Positions 1 to 64,000 of a DNA stretch of 64,000 bases are shown in pieces. The DNA is taken from the NCBI GenBank assembly GCA_963733095.1, contig CAVTBV010000016.1:1-64000 (forward strand), written 5' to 3'. This DNA comes from Candidatus Bathyarchaeota archaeon (GTDB lineage Archaea; Thermoproteota; Bathyarchaeia; Bathyarchaeales; Bathycorpusculaceae). The notes under the pieces were generated by a model. The model worked only from the letters and a program-made list of their open reading frames with translations. It was not told the origin of the DNA and searched no databases. A program made the position numbers and the translations under genes. Every line of letters starts with the position of its first letter. The first letter of the stretch is position 1.

Positions 1-178
1 TGTCTCATTTAACACCGCATTACTAATACTTACAAAAAAGCCAACCAAGCCAACCCTCTATAGGCGCTGCATATAGTTTCTGATGGATCCAAATAGGTTC
101 GTTCGACTCCGCCCTCTATCGTTTCAGCATAGAACCCCTAATAGGACCCTAATATTCCCGCAGGGAGGCGGAAATAGT

Positions 179-1186
179 CTAACGAGATAATGCAATCCAC
201 AGGTGATCAGAGACAGGTCTTGGCAGCATCTCCGCCGAATCATCCCTATGCAAAAAGATACGCTTATTGGAGTTCGCGCTAAATTCTCCAATGACTTCAG
301 CGAAAATGTGTTCTTGGGATAATGCATCGATTATTTTGTTTGCAGCTTCAGGCTCCACTGCAATAAGTAATGCTCCCGAGCTGATAAGTTGCAAAGGGTC
401 AATTTCGTAAAACCTGCAGATTTTAGCGGTTTCCGGCTCAATTGTAATTTTTTCCTCTACAATTCGGACCCCTAACCCGGCAGCATCCGCCATTTCATGG
501 ATACCGTTTAGAACGCCGCCCTCGGTTGGATCATGCATGGCATGAACGCCGCCGCATCTGTAAGCGGTTAAAGCTTCTTTTACAACGCTGATTTGTCTGT
601 AGAAGCTCTTTGCACTCTCAATCAGGGCTTGGTTGAATGTTTTTGAGAGTTGTGCCTCGCGGTCAGAGGCTAAGATTGCTGTGCCTTCGATTCCCGCGCT
701 TTTGGTTAGAATTAGTTTATCGCCGGCTTTTGCTCCCGCCGCTGTCACGTATTTACCTTCTTCAGTTAAGCCCATAACGCAACCCACCACGATAGGATTA
801 GCCAATCCAGGAGTTGATTCGCAGTGTCCGCCCACGATGGCTATACCTAACTCTTTTGCAGCATTGTGCATTTGGACACTTATGGTTTCAACGATTTTGC
901 TGTCGGCGTTCTCTGGAAGCATGATGCATGAAAAGAAGAAGGCTGGTTCCACGCCAAAAGTGGCTACATCGTTTGCATTGATGTTTATGGCTTCCCACCC
1001 TATGCGATCAACTGCACCTGTGATTGGGTCCATTGAGACTACGGCGTTTTTGTTTCCCAAATTTAAGACTGCCCCGTCAACTCCAGCTGCAGGTCCTAAA
1101 ATGACTTCGCTTCGAGTAGCACCGAGGTTTTTGAAAACAACATCTTTTAAAATATCTATTGGGATTTTTCCAGGTGGAAGCTTCAT
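179..1186 (-). CDS. AIR synthase-family (HypE/ThiL-like) protein
   Basis: 335 aa with N(D)VATFG, VGGHCE and AMHDPTEGG motifs of the PurM/HypE superfamily. Confidence 0.85.
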   Translation of the reverse strand: MKLPPGKIPIDILKDVVFKNLGATRSEVILGPAAGVDGAVLNLGNKNAVVSMDPITGAVDRIGWEAININANDVATFGVEPAFFFSCIMLPENADSKIVETISVQMHNAAKELGIAIVGGHCESTPGLANPIVVGCVMGLTEEGKYVTAAGAKAGDKLILTKSAGIEGTAILASDREAQLSKTFNQALIESAKSFYRQISVVKEALTAYRCGGVHAMHDPTEGGVLNGIHEMADAAGLGVRIVEEKITIEPETAKICRFYEIDPLQLISSGALLIAVEPEAANKIIDALSQEHIFAEVIGEFSANSNKRIFLHRDDSAEMLPRPVSDHLWIALSR

Positions 1187-1199
1187 GCTTTATCCTCTG

Positions 1200-1757
1200 T
1201 TAAAACTGTCTTTTAAGCTGTGGGAAAATACGGAGAACGGCATGCATTATGGGTACAGCAATTATGAGACCTATGAGCATTTGTACGATGTTGAAGGGAA
1301 CTTCTACAGCTGCCAGAGCGACTGGATAGCCCAAGGCAAGGGTTTCGTACATAAAGTATCCAACAACCATCTCAAAGCCACCGATTACGATGGCTATAGT
1401 AGCGCAAATTGTGAGACTTTTTATTTTTTTGTTTAATTCTTTGGTTAGAAAGCCGACGAGGAAACCCTCTACAGCTTTTATAGTTAAGGTTCCAGGGGCA
1501 AATTGTACTGCAACAAGTGCGTCGGCTATAGATGCGCCCGCACCCGCAGCTGCTCCCACTAATGGTCCAAAGAGCAGAGCTGCAACGTAGATGAGCGTTT
1601 CGCCAAGGTTGAAGTATCCACTGGTTGCGGGAATAGGAATTACGAAAAGGAGGGTGGCGGCTGCTACTAGTCCTGCGAAAATTGCTGCTGCCGCGATCTT
1701 GAATGCGGGGGATGATTCAAAGCTCAGTTTTTTGCCGAGGGCTTGTTTTTCACTCAT
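1200..1757 (-). CDS. ECF transporter S component
   Basis: Hydrophobic 185 aa with the IPIPATSGYFNLGE motif. Confidence 0.85.
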   Translation of the reverse strand: MSEKQALGKKLSFESSPAFKIAAAAIFAGLVAAATLLFVIPIPATSGYFNLGETLIYVAALLFGPLVGAAAGAGASIADALVAVQFAPGTLTIKAVEGFLVGFLTKELNKKIKSLTICATIAIVIGGFEMVVGYFMYETLALGYPVALAAVEVPFNIVQMLIGLIIAVPIMHAVLRIFPQLKRQF

Positions 1758-1988
1758 CTACTTCACAGCGTTATAGTTTCAGAGATACATATTTTGAGGT
1801 GCCCTATAAAAGCATCATTGCAAAATTTATGCCTTAAAGAATTAGACAACTTCTTTAAGATACTGAAAAATTAGCTTTAAATGAGGAGGCGACAGTTTTA
1901 GTGAACTTCAGGGAGCCGCATGGCGAAGAGGAAAATCTAAATGTTACTTCTTCGCAGAATAATACAGAACAAAGAAGAGTTGCATAAA

Positions 1989-2393
1989 ATGAGCACAGTT
2001 AGAGAAGACCCAATTAAAATGCACAAAGACGCTAACGCGTTAATGGAAAACCACCAATACATCGAGGCAAGAGACCTTTTTGCCAAAGTAGCCGACCTCT
2101 ACTACAAGGGACAGAACTATTTTGGCTCAGCAGAAATGAACTACAAAGCCGGCGAATGCAGCTTCGCCTTAAAAGAATACGAGAAAGCTATAGAGTTCTT
2201 CATGAAATCCGCCGATGTCTCGTTTAACAAAGGCTTTGAACGGTTTGGTGTTAGCGCATTAGAATATGCAAGGGACAGCCAAATGAAAGTGGGCAACACC
2301 AAAGAAGTCGAGGAACTTAACAAGAGGATTAAAGAAATTAACGATAAACAAAATGAACCTGAAGGCGAATCATCGTTCTCAGTATTTTCCTAA
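1989..2393 (+). CDS. TPR/SNAP-like helical repeat protein
   Basis: Helical repeats such as YKAGEC..EYEKAIEFF; the ATG at 1989 is the likelier start. Confidence 0.6.
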   Translation: MSTVREDPIKMHKDANALMENHQYIEARDLFAKVADLYYKGQNYFGSAEMNYKAGECSFALKEYEKAIEFFMKSADVSFNKGFERFGVSALEYARDSQMKVGNTKEVEELNKRIKEINDKQNEPEGESSFSVFS

Positions 2394-2427
2394 ATCTTAA
2401 TTAGTTATCTTTAAGTTTTTTTGTTTT

Positions 2428-3192
2428 TTAGAGAATTTGGTAACTCATACTTGCCCCTTTGCTGCTTGTAACAGCAAAGTCGGTTAAGTTTTGATATTCA
2501 GGGATAAAATCTACGACGCCTAACATGTAAGATGGATGTTTCTCCAACTCTACCTCGCTTGTGTAGAGTGTTTTTGTGAACCTAAGCACTGTGTTTGCTT
2601 TTGCAGTAGTTATATCTTGCAGGGTACTGTTTCTTCTGTTGCTCTCATGGGACAGGTACGTTGCGATTACGATAATTCGGTGCTTCTTTGCAAAGCCTGC
2701 AAGGTAACTCATGATTTGGCTGTAAGCCGCTTTTGCTTCTTGGTCATCCACACTATCATGCAAGAATGAACATGCTATATCAGAGATTACTACAAGTTTT
2801 GCACCAGAGGTTTCTACGGTCTCTTCTAGTTTCTCCATTATTAGAGAAGTTAGCCGATAAGCCGTATACGCCCGCATGTTAATAACCTGCCCAAGTACTG
2901 CATTGGGATCTAGTCCTTGAAGTTCTGCAACCTGGAATATGTTTGACAATGAGGAGCTGTTTGCTGCATCGATGAAAACAACTTTACTTTCTAAGCCACC
3001 AAGTTGTTTTGATAATTGAGCGCGAACGCATAGTTGAGATACTAAAGAAGTAACAGATTGGGAGCCATATATTGCGGCGAAGTCTCCTGCTTTGAAACCT
3101 GGAAACAGACCATCTATGTCTGGCACATTAAAAGTGAACCGTGTTATAGTTGTTTGTGCCGTTGCCTTTTTAAGTATTAGTTTTTGTTGCAT
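2428..3192 (-). CDS. RadA/RadB-like RecA-fold protein with degenerate Walker A
   Basis: QLGGLESKVVFIDAAN and LVVISD motifs; the P-loop position reads GSQSVTS, with no GKT. Confidence 0.75.
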   Translation of the reverse strand: MQQKLILKKATAQTTITRFTFNVPDIDGLFPGFKAGDFAAIYGSQSVTSLVSQLCVRAQLSKQLGGLESKVVFIDAANSSSLSNIFQVAELQGLDPNAVLGQVINMRAYTAYRLTSLIMEKLEETVETSGAKLVVISDIACSFLHDSVDDQEAKAAYSQIMSYLAGFAKKHRIIVIATYLSHESNRRNSTLQDITTAKANTVLRFTKTLYTSEVELEKHPSYMLGVVDFIPEYQNLTDFAVTSSKGASMSYQIL

Positions 3193-3350
3193 CGTAACTT
3201 CACTGAAATCCAGTTACGGCGTTTTTGCCTATTTAAAGCATCGATGCAACAACATAGCCCCATAGAGGAGGGGCCAGTGAAAGTAAACTTTAGGGCAATC
3301 AATTATAGGCTCAAACAGCTCTATTCTAACTGTGTTTTTTGGGGTAAATT

Positions 3351-5045
3351 ATGTCTGCCTCATTCAAATCGCTCTCTGAACTGCTCGAAAGCGTCGAAGG
3401 TACAAAGAAACGTCTCGAAATCATTGAGCAGACTGCAAACTACCTAAAAACGTTGAGCGCTGAGGAGATTGAAACTGCCACTAACATGATAGTTGGCCGA
3501 GCCTTCCCAAAGTATAGCCAAAAAACCCTCGACGTAAGCTGGTTAACCCTAACCCACACATTAGAGCGTGTAAGTGTTTTTGACTGGGAGGTTTTCCGAC
3601 AAGCCATGGCAAGTGCGGGCGACATAGGCTCAGCCACAAAAGCAGTCCTTGAAAACTCCAAAGCCAAAAAACAAACCCAACTAACCCAAAAAGCCCTAAC
3701 CATAACAGAAGTCCAAACAGCCTTCGACGCCATCGCCCAAACGCAGGGTTCGGGGTCCAGAACAAAAAAAGAACGGCTAATCACAGCGCTGATGAGCCAA
3801 GCAGAACCAGTCGAAGCCAAGTACCTGGTTAAAATCTTCATGGGCGAAATGCGCACGGGGCTTCATGAGGGTTTGATGGAGCAAGCGGTTGCAAAGGCTT
3901 TTGATGTTCCACTTCAAAGGGTGCAACATGCTAGTATGGTTTTAGGGGACATAGGTGAAGTTGCGGCTGTGCTAAAGACGCAGGGAGCAGAGGGATTGGT
4001 GAAGGCGGGATTTAGTGTTTTTAGGCCTGTGAAGCTGATGCTGGCGCAAACTGCCCAGTCGGTCAAAGAGGCATTGGAGGAGCATGGCGGCGAAACCGCT
4101 TTTGAATACAAGTATGACGGCGCGCGCGTGCAAATTCACGTTCTAAACGGCATGGTGAAAATTTTTAGTCGAAGGTTAAGTGATGTTACGACGAGTTTGC
4201 CCGAGGTTATGGAAGCTGTAAACCAAAACATCGGTTCTCAATCTGCAATTGTTGAGGGAGAAGTCATCGCACTCGACAGTGCAGGTTACCCTATTGCGTT
4301 TCAGCATTTGATGCGTCGGTTCAGGCGAATCCGCGGCGTCACTGGCATGGCAGAAAAGATTCCTATAACTCTCTACCTCTTTGACATCCTCTATCTCAAC
4401 GGCATCAGCCTAATAGCCAAATCATATAGAGAACGACGCCAAATTCTCGCCCAGACAGCAGAAAAAATCGCGTTGTCCAACCAAATCGTAACTAACGATT
4501 TATCTCAAGCTGAAGGGTTCTTCAAAGGAGCCCTCGCCGCAGGACATGAAGGTTTGATGGCGAAAAAACTCGACAGTTCATATACGCCTGGGCGCAGGGG
4601 CAAACGTTGGCTTAAAATCAAAGCGACCCTTGACTCCTTAGACCTCGTCATCACCGCCGCCGAGTACGGTTACGGCCGCAGGAAAGGGTGGCTCTCCGAT
4701 TACTACCTCGCAGCAAGAGACCCCCAGACAGGCGAGTTTTGGAACGTCGGCAAGACGTTTAAGGGTTTAACTGACGCTGAAATCATTGAATTAACAAAGC
4801 AACTAAAGCAATCTGCGGTTAGCCAAGATGGACACCGACTAATTGTTATTCCAAAAGTTGTCGTTGAAGTTGCCTACAGCGAAATCCAGAAGAGCCCCCG
4901 ATACAAGAGCCAAATGGCGCTTCGTTTCGCAAGAATCACCCGAATCCGCGATGACAAAACTCCCGAGGAAGCAAGTTCGATTGGTCGGGTTAGGGAAATA
5001 TATGATAGGCAGTTCCGCAATAAAGGCAAATACAGCAGTGACTAA
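3351..5045 (+). CDS. lig: ATP-dependent DNA ligase
   Basis: EYKYDGAR adenylation motif, EGLMAK, WLKIK and LRFAR; 564 aa. Confidence 0.95.
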   Translation: MSASFKSLSELLESVEGTKKRLEIIEQTANYLKTLSAEEIETATNMIVGRAFPKYSQKTLDVSWLTLTHTLERVSVFDWEVFRQAMASAGDIGSATKAVLENSKAKKQTQLTQKALTITEVQTAFDAIAQTQGSGSRTKKERLITALMSQAEPVEAKYLVKIFMGEMRTGLHEGLMEQAVAKAFDVPLQRVQHASMVLGDIGEVAAVLKTQGAEGLVKAGFSVFRPVKLMLAQTAQSVKEALEEHGGETAFEYKYDGARVQIHVLNGMVKIFSRRLSDVTTSLPEVMEAVNQNIGSQSAIVEGEVIALDSAGYPIAFQHLMRRFRRIRGVTGMAEKIPITLYLFDILYLNGISLIAKSYRERRQILAQTAEKIALSNQIVTNDLSQAEGFFKGALAAGHEGLMAKKLDSSYTPGRRGKRWLKIKATLDSLDLVITAAEYGYGRRKGWLSDYYLAARDPQTGEFWNVGKTFKGLTDAEIIELTKQLKQSAVSQDGHRLIVIPKVVVEVAYSEIQKSPRYKSQMALRFARITRIRDDKTPEEASSIGRVREIYDRQFRNKGKYSSD

Positions 5046-5051
5046 CAGGGA

Positions 5052-6101
5052 GTGTTTGAGTTGGATACACAAGAGAAAGAGGCGTTTGCGAAGGAGTTCT
5101 ACAGTCGCCAAACCATCCTAAAGGAGCTGGGCGAGAAGGGGCAGCAGAAACTTGCCAACTCCAAAGTCGCTATCGTCGGTGCGGGTGGTCTGGGCACCGT
5201 TTCCTCCCTCTACCTTGCGTTGGCTGGGGTTGGCTACATCCGCTTAATCGACCAAGACACCATCGAACCCCACAACCTCCACCGCCAAATCCTCTATAAC
5301 CCAGATGACCTCCACTACCCCAAAACAGAGGTTGCCGCAAGACGGCTCGAAAAACAAAATCCAATGGTAGCAGTTGAGGCGGTTCCTGAAAACGTTAATG
5401 CAGGGAATGTTGAACGACTCCTGAAAGGGGTTGATTGTGTCGTTGATGGCTTAGATAATATGGTGACCCGCTACCTCGTTAACCGTGCCTGCGTAAAACT
5501 GGGCACCCCATACATTTTTGGTGCAGCCATCGGCATCGAAGGCAACCTATCTGTTTTCGCGCCGCCAGAAACAGGGTGTCTAGAATGTTTGATGCCTAAC
5601 CTCTCCGACTCAGACCTTCTAACATGCAATACTCGCGGCGTCATTGGAGCAACAACTGGGATAATTGGCTCTCTGCAAGCTATGGAGACCATAAAACTCC
5701 TAACAGGCGTAGGTTCGACTTTGAAGAATAAGTTGATGGTTTGCGACTTCAGCGACATGGACTTCACCATTATTGACATTTCCAAAAACACTCACTGTCC
5801 CGTCTGCCACGGCGACGTAGCCTCAATTGCAGGCGGCGAACGGCTGGTTTGGCTCTGCGGCAAAGAAACCGCCAACATCAACCCCGAAAAACCCCTAAAA
5901 CTCAACCTCGAAGAAATCTACCCACAGGTCAGCAAGCAATTCAAAATCCGTTTAAAATCGCGTTTAGCATTAATGTTTGATTACAAAAGCTACGAGGTCA
6001 GCCTCTTTAACGGTGGAAGGATGCTGATAAAAGGGGTTGCGGATGAAAAAACCGCTTTGACCGTTTACAGGGAAATCCTGAAGAAAATAAACGTCGGTTA
6101 A
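5052..6101 (+). CDS. ThiF/MoeB/E1-like adenylyltransferase
   Basis: VGAGGLG, NLHRQ, CLEC and CPVC motifs. Confidence 0.9.
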   Translation: MFELDTQEKEAFAKEFYSRQTILKELGEKGQQKLANSKVAIVGAGGLGTVSSLYLALAGVGYIRLIDQDTIEPHNLHRQILYNPDDLHYPKTEVAARRLEKQNPMVAVEAVPENVNAGNVERLLKGVDCVVDGLDNMVTRYLVNRACVKLGTPYIFGAAIGIEGNLSVFAPPETGCLECLMPNLSDSDLLTCNTRGVIGATTGIIGSLQAMETIKLLTGVGSTLKNKLMVCDFSDMDFTIIDISKNTHCPVCHGDVASIAGGERLVWLCGKETANINPEKPLKLNLEEIYPQVSKQFKIRLKSRLALMFDYKSYEVSLFNGGRMLIKGVADEKTALTVYREILKKINVG

Positions 6102-7344
6102 CGGTTTAGCAGCTTTATCAAAGCTGTGGCGTCATTTACCCAGCCATCGATGACTTTGAGGTTATCATCTAGCTTCTGAGGGTTCTTTTCAAATCCCTTA
6201 AGCTGTCCCTGCTGATGAACGTAGTAACCTGCTAATTGGTTCAATGGCTCAATGAACTCTGCAGTTGAAGCCATAGCTTTCAAGCTGTCTCCTAATGCCT
6301 TAAAGTGTTGTTTGCATTTCGTCAATTGACATGCCTGTAGTCTTCTTGAAGTCTCGGCTTACCCATTGGCGTTCAAAGAGGTTACGTTTCTTCCATCCTT
6401 CAGACTGCTCAATGTATGTTTTAAGGATCGCTTGGTAGAGTTCGGGTGTGCTCCTTGTTTCGCTTGGGTTAGGTATTTCTGCCTTTTGTTGTTGTTGGCT
6501 TGGTTTCGATTCTTGGATTTGGGTTTCTTCTTGTTCTGTCAGAGGTATTCCTGCTTCCCGAAGCACTTGGATGGAGCTTGTTTCTTGCCCATGGTACTTC
6601 TTGGCAAGGGCAACTGCTATAGCGAAGCCTGCGCCCGCCGCCTCAGGAGAAATTTGGGCATTCTTGTTTAACTCAAACAGCTGTTCCAAACTCATCCCCA
6701 TCAGCGACGCCACCTTTCCACCGCCCTCAACAAAGCCAGGCGTTTTGGAGATTCCTGGACCAATAGTGAAAGCGTACACTTCTGTCCTTCCACTTCGGCG
6801 GAGAGGGTGTTTGAAAGCTCAACCTGCGCGGTTTTGAAGACCTCGTAGGTTCCCATAAAAGGCGCTGCCCCCGACGAGGAAACGCAGACGAAGACTCCAT
6901 GTTTGCGCCCCAGCATATCTGGCAGAAACTTTCTTGCCAAAACCACTGGACCCCGCAGGTTCACGCGGTAGCTAAAATCCCATTTCTCGACAGGCGTATC
7001 TTTGACGGCGCCCATCGGGAACACGTTGGCGTTGTTTAGGATGATGTCGACTTTTCCATATTTTTTTGTTGCGGCTTCGGCAAGTTTGTCAATGTCTTTT
7101 TCGTTGCTGATGTCTGTCTTAACGAAAAGCGTTTTGCCTGCTCCGAATTCTATGTTGATATTTTCTTCTGCGGCTTTGCCGTTTTTCTCGTCGATTCGGC
7201 GATGACCACATTTGCGCCAAGCCAAACAAGGCTTCTTGCCGCTTCAAAACCGATTCCGCGTCCAGCCCCCGTTACAACGGGGACGTCTCCCTTCAATAAA
7301 TCCTGACTTAGGTTTCCTTTGCTGACAATCAATCCATTCACCAA
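6098..7344 (-). pseudogene. SDR oxidoreductase with C-terminal extension, frameshifted (about 3 breaks)
   Basis: TGAGRGIG lies in ORF 7150-7344, NNA and YEVFK in ORF 6701-7225, and the protein continues in 6300-6779 and 6098-6325; true decay or assembly error. Confidence 0.7.
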
Positions 7345-7382
7345 GCGGTCGCTATTTGCCCGAAGCCATATTTTAGGTTAAC

Positions 7383-8729
7383 TTAGAACAGTTTAAACCC
7401 AAACCATGCTATTTCAGCCCAAAGCACCGCCGATGCAATGGCTACCTGCAAAACCGACAAAACGGCGCCGACTTTCAGGTATTCTCTTAGGCTAATATCT
7501 ACGCCTCTTCGCCGCATGATTTCCAGCCACATCACAATCGCCAGTGAACCGAGTGGGAAAAAGTGTGGTCCCAGATTGTTGCCTATGATGTTGCTAAAGA
7601 CCAGGTTGGTTAAGGCTGGTCCAGTCACGGCAGCTTGATGAATGCTCAGTAAACCCAGAATTGTCATAGGCCAGTTGTTCATGAAACTTGCTCCCACCGT
7701 CACAACCATGCTTGGCCCAAAAACTCCCAGAACTGACGGAAGTTTGCTGGTTGTTACAAGTGCGGAAGCCAACAGATTCGTGACCCCGGCAGCTTCTAAC
7801 CCCTGCACAACTATGAAAATGCTGAGCATAAACAGCACAATATCCCAATTGATATCCCTCGCCAATCCCACGAGCCCTTTCCGCTCTTCGTTCACCGACC
7901 CGTCATGCTTCAATGTAAACCAGTAAACCGCCACAAGAAACAAAGCGCCGCTACAGATTACCAACGAAACAGGGAATTTATTCAATGAAGTCAAAACGTA
8001 CCCAATGTCAATCATCACTAGAGTAACCGAGGTTATTCTCAGTAGGCTGGGCGAAATAGCGGGTTTTCCTTGGGTTAAGGAGGCTGCTGCTTTAAGGTTA
8101 TAAGTGCTGGGAATCTGTTTTCTGAAAAATAGCCAAATCAAAAGCAGACTGCTCAGAAGAACCGCCACTGCGACGGGTCCCATGAAAATTAGGTGGTCGA
8201 TGAAGCTGTACTTGAAGTAGTCTGCGCTTAGGATGTTGATGGGATTGCTTGTTATTAGGGGCATGGCGGCGGTGTCGGCGATTAATCCTGCGGTGAAGAG
8301 GTAAGCAAGTTTGCCTTTTTTGTCTACACCCAAACAGATTACAATCTCAAGCACGATCGGAGTAAGAATCAGAACTGCGCTGTCGTTGGCAAAAAGGATA
8401 CTAACCGCCGCGGTCAGCAGGGCAATGTAGAAGTAAAGTCGCAATCCACTTCCATTTGCCAATTTTACAACTCGCAGAGCCGCCCACCTAAAGAAACCCA
8501 TAGCATCCAGCGTCACCGACAACGCAATGATGCCCAAGAATGCCAATGCGGCATCCCAAATGTCCAAAAATGACAACGCCGCCTGACCCAAACTAACTGT
8601 ACCCAACAAAAGCGACGCCACCGCGCCGATGCCAGCCGCATAACCCAGCCGCAACTTGAAAGGGCGCTTAATCATCAGAAACAGCGTAACTATGAAAACG
8701 GTTATTGCTGCAACTGTGACGTAGACCAA
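7383..8729 (-). CDS. ArsB/NhaD-family membrane transporter
   Basis: Multi-TM protein with FANDSAVLILTP, SNPINI and GSLA..W motifs. Confidence 0.85.
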   Translation of the reverse strand: MVYVTVAAITVFIVTLFLMIKRPFKLRLGYAAGIGAVASLLLGTVSLGQAALSFLDIWDAALAFLGIIALSVTLDAMGFFRWAALRVVKLANGSGLRLYFYIALLTAAVSILFANDSAVLILTPIVLEIVICLGVDKKGKLAYLFTAGLIADTAAMPLITSNPINILSADYFKYSFIDHLIFMGPVAVAVLLSSLLLIWLFFRKQIPSTYNLKAAASLTQGKPAISPSLLRITSVTLVMIDIGYVLTSLNKFPVSLVICSGALFLVAVYWFTLKHDGSVNEERKGLVGLARDINWDIVLFMLSIFIVVQGLEAAGVTNLLASALVTTSKLPSVLGVFGPSMVVTVGASFMNNWPMTILGLLSIHQAAVTGPALTNLVFSNIIGNNLGPHFFPLGSLAIVMWLEIMRRRGVDISLREYLKVGAVLSVLQVAIASAVLWAEIAWFGFKLF

Positions 8730-8847
8730 ACGGAGCCTCGCATATCTTAGCAGGCGCTGTATTCAGGTATAAAAGATTAGCTTTAAACAAACAAGAACTT
8801 GAGGGTGCTTAAAACAAAAAATAAGATAAAGGTTGGAAAAAAGAAGC

Positions 8848-9912
8848 TTATTCTGGCTTCTTCTGTTTAGGACGCAAAGAACGGACAGTTGCGCCTGCAC
8901 GCCACATTTCGCTGTTGCCCATCTCTTTGAGTTCGTCAGCGAGTTTCTGGCGGTAGTCGGGTGCTTTGCTCTTTTCCAGCACGATGCGTGTTTCTTCGCC
9001 TGCCGCAACGAGTTCGTAGAGTGAATCGAACACTGGTTGAGTTGCTTCACGGAAACGGCTTCTCCAGCGTAGCGCGCCGATGCGGGCGGTTTCGCTGCAG
9101 TTGCAGTACATCCAGTCCATGCCGTTTTCGTCGACGAGGCGGATCAGGCTTTGTGTGAGTTCTTCGACGCTTTCGTTGAAGGCTTCGCTTGGGCTGTGTC
9201 CATGTTCACGCAGGGTTTTGTATTGGGCTTCTAGGATGCCTGCGAGTGCGCCCATTAAGGTTCCGCGTTCGCCTGTGAGGTCGCTGTAGGTTTCTTTTTC
9301 GAATGTGGTTGGGAAGAGGTATCCTCCGCCGATTGCGATGCCGAGGGCTTTTGCGCGTTCTTGGGCTTTGCCTGTTGCGTCTTGGAAGACTGCGAAGCTG
9401 CAGTTTATGCCGCTTCCGTCAACAAAGTTTCGACGCACGGATGTTCCTGAGCCTTTTGGTGCAACAAGGATTACGTCTATGTCTTTGGGTGGGATAACGC
9501 CTGTTTGTTCCTTGTAAACAATCGAGAAGCCGTGGCTGAAGTATAGTGCATCTCCTTTTTTGAGGGTTGCTTTGACTTTTGGCCATACTGCTTTTTGTGC
9601 CGCATCGGTGAGTAGGAAAAGTTTGATGGTTCCTTTTTTGGCTGCTTCTTCCATCGGGAAGAGGTTTTTGCCTGGAACCCAGCCGTCTGCGACTGCTTTG
9701 TCCCATTCCTTTTTGAATGGACCTTCTTTTTCTTGTCCGATGATTACTTTTATGCCTTGGTCACGCATGTTTAGTGATTGAGCTTGACCTTGAATGCCGT
9801 AACCGAGTGAGACGACAACCTCGTCTTTTAGGATTTTTTGGGCTTTTGCCAACGTGAATTCTTCTCTAGTAATGACGTCCTCTTTGACGCCTCCGAAATC
9901 GATTTTCACCAT
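8848..9912 (-). CDS. ilvC: Ketol-acid reductoisomerase
   Basis: GYGIQG, FSHGF, VAPKG and SDLTGERG motifs. Confidence 0.95.
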   Translation of the reverse strand: MVKIDFGGVKEDVITREEFTLAKAQKILKDEVVVSLGYGIQGQAQSLNMRDQGIKVIIGQEKEGPFKKEWDKAVADGWVPGKNLFPMEEAAKKGTIKLFLLTDAAQKAVWPKVKATLKKGDALYFSHGFSIVYKEQTGVIPPKDIDVILVAPKGSGTSVRRNFVDGSGINCSFAVFQDATGKAQERAKALGIAIGGGYLFPTTFEKETYSDLTGERGTLMGALAGILEAQYKTLREHGHSPSEAFNESVEELTQSLIRLVDENGMDWMYCNCSETARIGALRWRSRFREATQPVFDSLYELVAAGEETRIVLEKSKAPDYRQKLADELKEMGNSEMWRAGATVRSLRPKQKKPE

Positions 9913-10201
9913 TTTTTATGTTACCTCAGCTTCTCCATTTAGCAGACGGTGTAATTAAGAATTTTGTAGAAAAACATCGAGATATTGAACGAAAGAGCGA
10001 AAAGAGGCGGCTCAGAATTTATCTTGCTTGATTAGATTTAGGTATTGTCCTATTAGGTTTTAATTTTTTGCTTTTGAATAGGTTTAAGAGTATGACGCGC
10101 GTCATAATAATATTGGAGAGAAGAAAACGAAGCAAAAAATCCTCATAACAACCATAATTCTTGCATTTCTAATAGCTCTTCTTTTTCCAACAGCGCTGTC
10201 T

Positions 10202-10918
10202 TTGGAAACACCTCAATGGGATCTACAAATAACAGCCCTTAGCGGAACAACCATAAACTTCACGTACCGAGACCTCCTAGCCCTACCCCAAACGCTCGTT
10301 ACTGCTGACCTATTCTGCTACGGCGCCCCCATCGCTGGCGGAGATTGGCAGGGAGCAAAACTCTCAGACATTCTAAACCAAGCAGGTATGGAACCATCAG
10401 TCTTATCGATTGATTTTGGAGCAAAAGATGGATATTCAGTAAGCATGCCAATCGACACAGCAATGAGATCGGATGTAATAGTCGCTTACCAATTGAACGG
10501 GTTGCCGCTCGCTGAAACACTGCGTTTAGTGGTGCCTAGCTCAAACGGCAATGTTTGGATATCTATGCTTACATCGATTAGCATGAGCAACAGTCCCCTT
10601 GGCGAAAGCATCTCTGCAAATGCCAGACTAACACCCTATGTGCCCCCTCAGACTGCATCAACCACCCCAACAGTCCAACCTTTACAACAACAGCAAACTC
10701 AACCACAAACTCCCACAGCCACAAACAACAAAAATTCAACAACCGAACCCACAGTACCTCCAGCAAACGTAACTCAAATTCCTTCCGAGCAGAAAATGGC
10801 AGGGCAGCAAGAGTCAATCCTGCCCGCTGGTGCATTCTACATTTTAGCGATTGGCGCGGTTACTGGGTTAATTGTAGCTTTCTCTTTGGTTTTCCGGCAT
10901 CGCAAATTGAGAAGTTAG
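10202..10918 (+). CDS. Membrane-anchored sulfite oxidase-like molybdopterin-binding protein
   Basis: LFCYG, WQG, DGYS and LRLVVP motifs, a P/T/Q-rich linker and a C-terminal TM. An in-frame signal-peptide-like stretch runs back to about 10121, so the start is uncertain. Confidence 0.75.
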   Translation: METPQWDLQITALSGTTINFTYRDLLALPQTLVTADLFCYGAPIAGGDWQGAKLSDILNQAGMEPSVLSIDFGAKDGYSVSMPIDTAMRSDVIVAYQLNGLPLAETLRLVVPSSNGNVWISMLTSISMSNSPLGESISANARLTPYVPPQTASTTPTVQPLQQQQTQPQTPTATNNKNSTTEPTVPPANVTQIPSEQKMAGQQESILPAGAFYILAIGAVTGLIVAFSLVFRHRKLRS

Positions 10919-11058
10919 TTGGTCAGGTTTTGTTTTGTGGATAAAAAAATAGTCATTTGGCATTTTTCTGAGCCTGTAAATAATTAACCCTCAAACTCCA
11001 ATTTTCCACTTAATTAAAAGCGCAAAATAATTAAACCGTTTTCTTCTAATACCAACTT

Positions 11059-11487
11059 ATGGCAGCCAACAAATTCTCCCCTGAACTCATAGCGCCATGC
11101 GGAATGAACTGTGGAATATGCAGAGCCTACCTCGCTTACACCCACCACGTACCAACGAAAAAAAGCAAGGTTACTCACTGCGCAGGCTGCCTTGGCAGAG
11201 CCAAAAACTGCTACATAAAAAGAGGCTGCTCAAAACTTAGAAAAAACGAAATCCAATCCTGCAGCCAATGCGACACAATACCATGCGAACAATTAGCCCA
11301 TTTAGACAAACGGTACCGTGAACGCTACGGTATGAGCATGGTTGAAAACCTCAAAGAACTGAAAACGATGGGGATGAGTGAATTCCTGAAAAATCAGCAG
11401 AACAAATTTAGATGCCCCAACTGTGGAGATGTGGTTAGTGTACATGACAGAAAATGCTACTCCTGCGAGACCACGACCCAACATTGA
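11059..11487 (+). CDS. DUF3795-like Cys-rich protein
   Basis: IAPCGMNCGIC, CAGC, CSQC and a C-terminal CPNC..CYSC. Confidence 0.75.
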   Translation: MAANKFSPELIAPCGMNCGICRAYLAYTHHVPTKKSKVTHCAGCLGRAKNCYIKRGCSKLRKNEIQSCSQCDTIPCEQLAHLDKRYRERYGMSMVENLKELKTMGMSEFLKNQQNKFRCPNCGDVVSVHDRKCYSCETTTQH

Positions 11488-11627
11488 ATAGCAAACCGCA
11501 TGCTTCGCCGCCGATGAGTGCCTTCTTTACAGTAAAACGCAGAATCAAATTAAAGTTAGAGAAATATTTTTTGAAGTCGAAAACGACTTCGTTTCTTAAA
11601 AGAAACAGGCGCCGGTTGTTTTGAGGC

Positions 11628-12254
11628 TTAGTTTTCTATGGGTTTTTCTAAAACGGTGATTGTCCCGTTCTTACCCAAACGAAGCTGTTTTTCACCCTTA
11701 AACATAGCCACATGCGCGTTCTTGATTTCTATGTAGTCTCCCGTGTGAACCGAGTTTATCTGTTGGTCCCAAAGGCACAGAAGGATTTTTCCTGTTTCGT
11801 CCCCAATTGAAGCGTTTGAAACAACTGCGTTGTCTCTGAATTGGGTGTGGACTTTGGATGGTTCAGCTGTTTGCAAAACCTCTGCATTTACGTTGATTTT
11901 TTTCATTCCGACACGCAGATTCTCGATCTTGAAGTGTGAGGGCGCGGGGTTTTGTCTAGCTATTTCTTTGCGGACTTTGTTGGTGTCCATCGAGTTGTCG
12001 AATGAAACATCGGTCCTTGCAAGCGTTTCATCTGGAACTCGGAATTGAGCAACGACTTTGGTGTCTTTTGTTATTAGGAATATGGCTTGTTGGGTAACGT
12101 TTCCGCGGTACTCCACTGTTAAGTCTGAAACGGTTACTGGTTTGCCTTCTTCTTTTGCCTGAATTAGGGCTTGGAAGAGCTCGGTTGGGTAAACTTCATG
12201 CTGTGTGGCTATGAAGGCAAGCTGGTCTTCTAAGGTGGGCTTTTTTGGTTTCAT
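11628..12254 (-). CDS. OB-fold ssDNA-binding (SSB/RPA-like) protein with N-terminal extension
   Basis: C-terminal IGDETGKILLCLWD...IKNAHV..FKG..QL OB motif. Confidence 0.75.
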   Translation of the reverse strand: MKPKKPTLEDQLAFIATQHEVYPTELFQALIQAKEEGKPVTVSDLTVEYRGNVTQQAIFLITKDTKVVAQFRVPDETLARTDVSFDNSMDTNKVRKEIARQNPAPSHFKIENLRVGMKKINVNAEVLQTAEPSKVHTQFRDNAVVSNASIGDETGKILLCLWDQQINSVHTGDYIEIKNAHVAMFKGEKQLRLGKNGTITVLEKPIEN

Positions 12255-12517
12255 TTTTTATTCTATTCTCCTTTTTATATAGCGAATAACCTCGAAAATA
12301 GCAAACTAAGTTAGCCCTAAAATTTACTTTTTCTAGATTAACTTCCGCAATTTACTAGTAATGCCCCGCTAGGTATATAGGTGTAACTATAAAAAAAGTG
12401 TTTTTCAAGGAGAACTTGAACGTTTGTGTAGGATAGGCAATGAAATTCTGGGATTTCCAAAAGGCAAAAAGCCTAGCTTAACATAACTTCTAGATAGAGA
12501 TTTTTTGGAGCAAAAAC

Positions 12518-13393
12518 ATGGCGGATAACCTCAAAGACTTAACTAAAGTTAATTTAAAAAACCTCGACAAAATATTCTACCCCAAAGTTAACGTAACTAA
12601 AGGACAAGTCGTCGAGTTCTATATTAGGCTGGCTCCAAAAATTCTCCCCATCATAGCAGATAGACCGTTGGTTTTAACGCGGTATCCCGACGGCGTAGAA
12701 GGAGACAAGGTCAGTTTCTTTGAAAAGAACGCTCCCGAAGGCACTCCTAAATGGGTTAAAACAAAAATAATCTATTCCTCAACCTCAAAACGCGACGTTT
12801 ACTACATCGTATGCAACGACCTTGACACATTGATTTGGCTAGCAAACTTGGCAGCACTGGAAATCCACATGCCATTCTCAAAAATCAACGCTCTCGACAC
12901 ACCCGATTTACTATTCTTTGATGTTGACCCTGAACCACCAGCAACCTTAAGTGACGCCGCTGAAGCTACGTTGCTGCTCAAGGATAAGCTTCTTGACTTA
13001 GGACTTACGCCTTACGTTAAAACTTCGGGAAAGAAAGGGTTGCACGTAGTAATTCCCATTGAACCCGAACATACCTTCGAGAAAACAAGGGCGTTTGTGC
13101 ATAGAATAGGCGTTGAGTTGGCAAAAGAAAGCGATATGATAGTTTCTGAATTCAAAGATACCAAAAAGCCTGGAAAAGTTTTTGCTGATTACCTTCAGAA
13201 TTCGCCCATGCGAACAATGGTTGTTCCCTACAGCCTGCGTCCCACACCAGACGCCACGGTATCAACGCCTCTTGAGTGGAGTGAAGTGAAGAAAGGAATA
13301 AACCCCTCTGACTACACTGTTTCTAGTGTAGTTAAACGGACGGGTAATCCGTGGAAAGATATTTTTGAAAAAAAATGTAAACTGGAGATTTAA
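12518..13393 (+). CDS. NHEJ primase-polymerase (stand-alone LigD Pol domain)
   Basis: RYPDG, FFEKN, FDVDP, KTSGKKGLHV, DYLQN and PYSLR motifs. Confidence 0.92.
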   Translation: MADNLKDLTKVNLKNLDKIFYPKVNVTKGQVVEFYIRLAPKILPIIADRPLVLTRYPDGVEGDKVSFFEKNAPEGTPKWVKTKIIYSSTSKRDVYYIVCNDLDTLIWLANLAALEIHMPFSKINALDTPDLLFFDVDPEPPATLSDAAEATLLLKDKLLDLGLTPYVKTSGKKGLHVVIPIEPEHTFEKTRAFVHRIGVELAKESDMIVSEFKDTKKPGKVFADYLQNSPMRTMVVPYSLRPTPDATVSTPLEWSEVKKGINPSDYTVSSVVKRTGNPWKDIFEKKCKLEI

Positions 13394-13396
13394 GTT

Positions 13397-14224
13397 ATGG
13401 AAGAACAAGAAAACGTTGAGGAAGCTTCTTCGGAGAAAACCAGTGCTGCTGCCCCCAGCAGGTCTATTTGGTCAGGAAACATCACTATAGGTTTGGTTAA
13501 TGTTCCTGTAAAGTTGTTCACGATGATTTATGATAAGGGCATTGCTTTTCATTTCCTGCATAAAACAGATGGTCAACCGTTAAAGTACGTTAAAATGTGC
13601 ACAAAAGACAACAAGATTGTGCCTTGGAACGAGGTTGTCCGCGGCTACGAAGTCGCAAAAAACGAGTACATAACCTTCGACCAAAAAGAACTCAACGAAG
13701 CCAAACCCGAATCCGACCGACGCATCCGCATCAGCAAATTCGTCGATTACTTCTCGGTAGACCCCGTCTACTTTGACCGGACATACGCTTTGCTGCCAGA
13801 CAAAAGCAAAGATGCCTACGGGTTGCTGCTGAAGGCGCTGGAGAAAACCAACAAGGCAGGCGCTGGACGAATAACCCTACGTACCAAAGAATACCCCGCG
13901 CTTCTCCATACCTACAAAGGTGCGCTAGTCCTGACAACTCTGCGTTACGCTTACGATGTGGTTGACCCATCAGATTTTGAACTTCTACACAAACTTGAAA
14001 CACCACAAAAAACCGAATTAGACCTCGCCGTAAAAATCGTCACCGACCTCTCAGGCGAATTTGACATAGCAGAATTCAAAGACACCTACATGGAAAGAGT
14101 CCAAGAACTCGTAAAACAAAAAGTTAAGGGCGAAAAAATCCACATCGAAAAACCTCCAGAAGTCGAAGCTAAAAGTCTCATGGTTGCTCTACGGGAAACC
14201 CTCAAGCAGTTGGAGCAGAAATGA
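13397..14224 (+). CDS. ku: Ku protein
   Basis: RSIWSGNITIGLVNVPVKL N-terminus, VRGYE, DPVYFD. Confidence 0.95.
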   Translation: MEEQENVEEASSEKTSAAAPSRSIWSGNITIGLVNVPVKLFTMIYDKGIAFHFLHKTDGQPLKYVKMCTKDNKIVPWNEVVRGYEVAKNEYITFDQKELNEAKPESDRRIRISKFVDYFSVDPVYFDRTYALLPDKSKDAYGLLLKALEKTNKAGAGRITLRTKEYPALLHTYKGALVLTTLRYAYDVVDPSDFELLHKLETPQKTELDLAVKIVTDLSGEFDIAEFKDTYMERVQELVKQKVKGEKIHIEKPPEVEAKSLMVALRETLKQLEQK

Positions 14225-15654
14225 GCCGTCACATCTACAAGCCTATGCTGGCAAAGGTTGCAGAGGAAGCTTTTTCGGGTAAGGACTGGATTTTTGAGGT
14301 TAAATGGGACGGGTTCCGCGCAATCGCCTATGTTGAGGAACCGTTCAGTCTCAAGAGTCGAAACGAGAAGGAATTGAAACAGAACTTTCCTGAACTTGCG
14401 GAGCTAAACAAACTTGCCAGCAACATAGTGGTTGACGGTGAAATCGTCGTTATGCGGGAGGGCAAACCTGACTTCCAATCGCTTCTGGAGCGTGGGCAAG
14501 CTGTTTCGACTCGTGAGGTTCAAAGGCAAGAAAGCCGCGCCCCCGCAGTCTACATTGTCTTTGACATTTTAGAAAAAGATGGAAAATCACTCACTAACTT
14601 GCCCTTGATGGAGCGTAAAGCAATCCTCAAAGATTCTCTTAAGGAAGGCTCAAACGTGCTCCTGTGCGATTTTATAGAGGAAAAGGGTGAAGCCTACTTT
14701 GAGTCGGCTTTGGAGAAAGGTTTAGAGGGAGTTGTTGCGAAGCGCAAAGATAGTCAATATGAGGAAGGCTTGCGGACGGGAAGTTGGTTGAAGATAAAGA
14801 AACTCAAAACATGCGACTGCGTAATCTTCGGTTACACAAGGGGAACCGCGGTTAGGGCGAAAACTTTTGGAGCGTTACTCTTAGGTGTCTACGACAAAGA
14901 CGGCCAACCTGTCTACTTGGGCAAGGTTGGCACGGGCTTCACCCAAGAGACCATTAGAATTTTAAGCGATAAATTCGAAAACATAACAACCGACACTGCC
15001 CCCTTCAAACCCGAAACGGGAGATATGGTTACTTGGCTTGAGCCAAAACTCGTGTGCGAAGTCGCCTATCAAGTGTTAACCAGAGATGTGAAGTTAAGAA
15101 TGGCTCGGTTTAAACGGTTAAGAGATGACAAACCACCAGAACAATGCACGCTTGACCAAATTGTTGAAACAAAGAAAACAGCCACGGACGAGACCAGCGA
15201 TAAAGACAAACTGTCCGAGTATGCGGCAAAACGCCATTTTGAAGCGACACCTGAACCCAAAGCTGCGTTAGAAAAAAAGAGCGACAAACTAATTTATGTA
15301 ATTCAAGAGCATCATGCCAGACGACTTCACTATGACTTCAGATTGGAAAAAGATGGAGTCTTGAAAAGCTGGGCTGTTCCAAAAGGTATCCCTGAGGCTG
15401 GACAAAAAGTTTTGGCGGTGGAAACCGAAGACCATCCCTATGAATACGCCAGTTTTGCAGGTGAAATTCCAAAGGGACAGTATGGCGCGGGCATAGTGAA
15501 AATCTGGGACAAAGGACATTATCAACCTAAACTTTGGGAAAACGATAAAATCGAGGTCACTTTGGATGGCCAGCGGCTTAAAGGGCGATACATTTTGGTG
15601 CGTTTAAAACGGGCTGGGGACAAGGATTGGCTACTTTTGAAGGGAAAAGAGTAA
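14221..15654 (+). CDS. ligD: NHEJ ATP-dependent ligase fused to a C-terminal 3'-phosphoesterase domain
   Basis: Ligase motifs EVKWDGFR and EGVVAK; phosphoesterase motifs QEHHARRLHYDFRLE..SWAVPKG and TEDHP. Confidence 0.92.
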   Translation: MSRHIYKPMLAKVAEEAFSGKDWIFEVKWDGFRAIAYVEEPFSLKSRNEKELKQNFPELAELNKLASNIVVDGEIVVMREGKPDFQSLLERGQAVSTREVQRQESRAPAVYIVFDILEKDGKSLTNLPLMERKAILKDSLKEGSNVLLCDFIEEKGEAYFESALEKGLEGVVAKRKDSQYEEGLRTGSWLKIKKLKTCDCVIFGYTRGTAVRAKTFGALLLGVYDKDGQPVYLGKVGTGFTQETIRILSDKFENITTDTAPFKPETGDMVTWLEPKLVCEVAYQVLTRDVKLRMARFKRLRDDKPPEQCTLDQIVETKKTATDETSDKDKLSEYAAKRHFEATPEPKAALEKKSDKLIYVIQEHHARRLHYDFRLEKDGVLKSWAVPKGIPEAGQKVLAVETEDHPYEYASFAGEIPKGQYGAGIVKIWDKGHYQPKLWENDKIEVTLDGQRLKGRYILVRLKRAGDKDWLLLKGKE

Positions 15655-15655
15655 C

Positions 15656-16396
15656 ATGGAAAACCTACATTTAGGCACGATTGGCTGGAGCTACAATTTT
15701 TGGAAAGGCAAATTTTACCCCAAAAAAACCCCTGCAAAAGACTACTTAGCATACTACGCCACCCAGTTTAACACAGTCGAAGTTGACAGCACATTCTACC
15801 GAATTCCAACCCAACAGACTGTGACCAATTGGAAACAGCAAACTCCAGAAGACTTCCTGTTTTCACTAAAGTTTCCACAGCTCATAACTCATGTTAAAAT
15901 GCTCAAGGACTGCAAATATGAAACCGACGTTTTCCTTGATCGAGTTAACCTGCTTGGGAAAAAGCTTGGACCTTTGCTGCTTCAATTTCCACCCAACTTT
16001 GGAGTTGAACACATGCCTGATTTGGCGAATTTCCTACGTTTACTGCCTGAAAAAGATCATTACGCAGTGGAAATCAGAAACAAAAGTTGGCTGAACCAAG
16101 AGTTTTATTCAATTTTAAAAGATAGACAGGTTACTTTGGCTTGGGCGGACAGTTCACTTATGTCAGACATTCGCGAGGTTACCACGGATTTTCTGTATGT
16201 TAGGTGGGAGGGTGACAGAAAGAAAGTCAATGGCACCCTGGGCGAGATTGAAGCCGACAGGACAGGGGACCTGAAGTTGGAGGCAGAAAGAATCAAGCCT
16301 TTCTTAAGTAAGATAGCGGTCTTTGGTTACTTTGGCAAGTACTTCTCAGGCTACCCGCCCTCAGACATTGTCAGCATTAAAAGTTCCCTAAATTAA
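15656..16396 (+). CDS. DUF72 family protein
   Basis: GTIGWSY..W.G.FYP, VEVDSTFY and LLQFPP motifs. Confidence 0.9.
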   Translation: MENLHLGTIGWSYNFWKGKFYPKKTPAKDYLAYYATQFNTVEVDSTFYRIPTQQTVTNWKQQTPEDFLFSLKFPQLITHVKMLKDCKYETDVFLDRVNLLGKKLGPLLLQFPPNFGVEHMPDLANFLRLLPEKDHYAVEIRNKSWLNQEFYSILKDRQVTLAWADSSLMSDIREVTTDFLYVRWEGDRKKVNGTLGEIEADRTGDLKLEAERIKPFLSKIAVFGYFGKYFSGYPPSDIVSIKSSLN

Positions 16397-16687
16397 TTTC
16401 TTATGCATTACTTTTTGAGAATTCACGTAAATTCGTATCCTAATATCCAAGCAGTTCACTGCACCTACAGAGATAGGAGGGCACTAACCTATTTGGACCT
16501 TATTAGGAACTCATTGCAGAAACTATAGAGGGGTAAGTCACATTTGCGAATTACCAGGCCAAAACAAGCTTGAATACACTGGATTGCGGTCGGGCTTCGT
16601 CCAACAGACTAAACTGAATTGTTATAATGGTTTTTATATGTCTACCATGAGATAAGTAAATACGACTAATCGGCTAGTGACTCTTAT

Positions 16688-17731
16688 TTGATGTCAGGTT
16701 TCAAGAAAGGAGCATCTGTTGCGACACGTGCACTTGTTTCCGGCAAACCTCATCATGCACAATGGATGGTCACTAGAAGATGTAACTACCAGTGCCGCAG
16801 CTGTAACGTCTGGAAAGACAAAGACGAAAGAGAACTTACTGCCGACGAAATAAAGAAAGGGTTTGATATTCTGAAAAAACTCGGAATAGTCGAGCTTGTG
16901 ATTTCCGGCGGAGACCCCCTTCTTCGAGATGACATCGGGGAAATAATCGATTATGCCTCAAAGCTGTTTATTACCACTGTTTATGATAATGGAAGTATTG
17001 CAGCTAAAAAAATCGATTTGCTGCGAAAAGTGGATTTTGTAGCAATTTCTATCGACAGCTTAGACCAAGCAAAGAATGACTATATCAAAGCGGTGCCGGG
17101 GGCATTGAAAGTTGCCACCCAAACCGTAGAAACCCTACATAAAGAAGGAATAAAGGTAAGTGTTACACCGACGATTTCTCAGAAAAACATATATGAAATC
17201 GTAGACATAACAAATTACTTCACGGCAAAAGGTATCCCAGTTTGGTACTGCCTCTACGCGTATGATACTTCTTTAGATGCCAAACAGCTGTTTAAGATTG
17301 GCAAAGCAAACGACGAGTTTGTTATAACTGATAAGCAAGCAATGGTTAAGCTTTGCGACGCTCTAATCGAGATGAAGAAGAAAAACAAGAAAATTCTCAT
17401 GACCAACAAACTACTAAAAGCAATGCGGAGCCTCTACGAGGAAGACAGCAAGAGAACATGGAAATGTCAAGCACTAAACCAATTTTTGGTCGTTGACCAT
17501 TTAGGCAGGATTGCTGGCTGTCACAGCCACAACTCTGCATGCTCAATCTTTGAATTACCCCAAAGATGGCAAAGCCAAGAACTCAAAAAACTAAGAGAAA
17601 CATACCGCCAATGTACCCAATGCAATTATCTCTGCTATGTGTTCTATTCGCTACACGGAAGCCCTTCAGGTCACATATCTCTAGCCAAAGACCAATGGAA
17701 GAACGCGGAGTTGCTTTTTAAGAAACCTTAA
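16688..17731 (+). CDS. Radical SAM protein with C-terminal Twitch/SPASM-like cysteines
   Basis: CNYQCRSC, SGGDP and C-terminal C..GC..CTQC..C. Confidence 0.88.
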   Translation: MMSGFKKGASVATRALVSGKPHHAQWMVTRRCNYQCRSCNVWKDKDERELTADEIKKGFDILKKLGIVELVISGGDPLLRDDIGEIIDYASKLFITTVYDNGSIAAKKIDLLRKVDFVAISIDSLDQAKNDYIKAVPGALKVATQTVETLHKEGIKVSVTPTISQKNIYEIVDITNYFTAKGIPVWYCLYAYDTSLDAKQLFKIGKANDEFVITDKQAMVKLCDALIEMKKKNKKILMTNKLLKAMRSLYEEDSKRTWKCQALNQFLVVDHLGRIAGCHSHNSACSIFELPQRWQSQELKKLRETYRQCTQCNYLCYVFYSLHGSPSGHISLAKDQWKNAELLFKKP

Positions 17732-17777
17732 TTTTCCAAGTTTAGAACCAATCGATTTAGGGTAATAAGCCTTGATT

Positions 17778-17975
17778 TTATCCATCTTTAGCATCATCTG
17801 ATATTGCCGTTTTCAGGTTATGCGAATGCATTTGTTCAATAGAATCTGTTATAAGTCTTGGTCCTGCATCTTTGGGTTTTTTTAATTCAATGATCGCAGG
17901 CAAGAATAGAAGGACTAATGACACGATTGTTGCCAGTGCTAAAGCAGCTATCAAAGTTAGTATGCTCTGAATCAT
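17778..17975 (-). CDS. Small membrane protein downstream of the GT2 gene
   Basis: One TM followed by ELKKPKDAGPR; SD-like GGTGAGG upstream; 21 bp after the GT2 stop. Confidence 0.6.
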   Translation of the reverse strand: MIQSILTLIAALALATIVSLVLLFLPAIIELKKPKDAGPRLITDSIEQMHSHNLKTAISDDAKDG

Positions 17976-17996
17976 TAATACCTCACCAATTTAGCC

Positions 17997-18648
17997 TTAA
18001 CTCGCAATATAACGATTTCCATTTCCCGAATGATGAGTTTTCACCCAGACATTCTTGTTCTTTCTAAAAATTTTAGAGAGCAGGACTTCGAAGAAAGCTT
18101 TTAGACAGATTGGAATGTTTAAGAAAAAAGTAAATATCAAAAGTGGAATAAGCCATTGCGTTCTTGTTCTTCCGTCAAGGTATAAGCCTACTCCAACCTC
18201 AAAGAAGGGCGCAAAATTGCCCACAAAGCTGTAGAGTGAAATGGGTATGGAGAGCCAGAGAACTCCTATGAGCGGTGAATTTAAAAAAATTAGAGGTAAG
18301 CCAATAAGCAGCGAAAGCAGCGCCAAGATAGGCATGAAATAGACGCCCAGAAGCATCAACCCGTCGATTTTCTCTTTTCTGTTGAGATTCTTAGTTGTTA
18401 GAACACTAAAGGAATGTTTAAAGAAGCACTGCATATGCCCCTTTGCCCACCGGTACCTTTGCCGCGAGTATGACTTCCAATTATCCACTGCTTCTTCATA
18501 GCATTCGGCGTCAACACTGTACCGAATTTTGTAGCCTGCGAAGTAAACTCGAAAGGTCAAGTCAGTGTCTTCCGGTAAAACCGATGCATCCCAACCATTC
18601 AAACTCTTAAGGATAATGCTTCTAAAACCCCCTACTGTACCTCCGAAC
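17997..18648 (-). CDS. 3' half of a split cellulose synthase-like GT2 glycosyltransferase
   Basis: Open frame FGGTVGGFR...GWD..LPEDTD...RQRYRW (ED and QxxRW motifs) plus C-terminal TMs; an in-frame TAA lies just upstream at 18651-18653. Confidence 0.9.
18636..18648. repeat. Left attachment site, direct repeat TGTACCTCCGAAC
   Basis: 12/13 identical to 58682-58694, with a 9-bp perfect core CCTCCGAAC; ACTGT/ACAGT inverted arms flank an 8-bp spacer. Confidence 0.85.
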
Positions 18649-18678
18649 AGTTAGTCTTTTTTCTCGAACTGTAGGTAG

Positions 18679-19959
18679 CTACTTTCTTTTTCTGAAGAGT
18701 TTTTTGCCGTCCATTTCGCAAACGTATTCAAAGCCAACTTCGACTAGTTTGCAGGCTTCATCTAATGAGGTCGCTACTTTAGCGGTGAATCCGTCGTTGA
18801 TTTCTTTGAAGAGGGCTATTTCGAGGTCGATGTAGATTAGGGTTGTTTTTAGGCTGTTGTGACCGAGCAGATGCATTACCCAGAGGATGTCTTTTGTTTT
18901 GTGGTACTCCATCGTTGCTTTCCAGTGGCGGAAGGTTGTGAACTTTATTTTCTTTAGGCGTGGATTGTTAAATTTTCTGGCCGCTGTTACTCTTTGCATG
19001 CCATAGTTTTTCAGCAGCGTTCGCATTTTTACGTTGAATATTTTGTCGGTGGTTTTGGGCATTGCCTCTAAGCGGCTTATCAACGAAGCTGAGACGTTTA
19101 TGATTCGGGCTTTGTGCCCCTTAACTGGGTGGTTGATTGTAACGGTTTTTTTCTCTGAGTCCACATCTATCCATTCTATTGCTTTGGCTTCTCCGGGGTC
19201 AGCGCCTGTTTCTTTTAGAGTAGCTAAGAAGGTACTGGTTCGTCTGCCTGCAGAATTAATAACTTGGTCTATTTCGCTCTCTAGTGGAACAAACGGCAGT
19301 TTTGGGTCGGGTTTGTATTTTGGCTTGTCCCATTTCTTGCCCTGCATTCTAAGTAGAGTATCGTATGCTAAAACGACGTTTTTCTTGTATCCTTCACTGC
19401 ATTTTTTGTCTGCGATTGCGAATTTTACGTCTTCTGGATTGTTTAGATCAATCCCTTGATTGAGGAGCGTCGTAATGAGTTCCGCTCTGGTGGCTATTGT
19501 TGATGGTCGAAAGCCTTGCTTTTTCATGTACAGCATAAAGTTGATGATTATTCCTTTACGCGTTTGCTGTTCTAGCAGTGGTTTTATGTCTCCCGCAACA
19601 GTTTTGATTTCTGCTGCAGATGTCAAATTTTTCGCCTCTAATGCGCATATTTGGCGAGTATAAGGTAACTTTGAGGAATTATTTATTGACCATTTATGAT
19701 TTTTTTGTAGGGGTTTTTCTGAAAATCGGTAGCCACAATCTCTGCAGAGCCACCGTTGGATAGGCTCTCTGCCTGGAGGATAGTACAAGCCATCTCTGTA
19801 GAGACGCATAGACGAACATTCAGGGCATTTGAGCTTAGGCTGTTTGGGGGGCTGGTGCAAGTGGCATGCTTCATTTTCAGCCAACTTCCCGTTTGATACT
19901 TGCTTTACGCCAAATATGCCAGAGGCATTATTTTGGAAGCCAACCTCTCCCCCAGCCAA
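18679..19959 (-). CDS. Tyrosine recombinase/integrase with N-terminal Zn ribbon
   Basis: CPEC..CRDC, KETGADPGE, FTTFRHW and LLGHNSLKTTLIY motifs; the stop is 30 bp from the left att site; start uncertain. Confidence 0.9.
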   Translation of the reverse strand: MAGGEVGFQNNASGIFGVKQVSNGKLAENEACHLHQPPKQPKLKCPECSSMRLYRDGLYYPPGREPIQRWLCRDCGYRFSEKPLQKNHKWSINNSSKLPYTRQICALEAKNLTSAAEIKTVAGDIKPLLEQQTRKGIIINFMLYMKKQGFRPSTIATRAELITTLLNQGIDLNNPEDVKFAIADKKCSEGYKKNVVLAYDTLLRMQGKKWDKPKYKPDPKLPFVPLESEIDQVINSAGRRTSTFLATLKETGADPGEAKAIEWIDVDSEKKTVTINHPVKGHKARIINVSASLISRLEAMPKTTDKIFNVKMRTLLKNYGMQRVTAARKFNNPRLKKIKFTTFRHWKATMEYHKTKDILWVMHLLGHNSLKTTLIYIDLEIALFKEINDGFTAKVATSLDEACKLVEVGFEYVCEMDGKKLFRKRK

Positions 19960-20153
19960 CCACTATCACCCTCTACTCTTCTGGGCAGAACCCGCTATCT
20001 CTACTGCCTCATAAATAGCGACATAAACACCCAACTCCGCTACAAACACCAACGCCCTAACCGTAGGATTCACCTTAGTCTTCTCACGCCTACAAGCCTC
20101 AGCCCTACCAACAGCCAACAAAGAGCCAAAATCAACTGTTTTATCGGTAGGAT

Positions 20154-21104
20154 TTATGACGATTGCTTTAAACATCCCGAGCACCTACTGCAACGAAGAT
20201 TCAATTTATCTGCGATTACTTGCTGTAATGGTTTTTTAGGAGTCTCAACGATTTCAAATCTAACTTTTCGGGAGTTGTCTTGTTCATGGACGTAAATTCT
20301 TGCAAGCTCTCCACACCACATCTTGAAAGTAATATTGAAGCCGTCGCCGCTGAACTCTTGAGAAGAATCTTTTCCATAGTGCCACATGACAACTCTCCAA
20401 ACATCAACAATAGGAATAGTTGCCTCACTTATCGTGTTATCAATAAGCCGGCCTGCATTCAATAGTTGGTTTCTTATGCCTCCTAGAAAAGCAGCCATAC
20501 TTACAAAACCGCTGGTACTTACTTCAATAGGACAGTTTCCACTTTCCAAGACAAATGAGACTGTGCCGTTAGCATGTAGAAACACTTGGGCAGATCGGTA
20601 TTTAGACCATTCAAAAAGACCAAAGAAAACATCTTTTGAGCCAACCTCAGGTTTGTAGCTACCTGTACTAACGAGAAGACCATACAGCCGTTCAGCGACA
20701 AAAGTTAACCGGACATCGTGAACTCTGCAAAGCTCCTCTGCAACCATCGAGTCCAACAAAGACAAGAAATCAATCTTGACACGTCTAAGCCCGTTACCCC
20801 CCATACGGGATAATGTCATCGGCTTTTTGATTTTAGAGATGTCAACTGATTTCAGTTTGTAGAAAGCAAACAAAGACCTGCAATATAATTCGATTATTCC
20901 GAGTTTTTTCAACCTCCAATTAATGTTTCGAGCTGTTCCCTCTGTGCGTATTCCAGCTGATTCCATTAAATCTCCTGAGCAAAAAGGTCTTGTTGGATCA
21001 AGCATTATCCATCTCAATGCTTTTAGCTCAACCGGGGACAATAATCCCTTCCAATGCTCTAACCCCTCCCAATGCTCCAAAGTGTCATTGTCACAGGTTG
21101 CCAA
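20154..21104 (-). CDS. Uncharacterised protein with N-terminal wHTH-like domain
   Basis: 316 aa with GTARN..LKKLG.IE, HDVRL and MWHYGKD; co-oriented upstream of the integrase. Confidence 0.6.
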   Translation of the reverse strand: MATCDNDTLEHWEGLEHWKGLLSPVELKALRWIMLDPTRPFCSGDLMESAGIRTEGTARNINWRLKKLGIIELYCRSLFAFYKLKSVDISKIKKPMTLSRMGGNGLRRVKIDFLSLLDSMVAEELCRVHDVRLTFVAERLYGLLVSTGSYKPEVGSKDVFFGLFEWSKYRSAQVFLHANGTVSFVLESGNCPIEVSTSGFVSMAAFLGGIRNQLLNAGRLIDNTISEATIPIVDVWRVVMWHYGKDSSQEFSGDGFNITFKMWCGELARIYVHEQDNSRKVRFEIVETPKKPLQQVIADKLNLRCSRCSGCLKQSS

Positions 21105-21297
21105 ATGCTGTCACCTTCATAATTGGTTCAAGGATTATCCTTTTTTTCTCGTCCAGTTTGATGATAAAAAGGTCAGTGTTCTCATCCCCCAATTCTCTTC
21201 TTAGTTTTCGTGGAATAACTATTACTTTTGAGCTGTCTGTGTGGTATGCTTTTGCGGTAGTTATGATTATTTCAGTCACTTTCCAATTCGCCTCCAT
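21091..21297 (-). CDS. Small AbrB/SpoVT-like DNA-binding protein
   Basis: SKVIVIPRKLRRELG...IILEPI pattern; ATG at 21297; overlaps the start of the next gene. Confidence 0.65.
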   Translation of the reverse strand: MEANWKVTEIIITTAKAYHTDSSKVIVIPRKLRRELGDENTDLFIIKLDEKKRIILEPIMKVTAFGNL

Positions 21298-21343
21298 TTT
21301 CGATAAAATACATATAGAGAAAGTACCCCTAGGGGTGTTTCGT

Positions 21344-22495
21344 TTGAGGCGACTTAATTTGGAGCAAGGTAAACCTAAAACTGGCGACCACATCGCTTTA
21401 TCGTGGAAAAAAGAAGATGGTTCTATTTGGGGTGGAACCGAAGGCTGCGTTGTAGGCGTAACGGAAGATAGCCATTCTAAGCCCTACCTGATTTTGGATA
21501 GAAGCACTTATGGCAAATCCTTAAAATCCCTTTTTTTCTCCTTAGGTCTTTTGGATTTATGGATGGTTCCAACATCAGATATAGAGTCCATTATTGACTT
21601 AAGTCAACGAGAGCGACCATCCGGTTTAAGTGAAAAAATGCACCTGAAAATTGAAATTGACTATAGAACTAACATGGACTATCAGGAGACAATAAAAAAG
21701 CTGAAAGTAAGAGGAGATTGTCATTTTGACGTAAATCAGCCAGCGCAAACAGAAAATGCTTGCAACTTTATAGTCAGAGATATAACGTCAATCAGAGAAG
21801 CGACAATAGTTTTTTCCCCTAAAGGTAATATCCAAATTCACTGTCAGCCAAAACAACTTAACGACTGCGTTAATTGGCTTGAGGAATCAGTTGTAATTCA
21901 GGAAGGTCACACGCATCTTGTTTTAGTTCCAACAAACTTCATGCTTAACATTCATGACGTTTTCAAAGAATCAGCAGACCCCACTATAGAATTAATAGAA
22001 AGACTTGCCAAAATTGAGGGAGAAACTGAACGAATTTTATTTCCCCTTGGATGGGTCGATTACTTTTTTGACGACATGGAATATAACTATCTTGAAAACC
22101 TTTTTTCAGATTCACACCCTAAAAAAGATAGAATCTTAATCCGAGGGAATAGAAACAAAGCGAATAACCAATTTGCATCCAATCCTGTGGATACCAATAT
22201 GAGAGTATGGATGAACATGGATTTTCTTGATAAGACTGCGTCAGTTGCCAAGTATATTTCTTCTGAATTTCCAACTATGCAGCTATCTGGACTTATACTG
22301 AAGCCTGAAGAGGAAAACGGTCTTAAGAATATGTGGTTTAGGTCTAGACCATATCCATTTAGCGGTCTTGACCTTGGAGGTGCGGATGGTTTCCATGGAA
22401 AGGTGCTAATCCGAAATTTACTTATCAATAGAAAAAAAGGTGCTTATACAGTAAACTTCAGAAAGTATTACGGTACAGACTTTTCCTCCCATTAG
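21344..22495 (+). CDS. Hypothetical protein
   Basis: Long open frame (20990-22495); the real start is probably near 21335-21344, divergent from the AbrB-like gene. Confidence 0.55.
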   Translation: MRRLNLEQGKPKTGDHIALSWKKEDGSIWGGTEGCVVGVTEDSHSKPYLILDRSTYGKSLKSLFFSLGLLDLWMVPTSDIESIIDLSQRERPSGLSEKMHLKIEIDYRTNMDYQETIKKLKVRGDCHFDVNQPAQTENACNFIVRDITSIREATIVFSPKGNIQIHCQPKQLNDCVNWLEESVVIQEGHTHLVLVPTNFMLNIHDVFKESADPTIELIERLAKIEGETERILFPLGWVDYFFDDMEYNYLENLFSDSHPKKDRILIRGNRNKANNQFASNPVDTNMRVWMNMDFLDKTASVAKYISSEFPTMQLSGLILKPEEENGLKNMWFRSRPYPFSGLDLGGADGFHGKVLIRNLLINRKKGAYTVNFRKYYGTDFSSH

Positions 22496-22545
22496 GTCAG
22501 CTGTTTGCTATTATTATATATATCAATAGATAATAATTTGGTTCT

Positions 22546-24070
22546 ATGCTTGATATTAAGACCTTGGAGGGCTGGCTTTGGGACGCTGCTTGCAAAATCC
22601 GCGGTCCAGTCGATGCTCCAAAATATAAAGACCACATTTTGCCGCTTATCTTCTTGAAGAGGCTCTCAGATGTTTTTGATGAAGAAATAGAAAAACTAGC
22701 TGTTCAATACGGCGACAAGGCAACTGTTGAGGAATTAGTGGAAGCAGACCACTCAATCGTATGGTTCTACATACCAAAAATCGCAAGATGGAACAGCATA
22801 ATGGAGAAAAGCACCGGCTTAGGCGAATACCTAACCGACGCCGTCCGAGCCATAGCCAAAGAGAACCCTAAACTTCAAGGCGTAGTGGACCTAAAAGACT
22901 ACAACGAAACCGCCTCCGGACAACGAACAATCAGCGATGAAAGCCTAAAAGCCCTAATAGACATACTAAACAAGCATAAACTGGGCTTAAAAGACGCTGA
23001 ACCAGATATACTAGGAAGAGCCTATGAGTATCTACTGAGAAAATTCGCTGAAGGCTCAGGTTCTTCAGCTGGTGAGTTTTATACTCCTTCAGAAGTTGCA
23101 GTCTTAATGGCTAACATCTTAGACCCAAAAGAGGGAGAGCAGGTTTATGACCCATGCCTTGGCTCAGGCAGCTTACTAATCAAAATAGCATCAAAGTTTA
23201 AAGAAAAGTACGGTGACGACGCCAAGATTAAGCCCCTGCAGTTCTTTGGTCAAGAAGTCCTCCATGGAACTTATGCCATGGCCAAGATGAATGTTTTCAT
23301 CAACAAGATGGAAGCCAACGTTGCCCTTGGAGACACCATGAACAAACCAGCTTTCCTAACGCCTGAAGGCAGCTTACAGACCTTTGACATTGTCGTTGCT
23401 AATCCCATGTGGAACCAAGACACATTCAAACAATCAACCTACGAAAACGACACCTACAACCGATTTGAAAATAGGCTATCCACCAAACAGCAGTGCAGAC
23501 TGGGGCTGGATACAGCACATGTTCAAATCCCTAAACAAGAAAGGAAGAATGGCAGTCGTACTCGACACAGGAGCAGTATCCCGCGGCTCAGGCAACGAAG
23601 GCTCAAACCGAGAACGAGACATAAGAAAAGCATTCATAGAAAACGATTATGTAGAATCTGTTATTCTAATGCCCGAAAACCTCTTCTACAACACAACTTC
23701 AGCAGGAATAATCTTAGTTCTAAACAAAGACAAGAAATACAAGAATGAAATTCTACTAATCAATAGCTCAAAGATGTTTGAGAAGGGCAGACCAAAAAAC
23801 TTCTTACCAAGCAGTTCGATTCAAAAAATTTTAAAGTTGTATGTAGATTGGAATAGCGAAGAAGGAATAAGCGCAATCCTTCAAAAACAAGAAGTAATCA
23901 AAAACGACTTCAACCTAAGTCCTTCAAGATACGTCTCTAAAAATGGACAAGACACCACTCTACCATTGGATGAAGCCATTGTTTTATTAAAAGAAGCAAT
24001 GGAAGAACAAGAGAAGGCTGATTGGGATTTAAATACTATGCTTCAAAAGATGGGGTTCAAATTAAATTGA
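22546..24070 (+). CDS. hsdM: Type I R-M methyltransferase subunit, one frameshift near 23470
   Basis: GEFYTP, YDPCLGSG and NPMW in frame 1; ADWGWIQH...NLSPSRY continues in another frame. Confidence 0.9.
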
Positions 24071-25357
24071 CTGAACTTCAATCAACTTTTGAGGACTATG
24101 TACAAACTGACTTCGGGTTTTTGCCAAGGGACTGGGCGATTGTAAAATTAGCCGATGTTTTAGAAGAAGTCGATTTGAGGTTAAGCAATAGTTCCTTTGA
24201 AAACTTGCCTGTTCTTTCATTAACAAAAAATCATGGATTGATTCTTCAAAGTGAGCGATTCATTCATAGAATTGCCACTAAAGTTGTCAGCAGGTACAAG
24301 GTTATCACGGAAGGTCAAATCGTTTACAATCCTTATGTAATTTGGGAAGGGGCAATAAATGCTCTGAAGAATTTTGAAGCTGGAATAGTTAGTCCTGTTT
24401 ATGCAATATGGAAAGTAAAACCAGAATGTGATTGGCGATATGTTGACAACTTATTAAGAACTGGATACATGCTGAATGAATATAGTAAATATTCAAGTGG
24501 CGCTGTTGTTAGGAGAAGATCAATTAAAAAAAACCTCTTTTTGAATATTCAAATTCCTCTTCCACCTATTCAAGAACAAAAGAAAATCGCTAATATATTA
24601 TCAACAATTGAAGCTGCATTAGGTAAATCAAATAATTCTTTATCGTCCATGAAAGAACTTAAAAAATCGTTAATGAGGCATATTTTCAATTACGGTTTAG
24701 TCAGTTTGGAAGATGCAAACAAAATTCAGTTGAAAGAAACAGAAATTGGGCAAATGCCAAAGGGATGGAATATTGCAAACCTGATTGAAATAACAAAAAA
24801 AACTCAACAGAAAGATATGCGCAAAGCAGATTATGAATTTAAGTACATAGACGTTTCAGGAATAAACAAGAATCTAAATAAAATTGCTGCTTTTTCAATT
24901 TTCAAAGGAAAAACATCCCCTAGCAGAGCAAGAAAAGTTATAGAAACAAACGACGTTATAATTGCTACGGTTAGACCAACTTTGAGAAGAGTCGCGGTTG
25001 TTACAGAGGATTATAATTCTCAAGTTTGTTCAACTGCTTTTTGTGTGCTTAGGGCAAAAGAAACCTGTAAACTCAAAGTATTTGTTTTATGCAATTCAAA
25101 GAGATAGTTTCATTGATGAGTTGGGTAAACAGCAAAGAGGGGTTAACTATCCGGCTGTATTGGATTCTGATGTTAAGAAGCAGAAAATCCCTCTTCCTTC
25201 CGTCACTGAACAGATCGAAATGGCATCAATTCTTGACATTGTGGATTCTAAAATTAACTCGGAGTATTTACATAAAAAAAGTCTTGAAGAGTTATTTAAT
25301 TCAACTCTATCAGAACTCATGAGTGCAAAAATCCTGGCTAACAATTTGGAGATTTAA
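24067..25357 (+). CDS. hsdS: Type I R-M specificity subunit, one frameshift near 25060
   Basis: Two TRDs, each followed by a conserved IPLPP..EQ / IPLPS..EQ region. Confidence 0.88.
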
Positions 25358-25359
25358 AG

Positions 25360-28272
25360 ATGTCTAATTTTGGGAATGAAAGAGCTTCGGTGCAGAATAC
25401 TTTAATCAAGTATGCTTGCGATGTTGGTGTTGGTTGGGAATATGTTGCGCCTGATGCTGCTGAGCGGTTGCGTGGTGGAAGAACTGGTCTTATTTTTAAA
25501 GAAGTGTTTGCAAACCAGATTAAGAAACTCAACCCTTTTGCCGATTCATTCATGATTGATGAAAAGGCTAAGGCGCTTGAGCGGTTGCCGGCAAGAATTG
25601 AAGGTAATCTTCAAGCGTGGGAATATCTCAGGGGATTAAAAACGGTGTTTCTTCCGAAAGAAAGTAGAGAGAGAAACCTAATAGTAATTGACAAGAAAGC
25701 CGAAAATAACATTTACCAAATAACTGATGAATACAGTTATACAAACGGTGTTAAAACTAACCGTTATGACGTTGTCTTCCTCATTAATGGGGTTCCTGTC
25801 TTTTTTGTTGAATGCAAAGCCGTTGCAAAGTTCATGGGTAAAAATACTAACCGAGAATCAATTATTGCTGACGCCTTAGATCAGGTACGCAGATACCATA
25901 GCCAAACTCCTGAACCCATGACGCTATTTCAAGTTTACACAGCAACGAACATTATCAATTTTCTCTATGCAGCAACATGGAGCTTAGATGCTAAATCAGT
26001 TTTCAACTGGAAGGCAGAATCTAAAGCTACAACCTTTGAGGAGCTTGTTAAGAGCTTTTTTGATAAGCAAAGAGTCACGGACATACTGCTCAACTACATA
26101 TTATTTACTAGGCAAGATGACGAAATAAAGAAAGTCATACTAAGACCTCACCAGATGCAGGCTGTCGATAGGATTGTGGAGCGTGCTGCAAGTGACAAGA
26201 AGAGGGGTTTAATTTGGCATACTCAGGGCAGTGGTAAAACCTACACGATGATAGTTGCAGCCCAGCAAATTCTAAATAATCCGCTTTTTCAAAACCCAAC
26301 GGTTATCATGCTTGTAGATAGGAACGAGCTGGAAACTCAGCTTTTCGGGAACCTAAGTTCAATTGGGATTGAGCATATCCAAGTTGCCCAGAGCAAAAAG
26401 CATCTGCAAGACCTTCTGCAAGGAGATAGCCGCAGTTTAATCGTTACCATGATTCACAAGTTTGAGAACATGCCTGAGAAGATTAACCTTCGAAGCAACA
26501 TTTTTGTGCTTGTGGATGAAGCTCACAGAACCACAGGCGGAGACTTAGGCAACTACCTAATGGGCGCTCTACCCAATTCTTCCTACATTGGTTTTACGGG
26601 AACACCCATAGACCAGACGGCTCATGGAAAAGGCACTTTCAAAGTCTTCGGAATAGACGATGCGCCTCACGGCTACCTAGACAAATATGGCATAGCCGAA
26701 TCCATCGCTGATGGAACAACCGTTAAACTTCACTATACATTGGCTCCAAACGAGCTAAGACCTGACCGCGCTTTGCTTGAGAAAGAATTTTTGCTTCTTA
26801 CTGAAGCCCAAGGCATAAGCGACGTTGAAGCCCTAAACAAGGTTTTGGATAAAGCGGTTAACCTCAAAAACATGCTTAAAAATCAAGAGCGAATGCAGAA
26901 CGTGGCCGCGTTTATTGCTAAGCATTTTACCGAGTATATTGAACCCATGGGCTACAAGGCTTTCCTTGTCGCTGTTGACAGAGAAGCGTGTGCATTGTAC
27001 AAAAAAGAGTTAGATAAACTGCTGCCAAAAGAATACTCGGAGGTAGTTTACAGCTCAGCGCATAACGATTTGCCACCCATAAGCGACTACCACCTGAGTG
27101 ATGAGCAAGAGAAAATCATCCGAAAATCCTTCCGTAAGCCGGATACTAACCCAAAGATTCTCATAGTAACGGAAAAGTTGCTAACTGGCTTTGATGCTCC
27201 TATCTTGTACTGCATGTACTTGGATAAGCCGATGCGTGACCATGTTCTTCTGCAAGCCATTGCTCGAGTAAACAGACCCTTTGAAGATGATAGCAGAAAG
27301 AAACCAAGCGGCTTTGTCCTTGACTTCATTGGGCTTTTTGATAAACTTGAAACCGCCCTGTCTTTTGACTCCGCCGATGTCAGTGGCATCGTTAAAGACA
27401 TTGAAGTGCTAAAGCAAAGATTCCAAGAAATGCTAACTACTGCAAAAACTAGCTACTTGAGCTTGATTAAGGGTCAATCAAGGGATAAAGCCGTTGAAGC
27501 ACTTCTGGAAGCCTTCAAAGATGAAGATAAGCGTGAAACTTTGTATGAGTTTTTTGATGAGTTATCTCTAATTTATGAAATGGTTTCACCCGATGCTTTT
27601 CTTCGACCATTTATAAACGACTATGACACATTAGCCCGAATGTACAATATCCTAAAAGAAGCCTACGACCCCCAAATCACGGTTGATCGAGAATTTACAA
27701 GAAAAACCGCTCAACTTGTTAGGGATAACACAAAGTCTGGGCAGATCCAATCAAGCCTCGAAATTTACGAAATAAATGAAGGCACCTTAAGAAAACTCCA
27801 GGAAAGCAATGCTACGGACACAGAAAAAGTATTCAACCTAATAGTGAGCATTAAGAAGATGGTTGAAAATGAAGCAGCAACAAGCCCGTACCTGCGTTCT
27901 ATTGGTGAAAAAGTTGAATTAATATCGACACTATTCAAGCAGAGACAAATAGATACCAAAGACGCTCTAGGACGGATAAAGTTAGAGATCGAAGAGGCAA
28001 ATAAAGCCAAGAAAACCCAAGCGGAAAGTAACCTTCCAAAAGAGCTTTTCTCAGCATATTGGATAATGAAAACTGACGCTATCCCTGAGCCTGAAGAGAA
28101 AGCAACAAGCATGAAGCCAATCTTTGAGAAATATCCATATTGGGCAACAAGCCAGGAACAAGAGCGAGAACTTAAACAAGGAATAAATCAAATATTCATA
28201 AAAGCAAAAATCGCAGTTAAAAAATCTGTAGAGTTAACCAATAAAATCCTTGCTATCCTAAAGAGTGCATAA
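25360..28272 (+). CDS. hsdR: Type I R-M restriction subunit
   Basis: RYDVVFLINGVP..ECK, WHTQGSGKT, DEAH, GFTGTP and QAIARVNR motifs; intact 970 aa. Confidence 0.95.
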   Translation: MSNFGNERASVQNTLIKYACDVGVGWEYVAPDAAERLRGGRTGLIFKEVFANQIKKLNPFADSFMIDEKAKALERLPARIEGNLQAWEYLRGLKTVFLPKESRERNLIVIDKKAENNIYQITDEYSYTNGVKTNRYDVVFLINGVPVFFVECKAVAKFMGKNTNRESIIADALDQVRRYHSQTPEPMTLFQVYTATNIINFLYAATWSLDAKSVFNWKAESKATTFEELVKSFFDKQRVTDILLNYILFTRQDDEIKKVILRPHQMQAVDRIVERAASDKKRGLIWHTQGSGKTYTMIVAAQQILNNPLFQNPTVIMLVDRNELETQLFGNLSSIGIEHIQVAQSKKHLQDLLQGDSRSLIVTMIHKFENMPEKINLRSNIFVLVDEAHRTTGGDLGNYLMGALPNSSYIGFTGTPIDQTAHGKGTFKVFGIDDAPHGYLDKYGIAESIADGTTVKLHYTLAPNELRPDRALLEKEFLLLTEAQGISDVEALNKVLDKAVNLKNMLKNQERMQNVAAFIAKHFTEYIEPMGYKAFLVAVDREACALYKKELDKLLPKEYSEVVYSSAHNDLPPISDYHLSDEQEKIIRKSFRKPDTNPKILIVTEKLLTGFDAPILYCMYLDKPMRDHVLLQAIARVNRPFEDDSRKKPSGFVLDFIGLFDKLETALSFDSADVSGIVKDIEVLKQRFQEMLTTAKTSYLSLIKGQSRDKAVEALLEAFKDEDKRETLYEFFDELSLIYEMVSPDAFLRPFINDYDTLARMYNILKEAYDPQITVDREFTRKTAQLVRDNTKSGQIQSSLEIYEINEGTLRKLQESNATDTEKVFNLIVSIKKMVENEAATSPYLRSIGEKVELISTLFKQRQIDTKDALGRIKLEIEEANKAKKTQAESNLPKELFSAYWIMKTDAIPEPEEKATSMKPIFEKYPYWATSQEQERELKQGINQIFIKAKIAVKKSVELTNKILAILKSA

Positions 28273-28274
28273 TT

Positions 28275-28601
28275 ATGGTTTCAGCAAGCGAATTTAAAAA
28301 AGAAGTTTCAAGCTGGGCGCAAACGTTAAACGTTACTCCGAAAGAAGTGCACCTGAGAGATATTAGCAATAAATGGGCGAGTTGTTCAAGCAAAGGGAGA
28401 CTGACATTTTCCTATACGTTGCTGAATGAAAATGCGGAAATAAGGTCAAAAGTTATAGTGCATGAGCTTCTTCACTTGAAATATCCTAATCATGGGAAGA
28501 TGTTCAAAACTTTATATAACTCATACTTAAAAAAAGCGGGAATTGTATCCTCAATTAACGATATTACCGTCGCAGAAACCGTGCTAAAACCCAAATCATG
28601 A
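28275..28601 (+). CDS. YgjP/M48-like metallohydrolase (DUF45)
   Basis: KWASCS and VHELLHL..PNH motifs; a typical hsdR neighbour. Confidence 0.85.
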   Translation: MVSASEFKKEVSSWAQTLNVTPKEVHLRDISNKWASCSSKGRLTFSYTLLNENAEIRSKVIVHELLHLKYPNHGKMFKTLYNSYLKKAGIVSSINDITVAETVLKPKS

Positions 28602-29492
28602 CGCTTTCAAAGACCCTGATTCGTATTCTTTAAAATTTACTTGATTTAATTTATTTGAAACCAATGCTGCTCCGTAAACGTTTTCACAGAAAATCTTTGC
28701 ATGTTTTAAAAGAAATGGAAATCTCTTAATGAGGGGTTTATCTCTTGTATATTGCCCCATGTTCCAGTAATCTTTAGAATTTATTGGTGGATATCGTGTT
28801 GATGTCTCGTGCCACATTGTTAGCATCGAAAGACCATAGGCGCGTGGAGACGAACGTAAAATGCAAAATTGATAATCGCCCCTAATATCTCCGCTGAACG
28901 CTTTGCCAACTCCTTTTATTACTCTCATTGAAAACAAGAAACCAATTTTATCAAAAGGAACCTTTTCGAGTGTCTTAAGCGAAGTCTTAACATAAGAGTT
29001 TCTTTTGTCTAAATTCAGAGTTGCTTGCCACATTTCAGCCTCATTTAACTTGTAAATTTTATCGTTGTCAGTTTTTAACTTTTCAGCTGAAGGCACCAAA
29101 GGAGCAAGTTTCTTCAAAATTAAATCAAATCCAAAACTCCTAAGTTTTTCAACTGCGGGGTCGTTTGATGCATTTAACCAATTTATACTTTCAGCCAATT
29201 GTCCGTTGAAAGATTCCATTCCAAGCAGAAGAGCATAAACTGAACGGTGACTAATTGATTTAACCTCATTAACTTTTAAAATTCCTAACATCAAACCAAA
29301 AGCCTTGGCAGACTTCTCTACCGATTGTTGCATAGCATATACTGCCTAGGCGTACAGGTTTTCTTTATAAAGAACTTTGGCAGCGGCAAAATCTTTCTTT
29401 GCTATAATGGCAAAATTGAGAGCGGTCTTCGCTGGAATAGACTTTGGGATGGGCAAAAAACCGTCTTGCTCTTTTTCTTTATGCAGTCCCAT
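28596..29492 (-). pseudogene. HEPN domain protein with an in-frame TAG
   Basis: Reads AKKDFAAAKVLYKENLYA*AVYAMQQSVEKSAKA, with HETSTRYP later; TAG at 29346-29348. Confidence 0.7.
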
Positions 29493-29509
29493 GCCATCAC
29501 TTTGTCTTT

Positions 29510-30428
29510 TTAGGAGTGTCTTGAATAAGATTGTTTTATCAAAGTCATCAAATAATCAAACTTTTCACTTGACTCAATAATCACTTGATAATCCCCATTG
29601 CCCCAGTGTCCCACCTCAGCAACATCACGAGACATGTTTCTTTGGGTCATCCAATTCTCCCTTCGACAGGTTTATCCACAATTTCAACTGGTTCTTCTGC
29701 GGATGCACATCCACAAAATTAGTGGCTGCTACAAAACCAACATAGAGTTTTCTAGGTCGAATTGAAATGTTATCGCCTAAAGTAAGAACCCTCTCTTTTA
29801 ACGCTTGATATAGCTCAATGGTTTCATTTGGCAAACCGCTCAAGTGGTCTTCTTCTGTGTAAACCTTTATTTCACGGCTGACCTTTTGGACAATTTCGCT
29901 TCTTGGGCTTATCTTAGTTATGGATTCGCTGGTTTCCGGTGATTTCAACTGATTAAATAGCAAAGTGCCGTTCTCAAACTTGCTTATCTCCCACAACTCA
30001 ATAGGCAAATCACGGAAATTAATAGCTTGCTTTTGATATTTGGTGAATTGTGGAGAAACAAAAATAACCTTTGATTGCGACCAATCCACATCATCGCGTT
30101 TGAGGTTCCGGTTTTTGTTTTCATTGTATTCAAGGATAAACTCTGCTTTGTTGTTTAGTAGCAAACCAAGATAGGCATAGCCTTGATCTATAACGCTAAA
30201 ACTCTGATCAATCTTGTATTCGATAATGACGAATGTATTATTCTCATTGTCGAAAGCCAATGTGTCAATTCTCAGGCTACCTAACGCCAATTCTGACCGC
30301 ACAAATTCATAATTAAAAACTTCTTTGAGGCTGGATTCCGTGATACGTTGGATGTCTTTACGCTCACTTTTAAACGGGACTTCCTTGATACGTTCAAGCC
30401 TGTCGTTCTTTGTTGAAAACAGTGGCAT
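29510..30428 (-). CDS. PD-(D/E)XK nuclease-like domain plus DUF5655, frameshift near 29640
   Basis: RIDTLAFD...IIEYK; the C-terminal RDVAEVGHWGNGDY is in a shifted frame ending at 29510. Confidence 0.75.
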
Positions 30429-30534
30429 ACTAAGTAAGTGGACTCTGTTTGTTTAAAAAACTTGGCACTTTATTTTTGAAGAAACTAAAAGCATAAAACT
30501 TCATTTCTTAATATTCAACTCAGAGCCGGGTCTA

Positions 30535-30999
30535 GTGTTGGAGGAAAGGTACAAAAAAACTTTGATTGAACCAAAGGTGCGGCTCTTACTATCGATTTAC
30601 CTGCAAGGGTTTCCTCAAAGAAGTAGCAAAAGAAAGAAACTGGAAAATGAACTTAGCTGCGATAAGGGAAATTTGAGTAAACATATCACCAGTCTCTTAC
30701 ATGATAACTTAATTCAAAGCACGAATCCTGATAGAGTTAGCCCGCCGTACAAAGTAACTAAGCAAGGTAAAAAATTCTTAAAACCGATAATATTATCCTT
30801 TCAAATCGGTTTATTCATAATTATTTGGGCAGCATCATGGGGTACAATCTTCTACGTACTTTACAATAGCCAACCAATAATGATGGCTATATCATTTCTG
30901 GTTATCATTTTAGGCGGTTTTGTAACAGCTGCACTTATCTTAATCTTTCAACCGTATGTTTTGTTGAGAGTGGAAAAACAAGTTATTGATGAGTTGTAA
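30535..30999 (+). CDS. wHTH (MarR-like) protein with two C-terminal TMs
   Basis: DKGNLSKHITSL...YKVTKQGK followed by hydrophobic helices. Confidence 0.6.
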   Translation: MLEERYKKTLIEPKVRLLLSIYLQGFPQRSSKRKKLENELSCDKGNLSKHITSLLHDNLIQSTNPDRVSPPYKVTKQGKKFLKPIILSFQIGLFIIIWAASWGTIFYVLYNSQPIMMAISFLVIILGGFVTAALILIFQPYVLLRVEKQVIDEL

Positions 31000-31068
31000 A
31001 TTTACACTGAAATAGACGCACCAAAATACGTTATCCAGAGCAAACAACTAAGAAAGAGTACACAAAAA

Positions 31069-31963
31069 ATGAAAAACATCACTAAACTGACTATTGCTTC
31101 TTCGTGTATTACAACAGTTTTATTTTTAGTTTGGATGGATGTTTTTCATATATCATCCCTAATTAACACATTTCTCTTGATAGAAATTGGAAAGTTTTCA
31201 GGACCTATTTTAGGTTTGATTTTAGCATCCGCTGTTACAGCCATATTTCCGATTTTGTCTGCAATACCATTACTGCGTTTTGAAAAAGGCAAACTGAACA
31301 AAATGGCTTTTACCTCTATAAGGAGACATAGAAAACGAGTAATTGGCATAATTTTTATCGGTTTTACTCTTTCATTTACAGTTACTTTTCTTTTATCGGC
31401 TCCATTTATGTTACAAATTAAGGATTCTGACAAAAAAATTGATGCATTTGTTCTTCGCAATTCAAATGAGAGCCTCGCTGACTTTGTGGAAAATCTCACA
31501 TTTTTTCTAAATGAAAATCTGAACAATTCTTACAAGAGAACCGAATCTCTTTTTGAAATAGATTCAAAACTTAGTCAAACGCTAATTGACCCGATAATAA
31601 TGCAAACTTGGAATGTTACTGCTGCCGATGTGATCCTCAATCAAAGTTGGGGCTCCTGTGGACAGGCTGCTATATTGCTTGCCCAAGTGATGCACAACGC
31701 AGGATACGAATCGCGCATTGCTCATTTCAAGGGTGTCGACCACGAGATGGGCAGAAGTAAATAATGGAACTAATTGGGTAATTGTCGACCCTTGGTATAT
31801 CGGGAATTTGGTTGATATTCATTCTCTACGAAATGCTAAGCCTGATTTTCAACAGGCAAAGCTAGCGGACAAGTTTAAACTTTTGATACTAATGTCTGGA
31901 CTGACGCTAGTAAAGAGCATGGATATTAAAAACTTCAAAAGTTCGGTTTGGCAATCTGCCTAA
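31069..31963 (+). CDS. Membrane-bound transglutaminase-like protein, frameshifted near 31745
   Basis: N-terminal TMs; the GSCGQAA, DH-WAEV and VDP triad motifs are split across frames. Confidence 0.7.
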
Positions 31964-32215
31964 CTGGGATAGCATCCTCTTCTAAATAATAAGAACTCTG
32001 GAACAGGCATAAGCTACTTTTCGAATTTTCCGCCGCGCATGGGGCATTCTCGCTTTATTGTATCTGGAATCGTTGGAAGTTGTTTTGTGTGGCAGAAACA
32101 GAGTGAATCTATTCGTAAAAGTAACAAAGTCTTTGTTTAGTTTAGATCCTTATTTGAAATTAACAGGATTTATTTACAAAAAGATTCCAATAGAAGCACG
32201 TGAGAAATGATGAAA

Positions 32216-32300
32216 GATTGGCTGAAAAGGCTCTGGTTAGCATAGAATCCTTGCAATTTTCTTCCCTTCTCCTTTAACCCCTTCCAGAGCCTCAGCAATC
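32216..32300 (+). repeat. Structured intergenic repeat, copy 1
   Basis: GCTGA-AAA-GGCTCTGG ... CCAGAGCC-TCAGC stem; same motif as at 45.1, 48.25 and 51.18 kb. Confidence 0.65.
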
Positions 32301-32362
32301 GATCAAGAAAGCAACTCTGTAACTTGCTTTGATGATTTTAGAGGAATCAGCTGTCATGCTGT

Positions 32363-32590
32363 TTATGGCTTGAAAATGACTAAGTATTTTCGTTCTTTAT
32401 CCTCAATAACGGTTAACCCGTGGTTTTTTGCAAACACTTCTATTTCTTCATTATTATCACATTTAATCTGAATCAGGTAATCATCAGGTCTTCTCAGTGA
32501 AACATGAATGTATGTTGGCTCCACAACTTTGTTAGCTACTAATTCTTTTAACAAAGCCATAGCTTGCAGTCTATCCAAGTACGCCCACAC
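32363..32590 (-). CDS. Small hypothetical protein
   Basis: 75-aa ORF with protein-like composition. Confidence 0.5.
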   Translation of the reverse strand: MWAYLDRLQAMALLKELVANKVVEPTYIHVSLRRPDDYLIQIKCDNNEEIEVFAKNHGLTVIEDKERKYLVIFKP

Positions 32591-32835
32591 AATAAGTTAA
32601 CGCTAATTTTGATATAACGTTTTTCAATAAAGAACTATTACGATAAAATAAGAAAACGTAGGGTAAAACATAGCCGAATAGGAATTGGAAGAAACAAACA
32701 TTTTCATCATATTTCATTTCCTAACAAGAATAACCCCCCAAACATGTTGATGTACATCATCGGGTTTGGATATGTGTCCAATCAAGAAATATCACTTATA
32801 GGCATTCATGATTTTCTGTCTAAAGTGAAAACCGA

Positions 32836-33090
32836 TTGCAGAAACGCAGCCAAACAACCATCACAATCGACATTCTAAAAGCGACCCTAAAGCCCCAGAA
32901 AAAAATGCGCATAATGTACCAATCAAACCTAAACTACGTAAACTTCAACAGATACCTCAAAGACTTCCTCTGCAAAGGCTTCATCGAGGCTGTCAAGGAC
33001 ATAGAAGGAAAAAATTGTTACTGCATAACCCCAAGAGGAAAAGCTCTTCTTTTGGCGCTTAGAAAAGCCCATGGACTTGGATATGAATGA
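32836..33090 (+). CDS. Winged-helix regulator (archaeal HTH_45/ArsR-like)
   Basis: IMYQSNLNY...YL..L...G.I...ITPRGK pattern. Confidence 0.8.
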   Translation: MQKRSQTTITIDILKATLKPQKKMRIMYQSNLNYVNFNRYLKDFLCKGFIEAVKDIEGKNCYCITPRGKALLLALRKAHGLGYE

Positions 33091-33256
33091 TCAGTTTTTG
33101 ATTGTTCCTGAGGTTTTAATCTTCAAGTTGCGAATGTCTGCTGGTAAAATTCATTTTTGATGCGTGCTAACTAGGAACTTGAAATCTAATAACGTTTAAT
33201 CTTGTTTGAAAACTCTAAATATCCGTGGGCATGAAAAACAATGTGAGGGACTGAAT

Positions 33257-33565
33257 ATGTTTGAACCTCATCAAGGAAATGTGCATTTAGACTGTAATTT
33301 TGATAGGATGTGGGATTTTTTGAAGGCGAAGGGTGAGCTTTGTTTGCAGACAGAAGTTGAGGGAAAACCCTTCATTGCAAAGGCTACTGTTGCTTTGTGA
33401 GGAAAGCATGAGGGTGAGCGGGTGATTGTTTTTCTCCATGAAAAAGCTGGGAAGAGGACTGAATCTGCAAGAGGATATGAATGCTGCTGGGGACATTACT
33501 ACAACTGTTATGGAACCAGAATTGGCATGTACTTTAAAGCCCTATTCCATTCGACGAGATTATAG
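33257..33565 (+). pseudogene. Hypothetical protein with an in-frame TGA
   Basis: The frame continues past TGA (33398-33400) as GKHEGERVIVF...CCWGHYYNC to TAG at 33565. Confidence 0.5.
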
Positions 33566-33823
33566 AAGTTAGCTTTAACTTTTCTATATCTTATTGTCGG
33601 TTTACCAGCCGGTGGGTTTCATGTTAGATAGTATTTTAGCCTGGAAGATATAGTCGCCGTCTGGGCTGTTTAATATTGCCTCAAAAACTTCTTCAAACAC
33701 AATTTAACCTCAAAGAATTTTATTTGGGAAATGTTCTGCTTTCTCCAAGACTAAGTTGATTGGTTAGCTTAAGAAGGATATTCCAAAAACGAGAATATGC
33801 CCGGGGGCAGCAGACAAGTTTGC

Positions 33824-34163
33824 TTATCTTGCCCAGCAGGGTCCATAGCCGTATCCGTAGTCGTAGTTGCCTTGGTTGGGTTGATAGGGTTGGTATGGTT
33901 CTGGAGCTGAACTGTTAGTGGGTGCTTGGGGAGTAACATTTTGGCTGCCGTAGTAGGATTGTGCGGGTGCGTAGCCAAAGCAGTTGTCCTATCCAGCCAA
34001 AGAAGCCTCCGTTGTTGGGTGCTGCCGTGTTGGGGGCTGTGCCTGTGTAGGTTTGGTTAGCAGCTATTTGGGCTGAAGCTAATCCAATAACAACCAGAGT
34101 TAAGGCCGCTACTGCGACCAGAGCTAATACGATTTTTGTTGTGCTCAATTTATTCATCACCAT
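33824..34163 (-). CDS. Small secreted or membrane-anchored P/Q/Y/G-rich protein, frameshifted
   Basis: Signal-like N-terminus, GGFFGWIG, and C-terminal YGYGPCWAR in another frame. Confidence 0.5.
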
Positions 34164-34657
34164 ATTATAATATGCGCATGAATGAATATATAAGTTGGCT
34201 GAAACAAACTGAAACAGTCAATGAACAGTTTTCAAGGTCCTTTGATTGTTTACGTTATAAGTTACTTTCAGCCTGTTTTTATTGCTTGGTTCATCTTGCA
34301 AATCAGGCACGAATAAAATTCTTGTCCATAGGCGCACCTGGCAATAGGTGTGCGTGTTTTATAAGGAAAAAAATTTGCTTTATTATTTAGGATCGCTTTC
34401 TTTGTAATGCTTATTTCTTATCAGAGAAAAAAAGATTATAATTATTCTGAAAAGGTCATTGAAAATTGTTGTAGGCGCGGCAAAGCCACAAACATATCGT
34501 AATTGTCAATAACTCTGCCAATTTTTGAATTACTCAATTCAATTTATTGAGATAATAAAGTGATGCTAGTAAAAAGCAATATTGCTTGAATTAAACAACA
34601 CCTTGACAGCAAGGTTTTATAATATCCTTTCTCTAACATGTAGATCCGCATGGTTTA

Positions 34658-35002
34658 GTGAGAGGTAAAGGAAAGTTGAAGATGAGACGATCGAAATTAG
34701 AAATGTACATTGCCATTCTCAACGTCTTGGGGGACAAGGGACCATTAAAGCTGACCCACTTGATGTATAAAGCCAATGTCAACTGCAGTATTCTCAATGA
34801 GCACCTGAGCTTTCTAATAAAACAAGGCCTAATCGAAAAACATATTGTCGAAAAAGAACGCGTAGTTTTCAAGATCACGAAAAGCGGCATGAACGTTCTG
34901 AAGTATTTTAGAGAACTCACACAAGTGTTGCCTATAATAGAAGAAAGCCGAAGCCAGACAACTCCAATTCCCTACAAACAAACGAATCATCGCTTACTTT
35001 AA
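34658..35002 (+). CDS. Winged-helix regulator (HTH_45/DUF4364-like)
   Basis: MRRSKLEMY..IL...LKLTHLMYKANVN. Confidence 0.85.
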   Translation: MRGKGKLKMRRSKLEMYIAILNVLGDKGPLKLTHLMYKANVNCSILNEHLSFLIKQGLIEKHIVEKERVVFKITKSGMNVLKYFRELTQVLPIIEESRSQTTPIPYKQTNHRLL

Positions 35003-35139
35003 ATTACTTTCAGCCGTTAGCCTGAATTTAGCTTCATTTTCAACGCAGACTCCACTATTCAGCAAAGTAGTTTGGAGTTACTGTTTAAGAACCCAAGACT
35101 GCCTTCTGCTATCCTTCAACCTAAGGGAGAATTGAGACT

Positions 35140-35862
35140 TTGAGCCAAACCATTGCAGTAAAGACGACGCTGTCTCAACCAGTTTTTCCATTAAACTTAA
35201 GAAATGTTAAGGAGGTTTTCCCTGGGTTCGCCTTGGGTGATTTTGCTGTTCTGCAAGGTGTCTCGCTTTCATCTCTAACGTCGATGATATGCGTAAATGC
35301 TCAACTTCCAACTCAACTAGGAGGTTTACAGAGCAGCGTTGTCTTCATCGACGGTGGAAACACGTTTAGATTATACCAGATAGCTCGGTTAGCTCAACTT
35401 CATCATCTTAACCCCAAAAAGGTCCTCGACAACATTTACATATCAAGACCTTTCACCGCCTATCAAACATGCTTTCTCATCATGCACCAACTCAAAGACG
35501 CAATCAAAAAGTATAACGCCAAAATTGCAATAATTTCTGACATCGCCGGATTCTTCCTAGACAACGACATTCCTGAAGATGAAGCCCAAAGAATATTTGA
35601 GCAAGTAGCGACCTTTCTATCAAATTTTGCCCGCGAAACCCAAACGATAATCATCGCAACCTACCCACAACATGCAGAGACGCCAAGAAACGACCTGCTC
35701 CAATCCCAAACAACCCGAAAAGCAAACGTTGTATTGTCCTTAAGAAAGACAAGTTATGCCCGGCAGTTTATACTAGAAAAGCATCCCTATCTTTCCTGGG
35801 GCGTTGCTGAGTTGCCAGTAGAGGACTTGACGTTAGAAGATTTTGTGGACGCGAATGTTTAA
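35140..35862 (+). CDS. RadA-like RecA-fold protein lacking Walker A (paralog of 2428-3192)
   Basis: QLGGLQSSVVFIDGGNTF, ISRPFTAYQ and LEKHP shared with the flank paralog. Confidence 0.8.
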   Translation: MSQTIAVKTTLSQPVFPLNLRNVKEVFPGFALGDFAVLQGVSLSSLTSMICVNAQLPTQLGGLQSSVVFIDGGNTFRLYQIARLAQLHHLNPKKVLDNIYISRPFTAYQTCFLIMHQLKDAIKKYNAKIAIISDIAGFFLDNDIPEDEAQRIFEQVATFLSNFARETQTIIIATYPQHAETPRNDLLQSQTTRKANVVLSLRKTSYARQFILEKHPYLSWGVAELPVEDLTLEDFVDANV

Positions 35863-36010
35863 TGGGCAAAACCGTGGAATCCTACCGCATGGCTCTAGAA
35901 GATGAGATTAGCCTGGAGCGGCTTTTGGAAAGGCTCTGAGAATTGAGGATAAGAAAGCCTTCGACACTTTGATGGATGCCAGCTGAAGCTATTCGTTAGC
36001 GGCAAGTTTG
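35862..36010 (+). pseudogene. Remnant of the small PolB2-associated protein (arCOG07300-like)
   Basis: MGKTVESYRMALEDEI then, in a shifted frame, KALRIEDKKAFDTLMDA followed by a stop. Confidence 0.55.
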
Positions 36011-36608
36011 CTTAGCTTCTCCAATACATCGAGAAAACCGTTTACGATTCAATTAGAGGATACGAAAACAGGGACCTTTTCAGTTATCTCAATGAAGATT
36101 ACTGACTCATTTTTGCGGTCGATAGAACAGATCAATCAAAGAAAGATCTAAGCTGGGCTTGCTTGATCTTTGGCTTATACTTGACCGTCCTCTTTTTCGC
36201 TTTTCCAAAAATATGTTAATAATTTGATAAAGGGTCCAAGTCGGATGACTAAAAATAATAAAATGATGAAAGATTTATTCCCATCCTTCGTCGTCAAATT
36301 CTTCATCTTCAGTTTCTTCCCATTCCTCTTCTTCCTCGGATGTCATGTCATTTTTCACCTCACACAAAACGGACAAGTTACCTGTATTGAGAGTCTTAAA
36401 AGCCTTTACTTTCGACAAACGAAGTTGAAATTCACATGATAAAGGCTTGGCATGTGCTACGGCGCAATACTCGACATGTGCACAAGAGAGGAAAAAGGGC
36501 TGACTAAATCACTATTCCAGTGTCCAAATTGCATGATTGTAAATTGCATGATTGTTGTGTTGCGAGAACACTTCTAATCTGAACGTCGGAAATTGGCACT
36601 CTTGTTGA

Positions 36609-36893
36609 TTATTCTTCGATCAATTTCCTTTCGATGAAAGGCTCTTTTCCCTTTTGTTTTCCGCAAGTATAACAAATTAAATATACTGCTTTTCCTTCAA
36701 TCCAAAGCATCTCCCTTTTACTTCCACAACCACTGCATGTTAATCCTTGACGGCGAAAAGGTCGCATATGAGTTAAAGTGATTTCTTCCTCAAGATAAGA
36801 CAAACCAGGCAATGTTTCTATTTCTTGATTTGCCTTTGTTTGCGTTATGTTATCGTTAGAGAGCGGTTTAGATTTTTTAGTCGCCATGAACAA
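36609..36893 (-). CDS. Small Zn-ribbon protein
   Basis: CSGC...CYTC. Confidence 0.45.
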   Translation of the reverse strand: MFMATKKSKPLSNDNITQTKANQEIETLPGLSYLEEEITLTHMRPFRRQGLTCSGCGSKREMLWIEGKAVYLICYTCGKQKGKEPFIERKLIEE

Positions 36894-37870
36894 AAATTGT
36901 TAGGTTTGCTTAAAAGATTTATGAAACAGAAACCAATTAAATCAGCAGTTGTGGCAGCCGACGGCATACATTAACACTCATCTCGTTTGTTTGCAAGTTC
37001 TTTCTTTCTGTTTTCTTCAATTTTATTGCATATCGAGCAAGCAAAACAAAAAGGCTAGTAAACTGTTTATTTTTTACAAAATTTTCTTTGTAACTCTCGT
37101 TTGCTTTGTGGTTCTTCGGTTATAGCTTTAAGAATTTTTATCAAGTTCTCTGTGTCTTTTCGTTGTTTAGCGGTTCCTCGGTTGGACATAACAGCAGGAT
37201 TACTGTGCATGTTTTATTTAGTGTTTGGGTGCGTAAATCATTGTAGTTTGCTTTGGCACATTGGGCAAGCCCCAACTTTTTTTAGTCCATCAAAGATCAT
37301 TCCTAAATTACATTTATAGCAGAGGCGTATTCCGCACTTTTTGCAGTAGAAGGTAGCGCCTGCGTTTCCACAAGCGTCGCATGTTTTAAAGGCACATTCG
37401 TTGCACAAAAAACTCAGGCTCGATAGCTTGAAACTGAACGGTCACACTTAGGACAAAACTTGCTTATAGGCAATGTCAACTGGTAAACAGCACTTTCAGC
37501 TTGGACCTGCGCTTGTTTTTCCAACTGGTTTAAACAGAAAATGGTCAAAAAACAGGGTTATCTAACAGAAGCGAATCAAAGACAACGAAGATAAGATAGT
37601 TTCATGTGTAAGTTGAATTTCTGTTTAGTACAGGGAAACAAAAATTTTTGTGCTACCTTTGCCATGAATGGGGGCTCAATGTCGGTGCTTTCTAAATTCG
37701 TGTTTTTGCAATCCCCTTTTTTAGAGAAACTAAGAATTGATTTTGTCGCCAGTGCCCACCTGCCAATTAGTCATATATTTAATCTCAAACAATATTGACT
37801 TTATTGGACAATATTAAATTAAATAACTTTTGTTTTTTGTCCAATAAAATTAAATGGAGAAAAAGGAAAA

Positions 37871-40295
37871 ATGAAAAAAAATAAAACAATACAAACAGCA
37901 ATCACTTTGTTTCTAATATTAAGCATAACTGCTACACTGATAATTTTGCCAATCCCCGTTAAGGGTGCAACAACTTACAACTATCAAACCTTCGCCTATC
38001 TCTCTATTCGACCAAACCCTATAGGCGTCAACCAAACCTTATTGATTAACTTTTGGATAACACCGCCCATGCCACAACCAGGCATTCTGGACATGGCTAC
38101 ACAGTTGAAATCACACATCCTGACGGAACCAAAGAAACTCTCGGACCGTTTACTAGCATACAAGCAGACACATCGATGTGGACCGAGTGGACACCCAAGA
38201 CAGTTGGGACATATCAATTGAAAGTCATTTATCCTGGAGAAACAGTTCCCCCAGGAACACCATATCAAAGCACCGTAATAACATCTGCATATTCAAGCAA
38301 AACAGTGGACACCTACGTTTTTGCTCCTGCCGAAAGTCCAGTAACAGAACTCATCGTACAGCAAGAACCTATCCCTGGATATCAACCAACTCCGCTCCCG
38401 ACAGAATATTGGCAACGCCCAGTATCAATCGAAAACCGAGAATGGGCATCACTTATGGGTGACTGGGTAATGAGCAGCAACAGCCCTAATAGCGCATACT
38501 ATCAGCCATACGGCGGAGGACCAGAATCTTCACACATCCTGTGGGTTAAAACCACTGGCAAAGGCGGCATAGTCGGCGACGTCTACGCAGACAGCGTATA
38601 CAGCGGCGACCCATCAGGAACACGCGTTTATCAGTACATGCAACTCGCTATCGCCGGAATGGGTTACTACAGCGCACCCGACGGAGTACACTGTGTAAAC
38701 TTACGTACTGGAGAAGAATTATGGGTTAAAAAAGACATAACCCTATCCATTGCAATCTCTGAAAACTATCGCGTTCGCGCCCAAGGTCCACCAGTCGATT
38801 CCTACAACGCATACTTAATGCAACTCAGCTCAACACTTCGCAAATGGGACGCATACACTGGAGAATTAATAGTTGAGGTACCCGGCATGTCAGGAACTTA
38901 TGACCCAACACCCTATGACGCAGGCGACTGGGGTGTGCGAACATACGTCTACAGCACACAGACAATAGCTGGTCAAAGATACTTAATTAAATGGACCCCA
39001 CAAGGCAACAGCAACAACTTCACAAGCAGAATCGTATACAACGTCACCTATCCGCTTAACGGTATCACTGGAATTAGCGACGGTAAAGGCTTCTACTTTG
39101 GCGTAGCATTTTCAACTGTTGCCCCTTCCGGAGCCTTTGACATCGAAACAGGTCAAATACTCTGGATGAAAAACTACACTACCAACGAAGCACAGTTCTC
39201 AAGCGCAGGAGTTCTCACTGAAGACGGAATTTACGTCTATCCGAAATATTACGGCGACCCCAATCAGCAAGGATTAAGACCACTGATGGCTATCGACATA
39301 TCAAACGGAAACATCTGTACGATTCCACTGTTACTACATATCCATGGGGAAGCTTCTGGAGCTATTCTAAAGCAGCAGCTTACGGCATGGTCTACTATCC
39401 AACCTACACAGGATATGTATGGGCATTCAATGCAATAACAGGTCAAGTAGTCTGGAAAGGCGGGTATAATTCAGTTGGATATGAAACGCCTTATGGCTAT
39501 CAACCATTCTTCTCCTCGATTGCAGTTGCGGGCGGAAAAGTCTATGCTGGCAACGACGAGCACAGTGAACAATCACCGTATTATCAAGGAAAGAGAATGT
39601 GGTGTCTTGATGCTTACACGGGAGAAACAATATGGAACATAAGTTTCTGGTCACCGGGCTTCAACATGCAAGGACTCATAGCAGACGGGTTGCTGGTAGC
39701 CACCAACTTCTATGACGGTCGCCAATACGCATTCGGTAAAGGCCAAAGCGCAACTACGATTGCAGCATCACCTGAAGTTACCCTTAAAGGATCTAGCGTG
39801 CTGATAACGGGTACTGTAAATGATGTTTCCCCAAGCGCCAAAGACGACCGAGCAGTAGCATTGTATCCAAAGGGTGTTCCATGTGTTTCTGAAGAGAGCC
39901 AAAGTGCATTCATGGAATATGTCTACATGCAAAAAGAAAAGCCAATGAACACAACCGGTGTCCTCGTAACATTAAGCGTTCTTGACTCCAATGGCAATTA
40001 CAGAGACATAGGCACTGTAAACACTAATGCAGACGGGTTCTACAGCTTAAACTGGACCCCTGACATCGATGGAACATACACTGTCTATGCTTCGTTTGCT
40101 GGCAGCAATTCCTATTGGCCATCACAAGCAGTCGCAGCTTTCGCTGTTGACCCAACATCGCAAACTCCGACACCAACAGCCGTTCCAAATCAATCAACGG
40201 TGGATCAGTACTTCTTACCAGCTGTGATAGGCATAGTGCTCGTAATCATCGTATGCTTTGCAATAACGATTCTAATCCTTAGAAAACGACCTTAA
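37871..40295 (+). CDS. PQQ-like beta-propeller surface protein, two frameshifts (near 38085 and 39320)
   Basis: Signal peptide, PNPIGVNQ, PLPTEYWQRP, SHILW, TGE..W repeats and C-terminal TM + RKRP. Confidence 0.8.
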
Positions 40296-40326
40296 AATCT
40301 AACTCCCTTTTTTTCTTTGAACAAAG

Positions 40327-40637
40327 TTATTCTTTCTTGCTTTTTTTGCCTAATTCGATTAAGCGTTTCATTCGTTGCCCTCCACGTTGACCTGCTTCCT
40401 TTAAGCTGACTTTGCCCTGGGCTTCTTTTGTGCCTTCATGCTGTTTGGCGCGGACACTGCCACCTTTACTGCCGATTTCTCTATAGAACTCGGGCCATGT
40501 TCTTCGGAGACTTTTTCGCCACCTTTGCGACCAATTTCTTCGTAGAACTCGCGCCCATGGGTTGACGCGGTTTTTCTTCCGCCGAGTCTTCCTGCTTCGG
40601 CGACGGTTATATGTTTTTTATCCACACATTTCCCCAA
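40327..40637 (-). CDS. KGG-repeat general stress protein (GsiB-like), frameshifted
   Basis: EAGRLGG and EFYEEIGRKGG, then EFYREIGSKGG in a shifted frame. Confidence 0.75.
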
Positions 40638-40838
40638 CTATCTAAGCAACCGCTTGCTTAAAAGTTTGAACCTTGCCTTATGGCTCTTTAATCCGGTTTA
40701 ATGCCTACGTTTTTTGCTCCATTAGGTATTCAAGAAACTGTAAACTTGGGCGCCTTAATAAATTAATTAAACGATGCGACTTCTAACTAAAAGCAACAAG
40801 CAAATTACAATTAAAGCAAAACAGGATCAAGGAGAAAA

Positions 40839-41282
40839 ATGATGCGAAGAGATAAATTAGAAATAGATTTCAAATGTGATATTGACGAGTTTATTCATCT
40901 TGCAAAGCGATGGAATAATCTGCATAAAAGATTACTAAATACTTTGGCGAGGTTACCTGAAGAAGTCTATCAATTCACGTTACAGAAAATCTCTTTCCAT
41001 GCAGGCCAGAGCCAAACTATCCAAGTCGCAGAAATAAACAAACCCTACATGATAATTCTAAAAAGAACAGACTCAGAATCCCTAATAGCACATGAAATAG
41101 CCCATGCATATCTTAACTATACCAAAACAAAATGCGTGTCAGATGATCAAGAAGCTGAAGCTGATGACCTGAGAAGGAAATGGGGGTTCAAGAAGAAACA
41201 ACTCTGCCAAACCTTCCCTAAAGGATGTCTTAATTGCTTTAACCCTCACTGTTCCGAAAGCAAATCAAGAAAGATACGTTAA
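40839..41282 (+). CDS. Small HExxH zincin-like protein with Cys-rich tail
   Basis: IAHEIAH...EAEAD and C-terminal C..CLNC..C. Confidence 0.6.
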   Translation: MMRRDKLEIDFKCDIDEFIHLAKRWNNLHKRLLNTLARLPEEVYQFTLQKISFHAGQSQTIQVAEINKPYMIILKRTDSESLIAHEIAHAYLNYTKTKCVSDDQEAEADDLRRKWGFKKKQLCQTFPKGCLNCFNPHCSESKSRKIR

Positions 41283-41620
41283 CAATTTAACGTATTGGGA
41301 ATTTTGGATTGTTTCTTAATTAGATAATTAAATGTCAATGAACATGCTCCAAAGAAACCGTGATACATTTTCCATAAATTGTATTTTTTCATGATTTATT
41401 ATTTGTTTTCTTTTGTACGCACTTTAATAGAAAACTAGGTGCCTTAGGCATTGTTAACTTTGTCTACTTTGGCACTTTTAATGTCATTTGACGAATGTAA
41501 ATGCTTAAAATACTAACTTGGGGAAAACATGATTAAATCGGACATATCAAGCATGTTATGTGTTGCTTATTTTCTCATAATAGGAAGAGGATTAAAGAGT
41601 ATAGAACGAAAGAATAGGTA

Positions 41621-42217
41621 TTACTTGCTCGATGGTTTAGTGCCGTTCAAGTTTTCGATTTTGTCAACAGTGCTAAATGTAAGTTGTTCAAGTCTATTGC
41701 TCATTCGCTCAACGTCGCCAACAGATTTTTTAATTTCGCACATTCCAGGTTTACTGAGTATATCAAGTTGGTTGATATAACCGTTGTACAAGATTTGGTA
41801 TTGAATGTTTTTAGCCGAGTTTCTTGTAATTTTTGATTGAGGAGAAATTAATAGAATTGAAACAAGCGAAACCACTCCTAGCAAAGCAGGAATTAACGAT
41901 AAGAAACTAAGGCTGTAGAGGACGCTAAGCAATATTGAGTCTAAGATGAGGGTTGCTCCAAAACCCATCATTAGGATGTAGATAAAGATGTTGATCTTGC
42001 AAGCAATTTCACTTATTGAAATTGCCCTACGAAAAGTGTCACTAAAGGTTTTTTCAACGTACGCAGATTTTCTTTCTTTAAGTTTTTTTTCCTGATCAAA
42101 ATCCTTCGAGTCTTCTACTTGCGAAGTTTCAAGAGCAAAAATTTGACTGCCTTCTTCCATCTGTATTGCAGCTGGCTTGGAAATCGGGGGTTTTAGTTCA
42201 GTCAATACGTTCACCAT
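41621..42217 (-). CDS. Two-TM hypothetical membrane protein
   Basis: 198-aa ORF with a central hydrophobic hairpin. Confidence 0.55.
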   Translation of the reverse strand: MVNVLTELKPPISKPAAIQMEEGSQIFALETSQVEDSKDFDQEKKLKERKSAYVEKTFSDTFRRAISISEIACKINIFIYILMMGFGATLILDSILLSVLYSLSFLSLIPALLGVVSLVSILLISPQSKITRNSAKNIQYQILYNGYINQLDILSKPGMCEIKKSVGDVERMSNRLEQLTFSTVDKIENLNGTKPSSK

Positions 42218-42351
42218 TAGAATTAAGATGTTATATTATTGGTTAATACGACTTGCGACTTAAGAATTATTATTGTGACTCTCATTTGGGCGCTCTTCTT
42301 TTTTTGTTTTTTTGTTTCCTAAATTATGGAATATCGTAGATAACTCGATAG

Positions 42352-43430
42352 TTAAAGGGATTTATCGATACGATACTTAAAAGAAACAGTTATTCGTTTT
42401 CGGCTAAGCGTGCCTCGTATTTCATTGTTGATTCTTGTGTCTTCTCGTCCTCTGCTGGCATGCCCAAATCTGGAGACCTTCCAGCCCTTGAGTTTTCCTC
42501 GAATTAGTTGTGGGTTGCTTGTGACTATTAGGAAGGGTAGTTTGGTTTGTGTGCAGTATAGGTCTGCTATGAAGTTGAGGAGTCGTTTGCCTACTCCGAT
42601 TCCTTGATAATCTGGGAGAACGACTAAGCGGCTGACTCGGTAGTATTTTGCTTTCATTCTCACGCATGCGACAGCTATGAATGCAATGGGTTTGCCTTGA
42701 TAGATAGCTGTGTAGCATCTGACTCCTGCACCCAGAGAACCGTTCAGATAATGATAGCTCCGAAACATCTTCCAAAGGTTAGCGCCGCACCGATAGATTT
42801 GGAGTTCAACGGGCGGCCGGCTTCTTTTTTTCGGTCAAACTGCATCGTATCCGTGCAGAAAACCCAATCTGGATCCAGCCAATCTACAACGTCGTAGTGG
42901 CAGGTTACGGCTATGAATTTCTTGGAGCTTCTGCGAACTGCTTTGCTGATTGCAAAGGCGCTGACTTTGGCTATCTCTCTATCTACAACAGAGGTAAACT
43001 CATCAAACACTACCAACGGCTTATCCAAGGAAAGTGCTCGGGCGATGTCAACACGCATTTTTTCACCCTGGCTCAAACAATAATAGGCTTTGAGCCAGTC
43101 CGGCGGTGAAGCGAAACCTACGCTGCAGAGCATCTTTGTGATCTCTGAAGTTTCAAGGTCTTGTGGAAAGTCGTCTAAGACGCATTTGTTTTTGTATTCA
43201 AAGTCTCGAATGTAGGCATTTGGGAAAAGCTGCTTGGCGATGCTTGTTTTGCCAGAGCCGCTGCGGCCAACTATAATGCCAACCTGCCAATCATCATTTT
43301 CAATGGGTAATGAACCTTTGAAGTGTTTCTCTAATTTGACGTCAGAGAGTGTGTAGCTGCCGATTACACTTTGGGCTCTGAAGCTATCGGATTCTTCCAG
43401 CGTTTTATAATGTTAAAATCCGTAGCTTGT
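42352..43430 (-). CDS. ABC-type ATPase plus GNAT acetyltransferase joined by a -1 frameshift
   Basis: GRSGSGKT, LSQGE and FDEFTSVVDR, then MFRSYHYL...RLVVLPDYQGIGVG; the 5' end is degenerate. Confidence 0.8.
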
Positions 43431-43439
43431 ATCCCTCCA

Positions 43440-43940
43440 ATCTTAGCTTCTCATACTTGGCTTTCTGATCAGCTTCGTCTCTGCATTCAACGATTATCTC
43501 ATAGGTTTCAGGAACCAAAAGAAACATCGCGGTCATCCACCTCAAAGGAAGTTTCTCACCTACCGATTCAAGAACGCCTTCAAATCTTCTTTTTCACCCT
43601 CTTCAATTATGCGCAAGTATTCGGCATTGTCTAGTCTTTGTTGTGTTTGCCTCTTAGCTTGTTTAGCACCTGCCGAAGTAATAGGCGGTCAACGTCTTTA
43701 ATGGGCAAGCGGATGACGCTGCACTCACTCATGCCCAGCTCCTTCATCGCCGTAACCCGCTGTGCCCCGTCAGCCACTAAAAGCTCACTGTTGGTGACGA
43801 CAGGTACTATGTCTCCCCACCTCCTGATGGATGCTTTCAACCGATCAAATTGCGCAAGGCTAACCTGTTGGGATTGTCTTGGTCAAACTTGAGGTCGCTA
43901 ATTTTCACTCGTTCCGACATCGGAATCGCGATTTCTTCTT
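43440..43940 (-). pseudogene. ParB/Srx-like domain protein, degraded
   Basis: SIRRWG...PVV....VADGAQR..A..ELG motif; broken at both ends. Confidence 0.65.
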
Positions 43941-43945
43941 TAACC

Positions 43946-44613
43946 TCACACACTCTTTTTTGATGCCTCCATTTCCCTGTTTAAACTTTCGATCAATGCA
44001 TTTTGCTCCTCTGGGTGCGCTTCAAAATATTCCCTGATTCTTTGTGCAGTTAACTCGTGGTGGAGCAGCTTTAGTTCTTCAAAACTCTTCCTATGAAGAT
44101 TCCCTCGGGGTAGATTGCCTTTATTTTTACGTATAAGGCGTCCCACCAAGCAAAATCATCAAATGCGGGGTAATCCTCGTTTCGGTTATTGTTGTATTCA
44201 TAATCTTCTATGAGGCAGGCATGATTGAGTTGTTGCATTTCGCGGAAAAACCATAGAACCCTTAGCATGGCTCGCGCATCTTCGCCCTTCGGGTAAGAGG
44301 CAGCAAACCACTTGTAGACTAAGCGTTGCATGCGGTAGATCAGAAATTCGTATGATTGTTCAAGGATGGCGTTTTCCCAATCATTTAACCGGCTTAGGAG
44401 CTGTTTAGCCGCTTCATTTTGTTGCTCGACGTTTTTTGCGCTATTTATTATGGCTTGCGCATCTTCTTTCAAAGTTGATCTTATTTTATGTGCACGGTCA
44501 TGCAATAGGTGTTCGTCCACGTTGCCTACGTGGAGCGATATGTCATCGTCTTCTGGGGGGAAGTCCAAGATGTTTTCTTCTAATTCGTGTAGTTTGCGGC
44601 TCAACATATTCAT
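43946..44613 (-). CDS. Hypothetical protein, probable frameshift near 44090
   Basis: Overlapping ORFs 44071-44613 and 43946-44149. Confidence 0.45.
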
Positions 44614-44707
44614 CAGAAACTCCTCCTGGTCCGCTCCGCCTTTAGTTTTTCATCTTCTTGGGTTTTGGGAATTAGTATGCTGTTTTTTAGCTTCTCCTCC
44701 AGGGCTA

Positions 44708-44938
44708 TTACCCTGAACTCCAGTTCTTCATCTTTGAGTAGAGTGCTGTAGGTTGATACGGCTGAAACCAACACCCTTGCCCACCTTGCTTGGCTTTGTC
44801 GCTGTTTCCGGCACCATGAATTTTTTTGTGGGAGAGGCTTAGTACGCCGTCTAATACGCGAAATAACGTGTTTCTGCGGTCTTTCGCTGAGCGGTTTAAT
44901 GATGGTTTCTTGACGGTTTTAGCTTCATCTTCACCCAA
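44708..44938 (-). CDS. Small hypothetical protein, probably frameshifted
   Basis: First ORF of the co-oriented 42.3-44.9 kb cluster. Confidence 0.35.
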   Translation of the reverse strand: MGEDEAKTVKKPSLNRSAKDRRNTLFRVLDGVLSLSHKKIHGAGNSDKAKQGGQGCWFQPYQPTALYSKMKNWSSG

Positions 44939-45089
44939 GCTATACTATACTCTCCTAAGTTTGCTCCAACACCAGCGGAGAAAAGACAACAAAGTGAGTT
45001 ACTCTCAAGACACCGCAAAACAAGACAACGGTTGTTAGTATATTTGTTTAAGCAAATAAAATTTGCTATCAAACCTCATAGATGAGGAA

Positions 45090-45198
45090 GGGTTTCGGGG
45101 GCTCTGGACCGATGGAAGGAGAAAGAGCGAAATGATAAACGCTCCTCACGAGACTGTAGTCAAGTATCGTGAAATTAATCAGAGCCCTCTCAGCCCCA
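45090..45198 (-). repeat. Structured intergenic repeat, copy 2
   Basis: Minus strand GGGGCTGAGAGGGCTCT...TCTTTCTCCT...CCAGAGCCCCCG. Confidence 0.6.
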
Positions 45199-45260
45199 TT
45201 GTTTCTCCAATGCATTAAATGACTAAAAAAGGGGAAAAGTGGTTTTGGATATTATCGAAT

Positions 45261-47984
45261 TTATGGTCGCTTTCGCAGAATTAGCATTGCCAATACTATG
45301 CCAATTATCGCGACGAATACGAACAGCCCTATGATTGCGGGAAAAAAGTTTGATCAGCTACAGAGGATGTTGTAACTACCGCAGGAGTAACTGTTGCTAC
45401 TGGTTCGCTGGCGGTGAAAGCTGTTGAAGCTGATGATGGATAGTAAGATTCTGAACCTGCAAAGTCTGCCAGACGGTGTAATTGCCTGTAATATCTGGTG
45501 TCCAAGTTAAACTGAAGGTTCCATAGGTATTGCTTGTAGTCGTTCCGATTTCTCTTGAGTTACCGTTTGAGTCTAAGACGGAGATTGTAACTGGCACGCC
45601 CGTTAGGCTGGTTGGCATCGGCTGCTGCTCATAAACTGCTTCCATGAACTGCTCCTGACTATCGTCAGATACTGCTGGTAAGCCGTTGGGGAAGTTCGCT
45701 GCAACTGCTTGCTGCTCTGAACCTGCCGAGATATCGGTAACTGTACCCGATATTGTTATTGGTGTGGCGGTTGTAACGCCTACGTTCGGTGCTGTCACAG
45801 TGGTTTTGCTCGGTCCTTTGCCGATGCAGTATATTTGGGAGTCATATGCGTTGAATGCTGTAATGTATCCGTCTGCAATAGCCGCATCCCATACGCCGCT
45901 TTCCCCAATCGCTTCACGCGCAGTTCCCAATTAAGGAGTCTCCATAGTTCCGCTCCGTTTAATGCGTTGAGGCAAACCAGATAGTATCCTTGTTCTAAAG
46001 GTGAATTGGGCGAGTGATCACTTGAATCAAAGACAAGTTTTCCGTCAGCAGTGAACTGGAGGTTCATTGGATTATTCCCATAGAAACTTGTGTCAGCGCC
46101 GCCAGCTTTATCAGTGTATGTCCACAAGGTTTTTCCGGTCGTTACGTTGTACGCAGTTACTACTCCGCTGTAGCCCCAACTTATAAGCATGCCTTCATAG
46201 AAGACGTTTGGCATGGAGTCAAAGTAGTTATATGCTGGTTCAGGTAAAGTCGGACCCCAAAGCATCTCTCCTGTTTCAAGACTGTAACCCCATCGTTGCA
46301 AAGTCAGTCCTTCGGCAAAGGTGAAGACCCCGTCTGCTAAATCTATGCCATCTAGTCCCACTTGATATCGATGTTTAACTAATCCATTATTTGGTGCGTA
46401 CGTACCAAATTGGTCCGATGGTACACCCCCGAGTACATTGGCAACTACGTCAGGCATTACTGTTTCTGGCGGTGTAAAGGATATGTTCCACAGCAACCTT
46501 CCTGCGTCTTCTGGCTTCACGCTTAAGGCCCATAAGTTGCCTTTTACGATGGTAGTGGAATTGTGTATTCCTCCAACTCCACCTACAACATACTCGCCTG
46601 GTTCAACTGCAAGAATGGTTCCTGTCACTGGTGACGATAATGACACGTTTATTGACCATCCTGTATCTCCGTTTTTCACGAAATTCTGTTCGGGATAATA
46701 GTTGCCATATAGCTGGTTGCCTTGTGCAACATTAGGTGTGATGCCCATTGTTTCGATTTGAGACGTGTTCCAACATTGCAGATATTGTAATCCGCCTATT
46801 TTGGCAAGGTTATATCTTAGTATGGCTCCGTCATTTCCGTAGGCTGGAAATCCGCTGGCTGACACGTTGGCTATTATGGCTACTGCACTGTAAGTATAGC
46901 CGTCAAGCATCTCCCAAGTTTGAGTGCCTGATCGGCTCGTGTAACCGGATGGTAATGTGACGCCTCTGGTTATCCACACGTAGGGGAAGGCACCGTGCTG
47001 GTTGGCTGAATCATATTCGTATATTGAAGCAAAATTTGGTTGCTCAAGATATGGACCAGCGCCTGTTATCGTTGCTGTCCGTGTTGTGTTGAAGAAATTT
47101 ATTGTTTTGCCTGTATAGAGATCAACGACGTACCAACCTGCTATTGATCCTGCTGTGTCATAAGCTGAGTAGATGAGTCTTCCATTGAGGATTATTGGCG
47201 GGTATAGTTTAAGTCCTTCGTAGTATACTGTCGCATAACCGTTACTCCCGAGTCGTTGATCCGCGATCCCTCCAACCCAAAGAGGTCGTGTCCACATTAT
47301 GTGTGCACTCCCTGGAACTTGACTAGTGGAAGTAAGGCGCTGCAGGTCTAGAGCATTGTTGTCTATCTCCCAGTGGCTAGTTTGCGCCGCACTATCGACG
47401 CCTAACCAGTTTGATGCTATCGTGTACCAGTTTCTGTTGTTTTGGTTTATTGGGACAGTCCAATAAGCCGTTGGAAGCGGAGGCTCCTGCCACGAGGGTA
47501 TCGGGTTCTCTTGAACAGTGACATTTATCGGATTGCTGTTGCTGGGCAATATGACGTCTCCGACAGAATCTGGATTAGCCGAGCTTGCAGGCAGGCCAGT
47601 AAGTGTTATCCCTTGAAATTTTGCCACGAAAGTATACGTACCCGCTTCAGTGGGAATGTAGTTAGTCGCTGCGTTTCCTCCAACATCAGATTTGAAAGGT
47701 CCGATTGTTTCGTTTGTTCCGTCAGGCTTCATAACAACAACCATAAAGCTGTATACGTCATTGTCAGCGCCGGTTGGGGGACTTGGTCGTGTCCAAATAT
47801 CAACGCGTATTATTTGACCGACGCCTATGGGGTTTGGTGCAACCGATAGTAACGTCCAGCTAGGAACAGTCCATGGCGGGGTGTGTGAACTAGCGTTTGG
47901 TATCAGTATGATTGAGGCTGTCATTGAGAGTGTTAGAATTGCTGCAATCAAAATAGCCATAGTTTTGTTTTTTAAATTTTGCAT
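45261..47984 (-). CDS. PQQ-like beta-propeller surface protein, frameshifts in the 3' part
   Basis: ORFs 45795-47984 and 45397-45930 plus a terminal TM-RKRP ending at 45261. Confidence 0.8.
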
Positions 47985-48169
47985 TTTGTTTTTCCTTTTC
48001 CTTTAATTTTGGTCAAGAAGTTCATTTCATTTAATTTAGGTTAAAAAGAATAAAAATGGACTTCTTGCCAATTTTCTAATGTCTACTTTCATTTAAATAA
48101 CTTTGCATTTTACATTTCACGCTAAAACACTGTACAAAACTATGGATTTTTCTTCGCTTAATCAACTTT

Positions 48170-48335
48170 CAATTTATCCAAAGATCAAACCCTATCCAGC
48201 GGCAAAACCTCAATACTTAAGGCGAGAAAAGTCTCTTTGGAGAACTGGGGTTTGCTGAGGCTCTTTGGGCAAGAAGTTTTTAGGAGAGAAGAATCCAGGT
48301 TTAACTGGTAACAAAAGCCTTCTCAGCCCCCAACT
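48170..48335 (-). repeat. Structured intergenic repeat, copy 3, with conserved flank
   Basis: Highly similar to 51105-51282. Confidence 0.75.
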
Positions 48336-48397
48336 TTTTCTCTATTGATTTTAAATGACTAAAAAAGGGGAAAGATAGTTTTTGGATATTGTCGAAT

Positions 48398-50920
48398 TTA
48401 TGGTCGCTTTCGCAACATAATCAATGCTAATACTATGCCAATTATCGCGACGAATACGAACAGCCCTATGATTGCGGGAATGAAATATTGGTCAGCTACA
48501 GATGGTGTGGTTAAAGCGGGTGCAACTGTTGACTCTGGTTCTGTTACGGTGAAGAATGCTTCAGCTGACGATGGATAGTATGATGCAGAGCCTAAGAAGT
48601 TGGCGCTGACTTTGTAGTCTCCTGCTATGTCTGGGGTCCATGTTAAGCTAAATGCTCCATTTGAGTCGCTTGTGGTTGTGCCGATTGTTCGAGTGTTGCC
48701 ATTGGAGTCAAGAACATCGATTGATACTGAGACTCCTGTCGCGTTGGTAGGTTTAGGTTGTTGCATGTAGACATATTCCATCCATGCACTTTGGCTTTCG
48801 TCAGAGATTGCGGGAACCCCGTGTGGGAAGTTGGCTGCGGGTGCTTGTTGTTTTGTGCCTGAAGAGATGTCTGTGACTGTTCCGCTAATTACCATCTTTT
48901 GTCCGAAGGGTTGCACTGAAACGGTAGTTGAGCTTGGTCCTTTACCATAGGCGTATATTTGGTTGTCATAGGCGTTAGGTTCTACTAAGACGCCGTCTGC
49001 AAGAACTGCACTAGCTTGGTTGACAGTTGTAAAGCTAGATACGCTCCAGATTTTCTCGCCTGTGGTTGCGTTTATAGCCCACAACTGAGACCCCTTGAAT
49101 ATTGGTGGACTGTACGTGTGTCCTCCTTCAACGTAGACTTTGCCGTCTGCAACTGCTTCAATATGGTACAGAGGGTAAGTGCCGTATGGAGTTTCATAAC
49201 CACTTGTTCCAGTGGAAAATGTCCATACTTCTTGTCCCGTGTCGACGTTGTATGCGTGGAGTGTTCCGCTGAAATCTGACTGGTAAAGCATGCCATATGC
49301 TACGATAGGGTCATATGCGACAAAGTAGCCCCATGGGTTATCGTAGGGTTGTGTTGGTCCCCATAGGTGTTCTCCTGTTGATAGGCTGTAGGCATCCCAT
49401 GTCATTGTTGGATGTGTAAATTCAAAGATTTTGCCGTCCATTGCAGGACTATCCATTATTCTGGCGAATGGTACATAAGTGTGGTTGGTTGGACCCCATA
49501 GAAGATTGCCTGTATGTGCATCGTATCCAACCCAAAGATCCCAGCCTAGTCCGAATCGGGCCACTGGTGTTGAGTGGAGAAGAACGATGTCTGAACTCAT
49601 AGTCAAGATGCTGAATTTCGGGTTAATTGGTTGGTTTTGGTACGTCGTAAGTAAGGGTGCTTGCATCTGTATGCCTTGGTCGAATGGAACCATTGCACCT
49701 TGCACTGGTCTCCAGTACCAATAGCGAGTTGCATCTAGTCCTTGAATGGCTTTGGTTGAGTTCCACATGCATAGAGTGTTGTCGGTGTTGTTAGTGTAGT
49801 AGCCCAATAGGTTTCCGCCTTCGTCCATGACGATTTTGCTAAAACTTGTTGCGTTAACGATGTCCAAAATCCAGTTTCCAGTCATTGCGTCGTATAGACC
49901 GTATGTAGTGCCTTTGTTGGGTTTCACTGTCGGTTCAATGCTCCAAAGGTATGAGAGTCCGCCGAACTGGTTTGGGGAAATGTAGTCGAGCACTTGACCG
50001 CATAGGAGTGAGTTGGTTGTTTCTTTTGTCCATACTGTTTCGCCTGTGCGTATGTCTAAGGCAACCCATCCTGCTGGATAAGTGCTGCTGCCTGGGACAC
50101 TCTTGAAGTAGAGTATTCCGTTTATGACGATACCTTGGAATTTGGGTTCGTACTGTGGCGTTTGGTAATAACTGCTGCCGTATTCGGTTCCTCCAAATTC
50201 GCCTCCGATGATACCTCCTGGTGCGAGGGGTTTGGTCCAGAGTACGTGTGCGCTGTTTGGTCCTTCAGTGTATGGGTTGAAGTTGCCGCTGATGTTGTAG
50301 TAGGCTCCGCCGTGACTTTGCATTACTGTTCCGAGCCAATTTCCGCTGATTTTGTACCAGTCAAGGTTCTCGGAGTATATTGGTCGTGTCCAGTAGTTTG
50401 TTGGAAGCGGATTTGATGGTGATAAGGGCACTGGTTCTTCTTGTACGACTAAAGTGACTACTTGGCTTGTGCTGGGCTGGTAGTAATCGCCGATAAATTC
50501 ATCGTTTGCACTTCCGCCCGGGATTGGGTTTTCACCTGATAGTGTTTGTCCTGGAAAATTGAATACGAATGAGTAGTTGCCTATTACGCTTGGAGTATAG
50601 ACTGTGTGTGATCCTCCAGTGTCGTCTGAGGTGAATGGTCCTAACTTTTCAGTAGTTCCATCTGGTTTTGTGACTGTTACTTCAAAGTTGTGCCATCGGT
50701 CTCCGTACTGGCTGGCTGCTGTTGGTGGAGGTTTGTCAATCCAGAAGTTGACGAAAGTTTCTTGACCAACCCCGACGGGGTCTGGTTCGATGCTGAGGAA
50801 TGCGTAAGTTGAAATCTGGTACGGTGGGTTGTGTGCGGTTGTCATCATTATTGAGGCCATTGAAGTCATTAGAATGGTTGCAATCAAAATAGCCATAGTT
50901 TTATTTTTTAAATTTTGCAT
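48398..50920 (-). CDS. PQQ-like beta-propeller surface protein
   Basis: Intact 840 aa with signal peptide, propeller repeats and TM + RKRP. Confidence 0.88.
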   Translation of the reverse strand: MQNLKNKTMAILIATILMTSMASIMMTTAHNPPYQISTYAFLSIEPDPVGVGQETFVNFWIDKPPPTAASQYGDRWHNFEVTVTKPDGTTEKLGPFTSDDTGGSHTVYTPSVIGNYSFVFNFPGQTLSGENPIPGGSANDEFIGDYYQPSTSQVVTLVVQEEPVPLSPSNPLPTNYWTRPIYSENLDWYKISGNWLGTVMQSHGGAYYNISGNFNPYTEGPNSAHVLWTKPLAPGGIIGGEFGGTEYGSSYYQTPQYEPKFQGIVINGILYFKSVPGSSTYPAGWVALDIRTGETVWTKETTNSLLCGQVLDYISPNQFGGLSYLWSIEPTVKPNKGTTYGLYDAMTGNWILDIVNATSFSKIVMDEGGNLLGYYTNNTDNTLCMWNSTKAIQGLDATRYWYWRPVQGAMVPFDQGIQMQAPLLTTYQNQPINPKFSILTMSSDIVLLHSTPVARFGLGWDLWVGYDAHTGNLLWGPTNHTYVPFARIMDSPAMDGKIFEFTHPTMTWDAYSLSTGEHLWGPTQPYDNPWGYFVAYDPIVAYGMLYQSDFSGTLHAYNVDTGQEVWTFSTGTSGYETPYGTYPLYHIEAVADGKVYVEGGHTYSPPIFKGSQLWAINATTGEKIWSVSSFTTVNQASAVLADGVLVEPNAYDNQIYAYGKGPSSTTVSVQPFGQKMVISGTVTDISSGTKQQAPAANFPHGVPAISDESQSAWMEYVYMQQPKPTNATGVSVSIDVLDSNGNTRTIGTTTSDSNGAFSLTWTPDIAGDYKVSANFLGSASYYPSSAEAFFTVTEPESTVAPALTTPSVADQYFIPAIIGLFVFVAIIGIVLALIMLRKRP

Positions 50921-51104
50921 TTTGTTTTTCCTTTTCCTTTAATTTAGGTCAAGAAGTTCCGTTCCTTAAATTATCGTAAAAAGTATGGAAATACTTCTTG
51001 CCGATTCCTTTTTGTCTACTTCTTATTTAAAAAACTTTGCAGTTTCCCTCGGAAATATCTACAAAATTGTTTTGGGCTGTTCTTTCTCCTAAACAGTTTT
51101 TAAT

Positions 51105-51282
51105 TTATCCAAAGAACCAACCCTATCCAACAGCAACTCTCAATACTTTAAGGCGAGAGAAGTCTCTTTGAGAAAGAGGGTTTGCTGAGGCTCTTTGGGC
51201 AAGGTTCTTTAGGAGAGAAGAACGCAAATGCAAATGCGTACCCCAAGTTGACCATTGAATAGAGCCTTCTCAGCCCCCAACT
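51105..51282 (-). repeat. Structured intergenic repeat, copy 4, with conserved flank
   Basis: Minus strand GCTGA-GAA-GGCTCT...AGAGCC-TCAGC stem. Confidence 0.75.
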
Positions 51283-51338
51283 TTGCCAATGAATTAAGAG
51301 ACTAAAAAAGGGGAAAGATTGTTTTTAGTTTAGCCTTT

Positions 51339-54161
51339 TTATGGTCGTTTTCTTAGCGTTAGGATTGTTACGGCAAAACCGATAGCTATAGCAACTATTA
51401 TCGCAACTGCTGCTATACCAATGTACATTTCTGTAGGTGGCAAACTTGTCTCTGGATAGGGTGACGCCGTTGCTTGGGCTTCTTGCACATTCAAATTAGT
51501 CTCTGCGTTTGAAGGCCAGTAACCGTTGGTACCAGAGAATGTGGCTGTGACAGCGTAATCGCCTGGAACGTTTGGAATCGTCCAAGTATAATGGAATATG
51601 CCGTTTGCATCGGATGTCGCGTCGCCAATGTGGATATAATTATCATTCGGGTCAATAGCATCGATTGAGACTGGAACGCCAACAAAGTCTGTTGGAAGTG
51701 GTCTTTGCTGGTAAACATGTTCCATCCAGTCAGTCATGCTCGCGTCAGACGCAACTGGAACTCCATTCGGAAAGTCTGCTGCTTGCGCCGTCTGTGTTGT
51801 ACCAGTTGAAACATCCATCACTGAACCTTGTATCACTACGTTATTTCCTGCAGTAATGCCATTTTGTGGTGCTTGGACTGTAGTGGAGCTGGGTCCTCTG
51901 CCAGTAGTGTAGATTTGCATGTCGTAGCCATTAAGGAATGTTGTAAAGCCATCTGCCAAAGCAGGAGTAGACATACTACCGTAACAAGAGAGCGTCCATA
52001 TTTCTTCACCTGTGGTGGCGTTAAGAGCAACTACTCGTGCGCCCTTGTAAATCGGGTCAGTAACAGTGTGCTCATTAGACATCAGGTATACTATTCCGTT
52101 ACCACTAATAGGTCCAACGTACATCGGATACTCACCGTAGGGAGAAGATAAGCTACTTGTACTGTTGCCTTCTCCACCGTTGCCGTATGTCCACAGTAGA
52201 TTTCCGTTCGTATTGTCGTAACAGTAGCATATACCGCCCATCCCGTCAAAGTAAGAGTTGCCATAAGCTAATGCTCCAGGTATGCCGTATCCACTTTCAT
52301 AGTATGCCAATCCAACCATCGGTTCAGTTGGACCCCATATCTGTTCGCCTGTTTCTAGACTGAAACCGACCTTGGTACGGGTTTCACGATAGCCTTCAAC
52401 GAAAGTGCGTGTTTGCCAATCAACTCCGTGAATAGTGACGGAGCTGTTGCCTGCTGGTGGGTCATAGTTCCGACTCCATAGTATCGAACCGACCGCACCC
52501 TTAGATTCGTTTAGGTTGACAAGATACAGTGTGTAGGGAGCTTGTCCGGTACCTGTTCCTCTCGACGACAGACCAGAAGGCAATAAACCGTTTCTGCAAA
52601 GTATAGCATCATTAAAGTTAGCGGCAACGACAGTAGGCGAACCGGATATAGTGTTTGCCCAAGGTACCGAAATGTTCCAATCATAAGTTGTTTGTGCGCC
52701 AAGGTTGGTCGGGTATATGGTAGTAGAGTTCATAGGTATGTTTCCGTTGACTGTGATTGATGAGCCGTATGGGACTGTGATTGTTACTCCAGCGGTGCCG
52801 GGCGTTTTTGGTGGGAGTGTTGCTGTGGTTCCAGCATAAGGAATGGGAACTCCTGAAGATGAAACGAGGGCTCCATTGCTTGCGTTTACCAATGACGGTG
52901 ATAGACTACCGCCCATAGTATATGGATTTACATCGTATTGCCATAGATGCGATGAGTTCCACTGAGCCATATACCATTGTGGATTTGAAGAGGTGCCTGC
53001 GTTAGCAAAGACATACCTTAACTGTTCACCATTTGGACCTGGTACTGCTGTACCTGAAGGAACGCCTGTTACGTTGAACAATTCCTTTCCTGTCCATGCA
53101 TCGAAGGCTTGTGCAAAGTTGGTTGTGAACAGTATTGGTTGGAAAGCTCCATGTTGTTCGCCGTTCCAAAGGTTATATGTGTAAGCAAATGATATTGCAG
53201 GTATAGTATCCGAAGACCAAACAACTTCTCCTGTCCGCAGGTCAACGCAGTAAAGCGGTCCAGCACTGGCCCCTGTAAAGCCTACTACGCCTTTATAGTA
53301 CATGTAGCCGTCTACTATTATCACATTGTTGAATCTTCCAAGGTAGCAAGAGCCCTCAAAGTAGGCAGTTCCCGGAACTTCAGTATACTGGTCTCCTCCG
53401 ACAACTCCACCTGCTGAAAGTGGCTTTGTCCACATGATATGAGCAGTCAGAGATCCTACGGAGTCACCGTGGTACACTGCAGAGCTAGTATAGCCGCTTA
53501 CGGGTGGCATACCTGAACCTAGCCAGTCCGATGATATTATCCACCAGTCAGTGCCTTCACCGTAGATTGGGCGTGTCCAGTAATCAGATGGCAGCGGAGT
53601 GCTACTTTCTGCGCTAGGAATTGGTTGTTCCTGCACAGTAAGCGTTGTTACTGCAGAGCTGGGCAGATAAGTGTCGTTGACTGCTTCTGATTCAGCGTAA
53701 TGTTCGTATTGAGCATAGTCTTGCCCGGGGAAAGTAAAGTTAAAACTATACGTGCCAATCTGGGCAGGAGTGTAGGTAAATGCTTGATTCGATGTTGTGT
53801 CCATGATAACATCAAAAGTCTTTTTTTCTGTTGTACCGTCAGGTGCAGTAATGGTACACTGGTAGTTGTGGAATCTGTAGTTGTTTGATGTCAATGCTGC
53901 GCTAGATGTGTAACCAGTCGTTCCAACAATAGCGTTAGTTCCTCCGACTGCCCCAAAAATAGGAAGAACCCACATGTAAACTGTAACAGATTGACCGACA
54001 CCTATAGGGTCAGGAGCTATAAATATGGTGGCATCCGTTGGAATCTGCCACGCAGGTGTATGCGTACTAGCCATGGGTATAAGCATCATTGAAGCTGATA
54101 TTGAAAGCATCAAGAGTATAGAAATCGCAATAGCTGCTGTTTTATTTTTCAGTATTTTCAT
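51339..54161 (-). CDS. PQQ-like beta-propeller surface protein
   Basis: Intact 940 aa with the same architecture. Confidence 0.88.
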   Translation of the reverse strand: MKILKNKTAAIAISILLMLSISASMMLIPMASTHTPAWQIPTDATIFIAPDPIGVGQSVTVYMWVLPIFGAVGGTNAIVGTTGYTSSAALTSNNYRFHNYQCTITAPDGTTEKKTFDVIMDTTSNQAFTYTPAQIGTYSFNFTFPGQDYAQYEHYAESEAVNDTYLPSSAVTTLTVQEQPIPSAESSTPLPSDYWTRPIYGEGTDWWIISSDWLGSGMPPVSGYTSSAVYHGDSVGSLTAHIMWTKPLSAGGVVGGDQYTEVPGTAYFEGSCYLGRFNNVIIVDGYMYYKGVVGFTGASAGPLYCVDLRTGEVVWSSDTIPAISFAYTYNLWNGEQHGAFQPILFTTNFAQAFDAWTGKELFNVTGVPSGTAVPGPNGEQLRYVFANAGTSSNPQWYMAQWNSSHLWQYDVNPYTMGGSLSPSLVNASNGALVSSSGVPIPYAGTTATLPPKTPGTAGVTITVPYGSSITVNGNIPMNSTTIYPTNLGAQTTYDWNISVPWANTISGSPTVVAANFNDAILCRNGLLPSGLSSRGTGTGQAPYTLYLVNLNESKGAVGSILWSRNYDPPAGNSSVTIHGVDWQTRTFVEGYRETRTKVGFSLETGEQIWGPTEPMVGLAYYESGYGIPGALAYGNSYFDGMGGICYCYDNTNGNLLWTYGNGGEGNSTSSLSSPYGEYPMYVGPISGNGIVYLMSNEHTVTDPIYKGARVVALNATTGEEIWTLSCYGSMSTPALADGFTTFLNGYDMQIYTTGRGPSSTTVQAPQNGITAGNNVVIQGSVMDVSTGTTQTAQAADFPNGVPVASDASMTDWMEHVYQQRPLPTDFVGVPVSIDAIDPNDNYIHIGDATSDANGIFHYTWTIPNVPGDYAVTATFSGTNGYWPSNAETNLNVQEAQATASPYPETSLPPTEMYIGIAAVAIIVAIAIGFAVTILTLRKRP

Positions 54162-54331
54162 TTTTTTTTCTTTCCTTTATATTTGTACCTTCCTAATTCT
54201 GCAAATGACGCTATTAAGACCCACGGACCTATGGTTCACACACGTAAATGCACTTTTGCTTTTATGATTGGTTCAAGCGCCAGAAGATTAATTAAATTAG
54301 AGATTATCAAATCGTAACTGAACCAATACGT

Positions 54332-55006
54332 ATGTACAACCAAATACTACAAATCGCAGTAGAAATCATATCAGCGGTAGCTTGCTTTATTCTACTAAAA
54401 TTTATGATTAAACCATATACAGTAACACGTGAAGGTCGTTATATCGGATTACCGCTCGGATTTGGTTTTCTCGGCGCCTCTTACGCTCTGTCGGCAATAG
54501 CATACGCCCAGCCTAATTTTGGTGAAAGCCACTTAAAGTGGATTCAGCTTCTTTTCAGGGCATTTTCGTTTATATTCCTTGCAGTTGCCTATTATTTCTC
54601 GAAAAAACCATCCAAGAACACACGTTTAATTTGGGATATTACATTCAGCGGACTTTTTGTGGGCTTAGCAGCCTTACTTCTTTTAGTCTTTATCGCCCCA
54701 CAGGTACCACTAAGCAGTTACAAAACCATAAATGTTTTTGTTCGAGTCATAAACATAATTTGCCTTTCATACATTTCCATTTACTGCACCAGAGAACATA
54801 CAAAAGACCCTGACCCAATATTAATATGGGTACTGGGTGGTTACGCTTTCCTTGGACTAAGCCAGTTTTCATATCTAATTTTCAATATTTATTCAGTAGG
54901 TTTTACATTTTGGGGATCTTTAGCGCTTCGTTTAATCAGCCTTGCTATTTTTCTTGTTGCCACATATCGAACCTTTCATATGCAAGAAAAGGGCAATAAA
55001 AGATGA
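54332..55006 (+). CDS. Polytopic (about 7-TM) membrane protein
   Basis: Seven hydrophobic segments; overlaps the downstream wHTH start by 4 bp. Confidence 0.7.
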   Translation: MYNQILQIAVEIISAVACFILLKFMIKPYTVTREGRYIGLPLGFGFLGASYALSAIAYAQPNFGESHLKWIQLLFRAFSFIFLAVAYYFSKKPSKNTRLIWDITFSGLFVGLAALLLLVFIAPQVPLSSYKTINVFVRVINIICLSYISIYCTREHTKDPDPILIWVLGGYAFLGLSQFSYLIFNIYSVGFTFWGSLALRLISLAIFLVATYRTFHMQEKGNKR

Positions 55007-55281
55007 AGAAGATCCAAAGAAGAGATAAAATGAAAATCTATGGAGATCTTCTATTGATACTTAGTGCTGAATCGGCTAATAGAAAAATAGTCATTACACA
55101 TATCCAGATGAAGATTAATGTTCCATTTACTCGTTTGAAAAAATACATTTCAGATCTGAAGGAGTTAGGTCTAATTGAAGACGAGACATCGCTTAAGGTT
55201 ACTGAGAAAGGTAAATTGTATTTAGACGAGTATAAGACTGTTTTAGCTTTTATGAAGCGCATGGGCATGAGCTATAAATAG
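55003..55281 (+). CDS. Winged-helix regulator (HTH_45-like)
   Basis: RRDKMKIYGDLL...THIQ..NVPF.RL..Y..L..LGLI..VTEKG. Confidence 0.8.
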   Translation: MKKIQRRDKMKIYGDLLLILSAESANRKIVITHIQMKINVPFTRLKKYISDLKELGLIEDETSLKVTEKGKLYLDEYKTVLAFMKRMGMSYK

Positions 55282-55448
55282 GGTCTCAAGATAGGTTTAG
55301 ATTCAGATTTTTTCTGGGTTTGGTGAGGCTCTGGAGAGTTTCAAAAAGGTGCAAATGTGTACCTCTATATTCACTCATAACCAAAACTTGAGCATACCAC
55401 ATTTTTTAATTAAAAAAAGAAGAGAGATTTGTTTTTATATTATCGAGT

Positions 55449-58115
55449 TTATGGTCGCTTTCGCAGCATAAGCATTGCCAATATAAGGCCAATTATTGCG
55501 ACGAATACGAACAGCCCTATGATGGCGGGAATAAAGTATTGATCAGCCATAGATTGCGCTGGTTGTGTGGGTTGTGGAGTAGCTGCTGGGGCATCTTCAA
55601 TATTTACGGCTGTTTCTGCTGATGAACCGAAATACGATTCTGATCCTGCGAATCTAGCTATTATTGTGTATTTGCCTGAGACCTCTGGTGTGAAAGCTAA
55701 GCTATAGAGGCCTGATGCGTCACTTGTTGTTGTTCCGACTTCGTGGTAGTTGTTGTTTGGATCAAGCACTTCGATTATAACTTGAACACCTGTTGCATTT
55801 GTTGGCTGTGGTTGTTGCATGTAAAGGTATTCCATCCACGCTGACATGCTATCGTCAGATATAGCTGGTGTACCCTTAGCTGGGATTCCCAGACTAGTTT
55901 GCCCTGGAGATTGGTCGGTAACAGTGCCCTTCACAAGTATCTTTGTGCCCAGTACTTGAGTTGTTTCAGGTGCAGTTACTGTAGTGGCAGATAGTCCCTT
56001 TCCGTAACAGTAAAGCTGATTGTCATATGCATCTGGCATTAGCAAGTAGCCGTCTGCTAGGGCGCAGTTGGGTTGGTTTGTGATAACAAAGCTAGGCATA
56101 TCCCATATGAGTTCCCCTGTTGTGGCGTTTAAGCAGTATAGTTTGGAATTTTTGTATAGCGGTGGACTGTATACGTGGCCTCCTTGGGCGTAGATCTTTC
56201 CATCGGCTGCAACGGCTAGGTTGTAGAGAGGATACTCGCCGTATGGTGTTTCCAAACCGGCGTTTCCAGTGTAGAAGGTCCATAGTTTAGCTCCTGTTGT
56301 TGCGTTTATAGCGTACACGTATCCACCTAAATCAGTCATATAGACGGCGCCATAAGCGGCAATGTAGCTCTGACTGTAGTAACCATATATGTCATTGGGA
56401 TTCTCGATTGTTATCGGACCCCATACCAGTTGTCCTGTTTTGAGGCTAAAGGCTCTCCATGCCATCGTTTCCATATTGTATTCATAGTAGAATCCGTCTC
56501 CTGCAGCAGCCGCCACTGAAAGTCTGCACCATGGCGTTTCCTCCCGCCATATCGGACCCCAAAGTAGCGATCCATCTATTGCACTGTAGCCTGCTTGATA
56601 CACGTAACCCGGATTCCACGAGTAGGCGCTTACTTCTGGTGTGCTCGTCATAAGTAGTACATCGCTTGCGATTTTTGTAATAGATAGAGTTGGGCTGATT
56701 GCTATGCTTGTTCCATTGGGTGCAGTAATCGAGGTGACTAAAGGTTGTGACCACTGTATTCCTAAGTTCCAGTCAATACTTGCACCTTGTGGAGGAGCCC
56801 AGACCCAAGAATTAACGCTTCGTCCTGATGAATAGCTGTATTTCATGATTGCTAATGTTGAGTTCCACATGTTCAGAGTGCGAGTTGTGCCGTTAACGTA
56901 GTAGCCTATCAGGTTGCCGCGGTCGTCTGAAACAAGCGATGGAATTAGAGCGATTGGCACTCTAAGATCTGAACTTATTACAGCCTGCGATGTGGGTGCG
57001 TTGACGATATTCAATATCCAGTTACCTGTCATTGCGTCGTACATCTCCCATGTATTGTTGAACTGGTAAGCTCCTGATGTTGTACCCATATATGGTGATG
57101 GTGGTAAAGCCCATAGGTATGGTATGCCTCCGTACTGGTTAGGATTTATGACATTCACTATTTGGCCTGTCCTTAGCACTGAGGTAGTGTTCTTAGTCCA
57201 TACTTCTTGTCCGGTGCGCAAGTCTAATGCAACCCAGCCCGCTGGGTTTGCTGTGCTGCCTGGAATCAGATTGTAATAGACTATTCCGTTTATGATTATT
57301 CCACCCCATTTGGGTTGGTACATATTGTTTGAATTGTAGTTGCTTCCGTATTGGGTGCCGCCAAAGTCTCCTCCCATTATGCCACCAAAGGAATATGGTT
57401 TTGTCCAAAGTATGTGACCGCTGTTTGGTGCGGTGGTATATGGATTGAAGTTTGCAGTTAGATTATAATAGCCTCCTCCTGCTGCTCCGCCTCCTGATCC
57501 TAGAGTATACCCAAGCCAGTTTCCAGCGATCTTGTACCAGTCAAGATTCGTTGATATTATTGGACGTTGCCAGTAACCGGTTGGAAGTGGCGTGTTCGGC
57601 GAAACCGTAATTGCCTCTTGCTGTACAGTGAGAGTCATTTTTGGGCTAGTGCTGGCTTCAAAATAATCACCAACAAAGATTGCGTTATAGGTGCCTATGA
57701 GTGGGCTCGGGTTGGAACCTGCTACAGTTTCTCCTGGAAAGTTAAACACGAAAGTGTAGTTGCCGAGTTGAGTCGGCGTATACGTAGTTGCTGCACCTCC
57801 TGCGGCGTCGGATGCGAATGGCCCCAATGTTTCGGTTTTTCCGTCGGGCGTAGTAACTGTAACAACAAAATTATGCCATCGGTCACCGTATTCTTGATAT
57901 GCTGTTGGAGGTAATTTGTCAAGCCAAAAGCCAATGTATGCGGTTTGGCCAACGCCAACGGGATTAGGCATGACGCTGAGATAAGCGTAAGTCGGGACGG
58001 TTGCAGCGGGAGTATGTGCATTAGAAGTTGGCACTAAATCCATTGAGGCTCCCATAGAAATTGTTAGAATTGCTGCGATCAAAATAGCCATAGTTGTTCC
58101 TTTAAAATTTTTCAT
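55449..58115 (-). CDS. PQQ-like beta-propeller surface protein
   Basis: Intact; ATG at 58115 follows AGGAG; TM + RKRP terminus. Confidence 0.88.
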   Translation of the reverse strand: MKNFKGTTMAILIAAILTISMGASMDLVPTSNAHTPAATVPTYAYLSVMPNPVGVGQTAYIGFWLDKLPPTAYQEYGDRWHNFVVTVTTPDGKTETLGPFASDAAGGAATTYTPTQLGNYTFVFNFPGETVAGSNPSPLIGTYNAIFVGDYFEASTSPKMTLTVQQEAITVSPNTPLPTGYWQRPIISTNLDWYKIAGNWLGYTLGSGGGAAGGGYYNLTANFNPYTTAPNSGHILWTKPYSFGGIMGGDFGGTQYGSNYNSNNMYQPKWGGIIINGIVYYNLIPGSTANPAGWVALDLRTGQEVWTKNTTSVLRTGQIVNVINPNQYGGIPYLWALPPSPYMGTTSGAYQFNNTWEMYDAMTGNWILNIVNAPTSQAVISSDLRVPIALIPSLVSDDRGNLIGYYVNGTTRTLNMWNSTLAIMKYSYSSGRSVNSWVWAPPQGASIDWNLGIQWSQPLVTSITAPNGTSIAISPTLSITKIASDVLLMTSTPEVSAYSWNPGYVYQAGYSAIDGSLLWGPIWREETPWCRLSVAAAAGDGFYYEYNMETMAWRAFSLKTGQLVWGPITIENPNDIYGYYSQSYIAAYGAVYMTDLGGYVYAINATTGAKLWTFYTGNAGLETPYGEYPLYNLAVAADGKIYAQGGHVYSPPLYKNSKLYCLNATTGELIWDMPSFVITNQPNCALADGYLLMPDAYDNQLYCYGKGLSATTVTAPETTQVLGTKILVKGTVTDQSPGQTSLGIPAKGTPAISDDSMSAWMEYLYMQQPQPTNATGVQVIIEVLDPNNNYHEVGTTTSDASGLYSLAFTPEVSGKYTIIARFAGSESYFGSSAETAVNIEDAPAATPQPTQPAQSMADQYFIPAIIGLFVFVAIIGLILAMLMLRKRP

Positions 58116-58627
58116 CTTTCTTTTTCTCCTTAATTTTAATTGACCCAACAAATTGTTTTGAAATTTGTTTTAGTCAACATTATTGACTGTGTATGGATTT
58201 AGTTTATAAAACTGTGTGGCAAGTAGGTACTTACCATATAAAGTAACAATCAATTTTTTTGATACTAAAAAATTCTGAGGGTTTTCTGGGTCGAAACCTA
58301 AAATTGTGTTAGAATATTGGAGTGATTTCGTTGCTCTTTTGATGTCTGAATTATCCAACTTGCTGCAAATATGAATCAAATTCGTTGTCTACCAAGAGCT
58401 TCAATACATAGATTTATCAAATGAACACTTCCTGATGGTTAAGTGGCGATGCTTTTCCTTGGCACCTATTAAAATAAGACCCAAAAACACGAAAATTTGG
58501 TTGTCGATGTCGAAAACCCACTGTTAAGCCAAATAAAGCTGCGACCTTCCTTAACATTCTAGAAAAAGGAGGATACAGTAAATAGGGTCTTCGGGAGTAG
58601 CGTTTCCTTTCGGTATCGGTATATCAC

Positions 58628-59320
58628 TCAGAGATTGAAAAGAAAAAAGGGATTTTGCGGGAGACATCGCCACTCGGGGTATGTTCCTCCGAACTGAGCA
58701 ATTAACCCCAAATTGTTCCGGGCTTCCTGGTCAACGCGGTACCCACCAATTCTCTCCAAGGCCACCAACCGAGTGATGATGTTTTGGGGCTCATTTAAGA
58801 CAACGACTCTTCCCTGCACTGCCCCAACCAGTGGGTCAACGAACTCTTTGACGAGTGTCTCAACGATGTCTCTTTGAGGGTAATAGTCTGCATCAAAACA
58901 GAGCACTATTTCTCCTGTGCATTTGCTGAATCCGTGGTTCATAGCTGAGGCTTTTCCTCTTCTGCCGTTACTTCTATCACGGTTCAGGACTTCTATGTAT
59001 GGATATTTGGTTTTGAATTCTTCTGCAATTTGGCCTGTTTGGTCACTTGAAGCATCGTTGATTACTATTACTTGCAGTTTTTCTTTTGGGTAGGTAAGAG
59101 TTGTTATTCGTGAAAGTAATCGTCCCAAGACTTTTTCTTCATTGAACGCTGGGATGAGGATTGAAATGGTGGGTTCAAAGTTCGAATCTGCTTGGGTAGG
59201 CGACTTTGGTTTGTTTGCTGACCTCAACACAGAGAACGTAAAAATGTAGTGTCTCACAAGGTAAGCTATCATAACTGCTGTTAAGAAAAGAAAAAGGATT
59301 TCTAATGCTTCAAGGATCAA
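58628..59320 (-). CDS. 5' half of the split GT2 glycosyltransferase
   Basis: IPAFNEE, INDAS.D, GKASAMN, FDAD and AVQG motifs; after QFGGT it runs 17 codons into element DNA and stops. Confidence 0.9.
   Translation of the reverse strand: MILEALEILFLFLTAVMIAYLVRHYIFTFSVLRSANKPKSPTQADSNFEPTISILIPAFNEEKVLGRLLSRITTLTYPKEKLQVIVINDASSDQTGQIAEEFKTKYPYIEVLNRDRSNGRRGKASAMNHGFSKCTGEIVLCFDADYYPQRDIVETLVKEFVDPLVGAVQGRVVVLNEPQNIITRLVALERIGGYRVDQEARNNLGLIAQFGGTYPEWRCLPQNPFFLFNL
58682..58694. repeat. Right attachment site, direct repeat TGTTCCTCCGAAC
   Basis: Matches 18636-18648 and lies exactly where GT2-like sequence ends (QFGGT). Confidence 0.85.
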
Positions 59321-59742
59321 AGGCTGATCTTCCGGTAGACGTTGTCATTATTGAGAATTGTTAGACTTAATGACCAGAAGGATATAATCCAAAGTGAGCT
59401 TAGAAACGGAAAGAAAATCATGTAGAGAAAGTTGAAGTTCGCACCGAAGAAAACGGTTCCAGCAACGTCAAAGCTGTTAAAAGTTAAATTCCAGCATAAA
59501 CCAAGCAAATTACCCAATGTTAAGAGCCCAAGTTTTCGGTTGAAAGAGCCGTATAGCTGGAACATCAGGGTGATGAAAAGAACGTTAAAGATTACGAGAG
59601 TTGATGTGGATTGAATGTTTGCGGCTGAATATGCGTTTTTGATTAGGAAGTAGGATGCAGCGAGACAGAGAATTATTGCTTCGACAAAGAAAACAGTAAC
59701 AATTCGATTTAAGACCTTCACTCTGCCCTTTCCTTCCCTCAC
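59317..59742 (-). CDS. Membrane protein translationally coupled to GT2
   Basis: About 4 TMs; its stop overlaps the GT2 start. Confidence 0.6.
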   Translation of the reverse strand: MREGKGRVKVLNRIVTVFFVEAIILCLAASYFLIKNAYSAANIQSTSTLVIFNVLFITLMFQLYGSFNRKLGLLTLGNLLGLCWNLTFNSFDVAGTVFFGANFNFLYMIFFPFLSSLWIISFWSLSLTILNNDNVYRKISL

Positions 59743-59829
59743 ACAGCTATCAATAGAGCGCTTATTTGTTATGTTGAGCTTTTAACACATTTGTAACTGG
59801 ATTATAGAAGATAGCTCTACTCAAAGAAA

Positions 59830-60441
59830 CTAAACATTTGGACCAGAAAGAGCCACGTTATCGATTACTCGACACAGAACCTCGAACACTTCATTCACAC
59901 TCAAGTTATCTGTATCTAAAATAAAGTCAAACGGCTTGAAATCTTCACCTAACCCAAAACCATACAGCGACTTGTATATAGCTTTGGTCCGCGTCTCCTT
60001 TTCCTTCAACACCACAAAGGCTTCCGAAACCGTCATTCCATCTCTTACAGCAACTCTTGCAGCTCTCTTCTCAAATGAAGCTTCTAGCCAAATCTTAAAA
60101 CCTTCCTTTAACAGCCAAGGCATAGTCCAACTGTCCAAAAGAACATTTCCTTGTTGGGCATACTCTAAGAGTTTATCATCGACTGTCTTGTCAAATTTAG
60201 GGTCGTTGGTTCTTTCATTGAGAAAATTTAACCCTTCGGGGCTCTCCCACCAGCCCTGAACTGAAACATCGTAACCTTCCTGCTTTGCCAGATCTTTTAA
60301 AACGTCTCCACCTGAAAAGTATCTTAAATGGTATTTTTCAGCGAGTTTCTTGGACAGGGTGCTTTTTCCTGTTCCAGCCATTCCCGATATGCAAATGACG
60401 GTTTTTTTGGCGGCGTTGCAGGTTTTTTCTTGTTCGGCCAT
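59830..60441 (-). CDS. cmk: Cytidylate kinase (archaeal type)
   Basis: ISGMAGTGKST; located downstream of secY/DUF106. Confidence 0.88.
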   Translation of the reverse strand: MAEQEKTCNAAKKTVICISGMAGTGKSTLSKKLAEKYHLRYFSGGDVLKDLAKQEGYDVSVQGWWESPEGLNFLNERTNDPKFDKTVDDKLLEYAQQGNVLLDSWTMPWLLKEGFKIWLEASFEKRAARVAVRDGMTVSEAFVVLKEKETRTKAIYKSLYGFGLGEDFKPFDFILDTDNLSVNEVFEVLCRVIDNVALSGPNV

Positions 60442-60464
60442 TTGGCTCCACCTAGTTTTTGCTG

Positions 60465-60992
60465 TTAGACTGGTCCTTGTTCAATTGGCATTATGCCTAT
60501 AATGCGAGAGGAAAGCAACCCGAAGAACAGTGAACAGATGGGGTACCAGTAGAATACTGGGATTGCATTAGGAGATACCTTAGATAAGCCATCAACAATG
60601 TGATGTGCATTGGCAATCGAGCCTATTCCAGGAATGAAAGCCATCTGGGTGCTGCCAAATACAGGCGTCAAGACTAAGAACCAAACGATAAGATACACAA
60701 AAGATATTCCGAACTGGGCAATTTGAGGTTTCATCATTTTTGCTTGCATATTCTTTATTTGAGAATCTTTCTTCTTTAGTTTTTCAACTTGCTTTTTATC
60801 GTTTGCACGCATAGCAGCCATGGTTTCTGAGCGGTACTCAGCCATTTCTTTTTGCATGACACGGTATTGTTCCCAGCCGACGAAGTAGTTGATTAAAACT
60901 CTGTTAATTCCAGAGTTTAAGAAAGCAATTCCAGCTGCAATAGCCATAATGATTAAAGTTGCCAAAGGCAACGAGGTAACTACTTCAGACAT
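60465..60992 (-). CDS. DUF106 / EMC3-TMCO1 (Oxa1 superfamily) membrane protein
   Basis: TM, coiled coil, MMKP and FYWY..CS; conserved context. Confidence 0.85.
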   Translation of the reverse strand: MSEVVTSLPLATLIIMAIAAGIAFLNSGINRVLINYFVGWEQYRVMQKEMAEYRSETMAAMRANDKKQVEKLKKKDSQIKNMQAKMMKPQIAQFGISFVYLIVWFLVLTPVFGSTQMAFIPGIGSIANAHHIVDGLSKVSPNAIPVFYWYPICSLFFGLLSSRIIGIMPIEQGPV

Positions 60993-61140
60993 TTGGTTTT
61001 CCTCTTACCGCTCTAAGTCTATGCCTACATGTTTCTTATTAATAACCGTTTTCACCTATTTCGGCTCTAAACGAGCTAAAACTGTTTTTAAATTTTGGGG
61101 AAGCATGGGGACATTGGTTTCAATTAGAAATTTGCCGCTT

Positions 61141-61680
61141 TCAGGGTGACGCGGCTTTGGCAATTTCACGTGCCCAAGCTTCAATACTGCTCCAATCTCT
61201 AGTATCTTTCACTTTGGTAGTATCTAAACCGTTTTTCCGCAGCTTTTTCCGGTTAACCCTAACGAGAACGTCAACGAATAAACCGTGACTTTTGCTGAAG
61301 TCCAAGAACCCGCCGAATAAACCTAAACCAAAGGGTTTCAGCCCGAATTTTTCGGCCGTTTTTTCCAGATAAAGTTTTTTTGCTTTCTCTCGGGATTCTT
61401 TTCCTCCGTCAGCCATTTGTCCGCTAACAAACAAAGCAGTCTTCTTGGCCCTGAGAGAAACTGCGTTTTTTTCCATGAAATTAAGGGTTTCGTTGGTCCA
61501 TTTGTCGGCTCTCATACCGCTTCCTACGACGATGAGGTCGTATGAGTCAACGTTTTGGGGGCTGCGTTTGGCATCGACTACGTTGACAGCGCAGCCTTCT
61601 TCTTTTAGGACTTCACCAATTTTTTCAGCTACCTTAACGGTGCTTCCCCATCTAGTCCCGTAGATTACTAGTACATTCAT
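61141..61680 (-). CDS. Flavodoxin-domain protein (HemG-like)
   Basis: YGTRWGST..VAE.I, YDLIVVGS and DTRDW motifs. Confidence 0.85.
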   Translation of the reverse strand: MNVLVIYGTRWGSTVKVAEKIGEVLKEEGCAVNVVDAKRSPQNVDSYDLIVVGSGMRADKWTNETLNFMEKNAVSLRAKKTALFVSGQMADGGKESREKAKKLYLEKTAEKFGLKPFGLGLFGGFLDFSKSHGLFVDVLVRVNRKKLRKNGLDTTKVKDTRDWSSIEAWAREIAKAASP

Positions 61681-61860
61681 AATTTTTTCACGCTTTAAAT
61701 AATTCTTAGTTAATAGGTTTTCGATGAAGGAATTTATTAATCATATTATGGACAAATAAGCATCCCAATGTATTTAGGCCAAATTAAAAAGTTTCTTTCT
61801 TTGACTATCAGGCTTAATTGAACAAAAAAGGAAAAGATTGGTGTGGATATTTTTGATAGT

Positions 61861-63294
61861 CTACTCTCCTAGAATTCTTCGGAAGGCAGGGAACATTTCT
61901 GCGGCGCGTTCACGCATTAGCAATTCATAATACTGGTAAATGATGCCTACTGACAGCAAGATACCTGTACCTGAACCGAAGGCGCCAAAGAAATCGGAGA
62001 GCCCAGCTAAGAGACCAACGATTATGCCACCTAACACTGTGACTACAGGTATGTAGCGTTTGAGTATTGCTTCGATTGGTCGTCCTGAGCGTCTGTAGCC
62101 GGGAATTTGCATTCCGCTATCCATTAGTTGCTTTGCAACTTTTGAGGGCCCTAAACCGCCGACTTCAAGCCAAATCAGTGAGAAGATTGCACAGAACACT
62201 GTGATTATACCTAGGTAAACAAATGCCTGTAGCGGTGCATTGATGACTCCTATTATGTTACGCGGTGACGTGACATAGTATGCCAAGCCACCTACAGTTT
62301 GGACACTTGAACTAACCTGTCCACTAGCTGCAGTAGTTGTTGTAACGTTATAGTCGCCTATTATCTGGAAGAACCAATTTGTTCCCGGTGCTGGTCGTCC
62401 GAATTGGCTCCAGAGTAGTTGGCTGAAGAAGTATACGTTTGCGAAGAGTGCTGAAGCAAAGATAACTGGCAAGTTTGATACGTAGAGGAGCTTGATTGGG
62501 TATCTGCTTCGGAACCCTTTGTATCCTGCATAACTCATCGGAAGCTCAATTCTAATTCCTTGGAAGTATATGACAACCATGAAAACAACGATTGTCGCAA
62601 TGAATCCCAGTAGTGAGGGTAACCCAGATGAGGTGCCGAAGACCCATTGGCTAGTGGTCAGATGACCACCCAAGAGCTCGGATAGTTGATTAACGAACAA
62701 GCCGGATGAGGGTGACAACGTGGACCATATGATGTTTTGGGCAACTCCAGCCATGATGAATAAGCTGATTCCGCTACCTAGTCCCCAGCCTTTCTGGACA
62801 AGTTCGTCCATCAACATAACGATTATGCCCGCAACCAGTAATTGTATAAAAATAACTATAATTGTGGGTCCTGCCAAGCTGCCGTACATGCCGCTTATTA
62901 TGTATGCACCTGCTTGGATTCCAGTTAATGCGATGCTGAAAACTTTGCTTGCTGAGGTAAAAAGTCCTCTGTCTTCAGAGTTCGACATGTCGCACTTGAT
63001 AATGTTGGAGCCAGCGAGTAACTGTAGAATTAATCCAGCCGTGACTATAGGGCCAATACCTAGCTCCATCAGGGTGCCACGATTAGAAGCGAAAATTACT
63101 CTTAAAGCCCCAAATTGATCTGCGGCTGAGGCTGCAACCCCGTAGAGCGGGATTTCAGTCATAACAAGGAAAATAACGAGAACGAGGGCTGTCCAGAAGA
63201 TTTTTTCGTTGAAGCTGACTTTCCGTTCAGGCTTCTTTATTTCAGGTAAAACTCTTCCAATTGGTTTGAAGAGGCTGAGGAATCTTCCGGGCAT
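61861..63294 (-). CDS. secY: Preprotein translocase SecY
   Basis: GTLMELGIGPIVTA, YPIKLLY.SN.P and GSGTGILL motifs. Confidence 0.97.
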   Translation of the reverse strand: MPGRFLSLFKPIGRVLPEIKKPERKVSFNEKIFWTALVLVIFLVMTEIPLYGVAASAADQFGALRVIFASNRGTLMELGIGPIVTAGLILQLLAGSNIIKCDMSNSEDRGLFTSASKVFSIALTGIQAGAYIISGMYGSLAGPTIIVIFIQLLVAGIIVMLMDELVQKGWGLGSGISLFIMAGVAQNIIWSTLSPSSGLFVNQLSELLGGHLTTSQWVFGTSSGLPSLLGFIATIVVFMVVIYFQGIRIELPMSYAGYKGFRSRYPIKLLYVSNLPVIFASALFANVYFFSQLLWSQFGRPAPGTNWFFQIIGDYNVTTTTAASGQVSSSVQTVGGLAYYVTSPRNIIGVINAPLQAFVYLGIITVFCAIFSLIWLEVGGLGPSKVAKQLMDSGMQIPGYRRSGRPIEAILKRYIPVVTVLGGIIVGLLAGLSDFFGAFGSGTGILLSVGIIYQYYELLMRERAAEMFPAFRRILGE

Positions 63295-63303
63295 TTAGAG
63301 GTT

Positions 63304-63714
63304 TTACTCTCCGTTGGTTTGGGGAGCTACGATTTTTCCGCCTGCTTGGACGACTTTTTCTGCCGCGGACTTTGAATGTGACGCTACATGTATAGTTAGG
63401 GGTTTAGTGATTTTTCCTGCGCCCAAGAGTTTGGTGTACCCAAGGTCGGTTAGGTTGATTTCGGGTCCCTGTGCGAGTTGGTCGAGTTTGATAAGGTTGA
63501 TTGTGTTTTCTTTTGTGTGTAGGCTTTGGGGTGAAGTGAAACCGTGTTTTCCGAAATAGTTGGGTTCAGATGTAACGATTAAGCTCCAGAGGTGTTTGTG
63601 GCGTCCTACTTTTCTTGCACCTTTACTGCCACTGTCTCTGTGCTGCCCTATTCTTCCGTAACCTTGCGTTCTTGAGCCTCTTGTTTTCCTGATTTTTCTT
63701 AGTTTATGTGGCAT
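63304..63714 (-). CDS. rpl15: 50S ribosomal protein uL15
   Basis: RGSRTQGYG, YFGKHGF and KLLGAG motifs; upstream of secY. Confidence 0.95.
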   Translation of the reverse strand: MPHKLRKIRKTRGSRTQGYGRIGQHRDSGSKGARKVGRHKHLWSLIVTSEPNYFGKHGFTSPQSLHTKENTINLIKLDQLAQGPEINLTDLGYTKLLGAGKITKPLTIHVASHSKSAAEKVVQAGGKIVAPQTNGE

Positions 63715-64000
63715 TTTGATCCGCTTCTTTATCTAATGTTTGTGCTTTTTTAAGCTTGATTTCGAGCACACCATTCTTGAATTTGGTGTGCATCGCGTTG
63801 GGAATCACTACCGTCGGAAGATTTAAACTTTTATAGTATCTTCGATCTTTTGACTTTGCCGACAGCGTAATTTTCTGGTCTTTCACACTTATCTTGAGAG
63901 ATTCCTTATTAAAGCCTACTATTTCTGCTACGATGGTAACAAAGTTGTTTTCTTGGAAGATGTCGATTAAAGGCTTTTGTTCTGCCAGGTTGCGTTTAAC
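63704..64000 (-). CDS. Hsp20/alpha-crystallin protein, 5' end outside the window
   Basis: PLIDIFQE...VAEI.G and KFKNGVLEIKL. Confidence 0.8.
   Translation of the reverse strand, partial: VKRNLAEQKPLIDIFQENNFVTIVAEIVGFNKESLKISVKDQKITLSAKSKDRRYYKSLNLPTVVIPNAMHTKFKNGVLEIKLKKAQTLDKEADQNAT

Follow-up and report, generated by a model that had tools for sequence, protein, structure and literature searches.

A 40-kb segment that interrupts a membrane glycosyltransferase (GT) gene in a Bathyarchaeia genome is, with a probability of about three in four, an integrated element of a Bathyarchaeia element and virus lineage whose attB is the QFGGT-encoding DNA of that gene. The best reading of the locus is an ordinary site-specific integration that would have knocked out a dispensable surface-polysaccharide gene and would be reversible in principle. 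The window, i.e., the whole stretch of DNA analyzed, comprises 64,000 nucleotides of contig CAVTBV010000016.1. The initial annotation had proposed that a GT gene was split here by an integrase-bearing element with two repeats as att cores; the empty sites of relatives, the ends of the element, and recurrent junctions in other genomes all bear this out.

A membrane glycosyltransferase gene in two halves

A PgaC/IcaA-like membrane GT2 gene on the minus strand was cut at its QFGGT codons by 40,046 bp. The 5' half (58682 to 59320; residues 1 to 213), which is colinear with orthologs and contains a Glycos_transf_2 domain (PF00535; 2.9e-28), starts with TTG at 59320, ends with CAG TTC GGA GGA ACA at 58696 to 58682, and reads through 17 foreign codons before a stop is reached, giving an open reading frame (ORF) of 230 aa (58628 to 59320). 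The 3' half (17997 to 18650; Glyco_trans_2_3, PF13632; 4.9e-13) lacks its own start codon where it is cut and is open from CTG TTC GGA GGT ACA (18650), immediately after a TAA, through FGGTVGGFR to the natural stop at 17997. The open frames previously described as ending at QFGGT and starting at FGGT were thus read directly in the sequence, with no disabling change in either half. The cut at residue 213 of 425 separates the half with DxD from the half with ED and QxxRW (D, DAD, ED, and QRYRW are legible in the two translations). Deprived by the insertion of the half with the catalytic ED and QxxRW motifs, the GT is predicted to be inactivated.

The domains, the D/DxD/ED/QxxRW motifs, and the membrane segments (N- and C-terminal hydrophobic stretches, judged by eye in the translations) place the protein in the processive membrane GT2 type (PgaC/IcaA/NodC/BcsA). 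Its top NCBIfam match was TIGR03937 PgaC_IcaA (9.5e-41), at 140 bits far under the equivalog cutoff of 422 bits; the top match among solved structures was 6yv7, an archaeal GT2 (2.5e-21), and BcsA was also matched. Precise recombination restored a full-length, in-frame 425-aa gene in silico, as had been predicted, and integrase-mediated excision, if it still occurs, would restore the GT gene exactly. Excision would also rebuild the three-gene arrangement of the initial annotation, as both small flanking genes on the minus strand are present. The upstream gene (59317 to 59742), for a 141-aa membrane protein, overlaps the GT start with its stop by 4 nt and has an ortholog upstream of the GT in locus L141; the downstream gene (17778 to 17975), for a 65-aa membrane protein, starts 19 nt past the GT stop and is kept after the GT in L132 and L234.

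att cores and ends of the element

At each end of the element lies one copy of a 13-bp direct repeat; the two copies differ by one mismatch, share their codon phase, and are 40,046 bp apart. A search of the window for GTTCGGAGG[A/T]ACA gave exactly two matches, both on the minus strand, namely, the attR copy (GTTCGGAGGTACA) at 18636 to 18648 and the attL copy (GTTCGGAGGAACA) at 58682 to 58694; the chance expectation was 0.08, and two or more matches occurred in 0 of 100 shuffles. These were also the only two copies across the whole 2.84-Mb assembly, which confirmed the shared, in-phase repeat reported earlier. The element body, defined by the empty sites in relatives and by gene content, extends from 18649 to 58681 (40,046 bp including one core copy). 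The P arm (18649 to 18678, minus strand) separates the integrase stop from the core and contains an imperfect upstream core copy (CAGTTCGAG); the same layout was found in L130 to L133 and in a virus contig described below. At the other end of the element, the P' arm (58600 to 58681, minus strand) carries the motif TCTCCCGCAAAATCCCTTTTTT at 58643 to 58664, preceded by an imperfect GGCGATGTCTCC palindrome, and aligns with the sequence past the core in the viral attP. Of 120 genomes of the genus, 25 contained the P' motif, at 34 sites in all, against 0 sites in a reversed control; in four fetched loci it adjoined tRNA 3'-end fragments (identified by eye), and a search of IMG/VR returned nothing beyond the same virus contig. 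Integrase-mediated crossover inside GTTCGGAGG would have integrated the element, and the single core mismatch would represent an attP/attB difference outside the crossover.

The source is a metagenome-assembled genome of 16 contigs, and a chimeric join could have put the element between the halves of an intact gene. We consider this extremely unlikely, because both junctions have a real att layout, with the P arm on one side and the P' motif on the other, and because the integrase-GT junction was independently assembled in six other data sets. The region was found in public runs from three studies, namely, five contig sets, all of DNA and none of RNA; one set contained 0.52 of the words sampled, and the others at most 0.10. 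On positions 8700 to 28600, contig sets X1 to X4 consisted of short pieces at a depth of 2 to 5, none of those listed bridging 18636 to 18648. No piece listed showed the empty site or the circle for this strain. Among the loose ends listed for these sets, none lay at the core; the one at 18936 (X1, X3, and X4) falls inside the integrase gene and resembles other family members.

Intact orthologs and empty sites in relatives

A GT2 ortholog was present in 60 of 120 genus genomes (best E value of ≤1e-85, counted by row). All 28 intact orthologs compared had an N-half match that ended, and a C-half match that began, on the same four codons, in one frame, so that the joined protein was colinear with its full-length homologs, as the annotation required. 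These four codons encode FGGT or YGGT. The nearest orthologs (L074, G016, G019, and others) have empty sites, the species of the window being represented by one genome; the suggested comparison of intact and split orthologs therefore yielded empty, colinear sites in the closest relatives. In three other genomes (G022, G070, and L067) contigs break at the very same codons, and the two contig ends in G022 share the same 14 nt at the break; G022 and G070 yielded no element contig with a core. Frameshifts or stops in the GT gene were seen in G002, G004, G053, G106, G109, G051, and G059, and the N half of the GT was not found in G470 (87% complete). A 1-nt deletion at the FGGT codons of G002 was considered as an excision scar and rejected: it lies in a G run, the gene has a second frameshift, and an assembly error is equally likely.

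As the closest intact ortholog has 80 to 84% protein identity, synonymous sites were judged to be saturated, and counts of invariant columns and relative rates were used as selection tests, the power of which is low in the case of a recent insertion. The two halves differed at 3 of 114 otherwise invariant positions, all differences being conservative (range in the other sequences, 0 to 4), and lineage-specific changes compared with the closest intact ortholog were balanced (e.g., 14 versus 12 and 10 versus 10).

An integrase clade with a noncanonical active site

The integrase gene (18679 to 19959, minus strand) is intact, in agreement with the initial annotation, and its stop lies 30 nt from the core at one end of the element. 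It encodes 426 aa with an N-terminal zinc ribbon and a PF00589 domain (9.2e-11; residues 235 to 379), with further matches to NF040815 XerA_Arch (8.4e-19) and XerA 4a8e (3.9e-08). The catalytic tetrad of tyrosine recombinases is given as R...HxxR...Y in PMC8371274. In the integrase of the window, Asp254 stands in place of the first Arg and Thr341 in place of the His of HxxR, a placement on which our own alignment and the HMMER alignment to XerA agree; the second Arg (R344), the later His (H367), and the Tyr (Y376) are retained. The Asp/Thr replacement runs through the whole clade, being counted in 10 of 106 rows and, among the best 150 cluster representatives, in 16, and rows outside the clade have the canonical Arg in 96 of 96 cases and the His in 85 of 96. 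Because the deviation is shared by the clade and is not a private defect, we refer to the protein as a tyrosine-recombinase-type integrase with a noncanonical active site. No description of an Arg-less integrase clade was found in the literature searched.

In a tree of 106 integrases, that of the window grouped with those of L130, L131, L129, L209, L132, and L133 (SH-aLRT, 90), nested in a 10-row clade (SH-aLRT, 97). Outside this clade, 40 rows lay within 150 nt of a tRNA gene, and the sister clades adjoin tRNA genes. The tRNA-targeting Bathyarchaeia integrases of the same family resemble the window clade in architecture, in the distance from stop to target (about 30 to 60 nt), and in the P' end motif; they differ in having the canonical Arg and mostly the His and in landing in tRNA genes, whereas the window clade has Asp/Thr and lands in the GT gene. 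In this screen, which covered GT genes as protein targets next to integrases, 43 of the 106 integrase loci fell into the class "other." The G045 integrase, with the top identity in the genus (53%), was set aside, as it is not beside a GT gene and falls in another clade.

The question raised by the initial annotation, whether different elements use the FGGT site, was answered by five further junctions at the same codons (L130, L131, L132, L133, and L234), made by diverged elements with different cargo. Each consists of the integrase, 31 to 42 nt, the core, and then the GT from the F of FGGT. In L234, which belongs to another genus, the integrase is 81% identical to that of the window and the GT half 62% identical. 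The same GT gene was struck by members of the window clade at other positions in L129 (ERIGGY) and L141 (at about residue 65, in the opposite orientation), and in L184 an integrase of another clade lies in the GT at about residue 250, a fourth position. Since four different positions were struck by different integrases, the GT gene would be a tolerated, perhaps favored, knockout target; loss of a surface polysaccharide serving as a receptor or barrier might conjecturally be of benefit. All six other integrase-adjoining GT 3' halves, at the site of the window or nearby, were open as far as their contigs reach. On the virus contig (L209/G136), an uncut core, i.e., a free attP, comes after the integrase, and past it lies a P' arm that matches the attL side of the window; this contig also carries two tailed-virus genes, one for a portal protein (5.2e-38) and one for a large terminase (4.4e-36).

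Cargo of the element

Type I restriction-modification genes occupy 22546 to 28272 on the plus strand, with hsdM (22546 to 24070) frameshifted, hsdS at 24022 to 25107, and hsdR at 25360 to 28272. They are followed by a candidate defense gene (29625 to 30428, minus strand; PADLOC PDC-S18, DUF5655; 3.4e-113). Comparison with an intact paralog on contig C13 (97.5% identity) showed that a gene for a PQQ-repeat secreted protein (38053 to 40295, plus strand) is broken by two 1-nt deletions, and an ABC-ATPase/acetyltransferase-like gene (phrog_11143) is present as fragments (42352 to 43412, minus strand). Four genes for large secreted PQQ-propeller/Ig-domain proteins of 729, 840, 940, and 900 aa (45795 to 58151, minus strand) belong to a multigene family of the genome. 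Breakage, described initially for many cargo genes, was verified for three, namely, hsdM, the PQQ-repeat gene, and the ABC-ATPase/acetyltransferase-like gene. The ORFs at 20154 to 21104, 20990 to 22495, 28596 to 29333, 31069 to 31764, and 54332 to 55006 were named by none of Pfam, PHROGs, PADLOC, and NCBIfam; the second of these, of 501 aa, had no usable match in the ESM Atlas and no match in the virus record. The integrase and a broken phrog_11143 gene are common to the element and the virus contig, and nothing else is. Virion genes (terminase, portal, and capsid) were not detected among 20 ORFs compared with PHROGs and 20 compared with Pfam, a screen that short or decayed remnants could escape, and no replication or maintenance function, as a reversible episome would need, was identified in the element. 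Judged by these genes, the element in this genome is a decayed cargo island with at least one broken surface-protein paralog and not a recognizable provirus; by origin it may be a decayed provirus or an element of another kind.

Cargo decay would also be expected of an element that is stuck, with an inactive integrase or a lost excision factor, in a GT gene that is permanently inactivated and will decay. The noncanonical active site points the same way, and loss of the GT is evidently tolerated, the ortholog being present in 60 of 120 genomes and broken in the seven listed above. We nevertheless regard such a dead end as decidedly unlikely: no disabling change was found in the integrase, the cores, or the halves, and the clade that carries Asp/Thr throughout has made many independent junctions. 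That the whole clade carries the replacements and yet integrated repeatedly argues that the integrase may be active. The dead end also overlaps the preferred reading of an ordinary integration, which allows for a copy that is either mobile or immobile at present.

Comparison with known gene-interrupting elements

The skin (sigK) and SPbeta (spsM) elements of Bacillus subtilis and the nifD element of Anabaena are vertically kept and leave the chromosome of a terminal cell when a developmental cue is given. The element of the window resembles them in that an ORF is interrupted in frame and is rebuilt, here in silico, by site-specific recombination at short repeats, and spsM is likewise a surface-polysaccharide gene. 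The initial annotation had accordingly suggested a switch for surface-glycan synthesis. In such a host-used switch, the element would be maintained as intervening DNA, and its regulated excision, irreversible as in these systems or reversible as in comK active lysogeny, would turn on surface-glycan synthesis in some cells. The possible precise restoration of the GT would suit such a switch, as would an undamaged integrase and two undamaged att sites next to at least three broken cargo genes, GT halves without excess change, the open 3' halves at six other loci, and the lack of detected virion genes, as in a tamed remnant. The intactness of halves and integrase beside broken cargo is, however, a statistically weak argument: from about one disabling indel per 1.2 kb in one datable cargo gene, the probability of finding none by chance, as was the case in 1.28 kb, is about 0.37, and a recent insertion explains this equally well. 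Vertical retention at the site was not seen, as the sites of the closest orthologs are empty, and elements whose cargo is unrelated share the site. The L234 comparison, in which the integrase is much better conserved between genera than the host gene, argues for horizontal mobility, and a reversible episome would need the maintenance function that the element seems to lack. These archaea are not known to have a terminally differentiating cell type. Empty sites, diverged elements and cargo, the free viral attP, and the 81% versus 62% identities in L234 together indicate a horizontally mobile family with a dedicated attB rather than a vertically kept, tamed element, unlike skin, SPbeta, and the nifD element, in that the family crosses genera. 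Nothing measured thus supported a switch of their type, and we consider it unlikely.

The comK prophage of Listeria (active lysogeny) and the Staphylococcus aureus phages in hlb and geh (negative lysogenic conversion) also resemble the element of the window: each has its attB within a gene that is inactivated on integration and regained on excision, in the window in principle. In the bacterial systems excision is experimentally proven, whereas the host of the window is an uncultured archaeon in which excision is possible in principle as judged from sequence.

Among archaeal elements, the available part of the survey of Thaumarchaeota (Krupovic et al. 2019; PMC6563490) lists 14 of 68 integrated elements in protein genes and notes that an orthologous gene is sometimes struck by unrelated elements. 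The element of the window shares with these a tyrosine-type integrase beside a short att repeat (of 13 bp in the example worked out there) and empty sites in relatives; an integrase, short direct repeats, and an empty related site, by which archaeal iMGEs are recognized, are all present. In the cases cited in the parts of PMC6563490 and PMC8371274 at hand, insertion into protein-coding genes is 3'-distal and the gene is kept open, the frame being reconstituted in the Thaumarchaeota elements, whereas in the window the gene is cut in the middle and broken. A whole integrase clade tied to one gene at several positions likewise sets the window apart from the Thaumarchaeota elements as presented in that part of PMC6563490. 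The earlier statement that no archaeal case had been described consequently fails for elements in protein genes as such (PMC6563490 and PMC8371274) and stands for a mid-gene, gene-breaking, recurrent target, none having been found in the literature searched, of which these sources form a part. A GT-gene attB in archaea was not found in that literature either; the supplementary tables of PMC6563490 (Table S2), PMC11705971, and PMC11697101 may list further targets.

Implications

In archaea, tRNA genes are where integration sites are usually looked for, and at least one provirus pipeline takes them as a boundary marker (PMC11705971); GT-inserted elements would be missed by such tRNA-based pipelines. 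For Bathyarchaeia, an abundant group with almost no cultured members, the site provides a concrete and conserved attB within a protein-coding gene, and the GT attB, the matching viral attP, and the junction family together link a virus contig to a host lineage without CRISPR spacers. The clade apparently works without the first catalytic Arg, which, if confirmed biochemically, would revise a supposed invariant of the enzyme family. A bolder and rather doubtful possibility is that an archaeal virus and element lineage with a remodeled recombinase has specialized in knockout and restoration of the GT, as a population-level switch of surface glycan and of susceptibility to further infection, an archaeal parallel to the negative lysogenic conversion or active lysogeny of bacteria. 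The junctions in any case offer a testable idea, namely, that lysogeny in these archaea may disrupt a synthase gene and so alter the surface of the cell.

A GT2 gene interrupted by a 40-kb insertion

The initial annotation had described a glycosyltransferase (GT2) gene split by an element of 40,046 bp, whose excision would restore a 425-aa protein, and every detail of that observation was correct on reading the sequence. The 5' half runs on the minus strand from a TTG start at 59320, which sits 4 nt inside the stop of a gene for a 141-aa membrane protein on the same strand, to the in-gene ACA at 58682. It contains D, DAD, and the conserved ...GLIAQFGGT, and 17 unrelated codons follow the ACA in frame before a stop is reached. 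The 3' half (18650 to the stop at 17997, minus strand) lies 40 kb from the 5' half, in a frame that opens immediately past a TAA with CTG TTC GGA GGT ACA GTA GGG...; it holds ED, QRYRW, and a hydrophobic tail, and a gene for a 65-aa membrane protein comes next. The 13-bp repeat at the FGGT codons (the core, GTTCGGAGG[A/T]ACA) was present twice in the window (versus 0.08 copies expected; two matches in 0 of 100 shuffles) and twice in the whole assembly. A 426-aa integrase gene (18679-19959, minus strand) ends 30 nt from the right-hand copy. When tRNA genes were looked for across the 64-kb window, none were found.

Matches to the two halves met on identical FGGT/YGGT codons and in a single frame in all 28 intact orthologs used, so that colinearity of the joined protein with full-length homologs held throughout. 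Identity of the two halves to the closest intact ortholog (L074) was 80% and 84%, and at the loci whose flanks were read, a cytidylate-kinase-like gene and a radical-SAM gene bordered the GT operon as they do in the window. These comparisons show the element to be an insertion into the GT gene.

The best match of an intact ortholog was PgaC/IcaA (TIGR03937, 9.5e-41), far below the equivalog cutoff, with NodC, cellulose synthase, and an archaeal membrane GT2 structure (6yv7) ranking lower; because of these matches, we assign the predicted product to the membrane synthase-type GT2 enzymes. Among the genomes sampled from the genus (at least 120 species), an ortholog, counted as present at a best E value of ≤1e-85 (our own count of table rows), was found in 60 of 120, and the remainder had only a paralog of 30 to 35% identity or nothing. 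Frameshifts or internal stops were seen in the orthologs of at least seven genomes (G002, G004, G053, G106, G109, G051, and G059), some of which could stem from misassembly. The gene seems to be dispensable. Separately, the ortholog of G095 is divided between contigs at residues 113 to 126. In the ortholog of G002 (L047/L003; G002:C9, ~79480), one base is missing precisely at the FGGT codons, TTTGGGGGACTG, and a second frameshift follows later in the gene; the gap could be the scar of an excision or reflect a homopolymer error in long-read assembly.

Related integrases at the same gene

Different elements were found at the same FGGT site, and relatives carried GT-integrase junctions there as well as intact orthologs. 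In four of the loci retrieved from JGI metagenomes as integrase homologs (L130 to L133), integrases 48 to 53% identical to that of the window are followed by 31 to 42 nt, the core, and then the GT sequence from the F of FGGT; these GT parts match the window's half at 55 to 60% identity and stay open up to the limits of their contigs, and the contig of L132 takes in the natural GT stop and a small downstream gene. In G470, a genome of another genus, an 81% identical integrase adjoins a 62% identical GT half at the same codons. Because the element module is far more alike than the host gene, this comparison points to horizontal movement of the module.

Junctions also occur elsewhere in the gene. 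Two integrases of the same clade as the window's are joined to the GT gene about 22 codons upstream, at ERIGGY (L129, ~4480), and near residue 65, with the orientation reversed and the upstream membrane gene still present (L141; junction downstream of the integrase, minus strand); a third, which belongs to another clade and has the canonical residues, meets the GT gene near residue 250, at a contig end (L184). A (T/A)TCG(G/A/T) stretch is present in all of the cores. Contigs of three more genomes break off at the FGGT codons: G022 has two contig ends with 14 nt in common; in G070, the F codon is the start of one contig, which has a 55-nt overlap with the other; and at locus L067, the contig ends one base short of the end of the core. 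Such breaks, seen in contigs alone, would be what assemblers yield where occupied and empty sites coexist.

An integrase clade with a substituted active site

In a tree of 106 integrases (IQ-TREE quick mode; sequences dropped only for matches shorter than 330 residues), the window integrase grouped with those of L130, L131, L129, L132, L133, and a virus contig, L209 (SH-aLRT, 90), within a clade of 10 (97). Outside the clade, 40 integrases had a tRNA gene no more than 150 nt away (Cys, Ala, Leu, Ser, Val, Gly, Pro, His, and others). Classification of all 106 loci left 43 unassigned, and 17 ran to a contig end. All 10 clade members carry Asp at the position of the first catalytic Arg, which is present in 96 of 96 others (GADPGE versus GxRxGE). 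With L021 left out of the count, Val replaces Glu and His replaces Ser around the catalytic Lys in the other nine (PEKGS to PVKGH), and the His position of HxxR is Thr in eight of nine and Arg in the ninth (His in 85 of 96 others). When aligned by HMMER to the solved XerA, the Asp and the Thr again faced Arg and His. Asp was also found in 16 of the best 150 cluster representatives from a search of 1.84 billion proteins; its bearers include the window integrase, those at L129 to L133, L141, L143, L021, L209, L234 (the G470 locus), L235, and L244, and P0001, among others. It is unlikely that the substitution means inactivity, because the clade is diverse and has made many independent junctions.

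An integrase of another clade, at L048 (G045:C14, 6221-7498, minus strand), has PQQ-family genes on both sides and a TTAGTTAG-rich stretch after it. Its N-terminal ~120 residues (the zinc ribbon part) are visibly much closer to the window's than is its catalytic part, which suggests possible domain exchange between integrases.

Element ends and a viral relative

The P arm of the window element, between integrase stop and core, contains an imperfect upstream copy of the core and aligns with the corresponding stretch in five relatives. The other end has an imperfect palindrome, GGAGA..TCTCC, at a distance of about 20 nt from the core, and then TCTCCCGCAAAATCCCTTTTTT. The end motif here, TC[T/A]CCCGCAAAA..CCCTTTTTT (58643-58664, minus strand), is also found at L219 to L233. 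With one mismatch allowed, it had 34 sites, spread over 25 of 120 genus genomes (none for the reversed control), and at four of the fetched loci it lay a few bases from tRNA 3'-end fragments (GGGATTTGAACCC; read by eye). From these sites, and from the alignment of TCTCCCGCAAAATCCCTTTTTT with the post-core sequence of the virus contig, we infer that the motif marks an end of the elements in this family irrespective of their target; its probable role is that of a shared arm site or a terminator at the far end. Both ends of the window element are genuine.

The virus contig (L209; IMG/VR, linear, 26,457 bp, CheckV completeness 72%) has genes for a large terminase and a portal protein, and its integrase nests among the GT-joined integrases. 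The integrase gene is followed by a P arm, an uncut core, TTTGGCGGAAC, and a P' arm. This contig and the window element have just two genes in common, the integrase and an ABC-ATPase/acetyltransferase-like gene that is broken. We read the contig as a free form of the element family.

Cargo of the element

The element carries a type I R-M system with a frameshifted M gene, beside which lies a candidate defence gene with a strong match to the PADLOC family PDC-S18 (29625-30428, minus strand; 3.4e-113), and the left part of the element forms a small defence island. A RadA-like ATPase is also encoded, and profile searches for virion genes, with 20 ORFs compared with PHROGs and 20 with Pfam, found none. 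There are also five or six large secreted PQQ-propeller/Ig proteins, members of a multigene family with copies across the genome; such proteins have been noted for Bathy-6 genomes (PMC11697101). One of their genes lies in a 3-kb stretch (37701-40670) with 97.5% identity to C13:484600-487571, part of the chromosomal PQQ-gene cluster at 470 to 495 kb of C13, where its paralog of 824 aa is intact. The last 300 bases account for 41 of the 74 differences, a pattern that points to recent duplication or gene conversion between cargo and chromosome. The element's copy of the gene has two 1-nt deletions outside homopolymers.

Ordinary integration versus a host-used switch

The GT halves were without sign of decay. 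At columns invariant in all other sequences, those of the window differed at 3 of 114 (V52I, I65L, and L36F; range in the others, 0 to 4), and their lineage-specific changes relative to L074 were balanced; either a maintained gene or a recent insertion would give this result. The contrast between intact halves and broken cargo has little force: with indels arriving at the rate seen in the one cargo gene that can be dated, the chance that 1.28 kb escapes them is about 0.37, and breakage of the cargo may predate its arrival. The initial annotation had suggested that this may be a recombination-controlled switch of the skin/SPbeta type for surface-glycan synthesis. We consider such a host-tamed element improbable, because relatives have empty sites, unrelated cargo occupies the same site, a viral attP occurs free, and integrases are similar across genera. 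On the same grounds, ordinary site-specific integration, reversible in principle, is the favored reading (probability, roughly 0.75).

In bacteria, skin, SPbeta, nifD, comK, and hlb are textbook cases of a gene-breaking attB that is restored on excision, and the window element is predicted, from sequence alone, to work that way. By enzyme family and host, it belongs with the archaeal elements found in protein genes. Those described in the accounts cited here occupy 3'-distal parts and rebuild the frame (PMC6563490; PMC8371274), and recombination has been tested at none of these sites according to the review among them. The window element would differ from them in that its attB is gene breaking.
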